DNA of 64,000 bases from Basidiobolus meristosporus CBS 931.73 (lineage: Eukaryota; Fungi; Basidiobolomycota), in NCBI GenBank assembly GCA_002104905.1, contig MCFE01000308.1, positions 1 through 64,000 on the forward strand, in the 5' to 3' direction. Every line of letters begins with the position of its first letter. Within the stretch, counting starts at the first letter, position 1. Under the pieces are notes generated by a model. That model did no database searches, was not told the DNA's origin, and worked only from the letters and a program-made list of their open reading frames with translations. Positions 1 through 64,000 of the stretch are shown one piece after another. The position numbers and the translations under genes are program-made.

Positions 1-410
1 TGCGATTGGTTGATTCAGCACGATGATCTTACTACTCACTTGGAATATGAAAGGAGCAATGTAGAGTGTTCAAGTTGATTCTAATAAACTAAAGTCGCAG
101 TGAACCTATGGGTCGGGCCTCTTGCTTCACATTGAGGATCTTGTTCAATCCCACTTTATTCATGGATTGTGTATGATAATAAATTGACGATTTAAGAAAG
201 CTGCTTATCAAAATCTAGATTTCCCAAATCTCCTTGGATATTGCCCAAGCAAGCAGAAGTGAATTCTCTGATTAATAGATCTTGCATCCTTTTTGCGAAG
301 GTCACTCCCCGTACGTCTCTCAGCTGGAATACATGGGGCGCGGGAACCTACTCCTAAGTGTATGAGAATTCAAGGGATGAAAAGCCTGAGCGCTGGGATC
401 AGCCCAGTAC

Positions 411-2375
411 TCAGTGCCGGATATTTGGTACAAGGAAGATCGTAAACAGTATGGCGATTATATTGATAACTACAAAGATACAAAACGTAAAGGAGTTTAA
501 CCTTTCATTTAATACTGGAGTGATCAGCCCAATCGAGAAGGTGCAACTACGAAACGATAGAAAGGAGCGTTTAGGAGACGAGAATTCCAACAGTGGCGAA
601 GTTCCCCATCACAGATGCCAAGCTGTGAAAGTATGAGAACATTATACAGATACTTACATCCAACCGACGTTATTGGCCATGGAGACCACAGCACTCACCG
701 CAGATGTCGGCATCAACTCTGGGATCATCACAACAGTGATGGGGCCCAACCCGATCGCAAACGACGCTACAAATATAATGGCTGTTCAAAGTCATGCGAA
801 AGTATGAACCCGAGTACGTGGAGCAGGGAATGACGAAATAAATGCGAGGATCAGTGATGCGTTGCAGTTGTACAGCGATAGTGTGGATCACGAATAACTA
901 ACCTCCAGCCACCACTGCCGAATCAATCGAGTTCAAGGAAGCAAACACCAGGATGATGGATGCAAGGACCATCCCAACCTCGCTTATCAACAATAGTACC
1001 TTTCTTCCCGCACGCTCAATGACCACAGCTGAGATGAAGGTCATGATCATGTTCATTGCGGCTATACCCACGGTGACAAACTCGGCTTTCTTCGGACCAA
1101 ACACGCGCTCAAAGATGGCTGTTGAGTAATATACAATCCCGATGATCCCAGAGAGCGGCTGGAAGGCAAATAAGGAAATCCCGACCAGAGCTGGCTTTCT
1201 CAACTTATGGTCACGAAGGATTTGCAGGATGTTCAGCGGCTTCATGGTCTCGATGACGGTAACTCCCGCTTCAAGACCAGTCCCAACCTTACTCATCTGG
1301 ATTGATGCTATTGGGCTCATTGAGCCCCTGGGGCTGACGGAATTCTTGAAGCCAATGGGACCTTTGGGCACTGTCGGTAATTTGAAGCTCACGGGGCTTC
1401 TAGGGCTTACTGGACTCTTGAGGCTGACTGGGCTTGTAGGGCTTCTCACACTCACTGGGGTTGTTGGGCTCTTGGGGAAAATCGGACTGGCACACGAATT
1501 TCGAGAGCATAGCGAAACTCTGGATGCAGCTGGTACCTTTTGGGAGTCGATCATTTCCTGAAACTCTAGCTCGATATGATACCCGCGGCGTAATCTCTCC
1601 AGTGAAGTGCGTGCCTTGACCATGTTTCCTTTGAGGATTAGGAACCGAGGGGTCTCCACACAGAATGGTAGCAAGACCATTTGTAACAATGCCGGACCAA
1701 TTGTGCCTCCCATTAACCATCTCCACCCGGGAATACCAATCAATGGAATACACAGACCCTGAGAAATAAAGATCCCCAGCATCTGTGAAAGCTCCAAGCC
1801 GATTCCCAAAGAGCCACGTAATTTTTCGGTGGATATTTCTGCTAAATAGGCCGGTATAGCCACACCAACCACTCCACTACTGACCCCTACCAGTACCCTT
1901 CCCAAGATGAAGATTGGTATCGAGGTGCTCATTGCCAACATCAAACCACCAATGAGGAAAATGAAGTTGTTCCAAAAGAGGGTCTTCTTACGACCGAACC
2001 GCGCTGTTAATGAACCAGCCAGCGTGCTTCCTACCAACCCACCGATTGCGAAGACGCCCACGGCAAAGCCCCTGTTAGGTGAAGGGGACAACAATAACCA
2101 GTCAGTAATCTCCAAATAAGGATAATTCAGTCTGCTCCAAGGGCTTACCAAGTCCATGGGGTCATAGGTAAACAGTCTGGAAAGAATGATCGCGAATCTG
2201 GGTTCGGAACACAATTGATGATGGTATCTTGCGATATATTTGGGACGCCTGCGTTATACCCGGCATTAAATCCACCTATTATGGCGGTAAACGCGCAGAA
2301 CAGAACATAACCAGAAGTTTTCTGCTCTCTAGAGTCTGGTAATTGGGCCAAGCCTGGTGGAATCTCTTGTGGCAT
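411..2375 (-). CDS. MFS sugar porter (GLUT/HXT-like), about 4 exons
   Basis: Motifs AIIGGFNAGYNAGV, RFGRK, GRVLVG, PETPR-like (VETPRFL), QPLSGI..IVYY, ERAGRK, SFAIGLGPI. Introns read by eye: GTAAGC ~2148 to CTAACAG ~2073, GTTAGT ~903 to AACAG ~785, GTAAGT ~655 to TCGTAG ~548. Stop TGA at 411-413 after FLVPNIRH. Confidence 0.85.
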
Positions 2376-5300
2376 CGGATCTATGTAGGCTATGGATTGT
2401 TGAAATCTATGGGAGCGCAATATGATTGATGTCAACAACAGTACGGAGGGTTCAAGTCTGTAAAAGAAGCAATCGTACGGGTTACCCTGACAGTGCCTAG
2501 AGTCTAGTAGATATTAAAGATAGTGAGATAAATAGAAAGTAGTCCAAGGCGGGGAACACATTTTGGTAAAGTGTGATGGGCGGCAATTTATATAGCTCAT
2601 TTTCCAGAGGATTTCCAGAACACAACCACAACGATACGATGTAACTCACCGAGTTCATTCAATGAAAATTCATGGGATCCTGAAAGGATGGATATTTACC
2701 TAAAAGCAAAGGACGTACTGATGAATGTACTAGATGCAGGAGGAGGAGATATCGAGTCACAGCAAAGACAGCTATTACAAATGTCTTCATGAATATATTA
2801 CCAAGAATGCTGGATTTACATTCAGTCGATTCAACTGAAAGTACAGTATTGCTTTTTGATATTGTCAGGTGGGATTTTTATTCATCGAATTGTATCGTCA
2901 ATACACGGTAATCCCTTGTATTCCTTAGAGTCCCCTCCTCCTTTAGAAGTGCGCTCTCCGCTTCATGGTAGACAGCCGGGATAGTTTCAAAGCACGTCAA
3001 TCTAGAGTACGAGAAGCCCAATGAGGTCATCCGTGTTTGTTATTGATTACGCACACGAAGTAGAGTTTGCAAATCTATCGCTTTTTATTTGGATACTGAA
3101 GAGAGTAGCGCTAGCAGGGTTTCCAGTTTGTTTCGCATTATTTGTGATAATGAGCTGTAGTAACATTACTTTTCATATTCAAATCGGTTCCAATGGATCA
3201 GGGCAACGAATTATCCATGTTTCAATCCAGCTTTTTTGTCGCTGCCAACATATTGCTCCGCTTCTGTAATTGCTCGTGTCCCAACCCATTTCATTTGAAA
3301 ATCTTTCTCTCGATGATGTCATGAAGAAATGCACGTGGAACTAAATACGTTTGTATTGACGCTGTTGTTTTGAACGCAAGGAAGCATATTTATTTTTAGA
3401 ATGTAAGGATGAATTAAAATAGGAGAAAAGTAAGGAGAGAGCTGTGAAAAATAAAGTTCTACATACAAAGGGCAGGTAAAGTTTATTATGAAGCGCACTT
3501 ATTGACTAAGAGCACGATACAATCAAGCCATGGTACATGCAATACAAATCACCATGCCCGCTTACTAGGATATTCCCCAAATGCCAAATCCTTGGGGATG
3601 AAGCATGGCCATATCCTGTCTATACTGGCAAAGGTCTGCTTGTCACAAATATTCATATCAAGAGTGAGCTTTGCGGTAGATGAGCCCTACCCCAGCTTTC
3701 GGTTTGCTCACTAGTTCTCCGGCCTGTCAACGGTACTCTAGCGCATGGATAAGAAGTTTCCAAAATCGGGGCCCGCACATCTGCCACTTGCAATGGATAT
3801 GGGATTTTAAGAATGCCAATCGTGGTGTTAGCATGATAGATTTGCAAAAGATGCTGACTCGGCATATGTGTCATGAGTTTCTGCCCAGTGCTTCTTAAAA
3901 TAGTGTGGAATCTGCAATTAAAGCCCAGCCTATTCCCAGTGGAGCTTGGCCCCTTTGATGCATAGGTGTGTTAGATAGCTTAGAAAAGATGATACGTATG
4001 CATCGTAATTAGCCATTGAACCGATTCGAAGAACGTGTACTTCATTAGGAGATATGGAATTCATAATGAACCCTGTGACGAACATCCACAAGGAAGATTA
4101 GCCCGGACATTTACTAGTATATGGACCTGAAGGTTTGCAAGTAACAACCCAGTTCCTCAACGTGTTAAGTCATGGATCAAGTAAGCCTCAGCTCCTCCAA
4201 GGGTCATACCATCAAATGTGCCAGTAAAATAAACTCATTCTATTATGTAACTTTCGAGTGATGCAATTTCGATCGCTTTGCATTAGCCACCTAAAGGTAA
4301 ATATTAGCGTAAGGCCACATAGAATGTCACCTATAACCACACAAGGTGGATCAACCTACACTTCACAATATTTGAAACCGAAAACGAAGTAACATGTCAG
4401 GTGTGGTGGCAATGTATTTTAAGGAAATCACTATGGCTTACTATCCGCTGGCTAGCAAGGATACCATACCTTTACCCAGATATGCCATACTCTGCTCATA
4501 GAAAGCGCACTTGGAGATTCCAATGAGTGTAGAGGGATTCTCCCTTTTGTCCCTATTCTACTGGTTGAGCATCATCGAAGCAGGCCAACATCAACAATAA
4601 CAATGGGTAAGGCCAGACATACATTGCGAGGCCTAGCTCATGAAGGGCTATGATGTCATAATGGCCTGCCTGGGACTCCAGCTCAACAGATACTTCCTGA
4701 ACACTGCTCCCATTGGTCTATTCTTGGTAATCACGTGGAGTCATAAACGCAATAGACAATACAGAGCTAATTTAACCTCAAGATGGCATAGAAATCGGTC
4801 TGATCTTACGATTTGTTTGAGGCAATACTTGTGCTATGCATATGCAGGTGGTGCATGCGAAAAACCGAGTTCATGGATCTATCGAGCAATAGGATGCTCA
4901 CCAGCCATAGCAATGACCTCTATTTAGAAGATTTTCCTGTTCAAACTGAGGTATGGGAAAATCGGATTGCCTTGTGGATATCAGTGGATGGATCAGGAAT
5001 GCCAGAGTAAACTGATCAATTCAATCTCTACAGTAGGTGCGGTCTAGTGGGAATATCAGGTGTGATAGAGTGCTCTGCTTTACTTAGGGCTGCATAGGAT
5101 CATCTGTTGTGTAACTAATGGACAACACAAACGAATCGAAAAGCAATAGCTGGGCGTCGGGTGTGAGTAATCGCAGGTGGCCGTTTTCCGTAGCAAGTGA
5201 AGGGAGCTCCATTATTCTTTCACCAGAGTAGGCGGTGGAGGTAACCATGTACGCCGCAAAATTATTTTCAATTTAGCCGGCAGCCCAAGAACATCCAAGG

Positions 5301-5689
5301 CGATGAGTTAGGATGAGAAGGAGTGATACAAAGGTCATAAGAATATTTCGGAATATAGATTGATCAGATTTCGAACACAGGTCAGGGAAGCACGCAGGAT
5401 TCCTTGAACGGATTCCAGGAGACGGTGAAACCCGGATATTTCAAAGCCATTTGCGCATGAATTTTAGTGTACTTGGCTGTGCTGTGATATTCCAATAGAA
5501 CTAACTGAGTAGAATTACTCCGAATCGCTTGTTATGGAAGTTGCTGGACCTCTGTGTCAATTCCATAAGACCAGTTATAGTTAAGATTAGTCACGTTGAG
5601 CATGAATCCTTGCACTTTATTGATTCCCGCGATCGAGATGCTGAGAAGACTAAACCGGATATCAGTAGTGGGGAATGGCTTGTTTGGAG

Positions 5690-5696
5690 TATATAA
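5690..5696 (+). promoter_or_regulatory. Candidate TATA box of F-box gene
   Basis: TATATAA about 60 nt upstream of ATG 5754. Confidence 0.4.
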
Positions 5697-5753
5697 GGCC
5701 GGATCTCAGCCTTCACAAGGTACGTTGGTTCTTGTTATTCTATTATTCTAGAC

Positions 5754-6434
5754 ATGGCTCAGACGCTACAATCGCTGTCAATAACTAAATATCCTCCTGA
5801 GGTAGTTTCTCATATTTTGAGTTTCCTTGATCTGAATACGCTCATAGCTACGCGGACCTGTTGCCACGACTGGTATAAGCTCTGTATGCTGCATATCCGT
5901 AGAAAGATCAAGAACACCCATGCATCATTGACGTTCGAGCAAGAAGGGAAATGGCAGTTTACGGTGGATTTCGGGTTTTCTTCTTATGACGAGAGTACAT
6001 CCAGGGTGACATATGAGGTGAGGTCTTTGAAGACCCGACGTTGTTTCCACGGGATCCTGCTAGAAAATCCGAAGGTTACCAGTATAAAGCTATTCCCTTA
6101 CAATGTGGAGATCTGCCCCAACCGATCCATCCCCGTTAAAAAGGAAGGAATCTTCTTGGGGCTGCCAAGCAGCCATATGGCACATGAACGGTGGACACTG
6201 AGTTATCAAGTATCAAAACACCCACCGAGTCAGCGCCAGGATTTGGAACCCATCGGGGGCGAACGGTGGATCACTCCTCTTGCTTTTGAATGCTCATTAG
6301 AGTTTTTGATCTCGAACTCCAGGCCATCTTTTCTGAGAAAGGTGGCCCACTTGTTTCCGTCGAAGCGCTTGGCATTTCTACCATCCACCACATTCAACCC
6401 CAATGAAGGGCACGCCTCACCTGTTACTGCGTAG
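5754..6434 (+). CDS. F-box domain protein, 226 aa, single exon
   Basis: N-terminal YPPEVVSHILSFLDLNTLIATRTCCHDWYKLC matches the F-box consensus. C-terminal part not recognised. Confidence 0.75.
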   Translation: MAQTLQSLSITKYPPEVVSHILSFLDLNTLIATRTCCHDWYKLCMLHIRRKIKNTHASLTFEQEGKWQFTVDFGFSSYDESTSRVTYEVRSLKTRRCFHGILLENPKVTSIKLFPYNVEICPNRSIPVKKEGIFLGLPSSHMAHERWTLSYQVSKHPPSQRQDLEPIGGERWITPLAFECSLEFLISNSRPSFLRKVAHLFPSKRLAFLPSTTFNPNEGHASPVTA

Positions 6435-7096
6435 TTTCAAGTCATGTTCCAAGGTTAACAACATGTCATTCGACGGGTGAAACCCGCCACTGCTACTCAT
6501 CTAGAAGCGTAGTGTCCGTTCACGCATCATTTGTAAATAGACTAAATATTTATCAGCGTTGTCCAATAAATTTTTTTTGACCAATATTAGGTGACACTTT
6601 CTACCATGACGCTATCCACATTATACCTGTGTTTCATGGGACTTGGTGAGTTATGCCCGCCACGTTGTACATTCACGGAAATCAAGTCACGATTGGCTCT
6701 AATTCGTGATTCGTTGTAATTGCTAATGATGATAACAACATGGCGTCATATTCCATATCATCAAACACGTGCATGGTGGTAAGCTGATGAAGAAGCCCTG
6801 ACTGGCTCCCTGACAACAAACTTGATTTGGGGTGTTTTTAATAATATATCCATCTTTCAAGAGGTGCAGCAAGATCATTGCTAAGTGCTCTATTTATATA
6901 CATGTGAGTATCAGATACATCAATCAAGTGGGTAACGATCTGGGACGGGACATGGCGATTTGAGATGCATGCAGAGGCCTGTATTGCGGAACTAGATGGA
7001 ATTCCACCCTTTAGTCCTCTCCTAGCTCCATATCACTTCCGTCCGAATCCTGCATTCAACGGAGTTAGTGCTGGCAACACAAACAACACACGCAAA

Positions 7097-8290
7097 TCAA
7101 CATACCTCTAATACAAAAATCTCATGACTCGTTCGGGGTTGGCGGTCGGAAGAGAGCGTGGGTGCCGTAAGATATTGGGTCTCGAGGTTTTTGGTCTCCG
7201 GTTCTTGGTCAGCCTCCCAAACTTGATCATACTGGAGGCTCTTACGCCGACGTAGTCTCCAAAGGATAAGGCCAGTTCCTATCGAGATCAAGCCTCCAAT
7301 GAAAGTCACCGCTATGAAAGTGAAAACCAAGGAGATATTAAACCGATCCTCTAGCTCCTCGTTAGAAGCATTGCTACTCGTTTCATTTGCCTCCAGATTT
7401 GGTCTGAGGATCAAGACTGGTGAATGCCCCTTCGCGGTGTCCTTTAAGTGCGACTTGGAAGCCTCTTCAACTGACGCGCTTGGAAGCACTCTATAGCTAC
7501 TACTTTTTAAAGTTGGAGATAGAACTTTCGTAGATAAAGCAACTGTAACGGTAGCAGTGGCAGTAGCAGTGGTAGTACTGCCTAGTGCTTCGGAACTACT
7601 TGTTGACGTTGCTACCACGTTACCAGTAATTGAATGAATCGTGGTATATGTTGCTGTGGCCGAAAGGGACGGTTCACTGACTCCATTGGATTCATATACG
7701 TGTGAATACATGTGGCAGTCACTCGAATTCTGAAATACTGTACTATCAATGTTCTCCTCCAATATCGATTTGTCAAGGAAAGCCGATGCACCCGTGCACA
7801 CCGAAATAGCATGATCCCTACAAAACAACATATGAGCCACGATCTTGTCTCCTTGTTGGTGCTACGTTGAACCAACCTTACTAACGGGCAGACAGGATAA
7901 ACAGTCAGCGTGTCTGTATCACATTTTCTGTATGTGATTGAGCATAATGCTTCCCTAATAGCTAGGAAGCAGGAGGCGCTGGCACTCTCATAGCCTTCTC
8001 TGCTGATTTTGTTCAAAAGCTCTAGAAAACATTCGTCAATAGTATTCAACTAGATCCACAATAACGCTAACTCACCTTTAACTTTGCCCTCAGCCAGTGT
8101 TACATTGGTGACGGTTGTGGCATAGCCAACTTCTTGACAAATGGTTGATGAATTACTTAGAGGGCCGCAATGGTCCCCGTGCGCTAGAGTCAAGGAGCCG
8201 TTAGCCACTCATCCAAATCTCTACCGCAATTCCTCACTTGCCTGTTGCTGCTAGAATCCCACAAAATATCAGAGGATAAAGCCTAAACAT
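7097..8290 (-). CDS. Type I membrane protein: signal peptide, Frizzled-like Cys-rich domain, Ser/Thr stalk, TM helix, short tail (4 exons)
   Basis: ATG 8290 gives MFRLYPLIFCGILAAT. Reconstructed exons give C-x8-C-x6-C (CFLAIREALCSITYRKC) then PVC. Stalk TSTSSSEALGSTTTATATATVT; TM FNISLVFTFIAVTFIGGLISIGTGLILW followed by RLRRRK. Confidence 0.6.
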
Positions 8291-9563
8291 CTTCTCTAGT
8301 TATCGGTAGTTCTACTCTTTCTACGCTGTAGTTCCAAATCGACGAATTGACAAGCTGGATCCAATGCAAATAGCTCTGACTCTATCTACTGGTATCTGAC
8401 CAAGAAAATATACTATCTTTCACGATGAATCTAGGGAAATGGCCCGGAGGTGTAGTACAGCGTCGGGACGGGAAGCGAAAGAGCCTTGTCTAATCTAGTA
8501 TAGAGATTGGTGAGAGGGCTCAGATAACAAACCAAACCTTACAAACTGTCACCTAATATTTAAACGGTAAATTTTCCGAGATTTCCCCTGTATCCTACAC
8601 TATCATAGGGCTCATGAGCTCAAACATTACGAAACCATATGATCTATAATGGCTATATGTAAGTATCCAATGTATGAAGCAATACAATATGGAGCCTAGT
8701 GCTGGCATCGTCTGTACATTACATTCGTTACCGCAAGCTTCTGGGCACCCTACGATTCCTCATCAGAGCACTGTAGTTAATGCTAAAGCATGCATCTCAT
8801 AAGAACCACACTACACCTCGATTGTGGAATGCCTAGTATTGGGATGTTTTTTCCTGATCTGATCATCCACTTCGATTCAGCACGTTGATCCTACTAGCTA
8901 CGAACTAATGATCCACCAAAATTATTCCCTTAAAAGAGCCCCTATTGCACTGCACCAACGTGTTGCTACCATTAATAGCAGTCCACCGTGAGATCAAGAA
9001 GCATCACCAGTCAAGGGACAAAATATCCAGCTGCACCCCTTGCCATTTAAGCATCCGTCCTTGCGGATTTAGCCTCTTCGATACTTATAGCTGTCACGTC
9101 ATTAGGGCCTATTGAATACGCTGAAGCTAACTCCTGCAACCAGTTCCCATGTAAACTGCGCCCTATCCTATGGTCGAATGATCCATGGATGTTCCTTGTG
9201 AACAGTTGCGACAGCCAGTTATGTACTGGACCATGGTGCACTCCGCGAGCCAAGTACATGAATGTACGTGTCGTTGAATATGTCAGGCTCAAAAACGTGT
9301 CCACCCTCATATGTCACATGCAAGGGCTCGGGCTCCTTGGCAAGCTGAATGCGGAATGAAAATGATTTTGCCGACCTCTCGAGCTAAAATCGGGCCAAAC
9401 GATCACAGGTGTGGAAGAGCATGACCTCGGTTCCTACTTCGCCACTTTACACGCTTTGATTAAAGCAGATGTCGAGGCATATGCAATTAAGTATATTTAC
9501 GAAATATAAGCGCAATTGATGACTAAAAATGTTACATCGTAATAATTGGGAAAATGAGATACT

Positions 9564-11081
9564 CTAACGTTTCTTATAGATACAAGGCTTCAATAGATGC
9601 GAGGCGGCTTTCGCAGAGGGCATTTTGCCTGGAACCTTTTTCTTTTGCTTCGGGGCGCCGTTGTTCTTGACGAAGTCGAACATCACAAACATTTTGCTGA
9701 GTTGCTTTTTCTTTTCGAGACGGAATCCAAGCTCGACAACAATGCTGACAAATTCGTCAATATCAGTGAACCGGCTAATCACCTCGGCAATCCTCAACTG
9801 CCCTCCTGGCTTGAGGATTCTATGCGCCTCAATCAAAAACTCGAGGAAATTAGTACCCATCAGTGACAATGAGAAAATGGCTACGTCGACGGTGTTGGCG
9901 TCAAGAGGAACATTTGCAATATCGCAAGCAGTGATCCGATCATTGGCAGCGACAAGGTCGAAGGACCAAACCTTTTGCTGAACAGAAGCAGCCAACTTGG
10001 CTTCTCCACAGCCCAAGTCAGCGATGATTTTATCCTTAGGTAGAGAGTTGACATAATCAATATAAATATCGATAGGGTTCACGGACCAGCTCTCGGCTTG
10101 AGAACGGAATCCTTCGTGATACTCTTCAAAAATAGCAGGATCATTTTGGAGAAGTTCGAAGGCTTTGGAGCCAGAAGTAGTGTAAAGCTGCTCGTTGATC
10201 CATCTGAAGCGTGCCCCTTGGAGTTTCTTTTGCATTTTCTGCTGAAGCGGAGTGAGAGCAGCGGTCTTGGAAGAAATGATGTCTTCGTCGTGTGGTTCTG
10301 AGTCCGCCACTGATTTTTCGCCTGCCTTCTTTTCCAATAGCTTTTTCAGTTTAGCTTGCTCCTTTAGTGAAATCTTCTTGCTGGTTGTAGCCGTAGATTC
10401 CTTTGCAGTCTCAGGGGCTTCCTTAGTTTCCTCGACTGCCTCGACTACCTCCACTTCCTTGTCCTTGGTCTTTTTCTCTCCGGACTTGACTGAAGTAAAT
10501 TGTTTCTTGATAGCTTCAAAATTCTTCAACAACGAACCAAAATCGACTTCATCATCCGAGTCAGCGCTCTTATTTTGTGCGCTCTTCTTTGCCTTCTTGT
10601 CTGTAAAAGGTTTGACAATCTTCTCAAGATCCATGTCTTCGAGTTCACCGTCTTCCTCATCTGAGAATTTCATATCTTCCCAGTCGTCAGTGTCGTATTC
10701 AGAATCATTAGCGCCCTCATCGTTGTTATCCTGGGAAGTTGATTCTACTTTTCGAGGGGTCTCTTTGGCGGGCTTCGAGTTCGAAGCGTTCTTTGGCTCT
10801 TCGGCCTTTTGCTTAACAACTTTGACTTGCTTTTGAGTCTTGGCCTTGGTGGTCTCAGCTTTTTTCTCAGTATCGGCAGTCTTTTGTTTCTTGTTAGAGT
10901 TTTGCTGTTGAGCAGGGCCTACTTTGGTTTTTCGTTGGGGAACCTCGGAAGAGGCGACCTTTGTGGTGGCCTTTTCCTTAGCTGGTTGATCAGCATTCTT
11001 ACGTTTGTTGGTTTTATTCTTCTCTGGGGCTTTCTCTATCACCAACGGGCCCTTCAGTTTGAAACCAGTTTCGAAAAGCAT
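9564..11081 (-). CDS. RRP8: Ribosomal RNA-processing protein 8 (25S rRNA adenine methyltransferase)
   Basis: KLQGARFRWINEQLYTT, FEEYHEGFRSQ..W..NP, IADLGCGEAKLA, SFDLVA, DIAVFSLSLMGTN-like motif, LKPCIYKKR C-terminus, long K/E-rich N-terminus. Confidence 0.93.
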   Translation of the reverse strand: MLFETGFKLKGPLVIEKAPEKNKTNKRKNADQPAKEKATTKVASSEVPQRKTKVGPAQQQNSNKKQKTADTEKKAETTKAKTQKQVKVVKQKAEEPKNASNSKPAKETPRKVESTSQDNNDEGANDSEYDTDDWEDMKFSDEEDGELEDMDLEKIVKPFTDKKAKKSAQNKSADSDDEVDFGSLLKNFEAIKKQFTSVKSGEKKTKDKEVEVVEAVEETKEAPETAKESTATTSKKISLKEQAKLKKLLEKKAGEKSVADSEPHDEDIISSKTAALTPLQQKMQKKLQGARFRWINEQLYTTSGSKAFELLQNDPAIFEEYHEGFRSQAESWSVNPIDIYIDYVNSLPKDKIIADLGCGEAKLAASVQQKVWSFDLVAANDRITACDIANVPLDANTVDVAIFSLSLMGTNFLEFLIEAHRILKPGGQLRIAEVISRFTDIDEFVSIVVELGFRLEKKKQLSKMFVMFDFVKNNGAPKQKKKVPGKMPSAKAASHLLKPCIYKKR

Positions 11082-11608
11082 CTTCAGACCTTTCCTTCTT
11101 CACAGTGGGAGGGGGGATAGTGCTGTCAAGGATAAATTCTCCACGGAATTCGGAAAAAGATTGATTTCTACATTGGCAGGAATTCTTTTTTTTTCTATTT
11201 TTCAATAATCTGTTCCACGCTGCTGTGACTTGACTACGAAAAATTGACTACCTCACACCCACTCAGCTTTGGATCTATTGCCACCGATTAGATAAGCATT
11301 CACACTCGAATATTTACTGTTAATACCCAGTTAAGACTTCATTGAAATTAGGGAAGAAAATTACATTAATTTAGTGAAGTAGGTGTGAAGAGCATGGAGT
11401 GCTCTTGACAAATAGTAGCTTGGAAACCGACCGAGCGGTGCAGTTTGGAAATGGAATTAGGCTAATGTGTGTTAAACGATGAAGAAAGTGCATAAAAGCA
11501 GGTGACCAGTCTCCCCAGGACTCAAAAAACCTCAGAATGGTAAATCCAGCAAAGAGCTTCTTGATACACTTGATTGGAACCAAATGTTGCCGATTGGATT
11601 TAATCTAT

Positions 11609-14533
11609 TTACAACTTCAACCGCTTCAAGAGTTGGGAACAGAATTCCTTGTATTCCCATGTTGGGCCGCCAAGTCTTCGGAATCTGACCCCGTGAAGAC
11701 CAAGCAGTAAGGGGACTTTGACTATTGTGATCTGGAAACGCAAGGCTCCTTCCTCAATCTCATTTGGACCGGTCACTTCATCCTCGTCTTCAGAGCTGCT
11801 TTCTCTCGAGAATGGATCAGATTCGATTTTCTTGTTGCTGGCATGCTCGACAGACGTCTCTCCAGAGGCGTCCCTTGGACGATAACCATCGTGTCGGCCC
11901 CGAGAGAGAAGTGACCGATGACGACGTACCCCATGTTGAGGACCCCCAGGCTGCTCTTCACAAGCATTGACCGAAAGCAATTTAGGCTTTGGTGCGTCTT
12001 TGTTAGGTCTACGAACGCACTCGAAATAACCCTTGCCTTCGTGCCATTCAACCCCCAATTGCTCCAAAGCTTTGATGATGTTTGAACGGATGGTTGCAGG
12101 CTTCTTGGTACTGGTTGTAGCAACCGAGAAAAGCCCCTTCAGAAATACTGGTTTAATGTAAGTATCAGCAGCCCTATCAGGTTTGTGAGAGGTTGGCTCA
12201 TCCTGGCAATCCCGGTTATGGGAGGGAGCGGGCGAGGCCGGTAGGCGAATTTCTGGTGGGGACCTCTTACTAGCAGGCTCGTTACGAGCACGTCCGGATG
12301 TTTCCTTCAGGCTAGTAGCGCGAGATACCATGGTAGAATGCTTCTCTTGGAACTGCTCATGACTAGCCTTCGGGTGAATTCTCCGACGATTCTCGGGAAA
12401 GTCAAATGTCAGATTCTGATTCCTTGGTTGAGGAGCATGCACTGATTTACTACGGAATACACCGCTCGACGCTTTTTCGGTGGTGGTTTCTTCATCAGAT
12501 ACCTTGTGTTGACGCTCTCGCCGTCCTTTACCGTTTCTTCCTGATCGTAAGGCTTGGCTGATTCTACGGAAAACGCCACCAGATTTTGAGTCTTTGTTTC
12601 TCGAAGGCGATCTTCCACTAGAGGGAGAGATATCTGAAGCCGGGGCGGTAGGGTATTCCTCCACATCATTCAACTCCGACCTCGTGTGGTCTGGATAACG
12701 ATTTATGGATTTACCTTGCTCATCTACGACATCATCATAACTATTATTGTCAACCGATGGCGGGGGTGAAAGATATGTTCTAGGGGAGTGGTTGGGATTG
12801 GGGGAACCCACGGACGACTCCGAAAGCGAAGGAGACGTAGGACAGTCAAGCTCTCTCTCACGCTCCATCTTCTCCTGCACCAGATGATAGATGGACAACA
12901 GGGGGTGGCTAAAGTTGTTCTTGATAATCTCCCCATGGGGCGAGTAAACCGACTGCTTTCGATATGCATCACTTTGCATAATTCGCTCCAGCTCAACCTT
13001 GATACTCTCCTCATCGCCAAAGTCAAACCCGGTCATCCGTTTGATCACATTAGGGTCGAGGCAGGAAGACAGCGGCTGACGATGAGGTACATAGTTTTCG
13101 ATAGGGTTGTCATACCCTATGTTCATCCATGGATGATGGATCACCTCACCCATGCTGGCTCGTTCTAAAGGATTAGTGACGAGCATTCGAGACAAGAGGT
13201 GTTTACACTCTATCGGGAATAAAGGGGTTGATTAATGAAGGGAACCACATTTGGTAATCGAGTATTTCCCATTACCGCTGCTAAGCCAGTTGGGATATTC
13301 CACGTAGCCTCTTTTGATCTTTGCATGCAGAGCAGGCATGCTTTTGTCATCGAACGGAACTTTCCCGCAGACAAGTACATACAAAACGATCCCCATGCTC
13401 CAGATATCTACCTCAGGTCCGGTGTAAGCCCGCGCACTCAGCAACTCGGGGGCCGCGAAGTACAGCGATCCGCAAAAAGTGGAGAGGTGGGAGCGAGGGG
13501 AATACAGGTTGGAGAGGCCGAAATCGATGATCTTGATGGATCCGTCGCTGGCAATAAGTATGTTCTCGATCTTGAGATCTGCAAGGGAACCCATATTAGC
13601 TCATGGCCTGAGCAAGTTGCCAACAAGGATTGGACGAAACATACCTCTGTGGACCACGGAATTTCTGTGGCAGTAATCTGGATTGGAAGCGTATCGTCAG
13701 TACATCGAAATCATTCCTACCGGACTACGAAACCAAACCACCAACCTAGAGCTGAGCAAATCTGTCTAGCGAATTTCCGGGCATTCTTCTCCTTCAATTT
13801 GCCGTGACTGATGATATAATCCAGCAGCTGGCCCCCGCTGATGTACTCCAAGAAGAGATAGTAATGATTCGGATGGACGACGATGTCCTTGAGTCTCACG
13901 ATATTCGGATGAACCAATAGAGACATGATGGAAGCTTCTCGAATCACTCGGATTTCTTTATTCTCATCCTTGGCAGGATTTCCGGGCGCTTGCTGTGCAT
14001 CATGATTTGGACGTTGCGCCCGTGAGATAATCTTGACCGCAACCTAAGAAAAAGTGATCCGTGTGAGATCAATATATCCCTCGATACATCAAAATCATGC
14101 GTGCCAAGATGAAAACAATCTTGATCGATCCATCCTGGCCAATAAACAATGAGACTACCTTTTCCCCTGTAACATGGTGGACGCCTAGCTTCACTTTGCC
14201 CATGCTGCCAGTGCCCAAGGTTTTGGTGAGCTGGTAGCTCCCGATATATTTCCTGCTGCGTGAAGAATGGCTTCTTTGCACTGTCGAAGTAGGGGGTGGG
14301 TCATGTGGCCTTCTTGGAGATTGCCCAGAATTCCAGCCAGGTGAAGAGCGGTCAGGATTGGAGTAGTTGCGCGAACTCTGACCAGAGGGTGGGCTCGAGG
14401 GCTCGTAACATCTCCTCTCGCTTCTAGTGGAAGGATTGCGACGAATGGACGACGTACGAGTCGGGAAGTGTGGCTCGGGAGGCTGTGGTAAGCCACTCAA
14501 TTCCGATGGGTGCAAAATCTTTAATTCGTTCAT
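11609..14533 (-). CDS. KIN1: KIN1/PAR-1/MARK-family Ser/Thr kinase with C-terminal KA1 domain, multi-exon
   Basis: [36 protein letters not shown]|DLKIEN split by an intron, [24 protein letters not shown]1-type [32 protein letters not shown]. Confidence 0.9.
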
Positions 14534-16279
14534 CTGGCTTCAGAACAGGGTAAGGGAGCTGCTAGTAAGAAATAACTAAAGAGGAGAAAGGCGAGCAGTC
14601 GTCAAACAGAGCAGTGCTAGTTGCTGACAAGCTTCGCAAAGGACTGGGAGGATTGGGTTGAGAATAATCAAATCGTGCAACAAACGTAATGGAAAGATAT
14701 GAAGTTGGTAGTGAAATAGGAGACAAGGTGATGAGATGTGGAGGGGAAAGAAGCTGAAATAGAGAACCGCCAGTCGACGAAAGGTCTTATTTGCGGGGAA
14801 TTCAAAAGCCAGAACATGGCAGGTTTACTATTTGAAATATTATGTATCAAATAAGGATACAAATTTAATGATTCCCAATTTAGGCAAAAGAGGGGATTTG
14901 GTGGATTGGGTACTGAGATCTCCTAGCATCAATCATACTACGAAGGACCTTGTGAGCCAACAGTGGCCACCGTTATCGAAACAATTCTCGCTGGAGATAT
15001 AATCCACAATGTTTCATAAAAGCTCACAGAATGACGCTCTTTAGCAACCACGCATACGAGCCAGGATCGAAGAGCAAAAAACGGATTGCTTACGAATAAA
15101 CTTCCAATAATTTGAGACCCTCGCTTGCCTGATCGTAACATGCAATATATATCGTGTCACTGGTACTAAATTTATTTGGATTAGTTTTTATAATGCCAAT
15201 GATCAATGAAAGGTCATTAAATCAATGGTCTCATTTAAGTAACACACCATGTAATTAATAATAGAATGTAGTGTTGTATGTAATACCGAATATCAAGGAT
15301 GAGTATCTAGAGTAGATATATCGTTGACTCCTTGTCATCATCAGAGCTGAGAAAGAGTAAGGCTTTACATCATGGGGCACTCGATAGGCAATGCCACCAT
15401 TTTCTCTAGCCATATTATATGCATCCCACACCTCGATGCAGGTAATTGGGCTAATAAAAAATAATGGGAATCGTGAGATACACCGAATTTCAGCCTGGTA
15501 ACCCAAGTAAATTAAGTGGTCGCCAAGAAATTTTGGTGAGAACTTTGCTAAGAATAAATGTTGCGTTTGGGCTAGTGGGTGTTCCTACACATAGCGGATC
15601 CTCACTGAACACGGTTAGCCTTGGCTATTTTAAAACACCAGCTATCCATAAGCTGTAAAAACCTTAAATAGGTTCATGTTATTTGCCACTATTTATAACG
15701 GGAGGCCAAATTGAGATTAAATTTACATATTTTGAGAATCTCTCGTGTCACGACAAATGCTCAACAATTACTTCATATCAGAACCAGGCTTACACTTGAG
15801 GCGACGTGCGGTTGCGTACCAAAATGGCTGCATCCTCCTCAATGGTGATTGCGGGAAGTACCCCCCAACAATCCTGGAATATCGGCAAGAGCCTTTGTTT
15901 TATTCCAATACCTTTGATGCCTACTAGCTGGTCTATGCCAGGGAACGTAAAGATTGAAAGGTTGCGGAATGTATTTGTGAATCTTCGCTAAATGAATTTG
16001 GGATAAATGTTTCATTGCCTTCGCCTCTAGTGTTGTTGACAGTAACAAAATGATGCTGAGCTACCATACCACACAATGAAGTGTAGCTCATCCAGTAAGG
16101 ACACTAAGCAATTACTCGACTGTATGGCTATGCATAAGATTAAGCAACCACGAATATGAGGACTCACGCTTCATTATTTTATTCACGAATTAACCACTTT
16201 CAATCAAAATCATATATTTGGGGATCCCCGAAATATAGTTTACAAAACTAATGCTAATTTGTATCTCAAATACTGTGTA

Positions 16280-18307
16280 TTACCAGATGTTGACTCTCTC
16301 GGCTTCGCTACGGTACATTTTATCACCTTCCTTGACACCGAAAGCGTCATAGAATTCCTTGAAGTTGGATAAGGGACCATTGACTCTCCAAATGCCTGGG
16401 GCATGAGGGTCGGTACGAAGGCGGTAAAGAGCCTCTTCCTTGCGAACAACATTCTTCCAGACCGAAGCATAGGCAGTGAAGAACTGTTGCTCAGGAGTAA
16501 GTCCATCAACAGTACCAACGGCGCCAGGGTTGTTCTTTTGCCATTCTTGGAAAGCGAGATAAGACAATTTGACTCCACCGATATCAGCAATGTTTTCACC
16601 CTGGGTTAGGTTTCCATTGACCTTGGAGCCGTACATATCGAAGGTACTGTAAAGGTCAATGACAGTCTTGGCACGTTTATCGAACTCAGCAGCATCCTTG
16701 GGAGTCCACCAATCTTCAAGATTGCCTTGGGCGTTGTAGCTACGACCCTGGTCATCATATCCGTGGGTGATTTCGTGACCAATAACAGCGCCAATGCCAC
16801 CGAAATTGGCTGCAGCATTTCCTCTAGGATCCTTCTCATCAGGAGCGTAGAAGAATGGAGGCTGCAGGATACCAGCGGGGAATGCAATATCATTGTAGTT
16901 GGGATCATAGTAAGCATTAACCTCATAAGCAGTCATGAACCACTTGGATTTGTCGGTTGGACCATTGGAGGCCGACAGAACTGACTTGAAATTGGCGGCG
17001 TTGAGGTCAAGGACGTTGGTGAGGAATGGACTCTTGCGAGAAATCTTGATGTGAGAATAGTCCTTCCATTTGTCAGGATAACCAACCTTCACATTAAGGC
17101 CTTTCAATTTCTCAAGGGCGCGCTTACGAGTTTCTGGACTCATCCACTCGATGGTATCGAGGCGAGTGGCAAGTGCGTTTTGGATCAACTTGACCATCTC
17201 CAAAGCTTGGGCTTTAGCTTCAGGCTTGAATTTCTCCTGCACAAACAGCTGACTCAAGGTATCGGGAATTTGGGAGCCTATCTCGCTCAAAAGGAACTTG
17301 CCACGGGGGGATGGTTCACTTTGGCCACGGAGTGTACGACCGTAGAATTCAAAATCTTGTGCTTTGAACTGCTGGTCAAGATAGGTTGCACTGAATCCTA
17401 GAACATGCCATTCAAAATAGGTGCGCCAGTCCTCAGCACGGAATTGTTTGAATAGAGTGTTGAAGAACTTCAAGAAGTTGGGATTATCAACAATGACATC
17501 ACCATCTCCGAAGCAATGTCCCTTTTTCCATCCTAAGGATTGGCAATAGTTCAACCATGGGAATGCGGGCGTGATTTCTTTCAGTTGTTGGAAGCTAAGT
17601 TTGTTGTAGGTGCGATACACATCACGTTGTTCAACGGAAGATAGAGAGTTCTTAGCTAGGCCGGTTTCGAAATTCAACACAACCTTAGCCTTGGCCTGGG
17701 CGTTTTTGACCTTGGCAAGGGTAAGGATTTTCTCAATATGGGCAAGGTACTTTTGACGGATTTCAGCTTGGCCCTCTTCAGTATAATACTCTCTGCTGGG
17801 AAGAGAGAGACCGTTTTGACCGATGTAGCTCAACGTCCATGTAGAGTTCTTACTATCGGGCAGGGAGGAAATACCGAATAGAGGGCTTGAGCCATGAACG
17901 GAGACTGACAGACTATGAAGCTTGCCAAGTACTTTGGCAGCATCGTTAGGTGAGCGAATGCTACCTACATCACGAAGTAGACTCTTGATAGGAGCCAAAC
18001 CAGCCTTTTGGATAAGGGCGGTATCCATGCCCGAGGCATAGAAATCTCCCAAGAGACCACTTTTAGTAGAGTTGCCAGACTTTTCTAAGGTAGCCAGAAG
18101 GAAGTCGGAATTTCTCTGGTCAAGGACAGAGAAGGTGTTCCAGATGGAGCGATCGCCAGGCAGAGTGGTGTTCTTGATCCAATCGTAGTTGGCATGGAAG
18201 TAGAAATCTTGGGTGGCAGCAGGGGCTTGGGCCGGTAAGTCCTGTGCGTACACTGAGCTACCAGTGACTGCCAAAGACAATAGAAGAAGTCTAGTAGAGG
18301 TGCGCAT
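16280..18307 (-). CDS. Secreted M13 (neprilysin/PepO-type) zinc metallopeptidase, copy 1, intronless, 675 aa
   Basis: Signal peptide MRTSTRLLLLSLAVTGSSVYAQ; VNAYY, HEITH, GENIAD, DPHAP..RVNG. TATATAA on the minus strand at 18364-18370 supports this start over the longer ORF start. Confidence 0.95.
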   Translation of the reverse strand: MRTSTRLLLLSLAVTGSSVYAQDLPAQAPAATQDFYFHANYDWIKNTTLPGDRSIWNTFSVLDQRNSDFLLATLEKSGNSTKSGLLGDFYASGMDTALIQKAGLAPIKSLLRDVGSIRSPNDAAKVLGKLHSLSVSVHGSSPLFGISSLPDSKNSTWTLSYIGQNGLSLPSREYYTEEGQAEIRQKYLAHIEKILTLAKVKNAQAKAKVVLNFETGLAKNSLSSVEQRDVYRTYNKLSFQQLKEITPAFPWLNYCQSLGWKKGHCFGDGDVIVDNPNFLKFFNTLFKQFRAEDWRTYFEWHVLGFSATYLDQQFKAQDFEFYGRTLRGQSEPSPRGKFLLSEIGSQIPDTLSQLFVQEKFKPEAKAQALEMVKLIQNALATRLDTIEWMSPETRKRALEKLKGLNVKVGYPDKWKDYSHIKISRKSPFLTNVLDLNAANFKSVLSASNGPTDKSKWFMTAYEVNAYYDPNYNDIAFPAGILQPPFFYAPDEKDPRGNAAANFGGIGAVIGHEITHGYDDQGRSYNAQGNLEDWWTPKDAAEFDKRAKTVIDLYSTFDMYGSKVNGNLTQGENIADIGGVKLSYLAFQEWQKNNPGAVGTVDGLTPEQQFFTAYASVWKNVVRKEEALYRLRTDPHAPGIWRVNGPLSNFKEFYDAFGVKEGDKMYRSEAERVNIW

Positions 18308-20179
18308 ATGAGACAATTTCTTGTAAAGAATTGGATGGTGAACAGAAAGGAATGCGCATGAGGTTATATAGATTTGGACCATCTCTGGAATAGGTTGAGC
18401 CAGGATTTGATATCAATCAAATGATCGGCTTGAATTGGAAGTTTAAGAGATACAGATATACCCAGTATCCTATATGGCATCCTGCTTTCGAAGAACTAAA
18501 TCCGAACTTTCAAGTTAGTGGGTTCAATCGTGGGGAAACGGAAGTTTGTGGCCCTGTGAGCTCAGCTTTGCTGAAGTGCAATGCAAGAGACGAATTAGTG
18601 ACCTAGAGCTCTTGCGTTGGTCATTGGCTGAAAGCCCAAGGGGATTGGTAAATCGACTTGGTCCAACGATAAGCCGTGTTATAACCAACATGATGAATTA
18701 GAATAAGAGCTGTGAGATACTCATTACTGATCTACCTTATCGCCATTCTATTTGGTGAATTCGTCGTACATCGTCCACAAAGTCACCACCAACTGGTATC
18801 AGTTTGGATGATCCTGGGAAAATCCCAAGAAATGGATGGCCTCTGCTATCGTCACATTTCGATAGGCAATCCCTGGTCAATTTCTAGGATTTGAAGTGAA
18901 ACCATCGAGCTTATACTAATTAGGAATATGCAGAGCTCGAATGATCCGGAAAGTGTGGATTGTAGGCATCATGTGGGCATGAATTTCTCATTGGATAGTC
19001 TTCTGCTCCGAGATATGTTGGATGCACCATGAACAATACGGGCAAAGCCATCATCGATTATTGCGCGGTTGTTACGAGACCTTTGATGTGGTTGTACGCT
19101 AGAGGCCATGCAAGATTATGGATAGAATTGCTGTAGTGTTGCAACCAACCAACTCACTTTGTAGACTGGATCCTGAACTTCGATGGTGTCGTGAGAATCC
19201 AGCACTATCATATCATGGATGGCTCACCTTTCAATTCCTAAATGTGAACAATCTGGTGATACTCGTCACATGTAATCTGCCTAGGGGAGTAGTAATCAGC
19301 CTACCTCAAACTCTCTCCCATCCACCTCCACATCACTATTGCAACATCGGTGGTTCTTTGGACACAGTAACGTAGATGAATAGCCGTTCTATCTATATTT
19401 TCAACGGAAATGCTTATCTGCCATATCTTAGGGTCGTTTAGTTCCTAATATGTTAGAATTCGCTCCACGTTATCAACATGTCGTGCTTGACGAGGTCGAA
19501 GGAGATGGGTTTGATTAGGTGCGAATGTTACCTTCATGGGTTACAGTGTGGCTTAAACTGGTTATTAGGCTACATCTATCCCAGGTACAAGCTCAACTAT
19601 CAATCTCCATAAGGACGCTGTTTGATGTTCCTCATGAATAGAAATATTCGTAGAGGTGAACAACCTCTACCGCCACGCTATATGTGGCATCATAACTACA
19701 AAAAGAAAATTCGTCATGCCCCTGGGTACTAGCTCCAGTTGATAGATGGATGTTTCGTGTTGATGGGGTTCTTTTATTTGTTGAACCCTACCTAATAGGA
19801 GCGCATGGGAAGAAAGACTCGCAAGAAGCATCCTTAGTGACTGTGTGATCTGAGATCCAGAAGTGCGACCTAAAAATGCCCAGGGACTCGGATTATGTGG
19901 TTAAAAAGGTACAACATAATTGCATGAACGGCCGAACCATTTGATATGAAAGGATTCCGTTGAGATCTCAATTACAAAAAGGGCGTGGTCTAGCTGAAAA
20001 TATACATCTCTTAATATTTGGGAGTTGGACGGGATACTGAGTGAGATGAGACAAAGCCCGTTTTTGGTGAGGATTCAGCAATGAGAAAAGAGGTGATGCT
20101 CGACAGAAACAGTTAGTATACTTGTTAAGCGTTAGAGCCTGTGATGAATATGTTCCCCCATAACACCTGGAGACATTCC

Positions 20180-20725
20180 GCCACTAATTAGAATAGCGCA
20201 CATATAAAAATGCACATCTGATACTGACTGCTTTCCATTTTACACCCACCTTTCCCATGTTTGCTTCAATCAATTGAGAGTATAATATCCTTTTGTTATT
20301 CATCCAGTTCAACATGCCTAGGAATCTAGAAACTATCGTTCTCTTAATATTATGCTCAAAATATCCCTATGAAAAATATCATACTTGGAATTCAACTTAT
20401 AAACTGCTGGTATTCTGCTGGTATTTTAATAGTATTTTGCTGGCAATCAGCGCTGGTGCTTTCCTTCAAATTATTAGTAGTAAATCTTTGTGGAAGTAGC
20501 GAGTAGGTTATTATCAAATTAGTTTGTCTGCCAAATGGCAAGAACATGAGATATTCAGAGCAGTAAGTTTCGCTCAACTTGGAACTCTGCTGGCCTTCAG
20601 TTAATTTTTTTCTTAGGGCATGTGAATGTTGATTGACATTTGAAAGAGCCATGTTAATTGTGCTACAGAAATCTTCATATGAAAGCTGGAGTAAGTCCGC
20701 AATACTTAGTGACCATGTATCTTTA
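20180..20725 (-). mobile_element. Possible degenerate Ty3/Gypsy gag-pol remnant
   Basis: Fragments LKDTWSLSIADLLQLS and SRFLGMLNW...KWK...AF loosely resemble Gypsy gag and RT-thumb motifs. AT-rich and abuts LTRs. Confidence 0.3.
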
Positions 20726-21576
20726 AGCATTTGTAAGAGCTTTGGAGATATTGGAAGTAATTGGGACAACAAATAGATTATGGAACTTTCACTTAATGAT
20801 TTGCTCAATGTTGTTGTAGATTTTGTAATTACACCTAAATATTCACCTAACTTAGTCACTTAGATCATAGTCTACAGATCCTAGAGAATTCTGACCAAAT
20901 TCCTTGACAGGATTTACTTGGAATACTTTCACCAAAATATCAAGTACCCAGGACGTTGGAAATTGATATATTGTCCAAACAGCCCCAGACCTTGCACACA
21001 TGCTGTTGGGACCTTTTAGACATACTCTACATGTTTTGCTGGCCAAGGTCACCCAAAAGTATATATACTACTTTTATATTCAATAAATCATCAAGTGAAA
21101 AACCACATAATCTACTTGCTCTCCCAATCACTTCCAATATCTCCAAAACTCTTAAACAAATAATTTGGTGAAGCTATTATAAGTAAATCCCAATAAGGAA
21201 TTTGGGCAGATTTTCTAAGACTTGTAGACTATGATCTAAGTGACCAAGTTAGGTGAATACTCAGGTGTAATTACAAAATTTGTAACAGATTATAGTCTGT
21301 GAGTCAGAAGAACTTGCACAAGTTCATTGTTGGAACTCAGAATACTGCACCAAAATATCAAGTACACAGGACATGAGAAATCTCAGACTTGTTCAAAGAG
21401 CCCCAAAGCTTGTACATATGATCTTGAGATCCCTTTAAGCATATTCTACAAGCTTTTTTTTGCCAACACCTTGTCAAGTATAAATACAACTTTCACAGAC
21501 AATAAATCATTATGTAGAAATCCATATTATACTCGTTCTCCAAATCACTTCGAACATCTTCAAAACCCTTACAACA
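20725..21576. mobile_element. Nested cluster of Copia-family LTR pieces, including a complete plus-strand 347-bp LTR at 20812-21158
   Basis: 20812 TGTTGTA...TAAACA 21158 aligns with the LTRs at 28080 and 63438. It sits between the two halves of a minus-strand LTR (about 21160-21287 and 20725-20805). A further plus-strand 3' LTR part ends ACAACA at 21576. Confidence 0.8.
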
Positions 21577-23309
21577 TAGCCCCAGTGACTAAATTAGTAT
21601 CTAAGGATTATAAGTGTAGCCTGGGATGATTTTCATGCTCATTACCTGATTCATCCACACATTCAAAAGTTTGGAATAGGCACGTGATCAGAAGGGTGTG
21701 TTGCATATATATCTACCTTCAAGATATATCCAAATCACCCTGCCTAAGCTAATAAGATTCTAATTTCGAAATAAATATAACACCCACTTTGCTACAACCA
21801 TTGCATAAAGATCGTTAGTATATGCATCCTGTCTGTCAGATAGATAGTATAAACTTTGACTCACTTTATACTTGAATTTATATGGACTCCAGCATAACAT
21901 CTGGGCATGATGTCTCATAAAACACAAAATCCGAGAGCGAATTGTAATGCTTTGCAAAGTCACCGAACGTACGAAACAAATAATAGTTGACGATACATAC
22001 ATTGGGGTGACTGATCAACAACGCACATATAACACCACCACTGAGTATCTTAGATTAATTGAGTTTCACAATCCTAAGACCATGATATTGTCGATTAATG
22101 GGAGCCCAGCCGAAAACCGATACAGATCTGATTATACCGCCTTGTAGCGCCAAGGGCTAAAAATCTAGAAAATCTATCAAGCATTAGAACTTATGTGGCA
22201 CAACGATTTTGCCTAATCCCTCGCCATTGTCTATTTTTGTAAGTAGCTCTGCTTAGTTGATGTTATCACTTTCTGAAGATAGAACTGAGGCAGTATGGAA
22301 TACTATGTGCTGCTGCTTGTGTCGGATAGAATTCCATGATTTGAGTGGTTTCCGTAGTAAGCTCAGTACCCATATTCCAAGCAATACGTTTAGATAAGGC
22401 AATGCTTCGCATATTCGATTTTAGCATCTGAAAATCCCCAAAGTAGGTACCCTGTGCTCTTTAGCCGCGGTTTCTAAAACGGTTAGGAATACGTTCATCG
22501 CCCAAATGAATGAATGAATGAATCGTTACTCCAGGTACAGATCACCCAAAGTTAGAAGGAATCCTGATATCGAGGAAACCGCTTTCCTAAACCTGTTGCG
22601 ATGAATGGGGTGGTGCTCAATGATCTTCCGGACTCCATTAGCTGATATTCTTGTATCATGAATAATTTGGGTTAGCTGGTAATCATACGAGAAACTTGAC
22701 AGAATGCTTACACATACGCACATGTGGTAGCTCACTAGTTACGGCAAAATTATCTGGAAGACCAGTAATACATTTCGAAACAATGAATGGGAATCTTTGT
22801 GCGGAATGATGTCAACGATGCTAGCCAAGTATGTTGCCGCGCTTATCAACCATCGACTAATGATGCGATGAAGGTCGAATTTGCATCACAGGCTGATAGT
22901 AATAAATCAGTTTCATTTAGGCGAGAATCTTCCATGTATTGGTATATATATGACCTCAAATGGTAGCTAAAAGTGGCAAAATTGGTAAACAAGAGTTTAG
23001 ATTATTCATCCTATTCTAGCCCTTCTAGATTGACATCGAGTTGCCTAGTATGGATGTGTGCTATCTGAATTGGTCACTTTTATACTCGATCAGCATTCTA
23101 ACGCTAATAATTATCGAGTAGGTCTATGTAACCAATTACCATTTGTTTCAATGGTTCCGCTGGAGTACATCAGTCAATTTCATTCTCGGCAGTCAGTGAT
23201 CATACCGTGGAAAATGATTGGTAACAGAGGGCACTGCAAGGAGTTTGCTTGGGTATATATAAGTCTTAGCTCGATGATCGCATTTCAACATCCCTATCTG
23301 TCCTACTCA

Positions 23310-24725
23310 ATGGAAATCCTGACTCTCATCAAAGCTAGTGGTGAGGTATAATAATTCAAACTAGACGTGCAATCTTCAGGCAACAGCACTAACTGTTTAT
23401 CTTCAACGCAGGCAATTCTCCAAATTGCTGTAACTTGTGGTGTAGGTATCTACCTGTCTAAAAAGGGTATATTGACGAAAAGTTTACAAAAGGTAAGTCG
23501 GACTCTTCCTGTAACGTGCACTTCCCATTTACTAAACCGATCCGTGTAGTCAATCTCCAACTTGAACCTCAACTTCCTCACACCATGTCTGCTGTTCTCC
23601 AATGTTGCTTCAGCAGTCTCTCCGGCCGTCTTTCTAACATTCTGGCCTATCCCGACCTACGCATTGATATTTACTATCATCTCAGTGATTGTCTCCCAGA
23701 CCTGCGCCTACATCTTTAGATTCAATAAGGCGCAAGCAAACTTCTCGATGGCCACTAGTATGTTTCCCAACACGAACAGCTTGCCGATTCCGCTGATACA
23801 AAGTTTGGCCAGTAGCGTGGCCGTCAAGATGCTTTTTTGGGGGGATAAGGATACACCGGAAGATGTACAAGCCCGAGGAATTTCATACATCGTAATCTTT
23901 GCCATCCTTGGCAACTTCCTTCGATTCAGTTACGGTTTCAAACTTTTGAACAAGCCAAAAGAAGAGGTGGTGTATCGCAGCGTGCTCCACAGTCCTAACG
24001 GCAGTATCATAACCCTACCTGTTGAAAAGCCTGGAAAATCCAGCAAACCTCCTTCTCTGTATTCTGATTACGGAAGCTCCTCTGGTGATAGTCATGCTGC
24101 AGAAGATCTACTCGCCAACCCTGAACGTGTCTCGGAGGAGAGTAGCTTGCTTGGACATATTCCAGGGCCTAGCGCATCGCAGAAATGGAAAGAGAATATC
24201 AAGAAATACTACAATTCGGTCAAAAAAGTATTCAATCCTCCCCTCTGCGCGACATTTATTGGGTTATTTGTTGGTCTTGTTCCATTCCTCAAAGGTTTAC
24301 TGTTTGGACCGGCGCCTGTACTTCGTCCTGTAATGCGTGCCATCGACACTTGCGGCAACGCTTCGATTCCTTTGATCCTTCTTTGTCTCGGAGCTCAGCT
24401 ATATGGTCTTTCTGGTAGAGCAGCGTTCAAGAAGGTCATCTGGACTATCGTGATTCAGCGCATGTTGCTCATGCCACTTGTTGCCATTGGAGTGGTATTA
24501 GTCACTCACAAATTCTTTTCGCTTGGATATGATCCAGTATTCGTCATGGTCATGATGCTCCTTGGTAGTGGTCCTACCGCCGTCAATCTAATGAATATCT
24601 GCCAAGCTGTGGGCAATTATGAGGATGAGATGGCACAACTACTGTTGTACTCGTACCTATTCGCGGCGCCCGCGCTAGCTCTTTGGGTGGTTGTTTACCT
24701 CTGGGTAGTGGGCCAAATTTTTTAA
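23310..24725 (+). CDS. Auxin efflux carrier (AEC/PILS-like) membrane transporter, 3 exons
   Basis: Reconstructed N-terminus MEILTLIKASGEAILQIAVTCGVGIYLSKKGIL|SISNLNLNFLTPCLLFSNVA; FPNTNSLPIPLI, NPPLCATFIG, GNASIPLILLCLGAQL, GPTAVNL. Two hydrophobic halves joined by a Ser-rich loop. TATATATAA at 23254-23262. Confidence 0.8.
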
Positions 24726-25932
24726 ACAGTAGTACGCCTCCGCCAGCGGATCTGATGAAGCTGATCTAGTGTATACCACTGTAGAAACATTTGACTCCTG
24801 TCATCCGGTGTTACACATTTACTACTAAGAGACCAAAATGTACTTTGTATTATCTTGTAAATTCATCAACAAAAAGCATGTTCAACAACTCAATACCAGT
24901 GTATTCATATTCATATTCAAATAATACATCATTAAAATGCCACATTCTATAACAAGCCTGTCCACCCCATAGTTCGAAGTGAGCGCTGGCGAACACATCA
25001 TGTTGCTTATGTGTTCAATTGGGTGGGTTCAAGCATTCCAATTAAATTCGACAGCATTGGTGAACAGATGGACCAAGGACATTACAGTGTAAATTTCCCA
25101 ACCAAAGCCTCCATTGTGGAGCAAATCGAATTCCATCGTACAGATCAGAAAATACGCATCCTATGACAGCCATCCAACCATTTCAGCTTCCAGCAGAACG
25201 TGAACAAAGCGATATAGGCAGATAAGCAACCCCAATCAAACCGATCCCCAGTGACATCACCACCTTATTATTAATGCACGCTGTTTAACAATATTGGCAA
25301 GAAGTTGGAAGAGACAATGGGCCGACTAGCACTGTACAAGCCTATTTTCATGCGAGTCTAGAGAGTCCACAGGTTAAGCTTAATTTCTGGCTGAGGCATC
25401 AATGCAGTCTTGGAGTCTTTTGTGGGAGGGTGAGCCAGTTTCATCCAACGGCTCTTGATAGGTTCGAAGCAGGCTCTTGATTAGTGGGTGGATGCGCACT
25501 ATCGTTGAATCACCATGCACATAACGCAAAGCGAAGACGTAGAAATTAAGGTTTGCCAAGACAAACTGTGCTGTCAATCTGTTGATATTGCGTTACAATC
25601 GAACGTTGGCCGGATCTTGCACCGTGTCTCGGATTAGCGAATTCTAGGGGAAGATTCAGTGTCGCTGGTGATATCCCTCGGATCGTGGGCCAATAAATTA
25701 GGGTGAGTAGGAGGGCTCAACCAGTTACTATTTTGAGCAACCAGCATCCATATATTGATAATCATTGATAGATAAGCAGCTCGAATTTCTATATTGTCAG
25801 CGTGCCGAATTTGTGAACTCTTTCATCAAATGATTAATCCGTTGACTGATCGATCAATTCCCTACCAGGAGTCGATGAAAACGAAAATAAACAACAAATG
25901 CCTTTTCAATTCTGTAGTTGGTGGTCCTTTTC

Positions 25933-26829
25933 ATGTCTTTCAATATATACGTTCCGAGAAGGCGTCGAATCGCGCCAGAGGACAATTTCTTTGTCGAAGG
26001 GAATTTGGAAGCGAGGGGATGCTGGCTCTCTAAGCATGCTCGCATCCCTGACGAAGAGATAGAGAGAACTGTGGCGCAGTTGACTAAGTATGTATAATTG
26101 AGTATCGTTCTTTGCCTTGGCTTAACCTTGATATCTTTTAATAGAGAAGCCTCACTGACATTAGCTTGCCACGTCCCTCCATGTAATGGGCGATTGGTAT
26201 ATCCACACAATGCTGCTTATGAAGCTCATTACGAGGCAGTGCACAAACATGTGTGTCACGACTGTTCAAAAACCTTCCCTGGTTCTCGCTGGCTAGATTT
26301 ACACTTAGAAGAACGCCACGATCCTATATTTAAAATCCGCTCAGAGCGTGGAGAAAAGCTGGTAGGAGAATATAGCGAAACTCTAGACCAAACGTTATAT
26401 TGTTATGAACTCAAGCTTTTGTCACCTATTTAGTATCGTTGCTTCGTTATGGATTGCGAACGTAGATTCTCCGAGCCCAGAAAACGCAGGCTCCATCTGA
26501 TCGAAAAGCACAAATACCCCAAAAGTTTTAATTTTCGTATTGTACAGACTGGTCTCACGAAACGCTGGAAAGCTCCGAAGAGCGGTCGTTCCCACAAAAA
26601 AACAAGTGCCATGGAGATAGTCGAACCTGAAATAACCACGGACAGCACTTCTGATGATATGGATATCGTGGAACTAACTTCTTCGATGAACAGTCTTCGA
26701 ATCCCCAAAAACATCTGCTTTGGAAGGGGAGCCAAAACTGGTGGGTGGTTTGGACGTGGTGGAGGCATTGGGAAAAAGGGAGGTGGTAAAGGCAATGTGT
26801 CCGACCCCAAGCAGAACTCATCAACATAA
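25933..26829 (+). CDS. ZNF511-like C2H2 zinc-finger protein, 3 exons
   Basis: MSFNIYVPRRRRIAPEDNFFVEGN; fingers CHVPPC...HYEAVH, CHDC..FPGSRWLDLHLEERHD, YRCFVMDCERRF..PRKRRLHLIEKHKYPKSFNF. Introns GTATGT ~26088 and GTAGGA ~26363. Confidence 0.75.
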
Positions 26830-27334
26830 TCAACTAAACCATCCAAGCAGTAGTATGTTAACCTAATGTGCAATAATTCTTCCTACATTACCTCCCTCCC
26901 ATATCTAATCCAAGCACACTAATCTATATATCCTTGGAAGTTTACCACTAATTATGTTCCCTATCAATACAGCATCCAATGCAATATAATAATGCACTCT
27001 ACAGTATACTCATATATCCAAATCCAATGTGTTATGCCTAGTTCTAATGCCTTGCAAGTAGAAGAATAACAAGATGTAATTTTGTATGTCAGCCTATGCT
27101 ACAGGTTAGTTTATTCATAATCCATTTGTATCATGGAGGAACTAAACAGTATAGTTTATGATAAGTACTCCTACCTTGCTATACTTTGGATTTGCTATTT
27201 GACCTAACCGTTGCACTTCCACAGCATATATGAATATCTGTAAAGATCTATATCACTCAGCTATTGGAAGTGGTAACTTGGAAATGGTCGGGTAGGAAGT
27301 GTATTTTTCACCCATATGTTTACTGGGCAAAATT

Positions 27335-27668
27335 TGTTTTAAGAGTCTTGGTGATGGTGGAAGTGATTGGAAGAACAAGTGTATTATGTGGGTTTCAGTT
27401 GATGATATAGTGTGTATAAGGGTGGGATTTATGCTTATACAAACCCGTAAATATGCCTAAGAAGATCCCAAAAATATGTGGGCAAAGTTTTGGGGGCTTT
27501 TGGATCACTTCAAGAAATTTGGTGTTTTGGGTACCTGTCAATTTGGTGAAATTATTAGAATTCCAACAAAGAATTAGGGCAGGAAATAGTGAAGTTCATA
27601 AGCTATGATCTAAATGTAAATGACCAAGGCAATGTGGATATTTAGGCGCAAATAGAAAACCTACAGCA
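27335..27668 (-). mobile_element. Degenerate solo LTR, same Copia family
   Basis: Reverse complement starts TGCTGTAG...CCTAAATAT and ends CCAAGACTCTTAAAACA, like the LTR end at 63113. Confidence 0.65.
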
Positions 27669-28079
27669 TAATAATGGTATATATGCTTTTAGTAGGGTAC
27701 TATAAAGCTTCATATCAGAATGTGTTGGGGTGGGTTATAGAAAGATTTGTCACCGGGGTCTCTTTACTTGATCTGAAATGAATTTGCAATTGTCATTTGT
27801 TTTGGTGATCTTTTTGCTACAAGCAAATTACCCAAATATAAAGCTAAAAGTGAAAATGGCTCCAGAAGCATACTTGTAAATGCTGGAAAAACTTCAATCA
27901 CCTAGTAAATGGTAGCTTGCACCTGAACCACGCATATGCCTTAAGATTCTATTTAGCTTATTGCCAAATCATGAATTGTCTACTTAATATTTAGTTTGTA
28001 AGATATTGGCTAATCCTTAGTAATCTAAGGTAACCATCATATGATTATTAGGTCTTCACAAATTCCAAGTAGATCCCAA

Positions 28080-28426
28080 TGTTGTAAATTTCGCAACTAC
28101 ACCTAAATACTCACCTAACTTAGTCACTTAGATCATCACCTACAAATCTTAGAGAATACTGACCAAATTCCTTGTCGGGATTTACTTGGAATATTTCCAC
28201 AGAAACATCAGATACCCAGTACATGAAATATGTCAAAATTGTTCAAACAGCCCCAAACTTTGCACATATGTTCTTGGGACCTTGCTAAACATATTTTGCG
28301 CGTTTATTTGCCAAGACCATGTAAAAGTATAAACACTACTTTTACATTCAATAAATCATTAAGTGAAAACCACATAATCTACTTGTTCTCCCAATCACTT
28401 CCAATATCTCCAAGACTCTCACAACA
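28080..28426 (+). mobile_element. Solo LTR (347 bp), Copia family
   Basis: TGTTGT...ACAACA inverted termini, internal TATA-like AGTATAAA and AATAAA, same length as 20812-21158 and 63438-63784. No intact 5-bp TSD (cccaa vs tatat). Confidence 0.85.
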
Positions 28427-28737
28427 TATATATTATCAAGATATTTCAAACTCGCTCGAAAGCATCCTAACCTTGCACACGAGTTAAAAAATCCAATTAT
28501 GAAATTTTTGATGGAGGATGCTTGTGGTGAACTTTTGAATGTCTGTATGCAAAAATGTCGAACTTCAACCGAGTGCAATTAGACCATTCCGATAATATTC
28601 CGGCAACCTGGGAGTGAAGATAGAACATCCCAAAGACGCCCTATATACGGTAGAAGTTTTGATAGACCCCATTAGAACACTGTGTGAAAATCAGCAAAAA
28701 GCCAACTTAAATTAAGCTTACAGCTTTGAAAAAATTT

Positions 28738-28939
28738 TTGAGTTCTGTTCTTCTACTATTGAGAATGTACTCCACTGAGATTCATCTGCTGGAAGAGTGG
28801 TGTTTTTGATCCAATCATAATTGACATGGAAGTAGAAATCCTCCGAGGCAGCGGGCACCTGGGGTGGCAGGTCCTGAGCGTAGACATAGCTCACGTTGAC
28901 GGAAAATGACAGCATGAGGAGATGGATTGGCTTCCGCAT
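28738..28939 (-). pseudogene. 5'-truncated M13 peptidase copy (signal peptide plus about 45 aa)
   Basis: Nearly base-for-base identical to copy 2 (31511-31710) up to EEQNSK, then runs into unrelated sequence and a stop. The TATA-equivalent position reads TAAAAAA instead of TATAAAA. Confidence 0.9.
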
Positions 28940-29682
28940 TGGAATATTTAGTGAGTACAATAGGCAATGGGTGAATGCTGAAGACTAGTTGAAAGATGAG
29001 TGAAGTTTTTTAGTGTCGGCCTGGTTACCTATTTGATATTTAGCAGATGTTAACTCTTACTAAGCATCGGATCACCGATGAAAACTAAATAGAATCGTGG
29101 TTGAATCTGGGTCGATTCAGATATTTGCTTGTTCAGAAGCTTTTGTGACAGACGCTTTAGTATTGCTGAAACAAAGTCAACAAATACATTTAGCCAGTAG
29201 TTTTGGGCAACTTACAGTGTGTAAAAGTGGAGAGCTAGAAGGTTTACTTGTCCGTATGTTGGGTTCAGTTAAGGGATGTATGCTTTGAGGTGCACATCAT
29301 AGAACTAGTGATAAAGATGTTTTAAAGAAGGCCTCCGGAAGGTCATTTGAAAGCGCTTAATGTTTTGATAACTTCTAAGTGTCTTTATCGTCATAATTTG
29401 AATGGTTCATGTTGAAGATATCACAAAAGCCCTTGAACAAAGTTACCATCCGTCGACCTGATAACCCTACATCCTAACTGTTGTTAAACAACCAAACAAC
29501 CAACCCATATTCACTATGCGCAAATGCATTGAACACGCATGAAATGGTATGATTCAGGATTGGAATAGAATTTACAGGATGAGTATCAAGTTGACAAGGA
29601 CTTTAACAGAACAAAATTCGACATAACACAGGTAAGATACAAAAAGTTCATGAGTCATTTTGTTCACTTACACTCATGATAT

Positions 29683-31710
29683 TTACCAGATGTTAGCCCT
29701 TTCCGCTTCACTGCGATACATCTTATCTCCTTCCTTCACACCAAATGCATCGTAAAACTCTTGGAAGTTTGAGCATGGTCCGTTGACTCTCCAGATCCCC
29801 GGGGAGTGTGGGTCAGTACGAAGACGCAACAATGCCTCCTCCTTGCGAATGACATTCTTCCAAACTTGAGCATAGGCCGAGAAAAACTGTTGTTCTGGAG
29901 AAAGACCATCCACGGTGCCAACTGCTCCTGGGTTGTTCTTCTGCCATTCCTGAAAAGCCAGATAGGAGAGCTTCACTCCTCCAATATCCGCAATGTTCTC
30001 GCCTTGGGTCAGGTTTCCATTGACCTTGGCCCCATAGATCTCATAGCTGCTGTAGAGATCGACAACAATCTTCGCCCGCTTCTCGAACTCTGCTGCGTCG
30101 GTGGGGGTCCACCAATCCTCCAGGTTGCCTTGCGCGTTGTAGTTACGACCCTGATCATCATAGCCGTGGGTGATTTCATGCCCGATAACCGCCCCGATGC
30201 CTCCGAAGTTCGCGGCAGCATTTCCCCTGGGATCCTTCTCATCGGGTGGGTAGAAGAAAGGAGGCTGGAGAATTCCAGCTGGGAAGGCGATACTGTTGGA
30301 TGTGGGATCATAATAAGCATTCACTTCATAAGCAGTCATGTACCAGGTCGACTTATCGGTCGCAGAGTTGGAAGTATCTAGAACATGTTTGAAGCCTACT
30401 CCTGAGGCATTGAGAATATTAGAGAGCAAGGGTTGGCCACGAGATATTTTAACATCTGTATAGTTGTCCCATTTGTCTGGATAACCAATCTTGACATCGA
30501 GTCCCTTCAGTTTTTCAAGTGCACGCGCACGAGTCTCGGAACCCATCCACTCAATTGTCTGTAGGCGTGTTGCCAATGCATCCTGAATGAGGGTCACTAG
30601 CTCTTGAGCTTGTGCTTTGGCTTCGGGCTTGAATTTCTCCTGGACAAATGGCTGGCTCAGGGTATCGGGGATCTGAGAGCCGATCACACCTAACATAAAC
30701 TTCCACCGTGGGGATGGTTCACTTTGGCCTGAGAGAGTGCGTCCATAGAAGTCGAAATCTTGTGCTTCGTACTGCTGGCCAAGGTAGCTGGCACCGTAGC
30801 CAAGGACTTGCCACTGCAGGTATGTTCGCCAATCATCCGCATGGAAGCTGCTAAACAAGGTGTTGACATATCTTAGGAAGTTCGGGCTGTCCACTATCAC
30901 GTCACCATCACCGAAGCAATGCCCTTGCGGCCATCCCAGCGATTGGCAATAGGTGAGCCAGGGGAATGCCGGGGTGAGTGCCCGCAGTTGGTCGAAGGTG
31001 AGTTTGTTGTATGTGCGATACACATCTCGCATTTCAACGGATGATAGCGAGTTGTTGGCAAGGGCCGTCTCAAAGTCCAACACAACCTTGGCTTTGGCCG
31101 CACCATCCTTGACTTGGGCGAGGGTGAAGATCTTCTCAACATGCTCCTGATATTTCTGACGAATCTCAGCTTGATCCGGATCCAGGTAGTACTCTCTGCT
31201 AGGAAGTGATAGGCCACTCTGTCCAATGTAGGAGAGTGTCCAGGTCGAGTTTTTGCTATCAGGTTGGGCGCTGATTCCGAACAGAGGACTGCCCCCATGG
31301 ACGGAGATAAGAAGACTGTGGAGTTTGCCAATGGCTTTGGCGGTGTCATCAGGAGTGCGAACAATTGCCACCTGATTTAGCAAGGCTTTGATGGGATCTA
31401 AGCCCGATTGCTCAATCAGGGTAGTATTCATTCCCGAGGCATAGAAATCGCCCAGAAGGCTGGGTGTGGTTGAGTTTCCTGCCTTCTCCAGCAGGGTCAG
31501 GAGGACTTTTGAGTTCTGTTCTTCTACTATTGAGAATGTACTCCACTGAGATTCATCTGCTGGAAGAGTGGTGTTTTTGATCCAATCATAATTGACATGG
31601 AAGTAGAAATCCTCCGAGGCAGCGGGCACCTGGGGTGGCAGGTCCTGAGCGTAGACATAGCTCACGTTGACGGAAAATGACAGCACGAGGAGATGGATTG
31701 GCTTCCGCAT
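29683..31710 (-). CDS. Secreted M13 metallopeptidase, copy 2, intronless, 675 aa
   Basis: MRKPIHLLVLSFSVNVSYVYAQ; VNAYY, HEITH, GENIAD, DPHSP all intact. Confidence 0.95.
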   Translation of the reverse strand: MRKPIHLLVLSFSVNVSYVYAQDLPPQVPAASEDFYFHVNYDWIKNTTLPADESQWSTFSIVEEQNSKVLLTLLEKAGNSTTPSLLGDFYASGMNTTLIEQSGLDPIKALLNQVAIVRTPDDTAKAIGKLHSLLISVHGGSPLFGISAQPDSKNSTWTLSYIGQSGLSLPSREYYLDPDQAEIRQKYQEHVEKIFTLAQVKDGAAKAKVVLDFETALANNSLSSVEMRDVYRTYNKLTFDQLRALTPAFPWLTYCQSLGWPQGHCFGDGDVIVDSPNFLRYVNTLFSSFHADDWRTYLQWQVLGYGASYLGQQYEAQDFDFYGRTLSGQSEPSPRWKFMLGVIGSQIPDTLSQPFVQEKFKPEAKAQAQELVTLIQDALATRLQTIEWMGSETRARALEKLKGLDVKIGYPDKWDNYTDVKISRGQPLLSNILNASGVGFKHVLDTSNSATDKSTWYMTAYEVNAYYDPTSNSIAFPAGILQPPFFYPPDEKDPRGNAAANFGGIGAVIGHEITHGYDDQGRNYNAQGNLEDWWTPTDAAEFEKRAKIVVDLYSSYEIYGAKVNGNLTQGENIADIGGVKLSYLAFQEWQKNNPGAVGTVDGLSPEQQFFSAYAQVWKNVIRKEEALLRLRTDPHSPGIWRVNGPCSNFQEFYDAFGVKEGDKMYRSEAERANIW

Positions 31711-31769
31711 TGGAATATTTAGTAAATCCACTTGGGAAAGAGTGAATGCTTGAGATTGGGTCATGGATG

Positions 31770-31880
31770 TGGAGTTTTATAGTGTCGGCGAAAGCGCTTA
31801 CTTTCATCATTCACGATAGATCATATGGTAGATTGACTAATGCGGAGAATCGCAGTTACCAACTCTTATTAAGCATTAGA
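31770..31880 (-). promoter_or_regulatory. Conserved M13 upstream block (TATAAAA plus CGCAGTTACCAACTCTT motif on plus strand); equivalents at ~35195-35300, ~40040-40150, ~43290-43395
   Basis: Minus-strand TATAAAA at 31775-31781, 35199-35205, 40047-40053 and 43296-43302, each 66-70 nt from the ATG. Shared downstream-on-plus motif ATC(G/A)CAGTTACCAAC in all four. Confidence 0.6.
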
Positions 31881-33101
31881 TCAGCAACGTAAGGTGGGTA
31901 GAACCACTTGGCTACGTTGTGATCCAATTAACCGAGTATCCTCAGCAAAACAAGCGCTGAATCATGTTACGAAAATAGCAATTGGCTAGGAGAATGAGTA
32001 AATAGTGAATCAGCCTGCTAGAAATAGGATCAGCATGAAATCCATAAAATTGTTTATGCACGCTTAAAAACACCAACTTTTTCTATTCTTTTCATCATTG
32101 TAGATCCTTAGTAAAATTCGACACTGTATATGATCCAAGCAAAATCCCGAGTGGCAACAGTTGAGGCGTCATGGTTGACATGATTATTCGATTTAAAGGT
32201 TGGAATGTGCAGCTGGGTTTTCTCCATTGTTTCAAACCATGAAATGCGTTGGATCCAAGATGAACTAGTAATTATGAGTGAAGTATCGGTCAATTGACTC
32301 CCTTTTCATGGATTACCTTGGACTTTCATCACCCGCAGTGATTCGTGATTGGGTCAAGTAAATTGACAGGAATCCTGTCTGTAAGGTATTCACCGGTGTA
32401 AAATCTCAATTATTACAGCCTCGGCTTGGCATATTTTATTAGTCCGTGTCCACAAAGCTGAATAGTGCCCAAGATATAAAACCATATTTCCTATTTATAG
32501 AACACTTCTATTTATTCACACATTGGATTTTGAAGTAACAGTTACTAGCCAAATCTAGATTCAGGGTACTGTCATATGTTCTGAATCATCGACTCACTCT
32601 AGGTAATTCCTCATATTTCCCTTTCCAGGATGCCATTTTTGGACTCTCAAGATCCAACTATGTCTCAAAACTACCATGACGTATTGATCGTCAATAGTCA
32701 TGCGCTATCACACCTGTCAAGAAACCTATCGTTCTACATATTCCAATTTTTATTATTTGTTTGTCAATAAGATCCTCGGTAAGAAGTTGTGGAGCTGACG
32801 TACGTACTGGAAGAGTAGGCTAGTATGAAAACGCTAGGGCTAGACCGACCGGATAGAGCAGCCCGTCGTTATTAATAGATTTCCATTCGTAACCTATCAA
32901 GTTTAACTAAACTATAACCGGAAGTCCGAAGAATGTGAATCAGGCTCGACTGCTTTCACTTTGCAAGAATTTTACATAGGGATATTTATGACAATCTCGG
33001 GTTTACATTGAAATTCACATATAATGTTTTAGGTATTGTGGTTACAGATACATAGTTGTTTTTTTTCAAAATCTGAGTGACTTAACCTTCGCTAACAAGA
33101 T

Positions 33102-35129
33102 TTACCAGATGTTGACTCTTTCCGCTTCACTGCGATACATCTTATCTCCTTCCTTTACACCAAATGCTTCGTAAAACTCTTGGAGGTTTGAACAAGGTCC
33201 ATTGACTCTCCATATTGTTGGTGAGTGCGGGTCTATTTGAAGTGACAGCAATGCCAATTCTTTGCGAATGACATTCTTCCACAGCTGGCCAAAAGCTGTG
33301 AAAAACTGTTGTTCTGGAGAAAGACCGTCCACAGCGCCTATTACCCCTGGGTTTTTCTTCTGCCATTCCTGAAAAGCGAGATAGGAAAGCTTTAAACCTC
33401 CAATATCTCCAATGTTCTCACCTTGGGTTAGGTTTCCGTTGACCTTGACCCCATAGACCTCGTAGGTACTGTAGAGATCAATAAGAACTTTCGCTCGCTT
33501 CTCGAACTCTGCTGCGTCAGCAGGAGTCCACCAATCCTCCAGATTACCTTGTGCATTGTAATTGCGACCCTGATCATCATAACCGTGGGTAATCTCATGG
33601 CCGATGATTGATCCAATACTGCCAAAATTCGCGGCTACATTTCCGCTGGGATTATTCTCATCGGGAGGGTAGAAGAATGGCGGTTGGAGAATTCCTGCCG
33701 GGAAGTTAATACTGTTTTGCACTCCGTAATAGTAAGCGTTCACTTGGAAGGCAGACAGGAGCCACATCGATTTATCAGATGGTGAGTTGTAGGCTTGAAG
33801 ACCTTTCTTAAAGTTTAATCCGGAAACTTGGAGCACATTAGAGAGTAAGGGTTGGCCACGAGATATTTTAACATCTGTATAGTTGTCCCATTTGTCTGGA
33901 TAACCAATCTTGACATCGAGTCCCTTCAGTTTTTCAAGTGCACGCGCACGAGTCTCGGGACCCATCCACTCAATTGTCTGTAGGCGTGTTGCCAATGCAT
34001 CCTGAATGAGGGTCACTAGCTCTTGGGCTTGTGCTTTGGCTTCGGGCTTGAATTTCTCCTGGACAAATGGCTGGCTCAGGGTATCGGGGATATGATCGCC
34101 GATCACACCTAATATAAACTTCCAACGAGGAGATGGTTCACTTTGGCCTCGAAGAGTGCGTCCATAGAAGTCGAAATCTTGTGCTTCGTACTGCTGGCCA
34201 AGGTAGCTGGCACTGTAGCCAAGGACTTGCCACTGCAGGTATGTTCGCCAATCATCCGCATGGAAGTTGCTGAACAAGGTGTTGACGTGTCTTAGGAAGT
34301 TCGGGTTGTCCACTATCACGTCACCATCACCGAAGCAATGCCCTTGGGGCCACCCCAGCGATTGGCAATAGGTGAGCCAGGGGAATGCTGGGGTGAGTGC
34401 TCGCAGTTGTTCGAAGGTGAGTTTGTTGTATGTGCGATACACATCTCGCATTTCAACGGATGATAGCGAGTTGTTGGCAAGGGCCGTCTCAAAGTCCAAC
34501 ACAACCTTGGCTTTGGCCGCACCATCCTTGACTTGGGCGAGGGTGAAGATCTTCTCAACATGCTCCTGATATTTCTGACGAATCTCAGCTAGAGCAGCAT
34601 CCGAATAATATTCCCTGTTAGGAAGGGATAGGCCACTCTGTACAATGCGAGCAAGCGTCCAGGTCGAGTTTTTGCTATCAGGTTGGGCACTGATTGAGAA
34701 CAGAGGACTGCCTCCATGGACGGAGATAAAAAGACTGTGGAGTTTGCCAATGGCTTTGGCAGTGTCATCAGGAGTGCGAACAATTGCCACCTGATTTAGC
34801 AGGGCTTTGATGGGATCTAAGCCCGATTGCTCAATCAGGGTAGTATTCATTCCCGAGGCATAGAAATCGCCCAGTAGGCTGGGTGTGGTTGAGTTTCCTG
34901 CCTTCTCCAGCAGGGTCAGAAGATATTCTTTGTTCCGTTCTTGTACTATTGTGAATGCATTGCTCTGAGTCTGATCCGGTGGAAGAGTGGTGTTTTTGAT
35001 CCAATCATAATTGACATGGAAGTAGAAATCCTCCGAGGCAGCGGGCACCTGGGGTGGCAGGTCCTGAGTGTAGACATAGCCCACGTTGACGGACAAGGAC
35101 AGCACGAGGAGATGGATTGGCTTTCGCAT
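33102..35129 (-). CDS. Secreted M13 metallopeptidase, copy 3, intronless, 675 aa, most divergent pocket
   Basis: HEITH, GENIGD, DPHSP intact. Variant segments LLSAFQVNAYYYGVQN, GSIGSIIGHEITH, AFGQLW, LSLQIDPH. Confidence 0.95.
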   Translation of the reverse strand: MRKPIHLLVLSLSVNVGYVYTQDLPPQVPAASEDFYFHVNYDWIKNTTLPPDQTQSNAFTIVQERNKEYLLTLLEKAGNSTTPSLLGDFYASGMNTTLIEQSGLDPIKALLNQVAIVRTPDDTAKAIGKLHSLFISVHGGSPLFSISAQPDSKNSTWTLARIVQSGLSLPNREYYSDAALAEIRQKYQEHVEKIFTLAQVKDGAAKAKVVLDFETALANNSLSSVEMRDVYRTYNKLTFEQLRALTPAFPWLTYCQSLGWPQGHCFGDGDVIVDNPNFLRHVNTLFSNFHADDWRTYLQWQVLGYSASYLGQQYEAQDFDFYGRTLRGQSEPSPRWKFILGVIGDHIPDTLSQPFVQEKFKPEAKAQAQELVTLIQDALATRLQTIEWMGPETRARALEKLKGLDVKIGYPDKWDNYTDVKISRGQPLLSNVLQVSGLNFKKGLQAYNSPSDKSMWLLSAFQVNAYYYGVQNSINFPAGILQPPFFYPPDENNPSGNVAANFGSIGSIIGHEITHGYDDQGRNYNAQGNLEDWWTPADAAEFEKRAKVLIDLYSTYEVYGVKVNGNLTQGENIGDIGGLKLSYLAFQEWQKKNPGVIGAVDGLSPEQQFFTAFGQLWKNVIRKELALLSLQIDPHSPTIWRVNGPCSNLQEFYEAFGVKEGDKMYRSEAERVNIW

Positions 35130-35413
35130 TGGGATGTTTGGCGAATTCAATTGGTACTAGTTGAATGCTTGTGATTAGGCCAAGGACGATGAGTGGAATT
35201 TTATAGTGTCGGCCAGATTACCTCCTCACGGTTAATGATGAATCAGATGAGTGATTCTAGCTAGAGCGGAGGATCGCAGTTACCAACTCTTACTGAGCGT
35301 TAGATCAGTAATGAAAACTATATTGAATCACAAGTGAACCATCGGGGCCATAAGCCTGATAGGCATGGTATGATTCATTATGGAATGATCCTGAAGCCTA
35401 ATTGGCGGGAAAA

Positions 35414-35850
35414 TTAGGCAGCCAAGAGAATCTGGGCTGATGCAGAGATTTGCTTATGCAGATTAGAAACCGTGAGCCATGTGCATTTTCCCACACCATC
35501 AACGGTAAACGCTTGGCCAGTTTGATCAGCCTTCAACCAGAAATCACTCAACTGAGCCTTATCTGAGAGCACTCTGTCATCTGGGTATTCCATTTCGAAG
35601 GAGACGGTGGAACTAAAAGCAAAATATGATTGCTTATCATTGCTTGCGATCACTAGCCCGCCATGGATTTCGTCATGGCTGGCATATACTAGAATTTAGA
35701 ATCCAGGCTGAAACTTCTCCAATTGATCCACCGACAAGCGCAAATCCCCGCACTAGCCCGGTAGTCCGGGGTTTCATGCTTTGCAGTCAACGCTGTGACG
35801 CCGTGGATAAGCTTGATTCAACTATTGGCACTAGACGAGCAAGTGTACCG
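35414..35850 (-). pseudogene. Decayed unidentified ORF in spacer upstream of copy 3, homologous to ~43640-43930
   Basis: VPIVES...DLRLSVDQLEKFQ...YASHDEIHGGLVIASN aligns with VPIVDS...DLRLSMRLLEGFQ...YTSHTEIHVGLSIARN, with several synonymous third-position differences. Both have stops and frameshifts. Confidence 0.35.
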
Positions 35851-37141
35851 CTTATGCTATGATGTTGTGGAGCTATAGAACTGCGGATGTGATTGTTTTA
35901 TCCGAAGAAATTCGGAGGAAACCCTCACTATCGAAACGATTTAACGCCTACAGTGGAGCAGAACTGGTGATTGCTTCATCAGAGATAGTTTCACTTGCTA
36001 TAGTAAATCCCGAGTTACCACTCGCAAGGGTCGATGACTTCACGCCATTCTGATTGAGAGATTGATCTTCTCTGATTGTAATAAGCATCGGCATCAGATC
36101 CATCTTCAAACCATTTCTTGAATTATGTTGGTCTCATTCCAATTGACGTAGTTGCTTTTTACAGGGATGATTTAGCGCGCCAGAAAGGTATCGCTGGTCA
36201 TGTCGCGATGATGCAAATATGAGAACCCATGCCCGAATTGAAACAACAATATTGCCCAGGAGTGTATGAAACTGCGAGAGACCCAAGAGTCATGGTATTG
36301 CGAAAAGCCTCTGGTAATAGTCCTGTTCAGGTATGACAATCCATTATCTTAGTCCAGCAAGTCTCTTGACCCAACTTCAATTGAAATATACGTTTCCAAT
36401 CGCTGATGTTGAACCTATTACTTTAGGCAAGTTCAAGCCACGAGCAAAAATTGGCACCGGTATTTCTGCATCCTCATACAATTCTGACATCATGCAAGGC
36501 TGATCAATGTGCAGGCATCACCTCTACAGTATCTTCGATTCTTATTTATGAAGACCTACGGTTCCACCAATTCTTATCCTCAATTCCATCCCTTCAATGA
36601 TAACACATTTATCACAAACCTGTTCAAAATGATGATCACTGCGATTGATCTTTTGCCATGAACACCTGTCATGCCAACAGTTTACGGGCTGATTGTCATT
36701 TAGTTATATCCATATGTATGATGCTATTCCAGGTTTCTTGGATATAATTATGTTGCGTACTCAAGTACCATAAATGAGCACACCATGTCCCCTAGACCAC
36801 TTCCTAGATCCATTATGTGTATACAGTAAGATTCTATCAATCACTCCTGTGCCCACTCTCTCCTATTCTTAATTGTTCTAGTGATGGTCCACTATATTAC
36901 GAAGGTGGGAAAGCTGACCAAGTGGTTGGGGCTTCGAAGCGTATTATATGTTACCTGTTAGTCTAGGACCTTATGTGGTAAGCCAAGTCGAAGGAGGGGG
37001 GCTCAATAATCGGCTCCCCCAGATAGCACATTGCACCTTCTACACATATCTTAGGGTTAGGGTACAAAGAGAGATCTTATTCTTCTTTACAAACTCCCTC
37101 CACTTACACTTTCTCTAAATCTCCCCCGGATATTATTTATA

Positions 37142-37209
37142 TTTACAAGTTCAAGGCTTGGTCATTGACTCTTGACTAGGATATAATGACCAAGCCTTGA
37201 ACTTGTAAA
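37142..37209. repeat. Perfect 25-bp inverted repeat with 18-nt loop
   Basis: TTTACAAGTTCAAGGCTTGGTCATT (37142-37166) and its exact reverse complement AATGACCAAGCCTTGAACTTGTAAA (37185-37209). Confidence 0.95.
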
Positions 37210-37953
37210 AGCTACATATCCAATAAGAATTATTTTTGCTCTAGCTTCCATTATACCTTTATACCCTATATAGAATACCCTAATAGAATTTTAGATGGCA
37301 TTAGTTTAGATCAAACATGCAATTCACCCTGATATACACTACTTATGAGCCTAACTACTAACATTCTAATAAGTTATAAGCAATGTAAAGTTTAAGGTTG
37401 TTTGTAGGGTAGAATACCAGCATTGAAATGCAATAATGAAATTCTTACTAGAAAGCTTTCATATATTGCAGATGTATTTCATACGTGATCAATAAAAACA
37501 TGCAAAGGAGTTTTAAGACTGGTAGAATTTCATTTAAAATACGAATACTTCAAGATACAATTGGCTAAATATGGAGCACCTGTAAGTTGTATTTGCTGTT
37601 AGCAACACCTGCATATATTAGCAAACATCATAAAATTCAACTTTATAGGGATACTTGGTTGTTATAATTCAAAGGTTCACGTTGAATATACAGCTTGGCT
37701 TCCCAATAAAACCAGTCAAGCAAAGTTGAGCCCTTTCAGCCCATTAACCTCAGATTCCAATCCTTATTATACAACCAGCTATTCGTTCATTTCGCCCAAA
37801 TGCACTGAGCATTTAACGAATGATATTTTTCAAGATAGAAGCTTCATTTACAGGATGGATGTTAAGTTAAGCAAGATGGTTATAGAACAGTACATCACAC
37901 AGGCGAGATACAAAAATTGCATGGGTCACTTAGTTCACTTACACTCACGATAT

Positions 37954-39981
37954 TTACCAGATGTTTGCCCTTTCCGCTTCACTGCGATACATCTTATCCC
38001 CTTCCTTCACACCAAATGCATCGTAAAACTCTTGGAAGTTTGAGCATGGTCCGTTGACTCTCCAGATCCCCGGGGAGTGTGGGTCGGTACGAAGACGCAA
38101 CAATGCCTCCTCCTTGCGAATGACATTCTTCCAAACTTGAGCATAGGCCGAGAAAAACTGTTGCTCTGGAGAAAGACCATCCACGGTGCCAACTGCTCCT
38201 GGGTTGTTCTTCTGCCATTCCTGAAAAGCCAGATAGGAGAGCTTCACTCCTCCAATATCCGCAATGTTCTCGCCTTGGGTCAGGTTTCCATTGACCTTGG
38301 CCCCATAGATCTCATAGCTGCTGTAGAGATCGACAACAATCTTCGCCCGCTTCTCGAACTCTGCTGCGTCGGTGGGGGTCCACCAATCCTCCAGGTTGCC
38401 TTGCGCGTTGTAGTTACGACCCTGATCATCATAGCCGTGGGTGATTTCATGCCCGATAACCGCCCCGATGCCTCCGAAGTTCGCGGCAGCATTTCCCCTG
38501 GGATCCTTCTCATCGGGTGGGTAGAAGAAAGGAGGCTGGAGAATTCCAGCTGGGAAGGCGATACTGTTGGATGTGGGATCATAATAAGCATTCACTTCAT
38601 AAGCAGTCATGTACCAGACAGATTTATCAGATGGCGAGTTTGATGCTTTCAGAATCTTCTTGAAATGTACCCCAGCGATATTGAGCACGTTGGAGAGCAA
38701 GGGTCGATTTCGAGAAATCTCAATATATGTGTAGTTATCCCAATTTTCTGGATAACCAATCTTGACATCGAGTCCCTTCAGCTTTTCAAGTGCACGCGTA
38801 CGAGTCTCAGGACCCATCCACTCAATTGTCTGTAGGCGTGTTGCCAATGCATCCTGAATGAGGGTCACCATCTCTTGAGCTTGTGCTTTGGCTTCGGGCT
38901 TGAATTTCTCCTGGACAAATGGCTGGCTCAAGGTATCAGGGATCTGAGAGCCTATCACACCTAACATAAACTTCCACCGTGGGGATGGTTCACTTTGGCC
39001 TCGAAGAGTGCGTCCATAGAAGTCGAAATCTTGTGCTTCGTACTGCTGGCCAAGGAAGCTGGCACTGTAGCCAAGGACTTGCCACTGCAGGTATGTTCGC
39101 CAATCATCCGTATGGAAGCTGCTGAACAAGGTGTTGACGTATCTTAGGAAGTTCGGGTTGTCCACTATCACGTCACCATCACCGAAGCAATGCCCTTGGG
39201 GCCATCCCAGCGATTGGCAATAGGTGAGCCAGGGGAATGCCGGGGTGAGTGCTCGCAGTTGTTCGAAGGTGAGTTTGTTGTATGTGCGATACACATCTCG
39301 CATTTCAACGGATGATAGCGAGTTGTTGGCAAGGGCCGTCTCAAAGTCCAACACAACTTTGGCTTTGGCCGCACCATCCTTGACTTGGGCGAGGGTGAAG
39401 ATCTTCTCAACATGCTCCTGATATTTCTGACGAATCTCAGCTTGATCCGGATCCAGGTAGTACTCTCTGCTAGGAAGTGATAGGCCACTCTGTCCAATGT
39501 AGGAGAGTGTCCAGGTCGAGTTTTTGCTATCAGGTTGGGCGCTGATTCCGAACAGAGGACTGCCTCCATGGACGGAGATAAGAAGACTGTGGAGTTTGCC
39601 AATGGCTTTGGCGGTGTCATCAGGAGTGCGAACAATTGCCACCTGATTTAGCAAGGCTTTGATGGGATCTAAGCCCGATTGTTCAATCAGGGTAGTATTC
39701 ATTCCCGAGGCATAGAAATCGCCCAGTAGGCTGGGTGTGGTTGAGTTTCCTGCCTTCTCCAGCAGGGTCAGGAGGAATTTTGAGTTCCTTTCGTCTACTA
39801 CTGAAAATGTATTCCACCGAGACTGATCTGGTGGCAGGGTTATGTTTTTGATCCAATCATAATTGACATGGAAGTAGAAATCCTCCGAGGCAGCAGGCAC
39901 CTGGGGTGGCAAGTCCTGAGTGTAAACATAGCCCGCGTTGATGGACAATGACAGCACGAGGAGATGGATTGGCTTTCGCAT
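37954..39981 (-). CDS. Secreted M13 metallopeptidase, copy 4, intronless, 675 aa
   Basis: All catalytic motifs intact; last ~220 codons almost identical to copy 2. Confidence 0.95.
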   Translation of the reverse strand: MRKPIHLLVLSLSINAGYVYTQDLPPQVPAASEDFYFHVNYDWIKNITLPPDQSRWNTFSVVDERNSKFLLTLLEKAGNSTTPSLLGDFYASGMNTTLIEQSGLDPIKALLNQVAIVRTPDDTAKAIGKLHSLLISVHGGSPLFGISAQPDSKNSTWTLSYIGQSGLSLPSREYYLDPDQAEIRQKYQEHVEKIFTLAQVKDGAAKAKVVLDFETALANNSLSSVEMRDVYRTYNKLTFEQLRALTPAFPWLTYCQSLGWPQGHCFGDGDVIVDNPNFLRYVNTLFSSFHTDDWRTYLQWQVLGYSASFLGQQYEAQDFDFYGRTLRGQSEPSPRWKFMLGVIGSQIPDTLSQPFVQEKFKPEAKAQAQEMVTLIQDALATRLQTIEWMGPETRTRALEKLKGLDVKIGYPENWDNYTYIEISRNRPLLSNVLNIAGVHFKKILKASNSPSDKSVWYMTAYEVNAYYDPTSNSIAFPAGILQPPFFYPPDEKDPRGNAAANFGGIGAVIGHEITHGYDDQGRNYNAQGNLEDWWTPTDAAEFEKRAKIVVDLYSSYEIYGAKVNGNLTQGENIADIGGVKLSYLAFQEWQKNNPGAVGTVDGLSPEQQFFSAYAQVWKNVIRKEEALLRLRTDPHSPGIWRVNGPCSNFQEFYDAFGVKEGDKMYRSEAERANIW

Positions 39982-41200
39982 TGGAATATGGTAAATCCAC
40001 TTAGTAGCGCGTGAGTGCTGGACTGATGGGCAAAATGAGGGCTGACTTTTATATTGTCAACCTGATTACCTACTCATCGTCCTTGAGTGATCAGATGATT
40101 GATTCTTGCCAAAATAGAGATCACAGTTACCAACGCTTAATGACATTAGATCAGCAATGGAAGGATGTTCGAACCACAAGTGAACCATCGGCTGCAATAC
40201 AATCCAATGAACTTGGTATTATCATCAAAATAAACAAGGGCTGAATCATAAATTGCTCTATAGTAGTAATAATTGGCTGAGCAGGTGGGTGGACTAGTGA
40301 ATCAGCGAGCTGGAAATAGGATTAGCATGAGATCCAAAGATTCATTAGTGCAGGTTTAAAAATACGAAGCAACCTTTCTATTCTTTCGCCCTATCACCAT
40401 TGTACGTCCTTGGGAAAATTCGGCACTGTGCCAGATTCAAATGAAAACCCGTGCTGCAAAATGGCTAATACGACTACTCGATTTAAAGGTTCAAAAGTGC
40501 AGTTGGATTCTTTATGTAGTGTTTCGAACCACTGATTGCATTGGATCTGATATAGGCTTGTAAACCAAGTACGGATCAACTAGTATTCGCTTCGTGACTT
40601 GCCTTGAACTTCCGTAATCTATGATAGTTCCTGATTGGATCCAGCAGCAACACAGAAATTCCACAAGCAACAGTATCCAGTAGTGCGAATCTGACAGGAA
40701 GCAGGTATATAGGTATTGTATATTTCAAAGCCTTCTGCCAGGGAAATTAATGGGTTGGCCTAAAGCCTGAAGTTAAATATCATATGTATAGGCGATTTCC
40801 GTTTATTCACATCTCAGATACTTGAACTGTTTCTAGCCAGTCAAACATTTCAAACTATTGACCCTCAACCAAGATTCACCAGAAATTATGATGAAGTTCC
40901 CCATTTTCCCATGCATGATGCCACCTCTATACACTAGAGTCACCTAAATGCCTTAATATGAATAGTATGTATTGAATACCGAATAGCAAATCTATTAACA
41001 GAGGCAAAGTCATCTGGCCCTTCAATAAGCTGAGCTATAAGCAGTAACTTTGAGAATTCACTTAGATAGCCTTATATTCTGTTTTAACGAGAAAGTTTCT
41101 ACTTGGTGAAAATTGCGCTGTGCCCATATAGGATCCACCAGGTATGCTTGGATTATATGCATTCAAAAATTGGATGATGTTCTTGCCTTAGTTCGCAATT

Positions 41201-43228
41201 TTACCAGATATCTGCCCTTTCCGCTTCACTGCGATACATCTTATCCCCTTCCTTCACATCAAATGCATCGTAAAACTCTTGAAAGTTCGAGCATGGTCCG
41301 TTGACTCTCCAGATCCCCGGGGAGTGTGGGTCAATTTGAATATACAGCAACGCCTCCTCCTTGCGAATGATATTCTTCCAAACTTGAGCATAGGCCGAGA
41401 AAAACTGTTGCTCTGGAGAAAGACCATCCACGGTGCCAACTGCTCCTGGGTTGTTCTTCTGCCATTCCCGAAAAGCCAGATAGGAGAGCTTCACTCCTCC
41501 AATATCCGCAATGTTCTCGCCTTGGGTCAGGTTTCCATTGACCTTGGCCCCATAGATCTCATAGCTGCTGTAGAGATCGACAACAATCTTCGCCCGCTTC
41601 TCGAACTCTGCTGCGTCAGTGGGGGTCCACCAATCCTCCAGGTTGCCTTGCGCGTTGTAGTTACGACCCTGATCATCATAGCCGTGGGTGATTTCATGCC
41701 CGATAACCGCCCCGATGCCTCCGAAGTTCGCGGCAGCATTTCCCCTGGGATCCTTCTCATCGGGTGGGTAGAAGAAAGGAGGCTGGAGAATTCCAGCTGG
41801 GAAGGCGATACTGTTGTATGTTCCATAATAGTACGCGTTCACTAGATAAGGAGCCATGAGCCATATCGATTTATCAGATGGCGAGTTTGATGCTTTCAGA
41901 ATCTTCTTGAAATTTACCGCAGAGATATTGAGCACATTGGAGAGCAAGGGTAAATTACGAGCTATTTCAACATCCGTGTAGTTATCCCAATTTTCTGGAT
42001 AACCAATCTTGACATCGAGTCCCTTCAGCTTTTCAAGTGCACGCGCACGAGTCTCGGGACCCATCCACTCAATTGTCTGTAGGCGTGTTGCCAATGCATC
42101 CTGAATGAGGGTCACTAGCTCTTGAGCTTGTGCTTTGGCTTCGGGCTTGAATTTCTCCTGGACAAATGGCTGGCTCAAGGCATCAGGGATCTGAGAGCCT
42201 ATCACACCTAACATAAACTTCCACCGTGGGGATGGTTCACTTTGGCCTCGAAGAGTGCGTCCATAGAAGTCGAAATCTTGTGATTTATACTGCTGGCCAA
42301 GGTAGCTGGCACTGTAGCCAAGGACTTGCCACTGCAGGTATGTTCGCCAATCATCCGTATGGAAGCTGCTGAACAAGGTGTTGACGTATCTTAGGAAGTT
42401 CGGGCTGTCCACTATCACGTCACCATCACCGAAGCAATGCCCTTGGGGCCATCCCAGCGATTGGCAATAGGTGAGCCAGGGGAATGCCGGGGTGAGTGCC
42501 CGCAGTTGTTCGAAGGTGAGTTTGTTGTATGTGCGATACACATCTCGCATTTCAACGGATGATAGCGAGTTGTTGGCAAGGGCCGTCTCAAAGTCCAACA
42601 CAACCTTGGCTTTGGCCGCACCATCCTTGACTTGGGCGAGGGTGAAGATCTTCTCAACATGCTCCTGATATTTCTGACGAATCTCAGCTTGATCCGGATC
42701 CAGGTAGTACTCTCTGCTAGGAAGTGATAGGCCACTCTGTCCAATGTAGGAGAGTGTCCAGGTCGAGTTTTTGCTATCGGGCCAGGCACTGATTCCGAAT
42801 AAAGGGCTTCCACCATATACTGAAATTGCGAGACTGTGGAGTTTGCCAATGGCTTTGGCGGTGTCATCAGGAGTGCGAACAATTGCCACCTGATTTAGCA
42901 AGGCTTTGATGGGATCTAAGCCTGATTGCTCAATCAGGGTAGTATTCATTCCCGAGGCATAGAAATCGCCCAGAAGGCTGGGTGTGGTTGAGTTTCCTGC
43001 CTTCTCCAGCAGGGTCAGGAGGAATTTTGAGTTCCTTTCATCTACTGCGGCAAACGGACTCCACTGAGTCTGGTCTGGTGGCAGAGTTATGTTTTTGATC
43101 CAATCATAATTGACATGGAAGTAGAAATCCTCCGAGGCAGCAGGCACCTGGGGTGGCAAGTCCTGAGTGTAAACATAGCCCGCGTTGATGGACAATGACA
43201 GCACGAGGAGATGGATTGGCTTTCGCAT
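41201..43228 (-). CDS. Secreted M13 metallopeptidase, copy 5, intronless, 675 aa
   Basis: All catalytic motifs intact. Variant patches QWSPFAAV, LMAPYLVNAYYYGTYN and LYIQIDPH in an otherwise copy-4-like scaffold. Confidence 0.95.
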   Translation of the reverse strand: MRKPIHLLVLSLSINAGYVYTQDLPPQVPAASEDFYFHVNYDWIKNITLPPDQTQWSPFAAVDERNSKFLLTLLEKAGNSTTPSLLGDFYASGMNTTLIEQSGLDPIKALLNQVAIVRTPDDTAKAIGKLHSLAISVYGGSPLFGISAWPDSKNSTWTLSYIGQSGLSLPSREYYLDPDQAEIRQKYQEHVEKIFTLAQVKDGAAKAKVVLDFETALANNSLSSVEMRDVYRTYNKLTFEQLRALTPAFPWLTYCQSLGWPQGHCFGDGDVIVDSPNFLRYVNTLFSSFHTDDWRTYLQWQVLGYSASYLGQQYKSQDFDFYGRTLRGQSEPSPRWKFMLGVIGSQIPDALSQPFVQEKFKPEAKAQAQELVTLIQDALATRLQTIEWMGPETRARALEKLKGLDVKIGYPENWDNYTDVEIARNLPLLSNVLNISAVNFKKILKASNSPSDKSIWLMAPYLVNAYYYGTYNSIAFPAGILQPPFFYPPDEKDPRGNAAANFGGIGAVIGHEITHGYDDQGRNYNAQGNLEDWWTPTDAAEFEKRAKIVVDLYSSYEIYGAKVNGNLTQGENIADIGGVKLSYLAFREWQKNNPGAVGTVDGLSPEQQFFSAYAQVWKNIIRKEEALLYIQIDPHSPGIWRVNGPCSNFQEFYDAFDVKEGDKMYRSEAERADIW

Positions 43229-43639
43229 TGGAATTTGGTAAATCCACTTGGTAAAGATTGTATGCCTGAGAATAGGACAAGGATCATCAGTGGAGTTTTA
43301 TAATGTTGGAATGGTCACCTACTCGAGGCTCATGCTGGATCAGATGATTGATTTTGGGGAAAACGGAAAATCGCAGTTACCAACTCTTGCTGAGAAATTG
43401 GTCAGCAACCGAAATACATTTAAAGCACAAGTGAATCATCGACTACACTGCAGTTTTTTCAAAATTAGAGTGGTGATGAGTCTGATCAGCAGAAAGTATG
43501 ACAGCTAAGTGGACTTCTTACTGCGGATTAGAAGATGCTAAGTGGCCATGCGCATTATCTCACCCCAGCAATGGTAAAAGCCTGACCAGATCGCTCATTG
43601 TGCATTCTACTAGCGGATGTCACTACACAGAGCCAACCC

Positions 43640-43930
43640 TGCTAGCTCTTGGTTATCGGGGTATTTCTTCTCCTAAGTGGCAGTGATCGACAGGCAATTA
43701 GTGATAATTGCGGATTATTCCTTGCGATTGACAGCCCAACATGAATTTCGGTATGACTGGTATATTCCAGTTGTCTTCAGATTCTATTCTGAAACCCTTC
43801 CAGTAACCTCATTGACAAGCGTAAATCACCATGCCTCCTTGGTAACCTGCGGTTCCGCGCCAAATTGTCACCACTGTGACACCTTAACCATGCCCGAATC
43901 AACTATTGGTACAGGCGGAGGAAACATACT
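43640..43930 (-). pseudogene. Second copy of the decayed spacer ORF, upstream of copy 5
   Basis: Nucleotide homology to ~35560-35850, e.g. ttgcgattgacagcccaacatgaatttcg vs ttgcgatcactagcccgccatggatttcg. Confidence 0.35.
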
Positions 43931-44984
43931 CCAAGTGATGTGGTTGAGTTGTCGGTCTGCGGATGCGATTGATTGGCATGATAAGGAAGCCCCTACGGAT
44001 TTACCCCATACACAACAATGATGTATTGGAAATTGCTTCACTTTCTGTGCAGCAACCACCAAGCATCTAAAGTTACCACTTCAAAGGCTAAATGGCTTAA
44101 CATCAGATACATCTTTAAATTATATCTCCGATAACCACATTTTGATCCCGGTTGACATGGCTGCACATGCAGTGACAATCTGAAGCGTCGGGGTTGTGGC
44201 TTTCCTTTTGTCGCGACATGGCTTCAACCAGTCACTTTTCTAGTATCCATATGTATCAATGCAGCATTCTTCACTTGCGAAAATCATGAAGATTTTGCTA
44301 CATCCATTTCCAACTAATTGGGATTGATTTCCTAACGAACAGCTCTCTGAATTGGGGCGAACTGCAATTTCAACTCTAGGTATTCTTTACATTAGCATCC
44401 TTCATACGGCCAGCTCTGCTGCAAGGTAGTAAATGCAAGCCAGCCATAGTAAGCCCTTGTTCCAGAATCCACAGAGATACCAAGATTTTGGAGGTTGGTG
44501 AGAAATAGAAAAACGAGTATGCTTCCCTTATTGATTTAGTGAGTAGAAATCCAATATACAAACCATTTGAGAGCTCCCTATGTTGCGAACGGTAGGTTTA
44601 GCACCTGATTATTAATGTATTTTACACTTTCATCTTACCAACTCAAGGTTTACTGACTTGGAATGAATGTCATATTCACCAACTCTTGAGTTGTAGAGAT
44701 ACTGGAAACTACCAAAAGCTTCAATCGCACCTTGTATTATGTACACAACTTCCTGGAACCTTTCACAACGTTACTTATACAAAGTTCACACAAAAGCACT
44801 ACCATAACTTCGCATATCTACATATGAAAGGCCTCGCTTACCTCTAAGCACCCCCCCCAAATCATATTCAGCCACTCACTGTTACCTTCAACACCCTACT
44901 GGTGGTATGCTTGGAAGTGATCTGATGATATTAAACATCACGTTTGTTGGTATTTGTTAGTTTACTGGGCTAAAGTCGAGTGCT

Positions 44985-45120
44985 GTTAGTTTTAGTGGAT
45001 CTATCAATCAAGGTATGCCAGCTGAAAGTTGTCCTATCAGAATCTTTGATAGAGCCCTCAGAGTATCATATGAAAATCAGCAGAGACCCAAGCTGAATCA
45101 GACCATTCAAAAATGCGAAA
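44985..45120 (+). mobile_element. Possible hAT transposase C-terminal (dimerisation) remnant
   Basis: MPAESCPIRIFDRA...YENQQRPKLNQTIQ loosely matches the hAT PASS.P.ER.FS...R.RL consensus. Short and degenerate. Confidence 0.2.
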
Positions 45121-45394
45121 TAGGGCTCATTTTTGGATCTAGTAGTGTATGTATTGCATCGGGCATCGTATAGAGTACTCTTAGGCAAAGATGAAGCCCG
45201 GCGATTAATTGGAATTCTACTAGAGTGGAACGCTTGGGGCTCTTAATTAGAAAACATCAAGGTTGCTAACTGTAGATGATATTTAATTATCTGGGCAATG
45301 CTTGGAAGTATGTAGAGGTAAAAGAAAAGGATAACCTTAAGTAAAGTAGCATCTCTGTAGCTGGTGAGCATTGGAGTGGGGTAGCAATCTACAA

Positions 45395-45486
45395 AGAATT
45401 TGGGCAAGACAATCTAAGATTCATAGACTATGATCCAAGTAACCCAGTGATTGGAATATCTAGGTGTAATTACAAAATTTGCAACA
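45395..45486 (-). mobile_element. 5' fragment of the Copia-family LTR
   Basis: Reverse complement TGTTGCAAATTTTGTAATTACACCTAGATATT...GATCATAGTCTA matches the first ~90 nt of the other LTRs. Confidence 0.65.
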
Positions 45487-46349
45487 GCATTTACCAAGGC
45501 TCTGGGAAGTAAAGAATACAAGTCCATATTCTTTGGATTGGCATTGTAATGCTGGAGTACTCTTGGTACACTCGTATTTCTGAAGTAACATCAAAGCTGA
45601 GGTCAAACTCAAATTATCCCACATCTCCTTGCCTAAGGGCTAAAGTATGAGCAGTACCATTATTGCAACAGGTCTCACTTTTGAATCCCTTGGTTTTAAT
45701 CTAAACACTGTACTGTTGGTGAAATTTTGAGGAACTGTAGTCAGCTTAATAATTTGAAGGATGAGAGACAAGGGTTATGGAAAACTTGAGGGACTGGAAC
45801 ACGGGGATTAATATCATCGCAGGCCAAAGAGTGGTGGAGGTTTTTGGAGAATTAGGTGCGATACATACGTATATATTTGGATAACTATTGTGAGCGATCT
45901 TGATAGAATGATTCGACTTGGTGGAGACATGGTTTTAGGCAGCCAGATCATTCCAGGTGAAATGCTAGAAATGGGAAAATTCAACCCATAGTTTGTCATT
46001 CTGGTGAGGATCTGGTCATGATCGCTGAAGAATCGAGGGGGCGAGGGCAGATCAGAGTAAACACCAAAGAGTATCCCCATGCACACAGAATATACTGGGC
46101 AAACCGCAAGAAATCAAATGCAATTCTTATTCGCGTTGGCGATGTGCAAAGCTGTGTAGGCTTTATCGATGCAGTGGGTATCGATCCATCACAGCCGCTT
46201 CATCATAGACGTAGGCAAAGTTAGCGTAACATCAATTCCTTGCGCCGCAGGGTGTGGTCACCACCGCGTAGCCCATTCCAATGGGTTCTCCCCCATGTAG
46301 AACAGTCTTGGATATGTAGCCTCATGATATCAACCCTTGAAGTCGCTGG

Positions 46350-47700
46350 TATGAGATGTGTAGGTATTTTACCATCTTGCTACCATCCTGTAAAGTAACA
46401 TCTCCAGTTGAGTGTAATTTACCGGTTGAATTTCTCTATGCACACCTGATAAGAGGTACACATCGCACTCGAGGTATGAGTCATTGCAACCTCATGTCAC
46501 CAGGGGAGCAACACAAAATCGTCATCCAAAGGCCTTGGTAGTGCCATATCTTACTGGAGCGGATGGGTGGTTAGGTTTCTGGTCCCTCCTTCGGGACACA
46601 ATTCAGGAAGCTAGCACCAGCAATCGTGGTGGAATTAGGGTGCAGCCGTTTGCAGGGTGGCGAATTGGCGCGGTGGCGCTAGCGCTAATACGCCAAGCAT
46701 GTCTGGCGTCAGCTACTTCGAACTGGCTAGCCTTGACCGACCCAAAGGTTGGAAAATACTAGGACGCCTTCGTGGAGACCATCACCAGAAGGGCAACATT
46801 CCGCTGGATGGACCATGCATTTCGGATCTACGAGAAATCTTCGATCATTGAATGCGCCAATATCCGCACTGCTCCCTCAAGATTGTCGCCTCTATACGGA
46901 GATGAGTCATTGGATATTCCGTTAGAGACGCATTCCTATTTCCAAAAATGGTTTGTATGACAACTTGGCGCCCGGTCATTAGCATTCCAAGGCATGCACA
47001 CACCATGTTACCACCGCAACTCACGAGAATTCAATGAGTATCTCGTCTAAGCAAGCCAAAACAGGGGCACGATGATATCCACCAAATCATGCAGCCACCT
47101 CACGGTGTTTCTTACCAATAGATCATCCGGTGCTTTTTTCTAAAGCAACTGATTTCCCTATTGTCCCACTTATCGGACTGGAGATCACGTGTAGTAAAAG
47201 GGTTCACCAGCAGCGTCTATACATGCGTGTGTCCATGGTCCGGAAAGAACCCACTGGACTGGCGAGCGGATAGATGGGCAGCCTAGACCAACTGCAAGAA
47301 ATACTGAACCTTCCCAACGCCAACTACACACGCACACGCTCTGCTCCGCCTCACCCCCACTGCTACCTGTACTACGTTGGTCGAGACTAAATGAACCGAA
47401 TTGCATTTTGATCCAAATCAGCAACTCCACCGTTTCATCTGGAACCATGCATGGCGAAGGTTACTTGGATGACTTGCAAGGTTTGCCAAAGTCCATGTTT
47501 GGACTGGTCATGGTTTACGGATCGAAATTGCCTATGCTGGCACTCGATCTGGAAACACCTCGATGATATCACCGCATGTGAGAAATCCACCTTCGTCCAA
47601 CTTCATTTGGTCAGTTGTGGAATGGCATCACCTCAGCTGACTCCCATATCTGGGGCCACCTCATGGACTCCCTTCGAGTCTCCGGTGGCCATCAATTGGC
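46350..47700 (+). mobile_element. Possible heavily decayed non-LTR (L1-like) retroelement ORF2 remnant
   Basis: Fragments RG.T..KIVIQRPW*CHIL, WSLLRDTIQ...GGIRV...SNWLAL and CKVC...HSIWKHL recall the post-RT and Zn-knuckle regions of LINEs. Many stops. Confidence 0.2.
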
Positions 47701-48300
47701 TCTTCTAAAGCTGCCAACCCATGGAACCTAACGAAATATCCATTTGTGGTATGCTTGGGGGATTTTCAGTCAAGAGTCATTCACGTGGTGCAAGGGTCCT
47801 TCATAGTGGCACCCACATAACCCATAACAACTAGATGCATCATTCGGCCCAAATGATGACCAAGGGAATCAGCTACTAAAATGAGGTTCGTCGTGACACG
47901 TGATATCACCCAGTCCACCTAACAAAGTTGCGTAATCCGGCCCTACGCATGTGGAGATTCCAGTCAACTGCCACACATCGACACTAGACATTGTTGAGAG
48001 AAAGATTTCCATGGAATAAATAAGGGGTCGGTCATTTCATGAGTGTAGTATGTTTAATGGAATCGACAAGATGTAAATATCGGGAGGATCTCGACCACTA
48101 GACGGCATCGAAAAATGATTGCTTTTTGGGCATTAAGCGAAAGAAAATCTCAGGTATTGAAATGAAGGATAGGTTAGGCTAGGCGGATTAGATGCTACCA
48201 TTGAAAATGAGGACAACCCTTTAGAAATTCATGGTCATCTGGAAATCAACATACAAAATGGGTATTACAGGTTATGTATGGGGTAGTGGAAGGGTTGAAT

Positions 48301-49115
48301 TTACATTATCATACACCCCCAAAACATGAAAGTGCTCATAGATACTATAACCAAGGACACAAGCCCAGGACGGGATAGGACAGCATTATTGATGGCATTC
48401 GGGTTCTTGGCTTTCGAAAGAAATAGGTGTTAGTTAAATTGATAGAAGCATCATATCAAATCAAATGAAACTTACGCTCAAATCCACTACGTTCGTAGAT
48501 ACTGAATGCCATTTGCTTATTCGCTTGAACAGTAAAATTTTTGAATGCACTATTTATCGTCATTTGGTATTGATGTCCGGCAGTTAATGGATTTTCTTGA
48601 GGCCACAGGGAAGTATTCCAAAGATACCCGGTATCGGAGCCGGTGACATTTGTTACGAAGTATTTGATGGCTTTAGCATCCACAAGTTCCATAGTCATAA
48701 TCTGAGGCCTCGCGGGGCTATCACCATATGTCCAGTTGAATTGTACTGCATCCCCTCTAACTATGAGGTACTTTTTGCTCCAGAGAAATTCAGGAGCGGT
48801 TATCTGTAAGAGTACTGAACTAGAAGCTGTGGGCTGGTTACCACTTTGTGTAGCGGTGGGGTTTGTGGAATTTCCTGAAGGGTTAGTAGTGCCAGAGGGA
48901 TTCAACGCACCACTAGTAGGGGCTGGGTTGGCTCCACTGTTAGGGCTTTCACTATTACCACCGCTTGTAGGGTTAGGATTTCCTCCGCTGGTAGGACTAG
49001 CACCACCACCACCGCTAGTGGGTTGCTGGCTAGGGGACTCATTTTGAGCGACCACGCCGGTGGCTAACAGCACGGCTAACGCGCAAGAAAGGGTGATTTT
49101 TGAGAAAAGGCGCAT
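48301..49115 (-). CDS. Secreted, probably GPI-anchored Ser/Gly/Pro/Asn-rich cell-surface protein with C-terminal Ig-like domain, 2 exons
   Basis: Signal peptide MRLFSKITLSCALAVLLATGVVA; PTSGG repeats; ITAP...GDAVQFNWTY...YLWNT. Intron GTAAGT ~48476 to CGAAAG ~48413 gives PKNPNAINNAVLSRPGLVSLVIVSMSTFMFLGCMIM-stop, a typical GPI signal. Confidence 0.8.
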
Positions 49116-50056
49116 ACGGGAATTGAGGAAGAACTCTGCAGAGTGCACAGAAAGGTCCACGGTCGGCACTTCGATTTATCATCAATCGGACGGACCAATC
49201 ACCTGGGCTCCCGTGAAAAAAAGGGACCGGTCCCTTTGTCTGTAGGAAAAGTTTAGTTTGATTTAACTAATGAATCCCGGTAGCATATTTCCTTCTATAC
49301 GCCCCAAATCCCTAATCGATCCTGGGCTATTTTTAGCCTCACCAACCCCCCCCCATGAAGAGGGTGCCAATTTGAATGGACATATAACTAATCCCATATA
49401 TGGTGATTCAATTTAACTGATGGTTCCCTCAAGCTGAAGATGGACAAATGGTTGTTGAAAATGGGTTTCGCGGAATTATTATGGAACCTTGGCGGCTCCA
49501 TGAAATCCAATACAACGCTGTTTACATATGCACCCATTATGATTGCTTCCCTAGGAATTGGTGTTGACTAGATTTCGGTCATCGAGGGACCTGGGATGAT
49601 CTCAACCAAGTGGGTACAGGTTTTCTTTAATAAAAAGTAGAATGCGATGATGTGTGAGGTCCCAAATACATAGCGAGGACAGTGATCTGCACCACCAGAG
49701 ATGTATGTATGTAACCAGGGGGGAGAATATGAATGAGGCGAACGGGCGGTGGCTCGATATTGATACTTTCAAAAACATCAATAGAAGAAGGGTCGGTAAG
49801 TTACAAAGCGACCAAAGAGTATTGTATTGAAAATGAAGCTTGAGGGAGGGAAGGATTTAGGCACCCGGCGACTGGCTTTGAAAGTTTCTATCTGTACACG
49901 AGATGGAAAGAAATTCAAAATAAGAAATGCCAAGAATAATAACGAAGTGGGATGATGGAAGTAACATGAAGAGATATACGCCTCTCCACTTGCAGCAAGG
50001 AGTTCTAAGTCATGGTGTAGCAGCCATGACCATGGATGGGCTATGTGAGGGCATGT

Positions 50057-51815
50057 CTAGCTGCAAGCCCGACAAGTGAGAATATCCAGAAGATGTCCAA
50101 CAAATCCTTTCTTCTCTTCCTGGTTGTGATTGATGGGGTTCGGGGGTGCCGATTGAGGGTTGGGTGATGAAGATGCCTGGGCATGGTTGTGTAGAGGATA
50201 GGTTTGTTTCGATAGATTGGCATTGGTCGCGGCCTGTTCGGACTGCAAAACGTTGGCTGGATGGCTGCTACCCCGAGTAGGAAGCGGGACATCGCTACTA
50301 TAACGAGGGGATTGGTGTGGGTGGCCACTGTAGCGCTGAGAGGTGGTGGCACGCGTAGTCATGCGGGCGGGGTCTAGAGGCTTTAGCACAGATTCCTTGG
50401 TATTCTACTCGCAAGGGTTACTGGTATTGTATAGACAATGATGAATCCAGAGATTACTAACCTCCATTCGTCTACTACCGTCCAAGAGCATCCAATCGTA
50501 TATGCCGTCATCTTGTTGACCAAGTCTCGATAAAACTTTGTCAAAGAGTTCACGCATATAATTGTAATTAGGAGTTTCTTCAAATCCGAGTTTACGAACG
50601 TAGGTTAAATAAGTGGCAAACTCATCTGCAGGGAGGTTTGGCGATCAGTATGAAGTCCGGCGACGGGTCGCTCAAGATGCAACAAGTGTACCTGGAAACC
50701 CTTCACACAGCTCCTTAATAGGCGTGGTTTGTTTCTTCTCACCAATTCTCTCGTACTTTTGCTTGTTTGTGGCCGCCTTCAAGCCTTGCCATGGAAGTGA
50801 GCCTCTTAAAAAATAGAAAAACACATGCCCCAGTGATTCCAGATCATCTCGGCGTGATTGTTCTGCAACAATGATGAAGAATTGAATAAAATGCTAACTC
50901 TATATCGACTTGAAATGACTTACCTCGACCAAGATGGGTGTTGATACTCATATAACGGGCAGTCCCGCTTAGACTTTTCCGCTCTCTATATGGTATGTGC
51001 TGTCGAGTCTTCGGGTCACGATACTGCTTAGCCATTCCGAAGTCAATCAAATAGACCATATTGCATTGCTTAGTATTCAGTCGACCAGTTAAAAAATTAT
51101 CGGGCTTGATGTCGCGATATATCAAATGATGGTCATGAACGGCCTCCACTCTGGTTAACTTAGGCAGATACTCAGGTTAGTGGCCGACGCAGCAAAACAA
51201 GCCTTGGTAAAGAGTAAGGATTTGGGCTGCTTACCATCTGTTTTGCTAACATAGCGACAGTCTTCACGCTGAACTTTCTTCGGCACATTTCAAATAGATC
51301 CTCCAAGCTGGGTCCTAGTAGATCGATGACTAGGAAATTGTGCATTCCCTCTTGGCCAAAGTAGTAAACCTTGGGAACACCAACTAATAGAAGGGCGGGT
51401 CAGAAGGGGCTTGGGCTCAAATCAATCTGTCGGGAAAAGGTCTTACAGGTTCCAGCTAGGGTCTTGTAGGTCCTAAATTCGTCACGAAGTTGGGGAGCAT
51501 CGCTTTTTCGAGGTTCCTAGTTTGAGGGTGGTTATGGTTAAGCGAAAACTCGTCGGTTCTAGTTGAATATACGGCCGAGAGTTCCACAGAAAAAAGATAC
51601 AAATTTGATGGCTACAGTTTGGTTATTTGCAATGTTGACGCCTACAAAACACAGAGAAGTAAGTACAGTACGCTCCAAGAAGGGCACGTAGAAGTCATAC
51701 CTTCATAAATGACCCCAAAACTTCCTTCCCCGATCTTCTTTCCAATTTTAAACTGTTCGCCAACTATGGTTGGTCCAGAGTTTGAAGAATGTGAACTGCT
51801 TGATGTATGGGCCAT
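50057..51815 (-). CDS. CK1: Casein kinase I, YCK/Cki (membrane-anchored) type, about 8 exons
   Basis: [23 protein letters not shown]|[53 protein letters not shown]|[21 protein letters not shown]. Cys-containing C-terminus LTCRACS. Confidence 0.93.
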
Positions 51816-53346
51816 AAGCTGGTATCAAGGTGCTCTGTAAGGTATATACTAAACTGGGCTCAAGCAAACTGGGAGGGACTATAGCGCTTGAGAGAGCAAA
51901 GGATGTTGTGGATATTCTGGTTGCTTTTTGCAGAACTGCCAGACACTCAAGGAAAGTCGAAGAGGAACCGATTCAAATGCAACAACGCTACCAATATATT
52001 CGCGAAAGAATAGCACTGTTCAATCTCTGCCGCAGTCTTAAAGGGGAGGAGAGCAGGGAAGAAAAGAATGGCAAGGCTTACGAAAAGACAGAGCTACTGT
52101 CTGTTAAAAGAGAAGGTGAGTTGTTCTCTAAGTGTATCAACTGGATTTTGGTGGGATAATCATGAGTATAATAAGGCATCGAAGGATCATAATTAGCGAT
52201 GATATTTAAAAGTGAATATTGCGATGGATATGGGAATGCATATAATGATAATTATGCAATAGAAACGTACGAAAATAGTGATCATGGAATCATTTCATCG
52301 GGGATTATTAGGCTAATGAAAATGCGGATGCCAGATTTGGCTGTTCCCCAAATTAATGAATGACCTGGATAATTGGTGAAAAAATCCTCTTCCAACATTG
52401 GCAATGCGATAATGGATGTGGTGAGTTGGTAGCAAGGAGGGTCAGGCGTGCGGTAAGTAATAATTAATTTGCCTGGACTGTAACAATGAAGCGTCACCAA
52501 TAATTAGCAATGGGGTTTTCATGGTACAGCGCTTGAACGTACAGAATAATTGTTATTGAAAGGTGCTCCTGAACAAGAAACAGAGAAGCCATTCCGATTC
52601 TGACGAATTCTCTGGTTACACTAATTGAAACTCCATATGATCAGGTGGTGGGTGATTTGGCTGTGTGAAAGCGACGGATTGCAAACACGGTTGCCCTTAA
52701 TTAACACACAGCTTGAAACTAATTACCTAGATGGAAGATGATTAGGGTTTGAGTGTGTGACCTGTACCACCCAGATGGCGACAAAGCTGCTGTTGAGCCA
52801 TGTCCCCAACCAATGCATTTTCATGAGTGGCGACGGCCTGAAAGCTGGTTTGGATAGATGATACAGGTACCAATATATGTGGATATATTGTGCTGTATTG
52901 CAGAGTGCCTTGTGGAGCTCGCCGGTGGGTATACCGCTGGCAAAGCAGGCGAATTGGGTGGTGCTCGCTAGCAAGCAAGATGGCCACTGGTTTTCATCAA
53001 TCACTGCGCTGGATGCGTGTTACCTGAATACACTGTGCGGAATGCAACTGCAGTATTCGTTAATCTTTGATTTATTGGACTTATGGCTTTACACAATAAA
53101 GTGAGATAGCGTGCTGTCGCCAGTCACAGTGAGGAGTGCTAGATTAACTCAAGGTGATTCTATACTTTTGCTAATATTGCTAATAAAAATTCAGGTTTTA
53201 ACTTAGAATTGCGATCGTCTCTAAAGCAGACTAAAACCAGGGGAGGGGTGAATTTACAAGATTTAACACGAGCAATCTGAGTATGCTTATTAAAAGATCA
53301 GGGTTGAAATCGTTCGCCAACACGTCACGTCATGACCCGAAGAGGT

Positions 53347-56300
53347 CTACAGTATATTCCACCAGGCGATCTCGTAGAATTGCTCTTCTCTACGTGCGAT
53401 GTAGCAGGGGATGGTATGGGAGAGCCATATCCTTCTTAGTTCATCGTAGCGGCGTTTGTTGAGGAACAAAGGGCGGCCTCGGCTGCAATACGGGGCGTTA
53501 GTATCCGATGCAGATGGGTGTGAGCACAAGGTGAATTTCTTACGTTAAGCCGGGATCAACTTCGCCATGGACATCGAGGTAGGGAGCATCCAACACACAC
53601 CCGCTTGTCCCATGTAGTAGCGCAATGATGCTTTGGTTGATTAGCATAAATATACCTACTGTCTTGCCACAGCTAGATAATAAAAATATTAATAATCCAT
53701 TGGAGTTGGTTCGAGATGGATGTGAGGCTTCTTACTTGCTCATATGTCGGTAGCATTCGCCAAGCTGATCCACTGTGCAGCAAGAGCTTTGGTAACATAA
53801 TATTCTACCGCAAAGCAAACATAAGGCTGGATGTTCGGGTATCTTTCGACAGCTGGGGCAAGTTGTGACGGTACTTTCTTGGACAAGAATATCCAATGTA
53901 CTGGGCAGTTCCACCAGTTCGTAGAGCCCAGGGAACTGAAGCTGGATTTTTGATCGCTCGTTCTTGCATTGGACTGCTATGTGCTTGCACCATCCCGAAA
54001 TCATTTTGTTCATCTGGCATGCTTCAGTCAATTCGGGGATTCGTAGGACTCTGCAGAGGCGCTCAAACTCATCATGATCATCGTCCTCTTGATTACTCTC
54101 TAGCTGGCTAGGTACGAACCCAAGACACACTTGGAATAGGATAAGCGTTTTTCTCAAGAGGGGGAGGCAAGAGATCCGAATGAATGTGCTCAGGACGGGC
54201 TGGCCTACAATGGAGAAAAATGCGGCAATTTGGGCTTCAGATTTACCCGACAGTCTAAGAACATGCTTGAAGAATTGCTGCTCCGCTGGGGTTTCTGTTT
54301 CCTCTGATGCGCCGTCTACTTGCGAGTATTTGTCATCAAAAGAATTGCTATCGCGTATGATCACAGCCTCCCAGGTCGCAATGGTCACTCGTGTAACCTC
54401 TAGAAGATAAATCACCCTAACAAGGTTGAACAAATCCATCTTGTGATGCGGGGCGACAAACACGGCCATCACCACGAGGAGGGTAAACGGGTCCTCGTAG
54501 AGGACAGGTGCTAATAGATCTAGCTTGTCATGCCCATCGTCCCATTGAAAGATCAAAAGCCGGTCGATGATATCCGGAAGACTTGGGGTAGAGAAGGATC
54601 CTTCGGGGAATTTAGCCACTTGGGGGATAGCTTCAGAGAGAATCCGCAGCACGGTCCAAGTAGGTTGGTCAATACGGTGCAGAAGTGATTCGTTTAGAAG
54701 ATTAAAGTTCTTGCTCGTTCCACCTCGGTGAGATACCTCTATGCATGATATTGTGCTGGCGAGTGCTTCTATAAGCATCTCATGTGACTCTAAACTTTTG
54801 AGGCGTTCTGCTGAGGATTCAGAACAGATGCTGTTAAGAGCATCAATCATACTCTCGTAGAGCTCAAGCTGGTTCGTTGATTGTTTCTCTTCGGGCAAGT
54901 CGGTAGATAGCGACGGATTGCTCTGAGCAATGCTTAGCGATTCTAGCAACGTTGGAACGAAGCTATTTTTTATCCAGAGCTCGAACTCCTGATCGAATTG
55001 ATAGCTTTCAAAGCTCTGCTCGTCAAACAGCGTTATCGGTATCAGTATGTTTCCGAGAGATTTGCAGAGGGGGCATAGATATTCCTTCCGAGATGCTTGG
55101 ATGTCCGATCCAGCCTGAGAAGAAATGTAGTTTTCGAAGCAATGTTGGTGCATCAAATGACCGCAAGAGGAGGCATGGATACCTTCCCGGTAGGATTTGA
55201 AAGGGTTGTCCTGGAACCTTTCGCCATTGCCAGCTATATCATTGCTCAGTGGTTTGTCCAGAGAGTCAATATGATGGAATAGGTCTCTTATGATGCCCTC
55301 ATCATCCATGGGAGTATATCTGATGGTGTTCGAAAGCTGGAAGAATCCGACCATTCCATACCAAGAGCCCTGCTCCAACTCTTCTTGACAGACGATACAA
55401 GGGCCGGACGGGTTTTCCCAGAGACGTTGCTTCTTCTTGACTTGCTGGTCTTTATCGGTATCGTCAACATCCATGTCATCATACATTCCTTTGTTGTGTT
55501 CAAGAAATTGCTGCTGGGCCTTAGCAAATTGATTCATAATGCGAGCTTGAATGTCTTGGGCAGTTTTCTTTCGAAAGTTTGCTTCAGAAGCCACTTCATC
55601 ATCCTCTTCCGTGCTCGTTTTATACCGTGCAATCGATTGGGTAACAGCCTCCTGACCGGAATGTTCGAGTGCCTGCAGAATGAACTTTGCTTTACGGTGG
55701 AGCTCGGAAAACTTCTTCAATTTGGAGCATTGGATAAGCAACTCGATCAGTGAGGCCTTCTCGACTTCTGGGCCGTTTGAGATCTCCAACTCAGAAACAG
55801 AGCAATCAACGAAGATCTTTTCAGATTTGCTGGTTTTGGAGCTGACAACTATCGTCAGAAGATGCAGGGCTTCATCTACAATGGTGATGCTTCCTTCGCC
55901 AATTTGTAATGCGTAGTGAAGGCTTCGGGTAATCATCTCATAGAACAATGGCGACTCAATTACTCTTCCCAGGCCAGCGTACGGGCCATCGTCGAGAGAC
56001 AAGAGAGCGGAAACATAGACGTTGTTATTGTTGTCGCTGGTTCGTTTCTTTAGCACTTCCTCGGCTTCATCTCGATCCTGGCGTGTATAGTGTATGAAAT
56101 AGGGATCGATCCTGTCGTAGTACTCAGGTTTGAGCTCGTACAAGCCATGGTCGGAGACACCGTCGGGAGGCCTGAAATTGGTGACCTGCTTGAGAATCTC
56201 GTCGAAAGCCTTGTACTCGGTTAGGCGCTCAGATATACGCTCTGTTAGCTCCGAGTAAGCAATAGGCTTAACGCATCCGTGGATTATTTCCCTCATTACC

Positions 56301-59100
56301 CTCTCTTTCATGGAAGTTTCGGTGATGATCAGACGCTCGGTGATGCAAGTGATAAACAAATAGAGCAGCTCCTCAACCATGACAGAGAGTTGTGGTTTAT
56401 CGTACAATGTTGAGCTCGAATTTCCATTGAACCAGTCAAGCAGTGCGTATCTGTCCACAATGGTCAATATAACCTGGTCGGGGGGTAGAAGCGAAAACGC
56501 AGTCTGAACAATCAACAAATCCAGATCAAAGGTGTTTTCCCTCAAGGATGGATCTAGATATTGCTCTGCCTAGAAATCCATTTCTATTAGAGAACTGCGG
56601 CATGCAATGCATTGAGCAATCGAAGTGGGCCAACCCCATACCTGATCCTTGATTTCGAATCCATTTCTAACCCAAATGCCAGCTCGGATCTGGGCCAGTA
56701 GGGCGCATACTAAATATGCTCATCCGGTTAGAACTAAACATCACGAATGTGGATCAATTGCAGCTACTTTACCTCTGATAGGATGGTCAAATATCAACAG
56801 CAAATCCTTTGTGTCTTCACCCGAGGCTATTTCGGCAGGAATGCCGCTTTTGACGAGATCAAACAACGATGTCCAGCTGTATTTCGCAAGCGTTTCCTCT
56901 TTCAAACACTGGACGTTCTCCAACAGGTGTCCTAAGAACCAGTGCAGAGGATGATGGAAAGAGACCGACTGGCTGTCCACCTGAAAGTCCAGGATGGTTA
57001 TCCCCCTCTCGGACTTGAAGCTAGGCGGAGAATAGGCAGAATCCCTGGGGCGAGGGAAGGTCACCCAGGAGGAGATCTGGGTGACAATGCGTAGTATGGC
57101 ATCTCCCAAGGTTTTCCCATCGTGTCCGTAGCAGCCAGCGAAATGTCGGTTGAGTTCGGCAAGATAGAGTGTGGCATTCATGGCGTTCTCGGCAACCTCC
57201 GTTTCGAACTCCACATGCTGGTCGATGTATCGCTTGGTTGGATTCATTCCCTGGAATATGGAAATGAAGTCGATGTATTGCGACAGAAACAACGGCTGGT
57301 GGGGTACAATCGATTTGACGTTTTCCGAGCAGGTAAGATACCGAAAGTCGTCAAATATATGGAAATACTTGCGACTGCTCATAGCAAGCGACTCACAATT
57401 GACCAACGCACCCATGGTATCAATCTCTATCTCCGGAAGAATCTCGCCTCGAAGGAAATAGGAACGTAGTATTGTCAGCACGGTGGTGATGAAGCTGTAT
57501 TCGCGCACAAGCATTGCAGAGAGCGTAGGCACAGTGAAGATCTGGACTGTGAACAGCATGATGGATTCTTCGAGCTCTTGGTCATATATCAGGAAGTTTT
57601 CGCAAAGTTTCGTGTATACGACGGCGAATCTGGCGGCTACAAAATTTCCACTTGGTTAGAATGGGCGTGATAGTTGTCAATGGAGATTCCCAGGCTTACC
57701 AATAAATTTCTTGAGCTCCGGGGCGTTCGCAAACAGCGAAACATAGAATTCCCTCAATGTGACTTTGGCCTCTTTCCACAAGCATGCGTCATACAGTAGT
57801 AGCTGGTCGAATCTGAGAATCTCCTGGGAGACGAACGTTGAAACACCTAGTATTTCCTTAATGTTCTCGGGCTTTTTTTCCCATGAATTTCCAAGTTCAT
57901 CGCCAACAATCTGGATCAATGAATCGGAGACTTTACCATGGTAGGCACTAGTGATTTCGCCACGTCGAGCTGAGCATAGTTCCTTTAGCCAGTCTATTAG
58001 CATGCCGGTAACTTCTTCACGAAATGTATCTCGGCCAGATCGAATTGTAACATGCAAGTCAATAGAGGATAGTGATGAAGCAACATTTATTAAATGATCA
58101 ATATCCGTTGATATAACAACTATCGCCCGCCCCTAGATTTGATACACCAACATTGTTAGCAACGTATAGCAAAGTATATGCTGGGTTAAAGACTTACGTG
58201 ACTATTGGCCTTGTTGGCAATTCGGGTGGCCTCCTTGGTGGAGTATCCTGTGGCCTTCTGAATTTGCTCAATTACTTGATCGAAATTGTGCGTTTCATCA
58301 TTCCAAAGGACACACGCGTAGGTGGTTTGCTCAACCTCCTCTTCTGAAATGTATTGACCTGATGTCGAGGCTTCCCTTCTGATACCCTCGGCACTGAAGT
58401 CTTGACTGTGCCACCTCGTTGGTGAGAGCAGGCAAGTCTCCAATATAAAGTCCAGGACAGTAGCAATCGTCTTACGCATTGCGACTAACAAATCTTCTGG
58501 GATTGAGGGATTCGTATCGAGTTCAGATTCTGTCGATGACTTATCGTCAGAGGACTCGTAATCAGGAGAGTGGTATGCGCAGTGCAGAGGAACTTTCCAA
58601 GCTTCGAAATCACCGCAATCACAGCACCCGCCAGAGCCGGAATTGATGGAAAAATTTGTATCATGATCCTGGTGGTCGGTAGCTTGAAAGCATCTTGCGC
58701 ACAGCACGCAGGTATCGTCCACTCCGCAAGTTCTGGAATTACAGAAGGCAACCGTTATTAGCGACGTATTTTTAGCGAGTTACACGGGTAGATCGGATGC
58801 TTACCTGCACCAGTAAATGGCTTCACCCTTTCTAAAGATATGTCCGCACGGCTTCCCACGATGGCTTTCAGAGTACTTGTTGTCGTTTTCGCAATAATCA
58901 CTCAGGAAAAGATCATCCTTGTCAGGGAACAGTGCCTCTTGATACTCATTATTATTTGCGCAGAGAGAAGTCAAAAAGGCACTGAGGAGTTCTGATTGAG
59001 CGGCAGGAGTAAGAATGTAATTGTGGAGATGCGAAGCTTGGCGTAAGTATTGAGACAAGGACAAATCATGGCTCAGCTTTGAACACGCGGACGATTCCAT
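53347..59100 (-). CDS. UBR1: N-end rule E3 ubiquitin ligase, multi-exon
   Basis: UBR box CGHIFRKGEAIYWCR|..DDTCVLC..CF...GGCCDCGD.EAW, ClpS-like WNDETHNFDQVI, RING-H2 CIVCQE...SCGHLMHQHCF...EYLCPLCK, C-terminal ALCLLCG...PYLDVHGEVDPGL|RGRPLFL. Confidence 0.94.
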
Positions 59101-59672
59101 GTGATTGTGCTCAATACTATAAAGATATTTGAATGCGTTACGGCCACTGATATAGTCGATATGTTGGTAGATTCAGTACTCTAATAAAGCATGAAATAGA
59201 AGGTATCTGAGAGACTGTAGGATGGCAACGGTAGAAAAGCAGATTTTAGAGGAAGAGCTAAAACTACTACTAATATCTGGTGTTGAACCCAAGAAACAAC
59301 AGTTGATCAGAAACCAGCGCCAAGTGATCAAGCATGCTTATATAGGAATGATTGTATATATATAACTTGACAATTGTTTACCCATTCAGATAGGTTGAAT
59401 TCAATGCAGATGGCAAGTGAAAAAAATCGATTGGAAAATTGATACCAATACCAAGGAAGGCCCATTGGAAAATCGAGGGTAAAAATAACATGCGAGGTGA
59501 TACTAGCCAGACTCACCCAGTCGCACAAATATTGAGTGGCCAGACTATTTAAGTCGAAGTGGCAATTATCAGGTGTATATTTTTGTATGATCATCGCCTC
59601 TATTCAATATGGAACTGCTACATTAAATCCACTGCGAGCTGAATAGCTGGCCACCAGGCCGTAAGTTACATA

Positions 59673-59750
59673 GGTAGATGGGTAGATTGGTAGATGGTAG
59701 ATGGTAGATGTGCTGATGGGTGGACGGATGGACGGGTGGATGGGTGGATG
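59673..59750. repeat. Simple tandem repeat (GGTAGAT)n grading into (GGGTGGAT/GGAC)n
   Basis: ggtagatgggtagattggtagatggtagatggtagatg...gggtggacggatggacgggtggatgggtggatg. Confidence 0.75.
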
Positions 59751-62062
59751 AGTCAGTTGTTCGAGGCGCAGTGGGGAAGCTCACCCTCGATGTTATTTGC
59801 AGACTGGTGATCCAGACAGCCTATGAAACCCACCCAGCGGATGTATGGATGTAACTTGGATGCAAGGCGCGGCTCAGCAATCTAAAGGGCAGCACTCCGT
59901 TTGATGTCCAACGGCTTCCCATTTGGACCACAGTCGGATGCATTTGGTAGCTGCTATCAGCCGGATTTGGCTACCCCAGAGACGTAGATGCTTGGTCCAA
60001 TTAGCATTCCGCCACAACCAGACATAATATATCGGTGCTACCTACCTACAATGCTAGGATTTGAGGGATGGTTTAGTTTGTGCGCCAAGTAGAGATCGCA
60101 TATATGCTGATACTCGACCCAGATGGCCCGCTATCAAGGGATCCTAACTTCCAACATCCTGCTCTGTCAGCACTGCCCGTCCACCAGTCTAATCCACCAT
60201 CACCAGCCTGAGTAACCTTGCAGTGGGTTTCCCTTTTGGTATCACTCGCCAACCATTGTCGAATTGCATTTGAATATGGAAACATGCTCACCCACCAATG
60301 ATCGCAAGATGCAAAATGAGCCCAGTACTCCATTGGGTTCTGAAGTCCATTGATGTTCCGAGATCATCGGTTGATCTCGAGGATATATGAGCATTCTGTC
60401 AATACAGATCCTCTGGAAACAACGCCTACTGATGGCGGACAACACAGCATGGAGAAGGGAAACGCTTGGTGCATTGGCATGGCACACCGCATGTAGCACA
60501 GCTACCCGTAACCCAATGTGGTATTTTTGGATGGCGGTGCGGCAGAGACTTGGGAGTGTGTTTAATGGGAAGCATTTACATTTGATTTGGCTGAACGAAA
60601 CTTGCCTATCTTACCCAAATAATCGACATTGCAAGGGCCATTTGGGGTCATTTGATGGGTTCGGAAGGGTATTTTGTAAATAGCCATATATGCTAATCTT
60701 ATCTCTATCACTCTACAGCCTGGCTCTTGCATCAAGCTCGCGGCCTTTTATGCTACTACCAATTACCTATGGCCTCTGGCTGAATATGAAGTAGTGGGCT
60801 CGTTGTCCCAAAACTATGGAATTCCCCAGCGAATTAAGTAATCCCTACCTTGGTTCTGAGTGGCAGAACATTGCTTTTTATATTTCGTTAGCACGGAAAC
60901 CATGCAACTACTGTAACGGGTTTTCTACACCCATGTTCTAGACTGCGATGAAAATCATCGTATTGTCCTTTTTCAACACGTACTATGCAGGTAGAAAAAG
61001 GGATTTGGTTGTTTACTTTTGCTTGTTGATGTGGCTGGGATAAATGGGGAGCCAGTACCTTCGGTAGCGCTCTGCGAAACCCAATGGTTGCATTTCGGCA
61101 CAGGCTGTGACAGCTTGTGGAAGGAAGCATACAACAATAGGTGGCCTCACACCAAACCTCAATAGCTCAACGCAATTAGCAAACCATCCAAGATATTACC
61201 AAATTCAGCTTGATATCGGAGCATAGAGTTAAATCATCTTGGTAATTGGCTTCGTTACTATTTGGAGCACTTGCATGCAACAATTAGCCATTTACCATGT
61301 TTTGGCCACCAGAGTGTCCATGTTTGCAGCTTATTGGCTTGCTCAATATCGGAGTAATTTCGGCAGCATCATTGATCAACTCTGAATTGCCTGCGCTGGT
61401 TGCAAATAATAAGTCATTCATGTACTACGATTTCACGTTAATATCGTAGAAATCAATCATGGAAGATCTTTTCATCAATTCTTTGGAAGATTGAAATGAT
61501 CGAATAGAACATGCTGCACCTGGGATCCTTGGGAGAGCCTCGAAAATTTTCAAAGGCCTTGCATCTTACTTCTTGACATATAAAGGTCAATGAATAGTTT
61601 AATACTCCCCTTTGGATGACTTAGGGACTTGGGAGTACTTGGTGGTACAGGAAGAAAGGTATACTATCTTCTTACTGATCTGTTGTGCTTTAGTAAGTAG
61701 TTGCACCCAGCAATATATATATTTTTGGGAATTCAATGATCCAAGAAATTAGCTAATATGTAAGCAACCAAACTTGGAGTCTTAGCACTCCAGTATAGAT
61801 AGCTTCTTTGTTATCTTGAAGCATTAATATTCTACCTATACATTGTTGTTTAGGAAATGAGTGCTGTTGATAACTTTGTACTTACACTTAGTTAGTTTCC
61901 TGGACTCTGCTCTATAAGCCCAATTATTTCATTATCAATGACGCTGTTGAAACTGACTCAGAGCATTTTCTACCAACATTCCCAGTATCCAGTGCTGTGC
62001 ATTTTGTAATCATGCCCAAGTATTTCTATTATATCGGTTTCTATAAATCTCAAACTTGAGAA

Positions 62063-62396
62063 TGTTGTAAAAATTTGGAATTCCACCTAAATACTTACCT
62101 TAGTCACTTAGAATGTCACCTACAGATTCTAGAGAATACTGACCAAATTCCTTGTTGGGATTTACTTGGAATATTTTCACCAAAGTATCAAGTACTTATA
62201 AGATGAGAATTTTCAAAGCTGTCCAAGCAGCCCCAAACTTTGCACACATGTTCTTGGGGCCTTTCAAAGCCTATTTGACATGTTTGCTAAGCCAAGGCCA
62301 TGTAAAAGTATAAATACTACTTTGACATTCAATAAATCATTGAGTGAAAACCATATAATCTACTTGTTCTCCCAGTCACTTTCAATATCTCCAAGA
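62063..62396 (+). mobile_element. Copia LTR A, last ~10 nt replaced by LTR B
   Basis: Starts TGTTGTA at 62063 and aligns with the family through CAATATCTCCAAG, immediately followed by a new TGTTGTA at 62397. Confidence 0.85.
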
Positions 62397-63113
62397 TGTT
62401 GTAGAATTTGCCACTCCACCTAAATTTTCACCTAACTTATTCACTTAGATTATTACCTACAAATCCTAGAGAGTACTGACCAAACTCCTTGTCAGGATTT
62501 ACTTAGAGTATTTTCACCAAAATATCAGGTACCCAGAACATTAAAATTCTCAGAGTTGTCCAAATAGTGCCAAACTTTGCACATATGCTCTTGGGACCTT
62601 ATTAAGTCTATTCTTTATGTTTGCTCTGCCAAGATCATGTAAAAGTAGTAACACTACCTTTACATTAAAAATGTTGTAATTATTGAATTGTCACCTAAAT
62701 ATTCATGCTAACTTAGTCACATAGATCTTATTCTGTGATTAGCATTCTGTCCTGACTAGATTTCTTGTCGGGATTTACTTAGAATATTTTCACCAAATTG
62801 TCAGGTACCCAGATTATTATTTTTCTCAAAGTCGTCCAAAAGACCCCAAACTTTGCACACATATTCTTGGGACCTTCCTTAACAAACTCTACACGTTTGT
62901 TTCCTCTACTTTATCAAAAGTATAAATACCATACTTTTGATCAATAAATCTACAAGTGAATAACATGTAAATCTTCTAGTTCTCCACATCACTTCCAATA
63001 CTCCTCAGAATATTGCAACAAAAAAATCCTTCAGTGAAAACTACATAATCTAATTATTTTCCCAATTACTTTTAATATCTCCAAGACTCCTACAGCACAA
63101 GACTCTTAAAACA
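62397..63113 (+). mobile_element. Copia 5' LTR B interrupted by solo LTR C
   Basis: LTR B breaks at TACATTAAAAA (62671), resumes at AAAAAATCCTTCAGTGAAAAC (63021) and ends CTTAAAACA at 63113, followed by a degenerate PBS and gag. Confidence 0.8.
62672..63020 (+). mobile_element. Nested solo LTR C (349 bp) with AAAAA target-site duplication
   Basis: TGTTGT...GCAACA termini, flanked by AAAAA at 62667-62671 and 63021-63025. Confidence 0.8.
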
Positions 63114-63144
63114 GGCTACAAGCTCCAAGCTGTCACTCTCTGCA

Positions 63145-63360
63145 ATGTCCACTACTGCTATTTTTGGAATTCTTCCCTCTGCTGAGAAGTTGGACGGATC
63201 AAACTACCAAATGTGGAAGGTAAAGATGAAGATGCTGCTATAAGAAGGATGCCTTTGGGATATTGTTATGGGAGAAGAATGCCCTCCTATAAATGTGGGA
63301 AAGGAAGCCTTAAGGTACCAGGCAAAGGAACAAGGGGCCATTAACTGCATTTGCCTTAAT
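63145..63360 (+). pseudogene. Ty1/Copia gag N-terminus with premature stop
   Basis: MSTTAIFGILPSAEKLDGSNYQMWKVKMKMLL*EGCLWDIVMGEECPP. TAA lies where the paralog at 63816 has CAA. Confidence 0.85.
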
Positions 63361-63437
63361 CCCTATGAAAAATCATTGTGATGATCCTGCCAAAAGGCTG
63401 TCACAAATTTAAAGTCCCATGACTAAGAGGTATTGAT

Positions 63438-63784
63438 TGTTGTAAAAACTTGTAATTCTACCTAAATATTCACCTAACTTGGTCACTTTGATCATTATCT
63501 TCAAGTCCCAGGGAATACTGACTAAATTCCTTGTTGGGATTCACTTAGAATATTTTCACCAAAATACCAGGACCCAGAACATGAGCTTTTTCAAAGTTGT
63601 CCAAACAGCCCCAAACCTTGCACACATGTTCTTGGGACCTTCCTTAGCCTATTATACATGTTAGTTATGCCAAGATCATGTAAAAGTATAAATACTACTT
63701 TACATTCAATAAATCATTGAGTGAGAACCACATAATCTACTTGTACTCCCAATTACTTCCAGTATCTCCAAAACTCTTACAACA
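63438..63784 (+). mobile_element. Copia 5' LTR D (347 bp)
   Basis: TGTTGT...ACAACA, directly followed by PBS and gag ORF. Confidence 0.9.
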
Positions 63785-63797
63785 GGTTATGGGCACC
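63785..63797 (+). other. Primer-binding site of half-tRNA-iMet type
   Basis: GGTTATGGGCACC directly after the LTR CA end. It resembles the Drosophila copia/Ty5-type PBS GGTTATGGGCCC, complementary to the tRNA-iMet anticodon arm. Confidence 0.75.
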
Positions 63798-63815
63798 AAG
63801 CTGTAACTCTTTGCA

Positions 63816-64000
63816 ATGTCTACTCCTACTACTACTGGAATTTTCCCCTCTGCTCAAAACTTGGATGGATCTAACTACCAAGTGTGGAGGGTGAAGATAA
63901 ATATGCTGCTACAAGAAAGTGGCCTTTGGAATATTGTCATGGGAGAAGAATACCCTCCTAAAAACATAGGAGAGGAGGCCTTAAAGTACCAAAAAAAAGA
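63816..64000 (+). CDS. Ty1/Copia gag N-terminus, open to window edge
   Basis: MSTPTTTGIFPSAQNLDGSNYQVWRVKINMLLQESGLWNIVMGEEYPP, a typical Copia gag LDGSNY..W...M..LL...LW..V motif. Confidence 0.85.
   Translation, partial: MSTPTTTGIFPSAQNLDGSNYQVWRVKINMLLQESGLWNIVMGEEYPPKNIGEEALKYQKK

Follow-up and report, generated by a model that had tools for sequence, protein, structure and literature searches.

Interlocus gene conversion and divergent pocket-adjacent islands in a tandem array of predicted secreted M13 peptidases from Basidiobolus meristosporus

Introduction

How do neighbouring peptidase genes come to share a nearly uniform scaffold while their differences cluster beside the substrate pocket? 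The question is raised by a 64,000-nucleotide stretch (the window) of contig MCFE01000308 from Basidiobolus meristosporus CBS 931.73. Basidiobolus inhabits the vertebrate gut (that of amphibians and reptiles) and occasionally infects humans. A preliminary description of the window had read its M13 peptidase genes, c1–c5, as a conserved scaffold with hypervariable patches and, on that basis, as a diversifying panel of secreted proteases. We assign a probability of roughly 0.65 to a different account, in which c2–c5 form a long-established tandem array that has become a conversion mosaic and encodes soluble, secreted M13 zinc endopeptidases of the PepO type, with an older paralogue, c1, nearby.

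Results

The minus strand of the window carries five intact, intron-less M13 genes, each of 675 codons from a conserved methionine and with no indels among them: c1 (16280–18307), c2 (29683–31710), c3 (33102–35129), c4 (37954–39981) and c5 (41201–43228). This agrees with the five 675-residue paralogues first described and, for c2–c5, with the GenBank gene calls of 675 aa. Both PF05649 and PF01431 are present in all five reading frames with E-values of 1e-62 to 1e-105; bit scores are 345–354 for Peptidase_M13_N and 212–225 for Peptidase_M13, against gathering cut-offs of 32 and 24.5. The zinc site, comprising HEITH (residues 511–515) and G-E-N-I-A/G-D (570–575), occurs in every copy, and an alignment of 50 sequences shows no substitution at H511, E512, H515, E571 or D575. 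The reported invariance of HEITH, GENI.D and DPH.P across c1–c5 is borne out and extends to VNAYY; thus V463-N-A-Y-Y467, D633-P-H635 and R641, the equivalent of neprilysin R717, are unchanged. An AlphaFold2 model of c4 (pLDDT 93.9, pTM 0.90) shows a two-lobed fold enclosing a catalytic chamber. These observations support c1–c5 as intact M13 peptidase genes with a complete catalytic set, whose products are putative zinc-dependent oligopeptidases.

The Pfam N-domain begins at residue 33, and about 21 residues, with a hydrophobic core of 11, precede a mature-looking QDLPP; residues 1–21 have low pLDDT in the c4 model. This N-terminus, in which V-Y-A/T and then QD come after a brief hydrophobic run, looks like a putative cleavable signal peptide. 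No cytoplasmic tail or uncleaved transmembrane signal-anchor, a trait of the neprilysin/ECE subfamily, is apparent in the N-terminal sequences of c1–c5.

Bacterial PepO and Zmp1 proteins (PgPepO, 9kn2 and 9fma; T. forsythia PepO, 9eyg; M. tuberculosis Zmp1, 3zuk) have the same two-domain M13 fold. By Foldseek, the c4 model matches the closed-state structures 9kn2, 9fma and 3zuk with TM scores of 0.90–0.93 at 33–34% identity, and sequence E-values are 1e-123 to 1e-132. The likeness extends to length class, a predicted soluble form and the full catalytic set, and both PepOs and c1–c5 have tyrosine rather than phenylalanine at the S1 position. Unlike PepO/Zmp1, the Basidiobolus genes are eukaryotic, form one monophyletic clade, lie in a tandem array with concerted evolution and encode a 6-residue insertion (YPPDEK) after PPFF; relative to the bacterial consensus, the clade has A-Y-E for P-P-T at 460–462, has mostly lost R55 and has replaced N631 with R. 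Human neprilysin and ECE-1 share the Pfam domains, zinc ligands, substrate-binding Asn-Ala strand, Asp-x-His and the Arg717 equivalent, but identity is 26–27% and the Basidiobolus copies appear to lack a type II membrane anchor. Neprilysin S1′ residues F106, I558, F563 and W693 have identical counterparts in F59, I480, F485 and W617, whereas the S2′ arginines R102/R110 are not retained as a pair.

Three blocks of variation had been quoted from the protein sequences, together with GSIGSIIGHEITH and FGQLW in c3, and every string proved exact. We placed them on neprilysin by motif-anchored alignment, using motif offsets and published residue roles (PMC4908401, PMC4121237, PMC11997989, PMC12686026); according to the same sources, engineered changes at neprilysin 705 and at 709 altered specificity. 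Residues 55, 59 and 63 correspond to R102, F106 and R110; 464 and 466 to N542 and F544; 629 to S705; 633 and 635 to D709 and H711; and 638 to G714. Block 1 (codons 52–62; 39796–39828, minus strand, in c4 and at equivalent offsets in the other copies) spans the passage from a strand (55–57) to the start of a helix (58–78) in c4 and aligns with R102-F106-R110 of S2′/S1′, with which the R-x3-F-x3-R spacing is consistent. The c2 version of this block recurs in a sixth, truncated copy (28736–29031, minus strand), which is 92.6% identical to 31507–31789, comprises the first 68 codons of c2 and about 80 nt upstream, and reaches stop codons. Block 2 is predicted to border the N542/F544 strand, and Block 3 to hold the S705 equivalent and adjoin D709/H711. 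The proposed proximity of the blocks to subsite segments is thus upheld by the alignment, as are the pocket changes noted in c3, which affect the equivalents of M579/V580, A690/V692 and G714. S1′ residues are unchanged in every copy but c3. From c1 to c5, position 55 reads I/Q/Q/R/Q and position 63 reads D/E/Q/D/D, so that arginine occupies the R102 position in c4 only.

At Blocks 2 and 3 the division of the copies into two classes, c1/c2/c4 and c3/c5, is real. The type I pocket occurs in c1, c2 and c4 and in every other Basidiobolus paralogue or orthologue, c2 and c4 being identical in both blocks; type II occurs in c3 and c5. In type II, four charged residues (E462, D468, R629 and R631) are replaced by neutral or aromatic ones and two near-universal family residues are altered (P469G and T632I); near-universal W56 is also replaced in c3. 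Two islands, codons 455–471 and 628–632, define the two pocket types. Type I is ancestral; type II is derived, and c3 and c5 either inherited it in common or one of them received it from the other. The data show two pocket types with variation at S2′ positions, rather than a broad panel.

The first copy, c1, is a separate, older lineage (clade alpha) outside that of the array. It is 71–77% identical to the other copies, with differences along its full length, and synonymous sites between it and c2–c5 are saturated. It clusters with a B. ranarum P0007 fragment; its flanking genes are those of the P0005 locus, and it is the positional paralogue of a single-copy gene on MCFE01000037. The claim that the copies differ mainly in short blocks fails here, since 146 of the 225 variable columns fall outside any block.

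Among c2–c5, the marks of interlocus gene conversion are all observed: long tracts, shifting relationships and coding sequence more alike than its surroundings. Pairs have identical tracts of up to 453 nt; c2 equals c4 over that length (codons 455–606) and is nearest to c3 in codons 391–435. Runs of agreeing polymorphic sites gave permutation p ≤ 2e-4 in four of six pairs, 8e-4 for c3–c4 and 0.014 for c4–c5. Quartet-informative sites form a run supporting c2c3|c4c5 and then one supporting c2c4|c3c5, with the switch at codon 450 (permutation p ≤ 5e-5), and a sliding nearest-neighbour map along the genes gives the same change of grouping. Similarity stops 2–170 bp past the 3′ ends of the coding sequences and, on the upstream side, after about 200–550 bp; the 5′ flank nearest to c4 (39982–40196, minus strand), for example, is alignable to the c5 flank at 43229–43447. 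Beyond those flanks the 1.2–2.8 kb spacers between c2–c5 have no alignable similarity.

Synonymous sites follow the same division. Among c2–c5, dS is 0.03–0.06 outside the islands and 0.4–1.0 within them; between c4 and c5, 1.9% of same-amino-acid codons differ outside islands and 17–67% inside. The uniform scaffold of c2–c5 is due to recent gene conversion. A conserved scaffold with hypervariable patches, previously taken as a sign of diversifying selection, is therefore better attributed to conversion, with synonymous change 9- to 35-fold higher in the patches and dN/dS not significantly above 1. The four genes c2–c5 evolve in concert: repeated conversion tracts have homogenised the greater part of each coding sequence together with the promoter-proximal DNA, and the apparent hypervariable patches are islands spared by conversion, in which silent and replacement changes alike are old.

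Differences between copies are clustered far beyond chance expectation. The three blocks contain 18 of the 67 variable residues among c2, c4 and c5, and the largest variable stretch, codons 411–456 with 20 variable residues in the same copies, had been overlooked. The largest divergent island (codons 411–454; 38620–38751, minus strand, in c4) groups c2 with c3 and c4 with c5, with 14 sites supporting c2c3|c4c5. It varies throughout the family and may be no more than a region under loose constraint.

The third copy is a chimera, and for it, too, the description by short blocks does not hold. Codons 1–410 are 93–100% identical to c2/c4/c5, whereas the entire last third (codons ~420–675; 33102–33872, minus strand) diverges, with 66 private sites in codons 473–600; this old C-terminal sequence carries the type II pocket and private S1′ changes. 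The fifth copy combines a c4/c2-like scaffold with two short c3-like patches and may be described as a c4-like, type I scaffold that retains two type II patches. In its Block 2 island (codons 455–471; 41816–41866, minus strand), either side of VNAYY, all 10 quartet-informative sites join c3 and c5, and the flanks on both sides reach as much as 100% identity with c4; at codon 469, c3 and c5 have a derived GGA, unlike CCC at all three positions. The Block 3 island (codons 628–632; 41333–41347, minus strand) differs from c4 at 8 of its 15 nt and has CTG, CAA and AT. in common with c3, the CAA at codon 631 being derived. These remnants, of 51 and 15 nt, are exactly the two stretches densest in amino-acid differences, and the ~470 nt separating them are nearly identical to c4. 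Altogether, c4 and c5 have about 46 residue differences, 18 of them (6 + 8 + 4) in the three pocket-adjacent blocks.

In a further island of c5, island B (codons 133–150; 42779–42832, minus strand), synonymous sites are almost saturated (pS 0.94; of the 15 codons with an unchanged amino acid, 10 differ) and the protein is little altered; none of the sampled paralogues resembles a donor. Since island B persisted or was imported with almost no amino-acid change, the survival of an island is not in itself proof of selection.

By Nei-Gojobori counts, dN/dS in the islands is 0.15–0.6 and never significantly above 1 in any comparison; isolated values of 1.05–1.6 are based on 3–15 nonsynonymous differences only. 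With synonymous divergence raised in the same islands, the excess of nonsynonymous change that a diversifying panel calls for in the blocks is therefore largely absent. In Blocks 2 and 3 the nonsynonymous fraction, 0.63–0.69, lies slightly under the neutral 0.77–0.78. Over these 22 codons, single-copy orthologues have Nd 0 and Sd 13, and c3–c4 has Nd 19.7 and Sd 11.3; the N:S ratio exceeds that found elsewhere in the C-terminal third (Fisher p = 0.003). In relative-rate tests c3 scores 8–9 to 0 when set against c4 or c2, and c5 scores 8–9 to 0–1. These counts support Blocks 2 and 3 as frozen in orthologues and as reshaped in the lineages of c3 and c5. The whole catalytic third of c3 is accelerated (22:4), which would fit partial relaxation of constraint as well. 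The dN/dS of 0.08–0.09 in its unconverted C-terminal third, together with intact catalytic motifs, indicates that c3 is still a working gene. To judge from these comparisons, the variable patches are real; they are remnants of older sequence, some of which fall in the predicted substrate pocket, and not demonstrated sites of fast adaptive evolution.

Discussion

Type II enzymes, or copies differing at the R102/R110 equivalents, may prefer different peptides, mainly on the P2′ and non-primed side, and selection for such a preference may have helped the patches to survive. We suggest, tentatively, that selection shields short pocket cassettes, yielding a modular array of a shared, repaired scaffold and exchangeable specificity patches. 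If so, c5 would be a natural pocket-swap chimera, the equivalents of neprilysin 535–540, 546–549 and 704–708 would be little-studied determinants of M13 specificity, and the differing substrates could be amphibian or reptile gut peptides.

We are doubtful that the mosaic is neutral throughout, with islands persisting through blocked heteroduplex or patchy mismatch repair and type II as tolerated drift under relaxed constraint in redundant copies, without specificity tuning. The almost purely synonymous island B, a patch N:S ratio that fits neutrality and an acceleration that spans the catalytic third of c3 would all be expected, and the replacement of P469 and T632 in c3 and c5, and of W56 in c3, could mean impairment. 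Yet the low dN/dS of the unconverted third of c3 and the intact catalytic and zinc-binding residues of all copies speak for continuing function, and the c5 remnants are tiny and coincide with the densest amino-acid differences. Type II also loses as many acidic as basic residues, two of each, a pattern that points to coordinated change.

Ongoing diversifying selection, with fast turnover in pocket patches on a slow scaffold and five proteases tuned to host or competitor peptides, is unlikely. The patches do coincide with subsite-lining segments of neprilysin, Blocks 2 and 3 are far more altered in c3 and c5 than in orthologues, and in Block 1 pN exceeds pS between c3 and c4 (0.32 against 0.13, on counts too few for significance); but synonymous divergence is up by an order of magnitude in the same patches, their dN/dS of 0.2–0.6 is never significantly above 1, and conversion tracts account for the uniform scaffold. 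Nor do the genes make up a five-member panel: c1 comes from a different lineage than the array, c2 and c4 agree at Blocks 2 and 3, and S1′ is changed only in c3. Mis-joining of near-identical repeats, which would make the mosaic genes unreal, is very improbable: same-strain short-read contigs break within genes, none covers a full copy and one branch point (38617) coincides with the edge of Block 2, but such breaks are expected in short-read assembly of repeats, the unique flanks of each copy are at single-copy depth (~105–128), bins with the c5 patch sequences are at contig depth (at least 98% likeness, two runs), all five genes have perfect 675-codon frames and the tract pattern is graded as conversion gives.

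A conversion mosaic places c2–c5 beside primate red/green opsins, RHD/RHCE, the MHC and plant R-gene clusters, where concerted evolution leaves conversion-resistant islands. As in those cases, converted tracts are long, relationships are discordant along the gene, flanks are diverged and short islands lie at distinguishing residues. Unlike them, the Basidiobolus family consists of putatively secreted fungal metallopeptidases; selection on its islands is hypothetical, and the changes in island B are almost all silent.

A survey of early-diverging fungi describes, in its M13 passages, peptidases of this family in all fungal taxa, predicted to be secreted and with a suggested nutritional role; its passages on M13, Basidiobolus and neprilysin mention no Basidiobolus array, gene conversion or pocket classes (PMC8778642). 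Bacterial PepO cleaves host peptides such as angiotensin I (PMC12686026) and, according to passages of PMC10732652, cathelicidins. Because bacterial PepOs cut host peptides, a differentiated set of predicted secreted M13 enzymes is of interest for its activity; a purely nutritional role in Basidiobolus is equally possible.

More generally, a conserved scaffold with hypervariable patches, when seen in protein sequences only, can arise by gene conversion rather than fast adaptive change, and synonymous sites are the check that distinguishes the two. The array also offers a natural experiment on M13 specificity, with type I (c2, c4), type IIa (c3) and type IIb (c5) pockets on a nearly identical scaffold, in which c4 and c5, set side by side, single out what their few dozen (~46) residue differences do.

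Five intact M13 peptidase genes related to PepO

The interval 16280-43228 contains five long open reading frames, all on the minus strand: c1 (16280-18307), c2 (29683-31710), c3 (33102-35129), c4 (37954-39981) and c5 (41201-43228). Each comprises exactly 675 codons from a conserved methionine (MRKPIH or MRTSTR), their five-way alignment is gap-free, and all five match Peptidase_M13_N and Peptidase_M13 with E-values of 1e-62 to 1e-105. GenBank annotates c2-c5 as 675-aa proteins. The zinc ligands, the catalytic glutamate, the N-A of VNAYY, the D-P-H motif and the equivalent of neprilysin Arg717 are invariant across the set, confirming the five intact paralogues of the preliminary description. 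A tblastn search of the window with c4 returned no further full copy and one fragment only (28736-29031), which matches the proximal 5′ flank and first 68 codons of c2 at 92.6% and terminates in stop codons. Sampling of the main Basidiobolus M13 clade covered nine genes, from the window and loci L002-L005; eight are single-exon reading frames of exactly 2028 nt, and the ninth, encoding P0006, has 2013 nt. Introns are present in neighbours of the M13 genes, for example in a 330-aa kinase spread over 1402 nt, and absent from the M13 genes themselves.

The closest solved structures to these proteins are bacterial PepO and M. tuberculosis Zmp1 (E 1e-123 to 1e-132), with ECE-1 and neprilysin next; neprilysin ranked seventh in a structure-sequence search. 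Copy c4 was modelled with AlphaFold2 from a 50-sequence alignment (pLDDT 93.9), and the closed PgPepO and Zmp1 structures match the model with TM values of 0.90-0.93. Unlike neprilysin, which has a membrane anchor, the five copies have a short N-terminus, with about 21 residues ahead of the mature-looking sequence, in a region of low model confidence. These residues start basic, continue into a hydrophobic core of 11 residues and end in V-Y-A/T ahead of QD. We infer a cleavable signal peptide rather than a neprilysin-type anchor, in agreement with a survey in which secretion is predicted for fungal M13 proteins (PMC8778642).

Two further features of the proteins were observed. Every Basidiobolus copy of the clade carries a six-residue insertion, YPPDEK (YAPDEK in some copies; c4 codons 487-492, 38506-38523), which the aligned bacterial PepO and Zmp1 sequences lack; it directly follows PPFF, whose first Phe corresponds to the neprilysin S1′ residue F563. 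Codon 336 of c1 (17300-17302), in the non-catalytic lobe, encodes Gly. The residue at this otherwise invariant site is Trp in all 113 other homologues (100%) and in the remaining Basidiobolus copies, and the change is private to c1.

Locus and origin

Synonymous sites are saturated between c1 and c2-c5 (pS about 0.8). In a maximum-likelihood tree, every Basidiobolus M13 protein falls in one clade with two subclades. In one of them c1 pairs with a B. ranarum fragment, and the same subclade contains the product of a single-copy gene on MCFE01000037 (P0005) and its syntenic orthologue (P0004); the other unites c2-c5 with P0006. The c1 and P0005 loci have the same gene order: KA1 kinase, M13 gene, Mem_trans transporter, kinase. 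In the window, the transporter (at 23.5 kb) and the kinase (at 50-51.8 kb) are separated by a segment of roughly 25 kb (24800-50000) that is missing from the paralogous locus and carries a DUF7137 gene in addition to c2-c5 and the c2 fragment. This arrangement suggests a large-scale duplication of the locus, after which the array was inserted or expanded.

The best matches to c4 outside Basidiobolus are bacterial, at 40-44% identity, and the B. meristosporus paralogue P0008 is 42% identical. These matches, and the lack of introns in the M13 genes, would fit a recent bacterial transfer of the array. Such a transfer is not supported, because all twelve M13 proteins of Basidiobolus make up a single clade that excludes the sampled bacteria, there is a homologue in a chytrid, and a survey reports the family from every fungal taxon (PMC8778642). 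The deeper origin of the genes may be ancient transfer or vertical descent.

The c2-c5 array is flanked on both sides by a repeat, present in both orientations, that also occurs close to c1 (20729-21578, 27332-28430 and 45392-45497). Its copies are about 100-350 bp long and 68-84% identical, and it may be a transposon relic. Unrelated to the M13 genes, a UBR1-type N-recognin E3 ligase gene extends over several reading frames on the minus strand (53732-58722), with zf-UBR, ClpS, UBR1-like wing, RING and PRT6_C domains.

Predicted placement of the variable blocks in the substrate pocket

We placed pocket residues by mutually consistent offsets from invariant motifs (neprilysin N542, H583, E646, W693, H711, G714 and R717), together with published residue roles. 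Residues N464 and Y466 of c4 correspond to neprilysin N542 and F544, I480 and F485 to I558 and F563, A507 and V508 to M579 and V580, H511 to H583, E571 to E646, V616 and W617 to V692 and W693, R629 to S705, D633 and H635 to D709 and H711, G638 to G714, and R641 to R717. Assigning positions 55, 59 and 63 to R102, F106 and R110 is consistent with the R-x3-F-x3-R spacing, and fits a published remark that PepOs keep just one of the two S2′ arginines. In neprilysin, R102, F106, R110 and W693 shape S1′/S2′, N542 and R717 bind the ligand backbone, F544 forms S1 and G714 controls S1′ plasticity (PMC4908401, PMC4121237); S1′ is given as F106, I558, F563, M579, V580 and W693 (PMC11997989). In a screen of 134 chamber-lining neprilysin residues, the biggest specificity shifts came from substitutions at 705, 709 and 714.

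Block 1 (codons 52-62) is predicted to cover the S2′/S1′ segment, and the motif offsets and spacing agree with its earlier equation with R102-F106-R110. Across c1-c5, position 55 reads I/Q/Q/R/Q and position 63 reads D/E/Q/D/D. Block 2 (codons 455-471, around VNAYY) would lie on both sides of the substrate-binding strand, and Block 3 (codons 628-632) would include the S705 equivalent and adjoin that of D709. The S1′ residues are invariant in all copies but c3, which has A507S, V508I, A614G, V616L and G638T. This bears out the preliminary description, which had c3 altered at M579/V580-type positions and whose quoted strings for the three blocks and for c3 each match the sequence. The largest island of divergence, codons 411-454, varies throughout the family.

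Gene conversion among c2-c5

Over the whole gene, dN/dS for pairs of c2-c5 is 0.18-0.29. Copies c2, c4 and c5 are nucleotide-identical at 552 of 675 codons, and their synonymous and nonsynonymous differences cluster in the same few islands (codons 46-70, 133-150, 411-471 and 626-632). Outside the islands, dS among these three is 0.03-0.06 and dN/dS 0.21-0.26; in islands A (46-70) and C (411-471), dS is 0.4-1.0 and dN/dS 0.24-0.43. Codons for the same amino acid differ between c4 and c5 at 1.9% outside the islands versus 17-67% inside (Fisher p 7e-3 to 8e-13). Because synonymous divergence is also high within them, the islands represent old sequence and not replacement hot spots. The conserved scaffold with hypervariable patches, as it was first described, is a pattern created by concerted evolution.

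Relationships among the copies shift along the gene. Copy c3 is 93-100% identical to c2, c4 and c5 up to about codon 410 and 64-86% identical thereafter; c2 is nearest to c3 over codons 391-435, after which it matches c4 without a difference over 453 nt; at the 5′ end, c4 does not differ from c5. Among quartet-informative sites, a run up to codon 450 pairs c2 with c3 and c4 with c5, and the run that follows pairs c2 with c4 and c3 with c5 (clustering p ≤ 5e-5); a GENECONV-style permutation was significant for all six pairs. Past the coding sequence, the copies align for 2-170 bp on the downstream side and for about 200-550 bp on the upstream side, the rest of the spacers being unrelated. Together, the island dS, the shifting relationships and the unrelated spacers mark c2-c5 as an old array whose copies have been homogenised by gene conversion between them.

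Two pocket types

Blocks 2 and 3 occur in two versions, type I in c1, c2 and c4 and type II in c3 and c5. In type II, E462, D468, R629 and R631 are lost, and P469 and T632, conserved in 90% and 96% of the 113 other homologues, are changed. Relative-rate counts with any of three outgroups give 8-9 replacements to 0 for c3 versus c4 or c2, and 8-9 to 0-1 for c5. The two type II copies have derived multi-nucleotide codons in common, CCC to GGA at 469 and CGT to CAA at 631, as well as CTG at 628 and AT. at 632; these argue for a single origin of the type II pocket, and convergence was rejected on the same grounds. The c3 and c5 patches have since diverged further (pN 0.24).

We found no evidence of dN/dS >1 in the pocket blocks. 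Over the 22 codons of Blocks 2 and 3, Nd and Sd are 19.7 and 11.3 for c3-c4 and 16.5 and 7.5 for c5-c4, a nonsynonymous fraction of 0.63-0.69 against a neutral 0.77-0.78. The same codons in the syntenic orthologues P0005 and P0004 have Nd 0 and Sd 13 (pS 0.96), and the c3-c4 patch has a higher N:S than the rest of the C-terminal third (Fisher p = 0.003). With dN/dS of about 0.08-0.09 in its unconverted third and intact catalytic residues, c3 is not a decaying gene.

The c3-like remnants in c5 measure 51 nt and 15 nt, and the intervening ~470 nt is nearly identical to c4, which is suggestive of selection keeping the c5 patches. Runs containing c5 are genomic short-read contigs of the same strain. 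In two genomic runs from one sample, unique spacers were covered at about 105-128x, and bins with the c5 patches had contig depth at a likeness of at least 98%. The contigs break inside the repeats, one branch point falling exactly at the Block 2 edge (38617); the genomic runs support the patch sequences rather than their linkage within each gene. One run under a second organism label held repeat fragments of c4 only, and the sequencing-run search returned no RNA runs matching c4.

A neutral alternative is that the islands result from patchy mismatch repair or divergence-limited heteroduplex formation. It is favoured by island B of c5 (codons 133-150, 42779-42832), where synonymous sites are nearly saturated and amino-acid changes few: pS is 0.94 to c2, c3 and c4, higher than to c1, and against c4, 10 of 15 same-amino-acid codons differ, with only 3 amino-acid replacements. 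No close donor-like sequence was found among eight other Basidiobolus genes examined, and the island either came from an unsampled paralogue or is what c5 carried originally. Since island B shows that islands arise or survive without protein-level divergence, the argument for selection from the c5 remnants is weakened.

Functional divergence of the type II copies appears likely. The interpretation first proposed is supported in part: the counts gave no nonsynonymous excess, and the array, as read from its sequence, is an intact set of predicted secreted PepO-type M13 peptidases with two pocket types and variation at S2′ positions. It is a new example of a kind of evolution, and in an enzyme family, that were both known already.

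Follow-up and report, generated by a model that had tools for sequence, protein, structure and literature searches.

Known Parallels and the M13 Gene Family

In the NWD/HET WD-repeat genes of Podospora, exchange between repeats, both within and between genes, homogenizes the scaffold while a few recognition positions stay diverse; large allelic diversity and demonstrated positive selection are features of this system. Unlike these genes, the array described here consists of whole-gene paralogues with few variants and with dN/dS below 1. The primate L/M (red/green) opsins and the Teshima-Innan model of a peak of divergence have been reviewed (PMC3924837), and gibbon opsins have been described in the same context (PMC3213168). 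The present array resembles the L/M opsins in that the neighboring duplicates are far older than their coding divergence suggests, in the uniformity that frequent conversion maintains over most of the gene, and in the short divergence peak left around a few residues, although the functional importance of those residues is a candidate property in the array. It differs in comprising four copies of two lineages rather than two genes, in being intronless, so that there is no intron-versus-exon contrast, in the ending of homogenization at the ORF ends, and in being known from one assembly. The process at work has been documented in other gene families, and the array illustrates it clearly.

Secreted M13 peptidase genes have likewise multiplied within one lineage in the case of the Drosophila Nepl genes (PMC7822871) and of the anaerobic chytrids (PMC8778642); these reports deal with copy number and function, without conversion mosaics. 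Neither of the two papers found to name both Basidiobolus and M13 describes the array.

An Array of Secreted M13 Peptidase Genes in Basidiobolus

The window, i.e., the whole stretch of 64,000 nucleotides of Basidiobolus meristosporus DNA that was analyzed, harbors on its minus strand five intact, intronless genes for secreted M13 (neprilysin/PepO-type) peptidases and one 5′ fragment.

16280–18307, minus strand: c1, intact M13 gene, 11 kb from the array; protein identity to c2–c5 of 71–77%
28736–29031, minus strand: 5′ fragment of a further copy, with promoter-proximal DNA and about the first 67 codons; 92.6% identity to the 5′ end of c2
29683–31710, minus strand: c2, intact M13 gene, lineage A by its flanks; 675 amino acids from the shared MRKP start
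33102–35129, minus strand: c3, intact M13 gene, lineage B, with the B-type catalytic third kept (Pfam, paralogue alignment)
37954–39981, minus strand: c4, intact M13 gene, lineage A (Pfam, flank homology with c2)
41201–43228, minus strand: c5, intact M13 gene with lineage-B flanks and an A-type ORF except for three islands (Pfam, flanks, site patterns)

The ORF of c2 extends further upstream, to an ATG at 31764. For the comparisons among c2–c5, c1 was used as the outgroup; exchange of c1 with the c2–c5 array was looked for in the paralogue comparisons, and none was seen.

The Pfam pair Peptidase_M13_N and Peptidase_M13 was found at full length in all five copies (E-values of 1e-103 to 1e-105 and 1e-62 to 1e-66; for c2, 2e-105 and 1e-66, respectively). 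Every copy contains the motifs HEITH, ENIAD (ENIGD in c3), VNAYY, DPH, and WRVNG, and the same motifs are aligned in solved structures; M13 enzymes are defined by HExxH, ENxxD, and VNAxx (PMC4701951). A phmmer search aligned residues 31–675 of c4 to the chains 9eyg, 7k1v, and 3zuk (E-values of 1e-124 to 1e-132). Together with an AlphaFold model (mean pLDDT 93.2, pTM 0.90), these alignments support the two-lobed M13 fold. Comparison with bacterial-type PepO and Zmp1 (PDB 9eyg, 3zuk, 9fma) and with human neprilysin showed that the two-domain M13 fold is common to all; HExxH, ENxxD, VNAxx, Asp-x-His, and the arginine equivalent to neprilysin 717 are likewise common to the array, bacterial M13 enzymes, and neprilysin. 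The identity of the array proteins to bacterial M13 enzymes is 42–44%. The array enzymes carry a signal peptide and are secreted, whereas neprilysin has a type II membrane anchor, and they contain six extra residues after the PPFF motif in comparison with the three solved bacterial M13 chains with printed alignments. Deviating from the M13 family, c3 and c5 carry Tyr-Gly in place of the conserved Asn/Asp-Pro after VNAYY, and Ile in place of the conserved Thr before the catalytic Asp. The best named relatives of the array proteins are those of Basidiobolus, and c2–c5 form one clade. Further M13 genes are present in Basidiobolus. The enzymes may function as extracellular oligopeptidases, either in nutrition or in breaking down peptides of the host or of microbes in the gut, where Basidiobolus lives.

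Duplication of a Two-Gene Unit

The relationships of the copies outside their ORFs were read from the following spacers.

31711–32687, minus strand: upstream spacer of c2, homologous only to the c4 upstream spacer (39982–40975; ~62% identity); part of the old duplication unit
35137–35898, minus strand: upstream spacer of c3, homologous only to the c5 upstream spacer (43234–43974; ~64% identity)

By flank homology, c2 and c4 make up lineage A, and c3 and c5 make up lineage B; hence, c2–c5 evidently arose by an old duplication of a two-gene unit with one A-type and one B-type gene, represented by c3–c2 (~29383–35898) and c5–c4 (~37654–43974). Flank shared only by c2 and c4 covers ~980 nt upstream and 300 nt downstream, and that shared only by c3 and c5 covers ~770 nt upstream; all remaining pairs share just ~200 nt upstream. 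The flanks of lineage partners are only 62–64% identical. An earlier note on this DNA had described the upstream spacers of c2 and c4 as alignable but more diverged than the genes, in agreement with the 69–70% identity (K2P 0.39–0.42) of 31891–32255 and 40166–40547; the downstream flank is 72% identical. Flank K2P is 0.36–0.42 for c2–c4 and ranges overall from 0.36 to 0.58, against 0.006–0.028 in the tracts described below, so the coding divergence understates the age of the duplication.

Homogenized Tracts Within the ORFs

Within the ORFs, the pattern of relatedness is represented by three segments.

29683–30346, minus strand: 3′ tract of c2 (CDS nt 1365–2028); 4/664 differences from c4 (37954–38617)
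41372–41816, minus strand: newest conversion tract, in c5 (CDS nt 1413–1857, 445 nt); 2 differences from c4
30347–30462, minus strand: hypervariable segment (CDS nt 1249–1364, residues 417–455), in c2; c2–c4 K2P 0.52

The near-identity of c2 and c4 over their 3′ ~660 nt, also claimed earlier, was borne out: the last 664 CDS bases differ at nt 1818, 1896, 1983, and 2016 only, and the longest stretch without a difference measures 453 nt. The c2–c4 K2P is 0.006 in nt 1365–2028 and 0.028 in nt 214–1248, and the identity profile including the flanks, which the earlier note had proposed, stays high in the ORF tracts and falls outside the ORF. The N-terminal domain is homogenized across all four copies, and in the catalytic third, the A-type sequence is common to c2, c4, and c5 almost base for base. 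The ORF of c5 is A-like almost throughout, being nearest to c4 and c2 and not to its flank partner c3; one of its two differences from c4 in the newest tract is a lone B-type silent site (nt 1611). The proportion of synonymous differences is 0.00–0.09 in homogenized segments as compared to ~0.8 to c1. The hypervariable segment, located in the other copies at 33766–33881 (c3), 38618–38733 (c4), and 41865–41980 (c5), groups c2 with c3 and c4 with c5. Homogenization breaks off sharply at both the ATG and the stop codon, and conversion is confined to the ORF, starting ~10–40 nt ahead of the ATG and reaching as far as the stop codon.

A Sawyer-type permutation of polymorphic sites (our own implementation of the GENECONV logic and not the GENECONV program), the kind of test suggested earlier, gave a global P ≤ 0.0005 for all sites and 0.006 for silent sites only. 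The 54 quartet-informative sites showed just 11 topology switches along the gene (P ~1e-5). Of the sites in the ORF, 32 back c2c3|c4c5 and 18 back c2c4|c3c5, in blocks; the flanks give c2c4|c3c5. Polarization with c1 over nt 1417–2025 revealed a GC-biased pattern, with 16 AT-to-GC against 3 GC-to-AT changes in the A lineage and 13 against 30 in the B lineage; the GC3 of the catalytic third is 0.573 in the A-type and 0.462 in the B-type. The discordance of flanks and ORFs, the long silent-site runs, the tracts alternating within 700 nt, and the AT-to-GC excess together point to ectopic gene conversion. That conversion homogenizes the coding scaffold, as the earlier note had held, is therefore strongly supported: after the unit duplication, most of the four ORFs was overwritten by repeated ectopic conversion. 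Conversion may be ongoing, as judged solely from the near-zero divergence of the newest tract in one assembly. We consider it probable that the account as a whole, namely, an old unit duplication followed by ORF-confined conversion leaving short relic islands, is correct.

Coding DNA is expected to be better conserved than spacers, and recent whole-gene duplication, or purifying selection on the ORFs while the flanks drift, could be invoked in place of conversion. This is hardly credible since the proportion of synonymous differences is 0.00–0.02 in the tracts but ~0.8 to c1 (near saturation) and 0.5–0.9 in the islands, the permutation test is significant on silent sites alone, the topology alternates along the gene, and an A-B-A-B-A succession within 700 nt is beyond single unequal crossovers. 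An artefact of assembly or polishing, with reads collapsed or mis-mapped among paralogues 87–94% identical, would fit with the presence of the genes in one assembly only (a protein cluster of three members on one contig) and with the identical run of 453 nt, which exceeds short reads. It is nevertheless very improbable, as all five ORFs are intact, the spacers between copies are unique and 1.2–2.8 kb long, and the array sits on a 97.8 kb contig; moreover, the tracts form a graded age series (0.6, 2.8, and 12% divergence) rather than an all-or-none pattern, tract edges match the ORF ends, and the AT-to-GC bias of the homogenized lineage is a biological signature that no artefact would make.

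Relic Islands in c5 and c3

The segments deviating from the homogenized background are as follows.

41817–41865, minus strand: c5 relic island 1 (CDS nt 1364–1412, residues 455–471), VNAYY followed by YG; c3-like
41333–41371, minus strand: c5 relic island 2 (CDS nt 1858–1896, residues 620–632), YIQI just before Asp-Pro-His; partly c3-like
42776–42835, minus strand: third island, c5 only (CDS nt 394–453); differs from c2 and c4 at 13 synonymous and 5 non-synonymous positions
33102–33764, minus strand: B-type relic of c3, catalytic third (CDS nt 1366–2028); synonymous difference proportion to A-type ~0.5, GC3 0.46 vs 0.57
34591–34656, minus strand: c3-only island, its own relic (CDS nt 474–539; site patterns, synonymous differences)

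Island 1 has the c3 state at ten sites, two of them synonymous (nt 1392 and 1398); its family entropy is 0.50 as compared to a mean of 1.08, and residues 466–468 form a strand in the model. Island 2 shows 10 differences from c4 and the c3 state at five sites; it is bordered by 445 nt with 2 differences from c4 on the 5′ side and 132 nt with 5 on the 3′ side, and the model shows it as the terminal part of a helix that runs into the catalytic Asp-x-His. The string reported earlier for the QIDPH island was located exactly at 41331–41351, and its c3-like character and near-identical sides held; its length, put at ~20 nt, is ~39 nt. The similar mosaic reported around the YYYG patch corresponds to island 1. 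The two relics flank the newest 445-nt tract; island 1 adjoins the VNAYY substrate-binding strand, and island 2 adjoins the catalytic Asp-x-His. The YYYG and QIDPH islands are ~23–26% diverged from c3, silent differences included (15/66 and 11/56 compared positions), similar to the divergence of the flanks, and they have synonymous states in common with c3; these features identify them, at the level of sequence, as old relics and not new changes. The third island is as distant from c2–c4 as c1 is and falls in a family-variable segment. In c3, 160 singleton sites were found, dense from nt 1372 on.

Retention of the Islands: Selection or Mechanical Blocking

Under a peak of divergence maintained against gene conversion, the two c3-like relics would persist since a copy losing them would lose a distinct substrate preference. 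The two islands are where A/B amino-acid divergence peaks (permutation P = 0.0018; with only two or three islands, enrichment tests are weak), and the ratio of amino-acid-changing to synonymous-only codons in the islands is 3.8 times that of the neighboring catalytic domain (Fisher P = 0.013, from few islands). Segments with strong conservation in 112 bacterial-type homologues contain the islands or border on them; Pro469 (90%) and Thr632 (96%) are conserved among these homologues, and both are changed in c3 and c5. It is also conceivable, at a probability somewhat short of one half, that conversion is real and the islands persist mechanically, mismatch-rich heteroduplex aborting tracts at the most diverged 40–60 nt without selection on specificity. 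Total nucleotide divergence of A-type from B-type sequence also peaks at the islands (41 and 27% vs 16.5% elsewhere; permutation P = 0.0016), so heteroduplex rejection would yield the same map; in addition, dN/dS is ~0.3–0.6 inside the islands and below 1 everywhere, the third island is mostly synonymous (13:5) in a family-variable region, and the lone B-type silent base at nt 1611 in the newest tract is what patchy mismatch repair leaves. Against mechanical persistence, the island divergence is mostly amino-acid-changing at family-conserved positions, so that something first drove change in the B lineage; silent-only divergence does not rise in the islands (P = 0.76), and conversion has crossed ~16% diverged B-type DNA in c5 (nt 1413–1857). 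With dN/dS below 1, total divergence peaking at the islands, and a mostly synonymous third island, selection and mechanical blocking of conversion cannot be separated here, and we hold selective retention and a purely mechanical tract stop to be about equally probable. The earlier claim of selection on specificity patches is no more than plausible: the amino-acid peaks, the replacement excess, and the conserved segments favor it, and dN/dS, the peaks of total divergence, the synonymous third island, and the position of the island residues next to, but not among, the substrate contacts listed in the publications consulted tell against it. The likeness to antigen or receptor arrays was overstated, as four copies with a few relics do not amount to a diversity-generating system.

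Conversion typically leaves short alternating tracts, and the c3-like islands of c5 could instead be recent short imports that an A-type gene received from c3 or from a paralogue at an unsampled place in the genome. The c5-only segment at nt 394–453 equals c1 in its distance from c2, c3, and c4 (synonymous proportion 0.8–0.9), and its source could therefore be a paralogue outside the window, as other Basidiobolus M13 genes exist. Import is nonetheless unlikely: a recent transfer from c3 to c5 would have left fewer than the 15 and 11 differences observed, none of the other Basidiobolus homologues available has YYYG or QIDPH, and with the flanks of c5 being B-type over ~770 nt, B-type origin followed by overwriting is the simpler history.

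Island Residues and the Substrate Pocket

The neprilysin pocket is shaped by Asn542, Phe544, Arg717, Arg102, Arg110, Phe106, Trp693, and Gly714 (PMC4908401), and substitutions at 705, 709, and 714 alter its substrate specificity (PMC4121237). The island residues adjoin known M13 substrate-contact residues and are not themselves among those listed in the publications consulted; likewise, neprilysin positions 546–547 and 705–708 are not among the inhibitor contacts listed there. The placement of the island positions on neprilysin numbering is our assumption. Motif adjacency and this presumed numbering make the island residues candidates for lining the pocket. As deduced from the sequences, the outcome is four predicted secreted enzymes that share one scaffold, each with its own set of residues in the active site or next to it. 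In c3, the residues equivalent to the neprilysin S1′ pocket positions 579, 580, 692, and 714 are unlike those of the other copies. Four of the five copies have lost the equivalent of neprilysin Arg102; only c4 keeps this arginine (residue 55), which is present in 96% of the 112 homologues.

Organization and protein features of the M13 genes

The window harbors five intact, intronless ORFs encoding M13 (neprilysin/PepO-type) zinc peptidases, designated c1–c5, of which c2–c5 form a neighboring array. Counted from a common MRKP start, each ORF is 2028 nt long, and the five align without gaps. A truncated sixth copy was also found.

16280–18307, minus strand: c1, intact, intronless M13 ORF
28736–29031, minus strand: sixth M13 copy, present only as a truncated 5′ fragment, 92.6% identical to the 5′ end of c2
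29683–31710, minus strand: c2, intact, intronless M13 ORF
33102–35129, minus strand: c3, intact, intronless M13 ORF
37954–39981, minus strand: c4, intact, intronless M13 ORF
41201–43228, minus strand: c5, intact, intronless M13 ORF

A TATAAAA box is conserved in c2–c5 at ∼70 nt upstream of the common ATG, within the following regions.

31640–31800: c2
35060–35220: c3
39910–40070: c4
43160–43320: c5

The position of this box supports the MRKP codon as the start of c2, and not the upstream ATG at 31764.

The c1–c5 proteins show end-to-end similarity to solved M13 structures (E values of 1e-132 for 9eyg and 1e-124 for Zmp1, 3zuk), and HExxH, ENxxD, VNAxx, and Asp-x-His with its following Arg are all kept in the five proteins. 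The predicted model of c5 (pLDDT 93) is disordered over residues 1–21, which are read as a putative signal peptide. [quoted passage not shown] Relative to three solved bacterial M13 chains (9eyg, 7k1v, and 3zuk), all the Basidiobolus copies c1–c5 carry a six-residue insert, YPPDEK/YAPDEK, at residues 487–492 after PPFF, and this stretch coincides with the internal region predicted least confidently in the model (pLDDT 78–87).

The closest named proteins are from Basidiobolus ranarum and B. meristosporus (72–80% identity), followed by bacterial M13 peptidases (41–44% identity). Intronless genes with bacterial nearest relatives would represent either an old horizontal acquisition or an ordinary fungal M13 lineage. 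In a word search, the nearest relatives outside Basidiobolus were bacterial M13 proteins of Chthoniobacterales and Pontibacter (41–44%). Phylogenetic analysis grouped c2–c5 in one clade with a B. meristosporus protein as its sister and assigned c1 to another Basidiobolus clade; the ten fungal sequences of the 122-sequence tree formed a single clade.

Duplication history and gene conversion

Sensitive flank alignments showed that c2 and c4 alone share ∼980 nt of upstream sequence at 62% identity as well as 300 nt downstream, and that c3 and c5 alone share ∼770 nt upstream (64% identity), all the remaining c2–c5 pairs sharing the proximal 200–245 nt only. It follows that a two-gene unit was duplicated, giving c3–c2 and c5–c4, with c2 and c4 forming lineage A and c3 and c5 lineage B; the flank K2P distance is 0.36–0.58. 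The 28736–29031 fragment, which comprises proximal upstream DNA and ∼67 codons and ends beside one copy (28080–28430) of a dispersed ∼350-nt repeat, may be the leftover of a third duplication unit.

The coding sequences contradict the flank history, as the c5 protein shares 94% identity with c4 and 91% with c2 vs. 86.5% with c3. An earlier note had reported near-identical 3′ ends of c2 and c4 below upstream spacers that are alignable yet diverged, and both observations hold: the final 664 coding bases differ at only 4 positions, 453 consecutive bases being identical, and the spacers show only 69–70% identity. Identity collapses directly past the stop codon and within ∼10–40 nt upstream of the ATG, this being the upstream limit of homogenization in c2–c5. 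Silent divergence is 0.00–0.09 in the homogenized segments, ∼0.8 to c1, and 0.4–0.9 in the islands of divergent sequence. Sawyer-type permutation of the polymorphic sites, carried out on one assembly with our own scripts and not with GENECONV or RDP, gave a global P ≤ 0.0005, and P = 0.006 with silent sites only. The 54 quartet-informative sites are arranged in blocks, the topology changing 11 times along them (P about 1e-5). Gene conversion among the c2–c5 ORFs is strongly supported. The same earlier proposal held that selection spares specificity patches while conversion homogenizes the scaffold; that second part is only plausible.

With c1 as the outgroup, substitutions at nt 1417–2025 were polarized as 16 AT-to-GC vs. 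3 GC-to-AT in the A lineage (the sequence of c2, c4, and c5), and as 13 AT-to-GC vs. 30 GC-to-AT in the unconverted B lineage (c3). GC3 is 0.573 in the homogenized A lineage vs. 0.462 in the unconverted B lineage. The AT-to-GC excess, an independent line of evidence, matches the prediction of GC-biased gene conversion and suggests that it operates in this fungus; an assembly artifact would not yield such a bias. Single unequal crossovers cannot give the A-B-A-B-A pattern found inside 700 nt. RNA-templated conversion, which could lie behind homogenization confined to the ORF, was rejected because the c4 and c5 DNA just past the stop codon is not homogenized (40% identity). A role for c1 in the exchange was also rejected, since the only "significant" run that it shares with c2 and c4 (nt 1372–1385) is explained by c3 and c5 having the derived B-type state there.

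Islands within the homogenized coding sequence

Several segments stand out from the homogenized sequence, in CDS coordinates of the minus-strand genes.

nt 136–213: variable N-terminal patch
nt 394–453: c5-only island, with 13 synonymous and 5 non-synonymous differences
nt 474–539: c3-only island
nt 1249–1365: hypervariable segment (residues 417–455)
nt 1364–1412: c3-like island 1 of c5, the YYYG patch
nt 1858–1896: c3-like island 2 of c5, the QIDPH patch

The 21-mer quoted in the earlier note was found exactly at 41331–41351 in c5, with c4-like sequence on either side. The location of that island was correct, and its size of ∼20 nt was too small, the 21-mer being the core of a 39-nt island (island 2). 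The YYYG patch is likewise c3-like in c5, as had been stated. The c3 state is shared by c5 at 10 sites in island 1 and 5 in island 2, two synonymous sites included. The 445-nt tract between the islands (nt 1413–1857) departs from c4 at only 2 positions, and the 132 nt on the 3′ side of island 2 do so at 5.

Synonymous divergence in the islands is high too, so they did not arise as recent substitutions within homogenized sequence. From c3, the c3-like islands differ at 15/66 and 11/56 compared positions, a divergence that resembles that of the old flanks and argues for relics of the original B-type sequence of c5. They are best read as B-type relics left between separately converted tracts of differing age. 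Recent import of the islands from c3 into c5 is unlikely as they are too diverged from c3. The c5-only island (nt 394–453), mostly synonymous, is as distant from c2–c4 as c1 is, and would be a relic of great age or have come in from a paralog outside the window; self-BLAST of the window revealed no further M13 copy as a possible donor.

Possible explanations: selective retention or aborted conversion tracts

With c3 as the B-type reference, both c3-like islands of c5 sit on the catalytic-third windows of peak A/B amino acid divergence (permutation P = 0.0018), and the replacement-to-silent codon ratio in the islands is 3.8-fold that outside them (Fisher P = 0.013). The segment containing island 1 is strongly conserved, with a mean column entropy of 0.50 vs. 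1.08 among 112 bacterial-type homologs. The pair following VNAYY is Asn-Pro in ∼90% of these homologs, Asp-Pro in c1, c2, and c4, and Tyr-Gly in c3 and c5, and the 96%-conserved Thr preceding the catalytic Asp is replaced by Ile in c3 and c5. The Tyr-Gly and Ile states were found in no other Basidiobolus homolog examined. The model shows residues 466–468 as the edge strand and island 2 as the final part of the helix that runs into Asp-Pro-His.

Arg at residue 55, 96% conserved in the 112 homologs, is kept only in c4 (window 39817–39819) and is replaced by Gln in c2, c3, and c5 and by Ile in c1; c3 also has Ser in place of a neighboring, 99%-conserved Trp. In neprilysin, Arg102 contacts the C-terminal carboxylate of the substrate, and Arg55 of c4 is its presumed equivalent on a transfer of neprilysin numbering around these motifs, which is consistent with the published residue numbers. 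On the same mapping, c3 presumably differs at the equivalents of neprilysin 579, 580, 692, and 714. Every copy thus combines active-site-proximal states in its own way. In neprilysin, Asn542 and Arg717 bind the substrate backbone, Phe544 forms S1, Arg102 and Arg110 form S2′, and Phe106, Trp693, and Gly714 shape S1′ (PMC4908401; PMC12686026), and substitutions at 705, 709, and 714 alter substrate specificity (PMC4121237).

Selective sparing of specificity patches is plausible. Alternatively, the islands could have been left mechanically, by conversion tracts that aborted on encountering mismatches. The islands are peaks of total nucleotide divergence as well (P = 0.0016), so mismatch-triggered abortion would give an identical map. 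Further, the island dN/dS is about 0.3–0.6, not >1, the third island (nt 394–453) indicates that persistence is possible without much amino acid difference, and neprilysin positions 546–547 and 705–708 were not found among the inhibitor contacts in the neprilysin inhibitor papers examined. On balance, selective retention and the mechanical origin appear about equally probable.

Comparison with other systems and implications

Conversion-homogenized duplicates in which a narrow "peak of divergence" persists around functionally important sites are an established pattern and model. The red/green opsins of primates, together with Teshima and Innan's work, serve as the standard case (review, PMC3924837; gibbon opsins, PMC3213168). 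The array resembles the opsins in its homogenized duplicates with narrow divergence peaks and adds no new mechanism; it is a new, well-resolved instance of the established pattern. No description of this array was found in the literature on Basidiobolus together with M13, including PMC8778642. As a clean case from nature, in a fungus of an early-diverging lineage, it combines gene conversion confined to ORFs, relic islands beside the active site, and a GC-biased signature.

A more speculative reading, which we consider improbable, is that the array is a small combinatorial toolkit, in which conversion shuffles scaffold and pocket segments among four secreted M13 peptidases and selection separates at least three independent specificity modules, keeping the four enzymes distinct. 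The modules would be the Arg55 (S2′) site, the VNAYY-YG strand with the QI-Asp-x-His patch, and the S1′ residues equivalent to neprilysin 579, 580, 692, and 714. Were this so, each gene would be functionally distinct and tuned to vertebrate-gut peptides, and c5 would co-retain both B-type islands because of mutual contact or because they meet the same substrate residue.

What separates c4 from c5 is almost entirely confined to the islands, the hypervariable segment (residues 417–455), and the N-terminal patch. Owing to their near-identity elsewhere, c4 and c5 are a natural pair for asking about M13 substrate preference, and the pair bears on M13 residues outside the classical S1′/S2′ pocket. 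For annotation, M13 gene trees here will not mirror the duplication history.

Other features of the window

The DNA is of eukaryotic origin, and besides the M13 genes the window has ORFs for UBR1-type E3 ligase, F-box, KA1, sugar-transporter, and Mem_trans domains. No relevant feature came out of the tandem-repeat and tRNA scans. A family of ∼340–350-nt repeats (68–84% identity, either orientation) is dispersed in the window, several copies adjoining at 62.0–64.0 kb.

20811–21160: ∼340–350-nt repeat
21160–21580: ∼340–350-nt repeat
27332–27668: ∼340–350-nt repeat
28080–28430: ∼340–350-nt repeat
45392–45497: ∼340–350-nt repeat
62060–63990: ∼340–350-nt repeats

These repeats have no long ORF or tRNA-like part and were not called by Tandem Repeats Finder; the family may represent a non-autonomous mobile element or else a satellite that has decayed.
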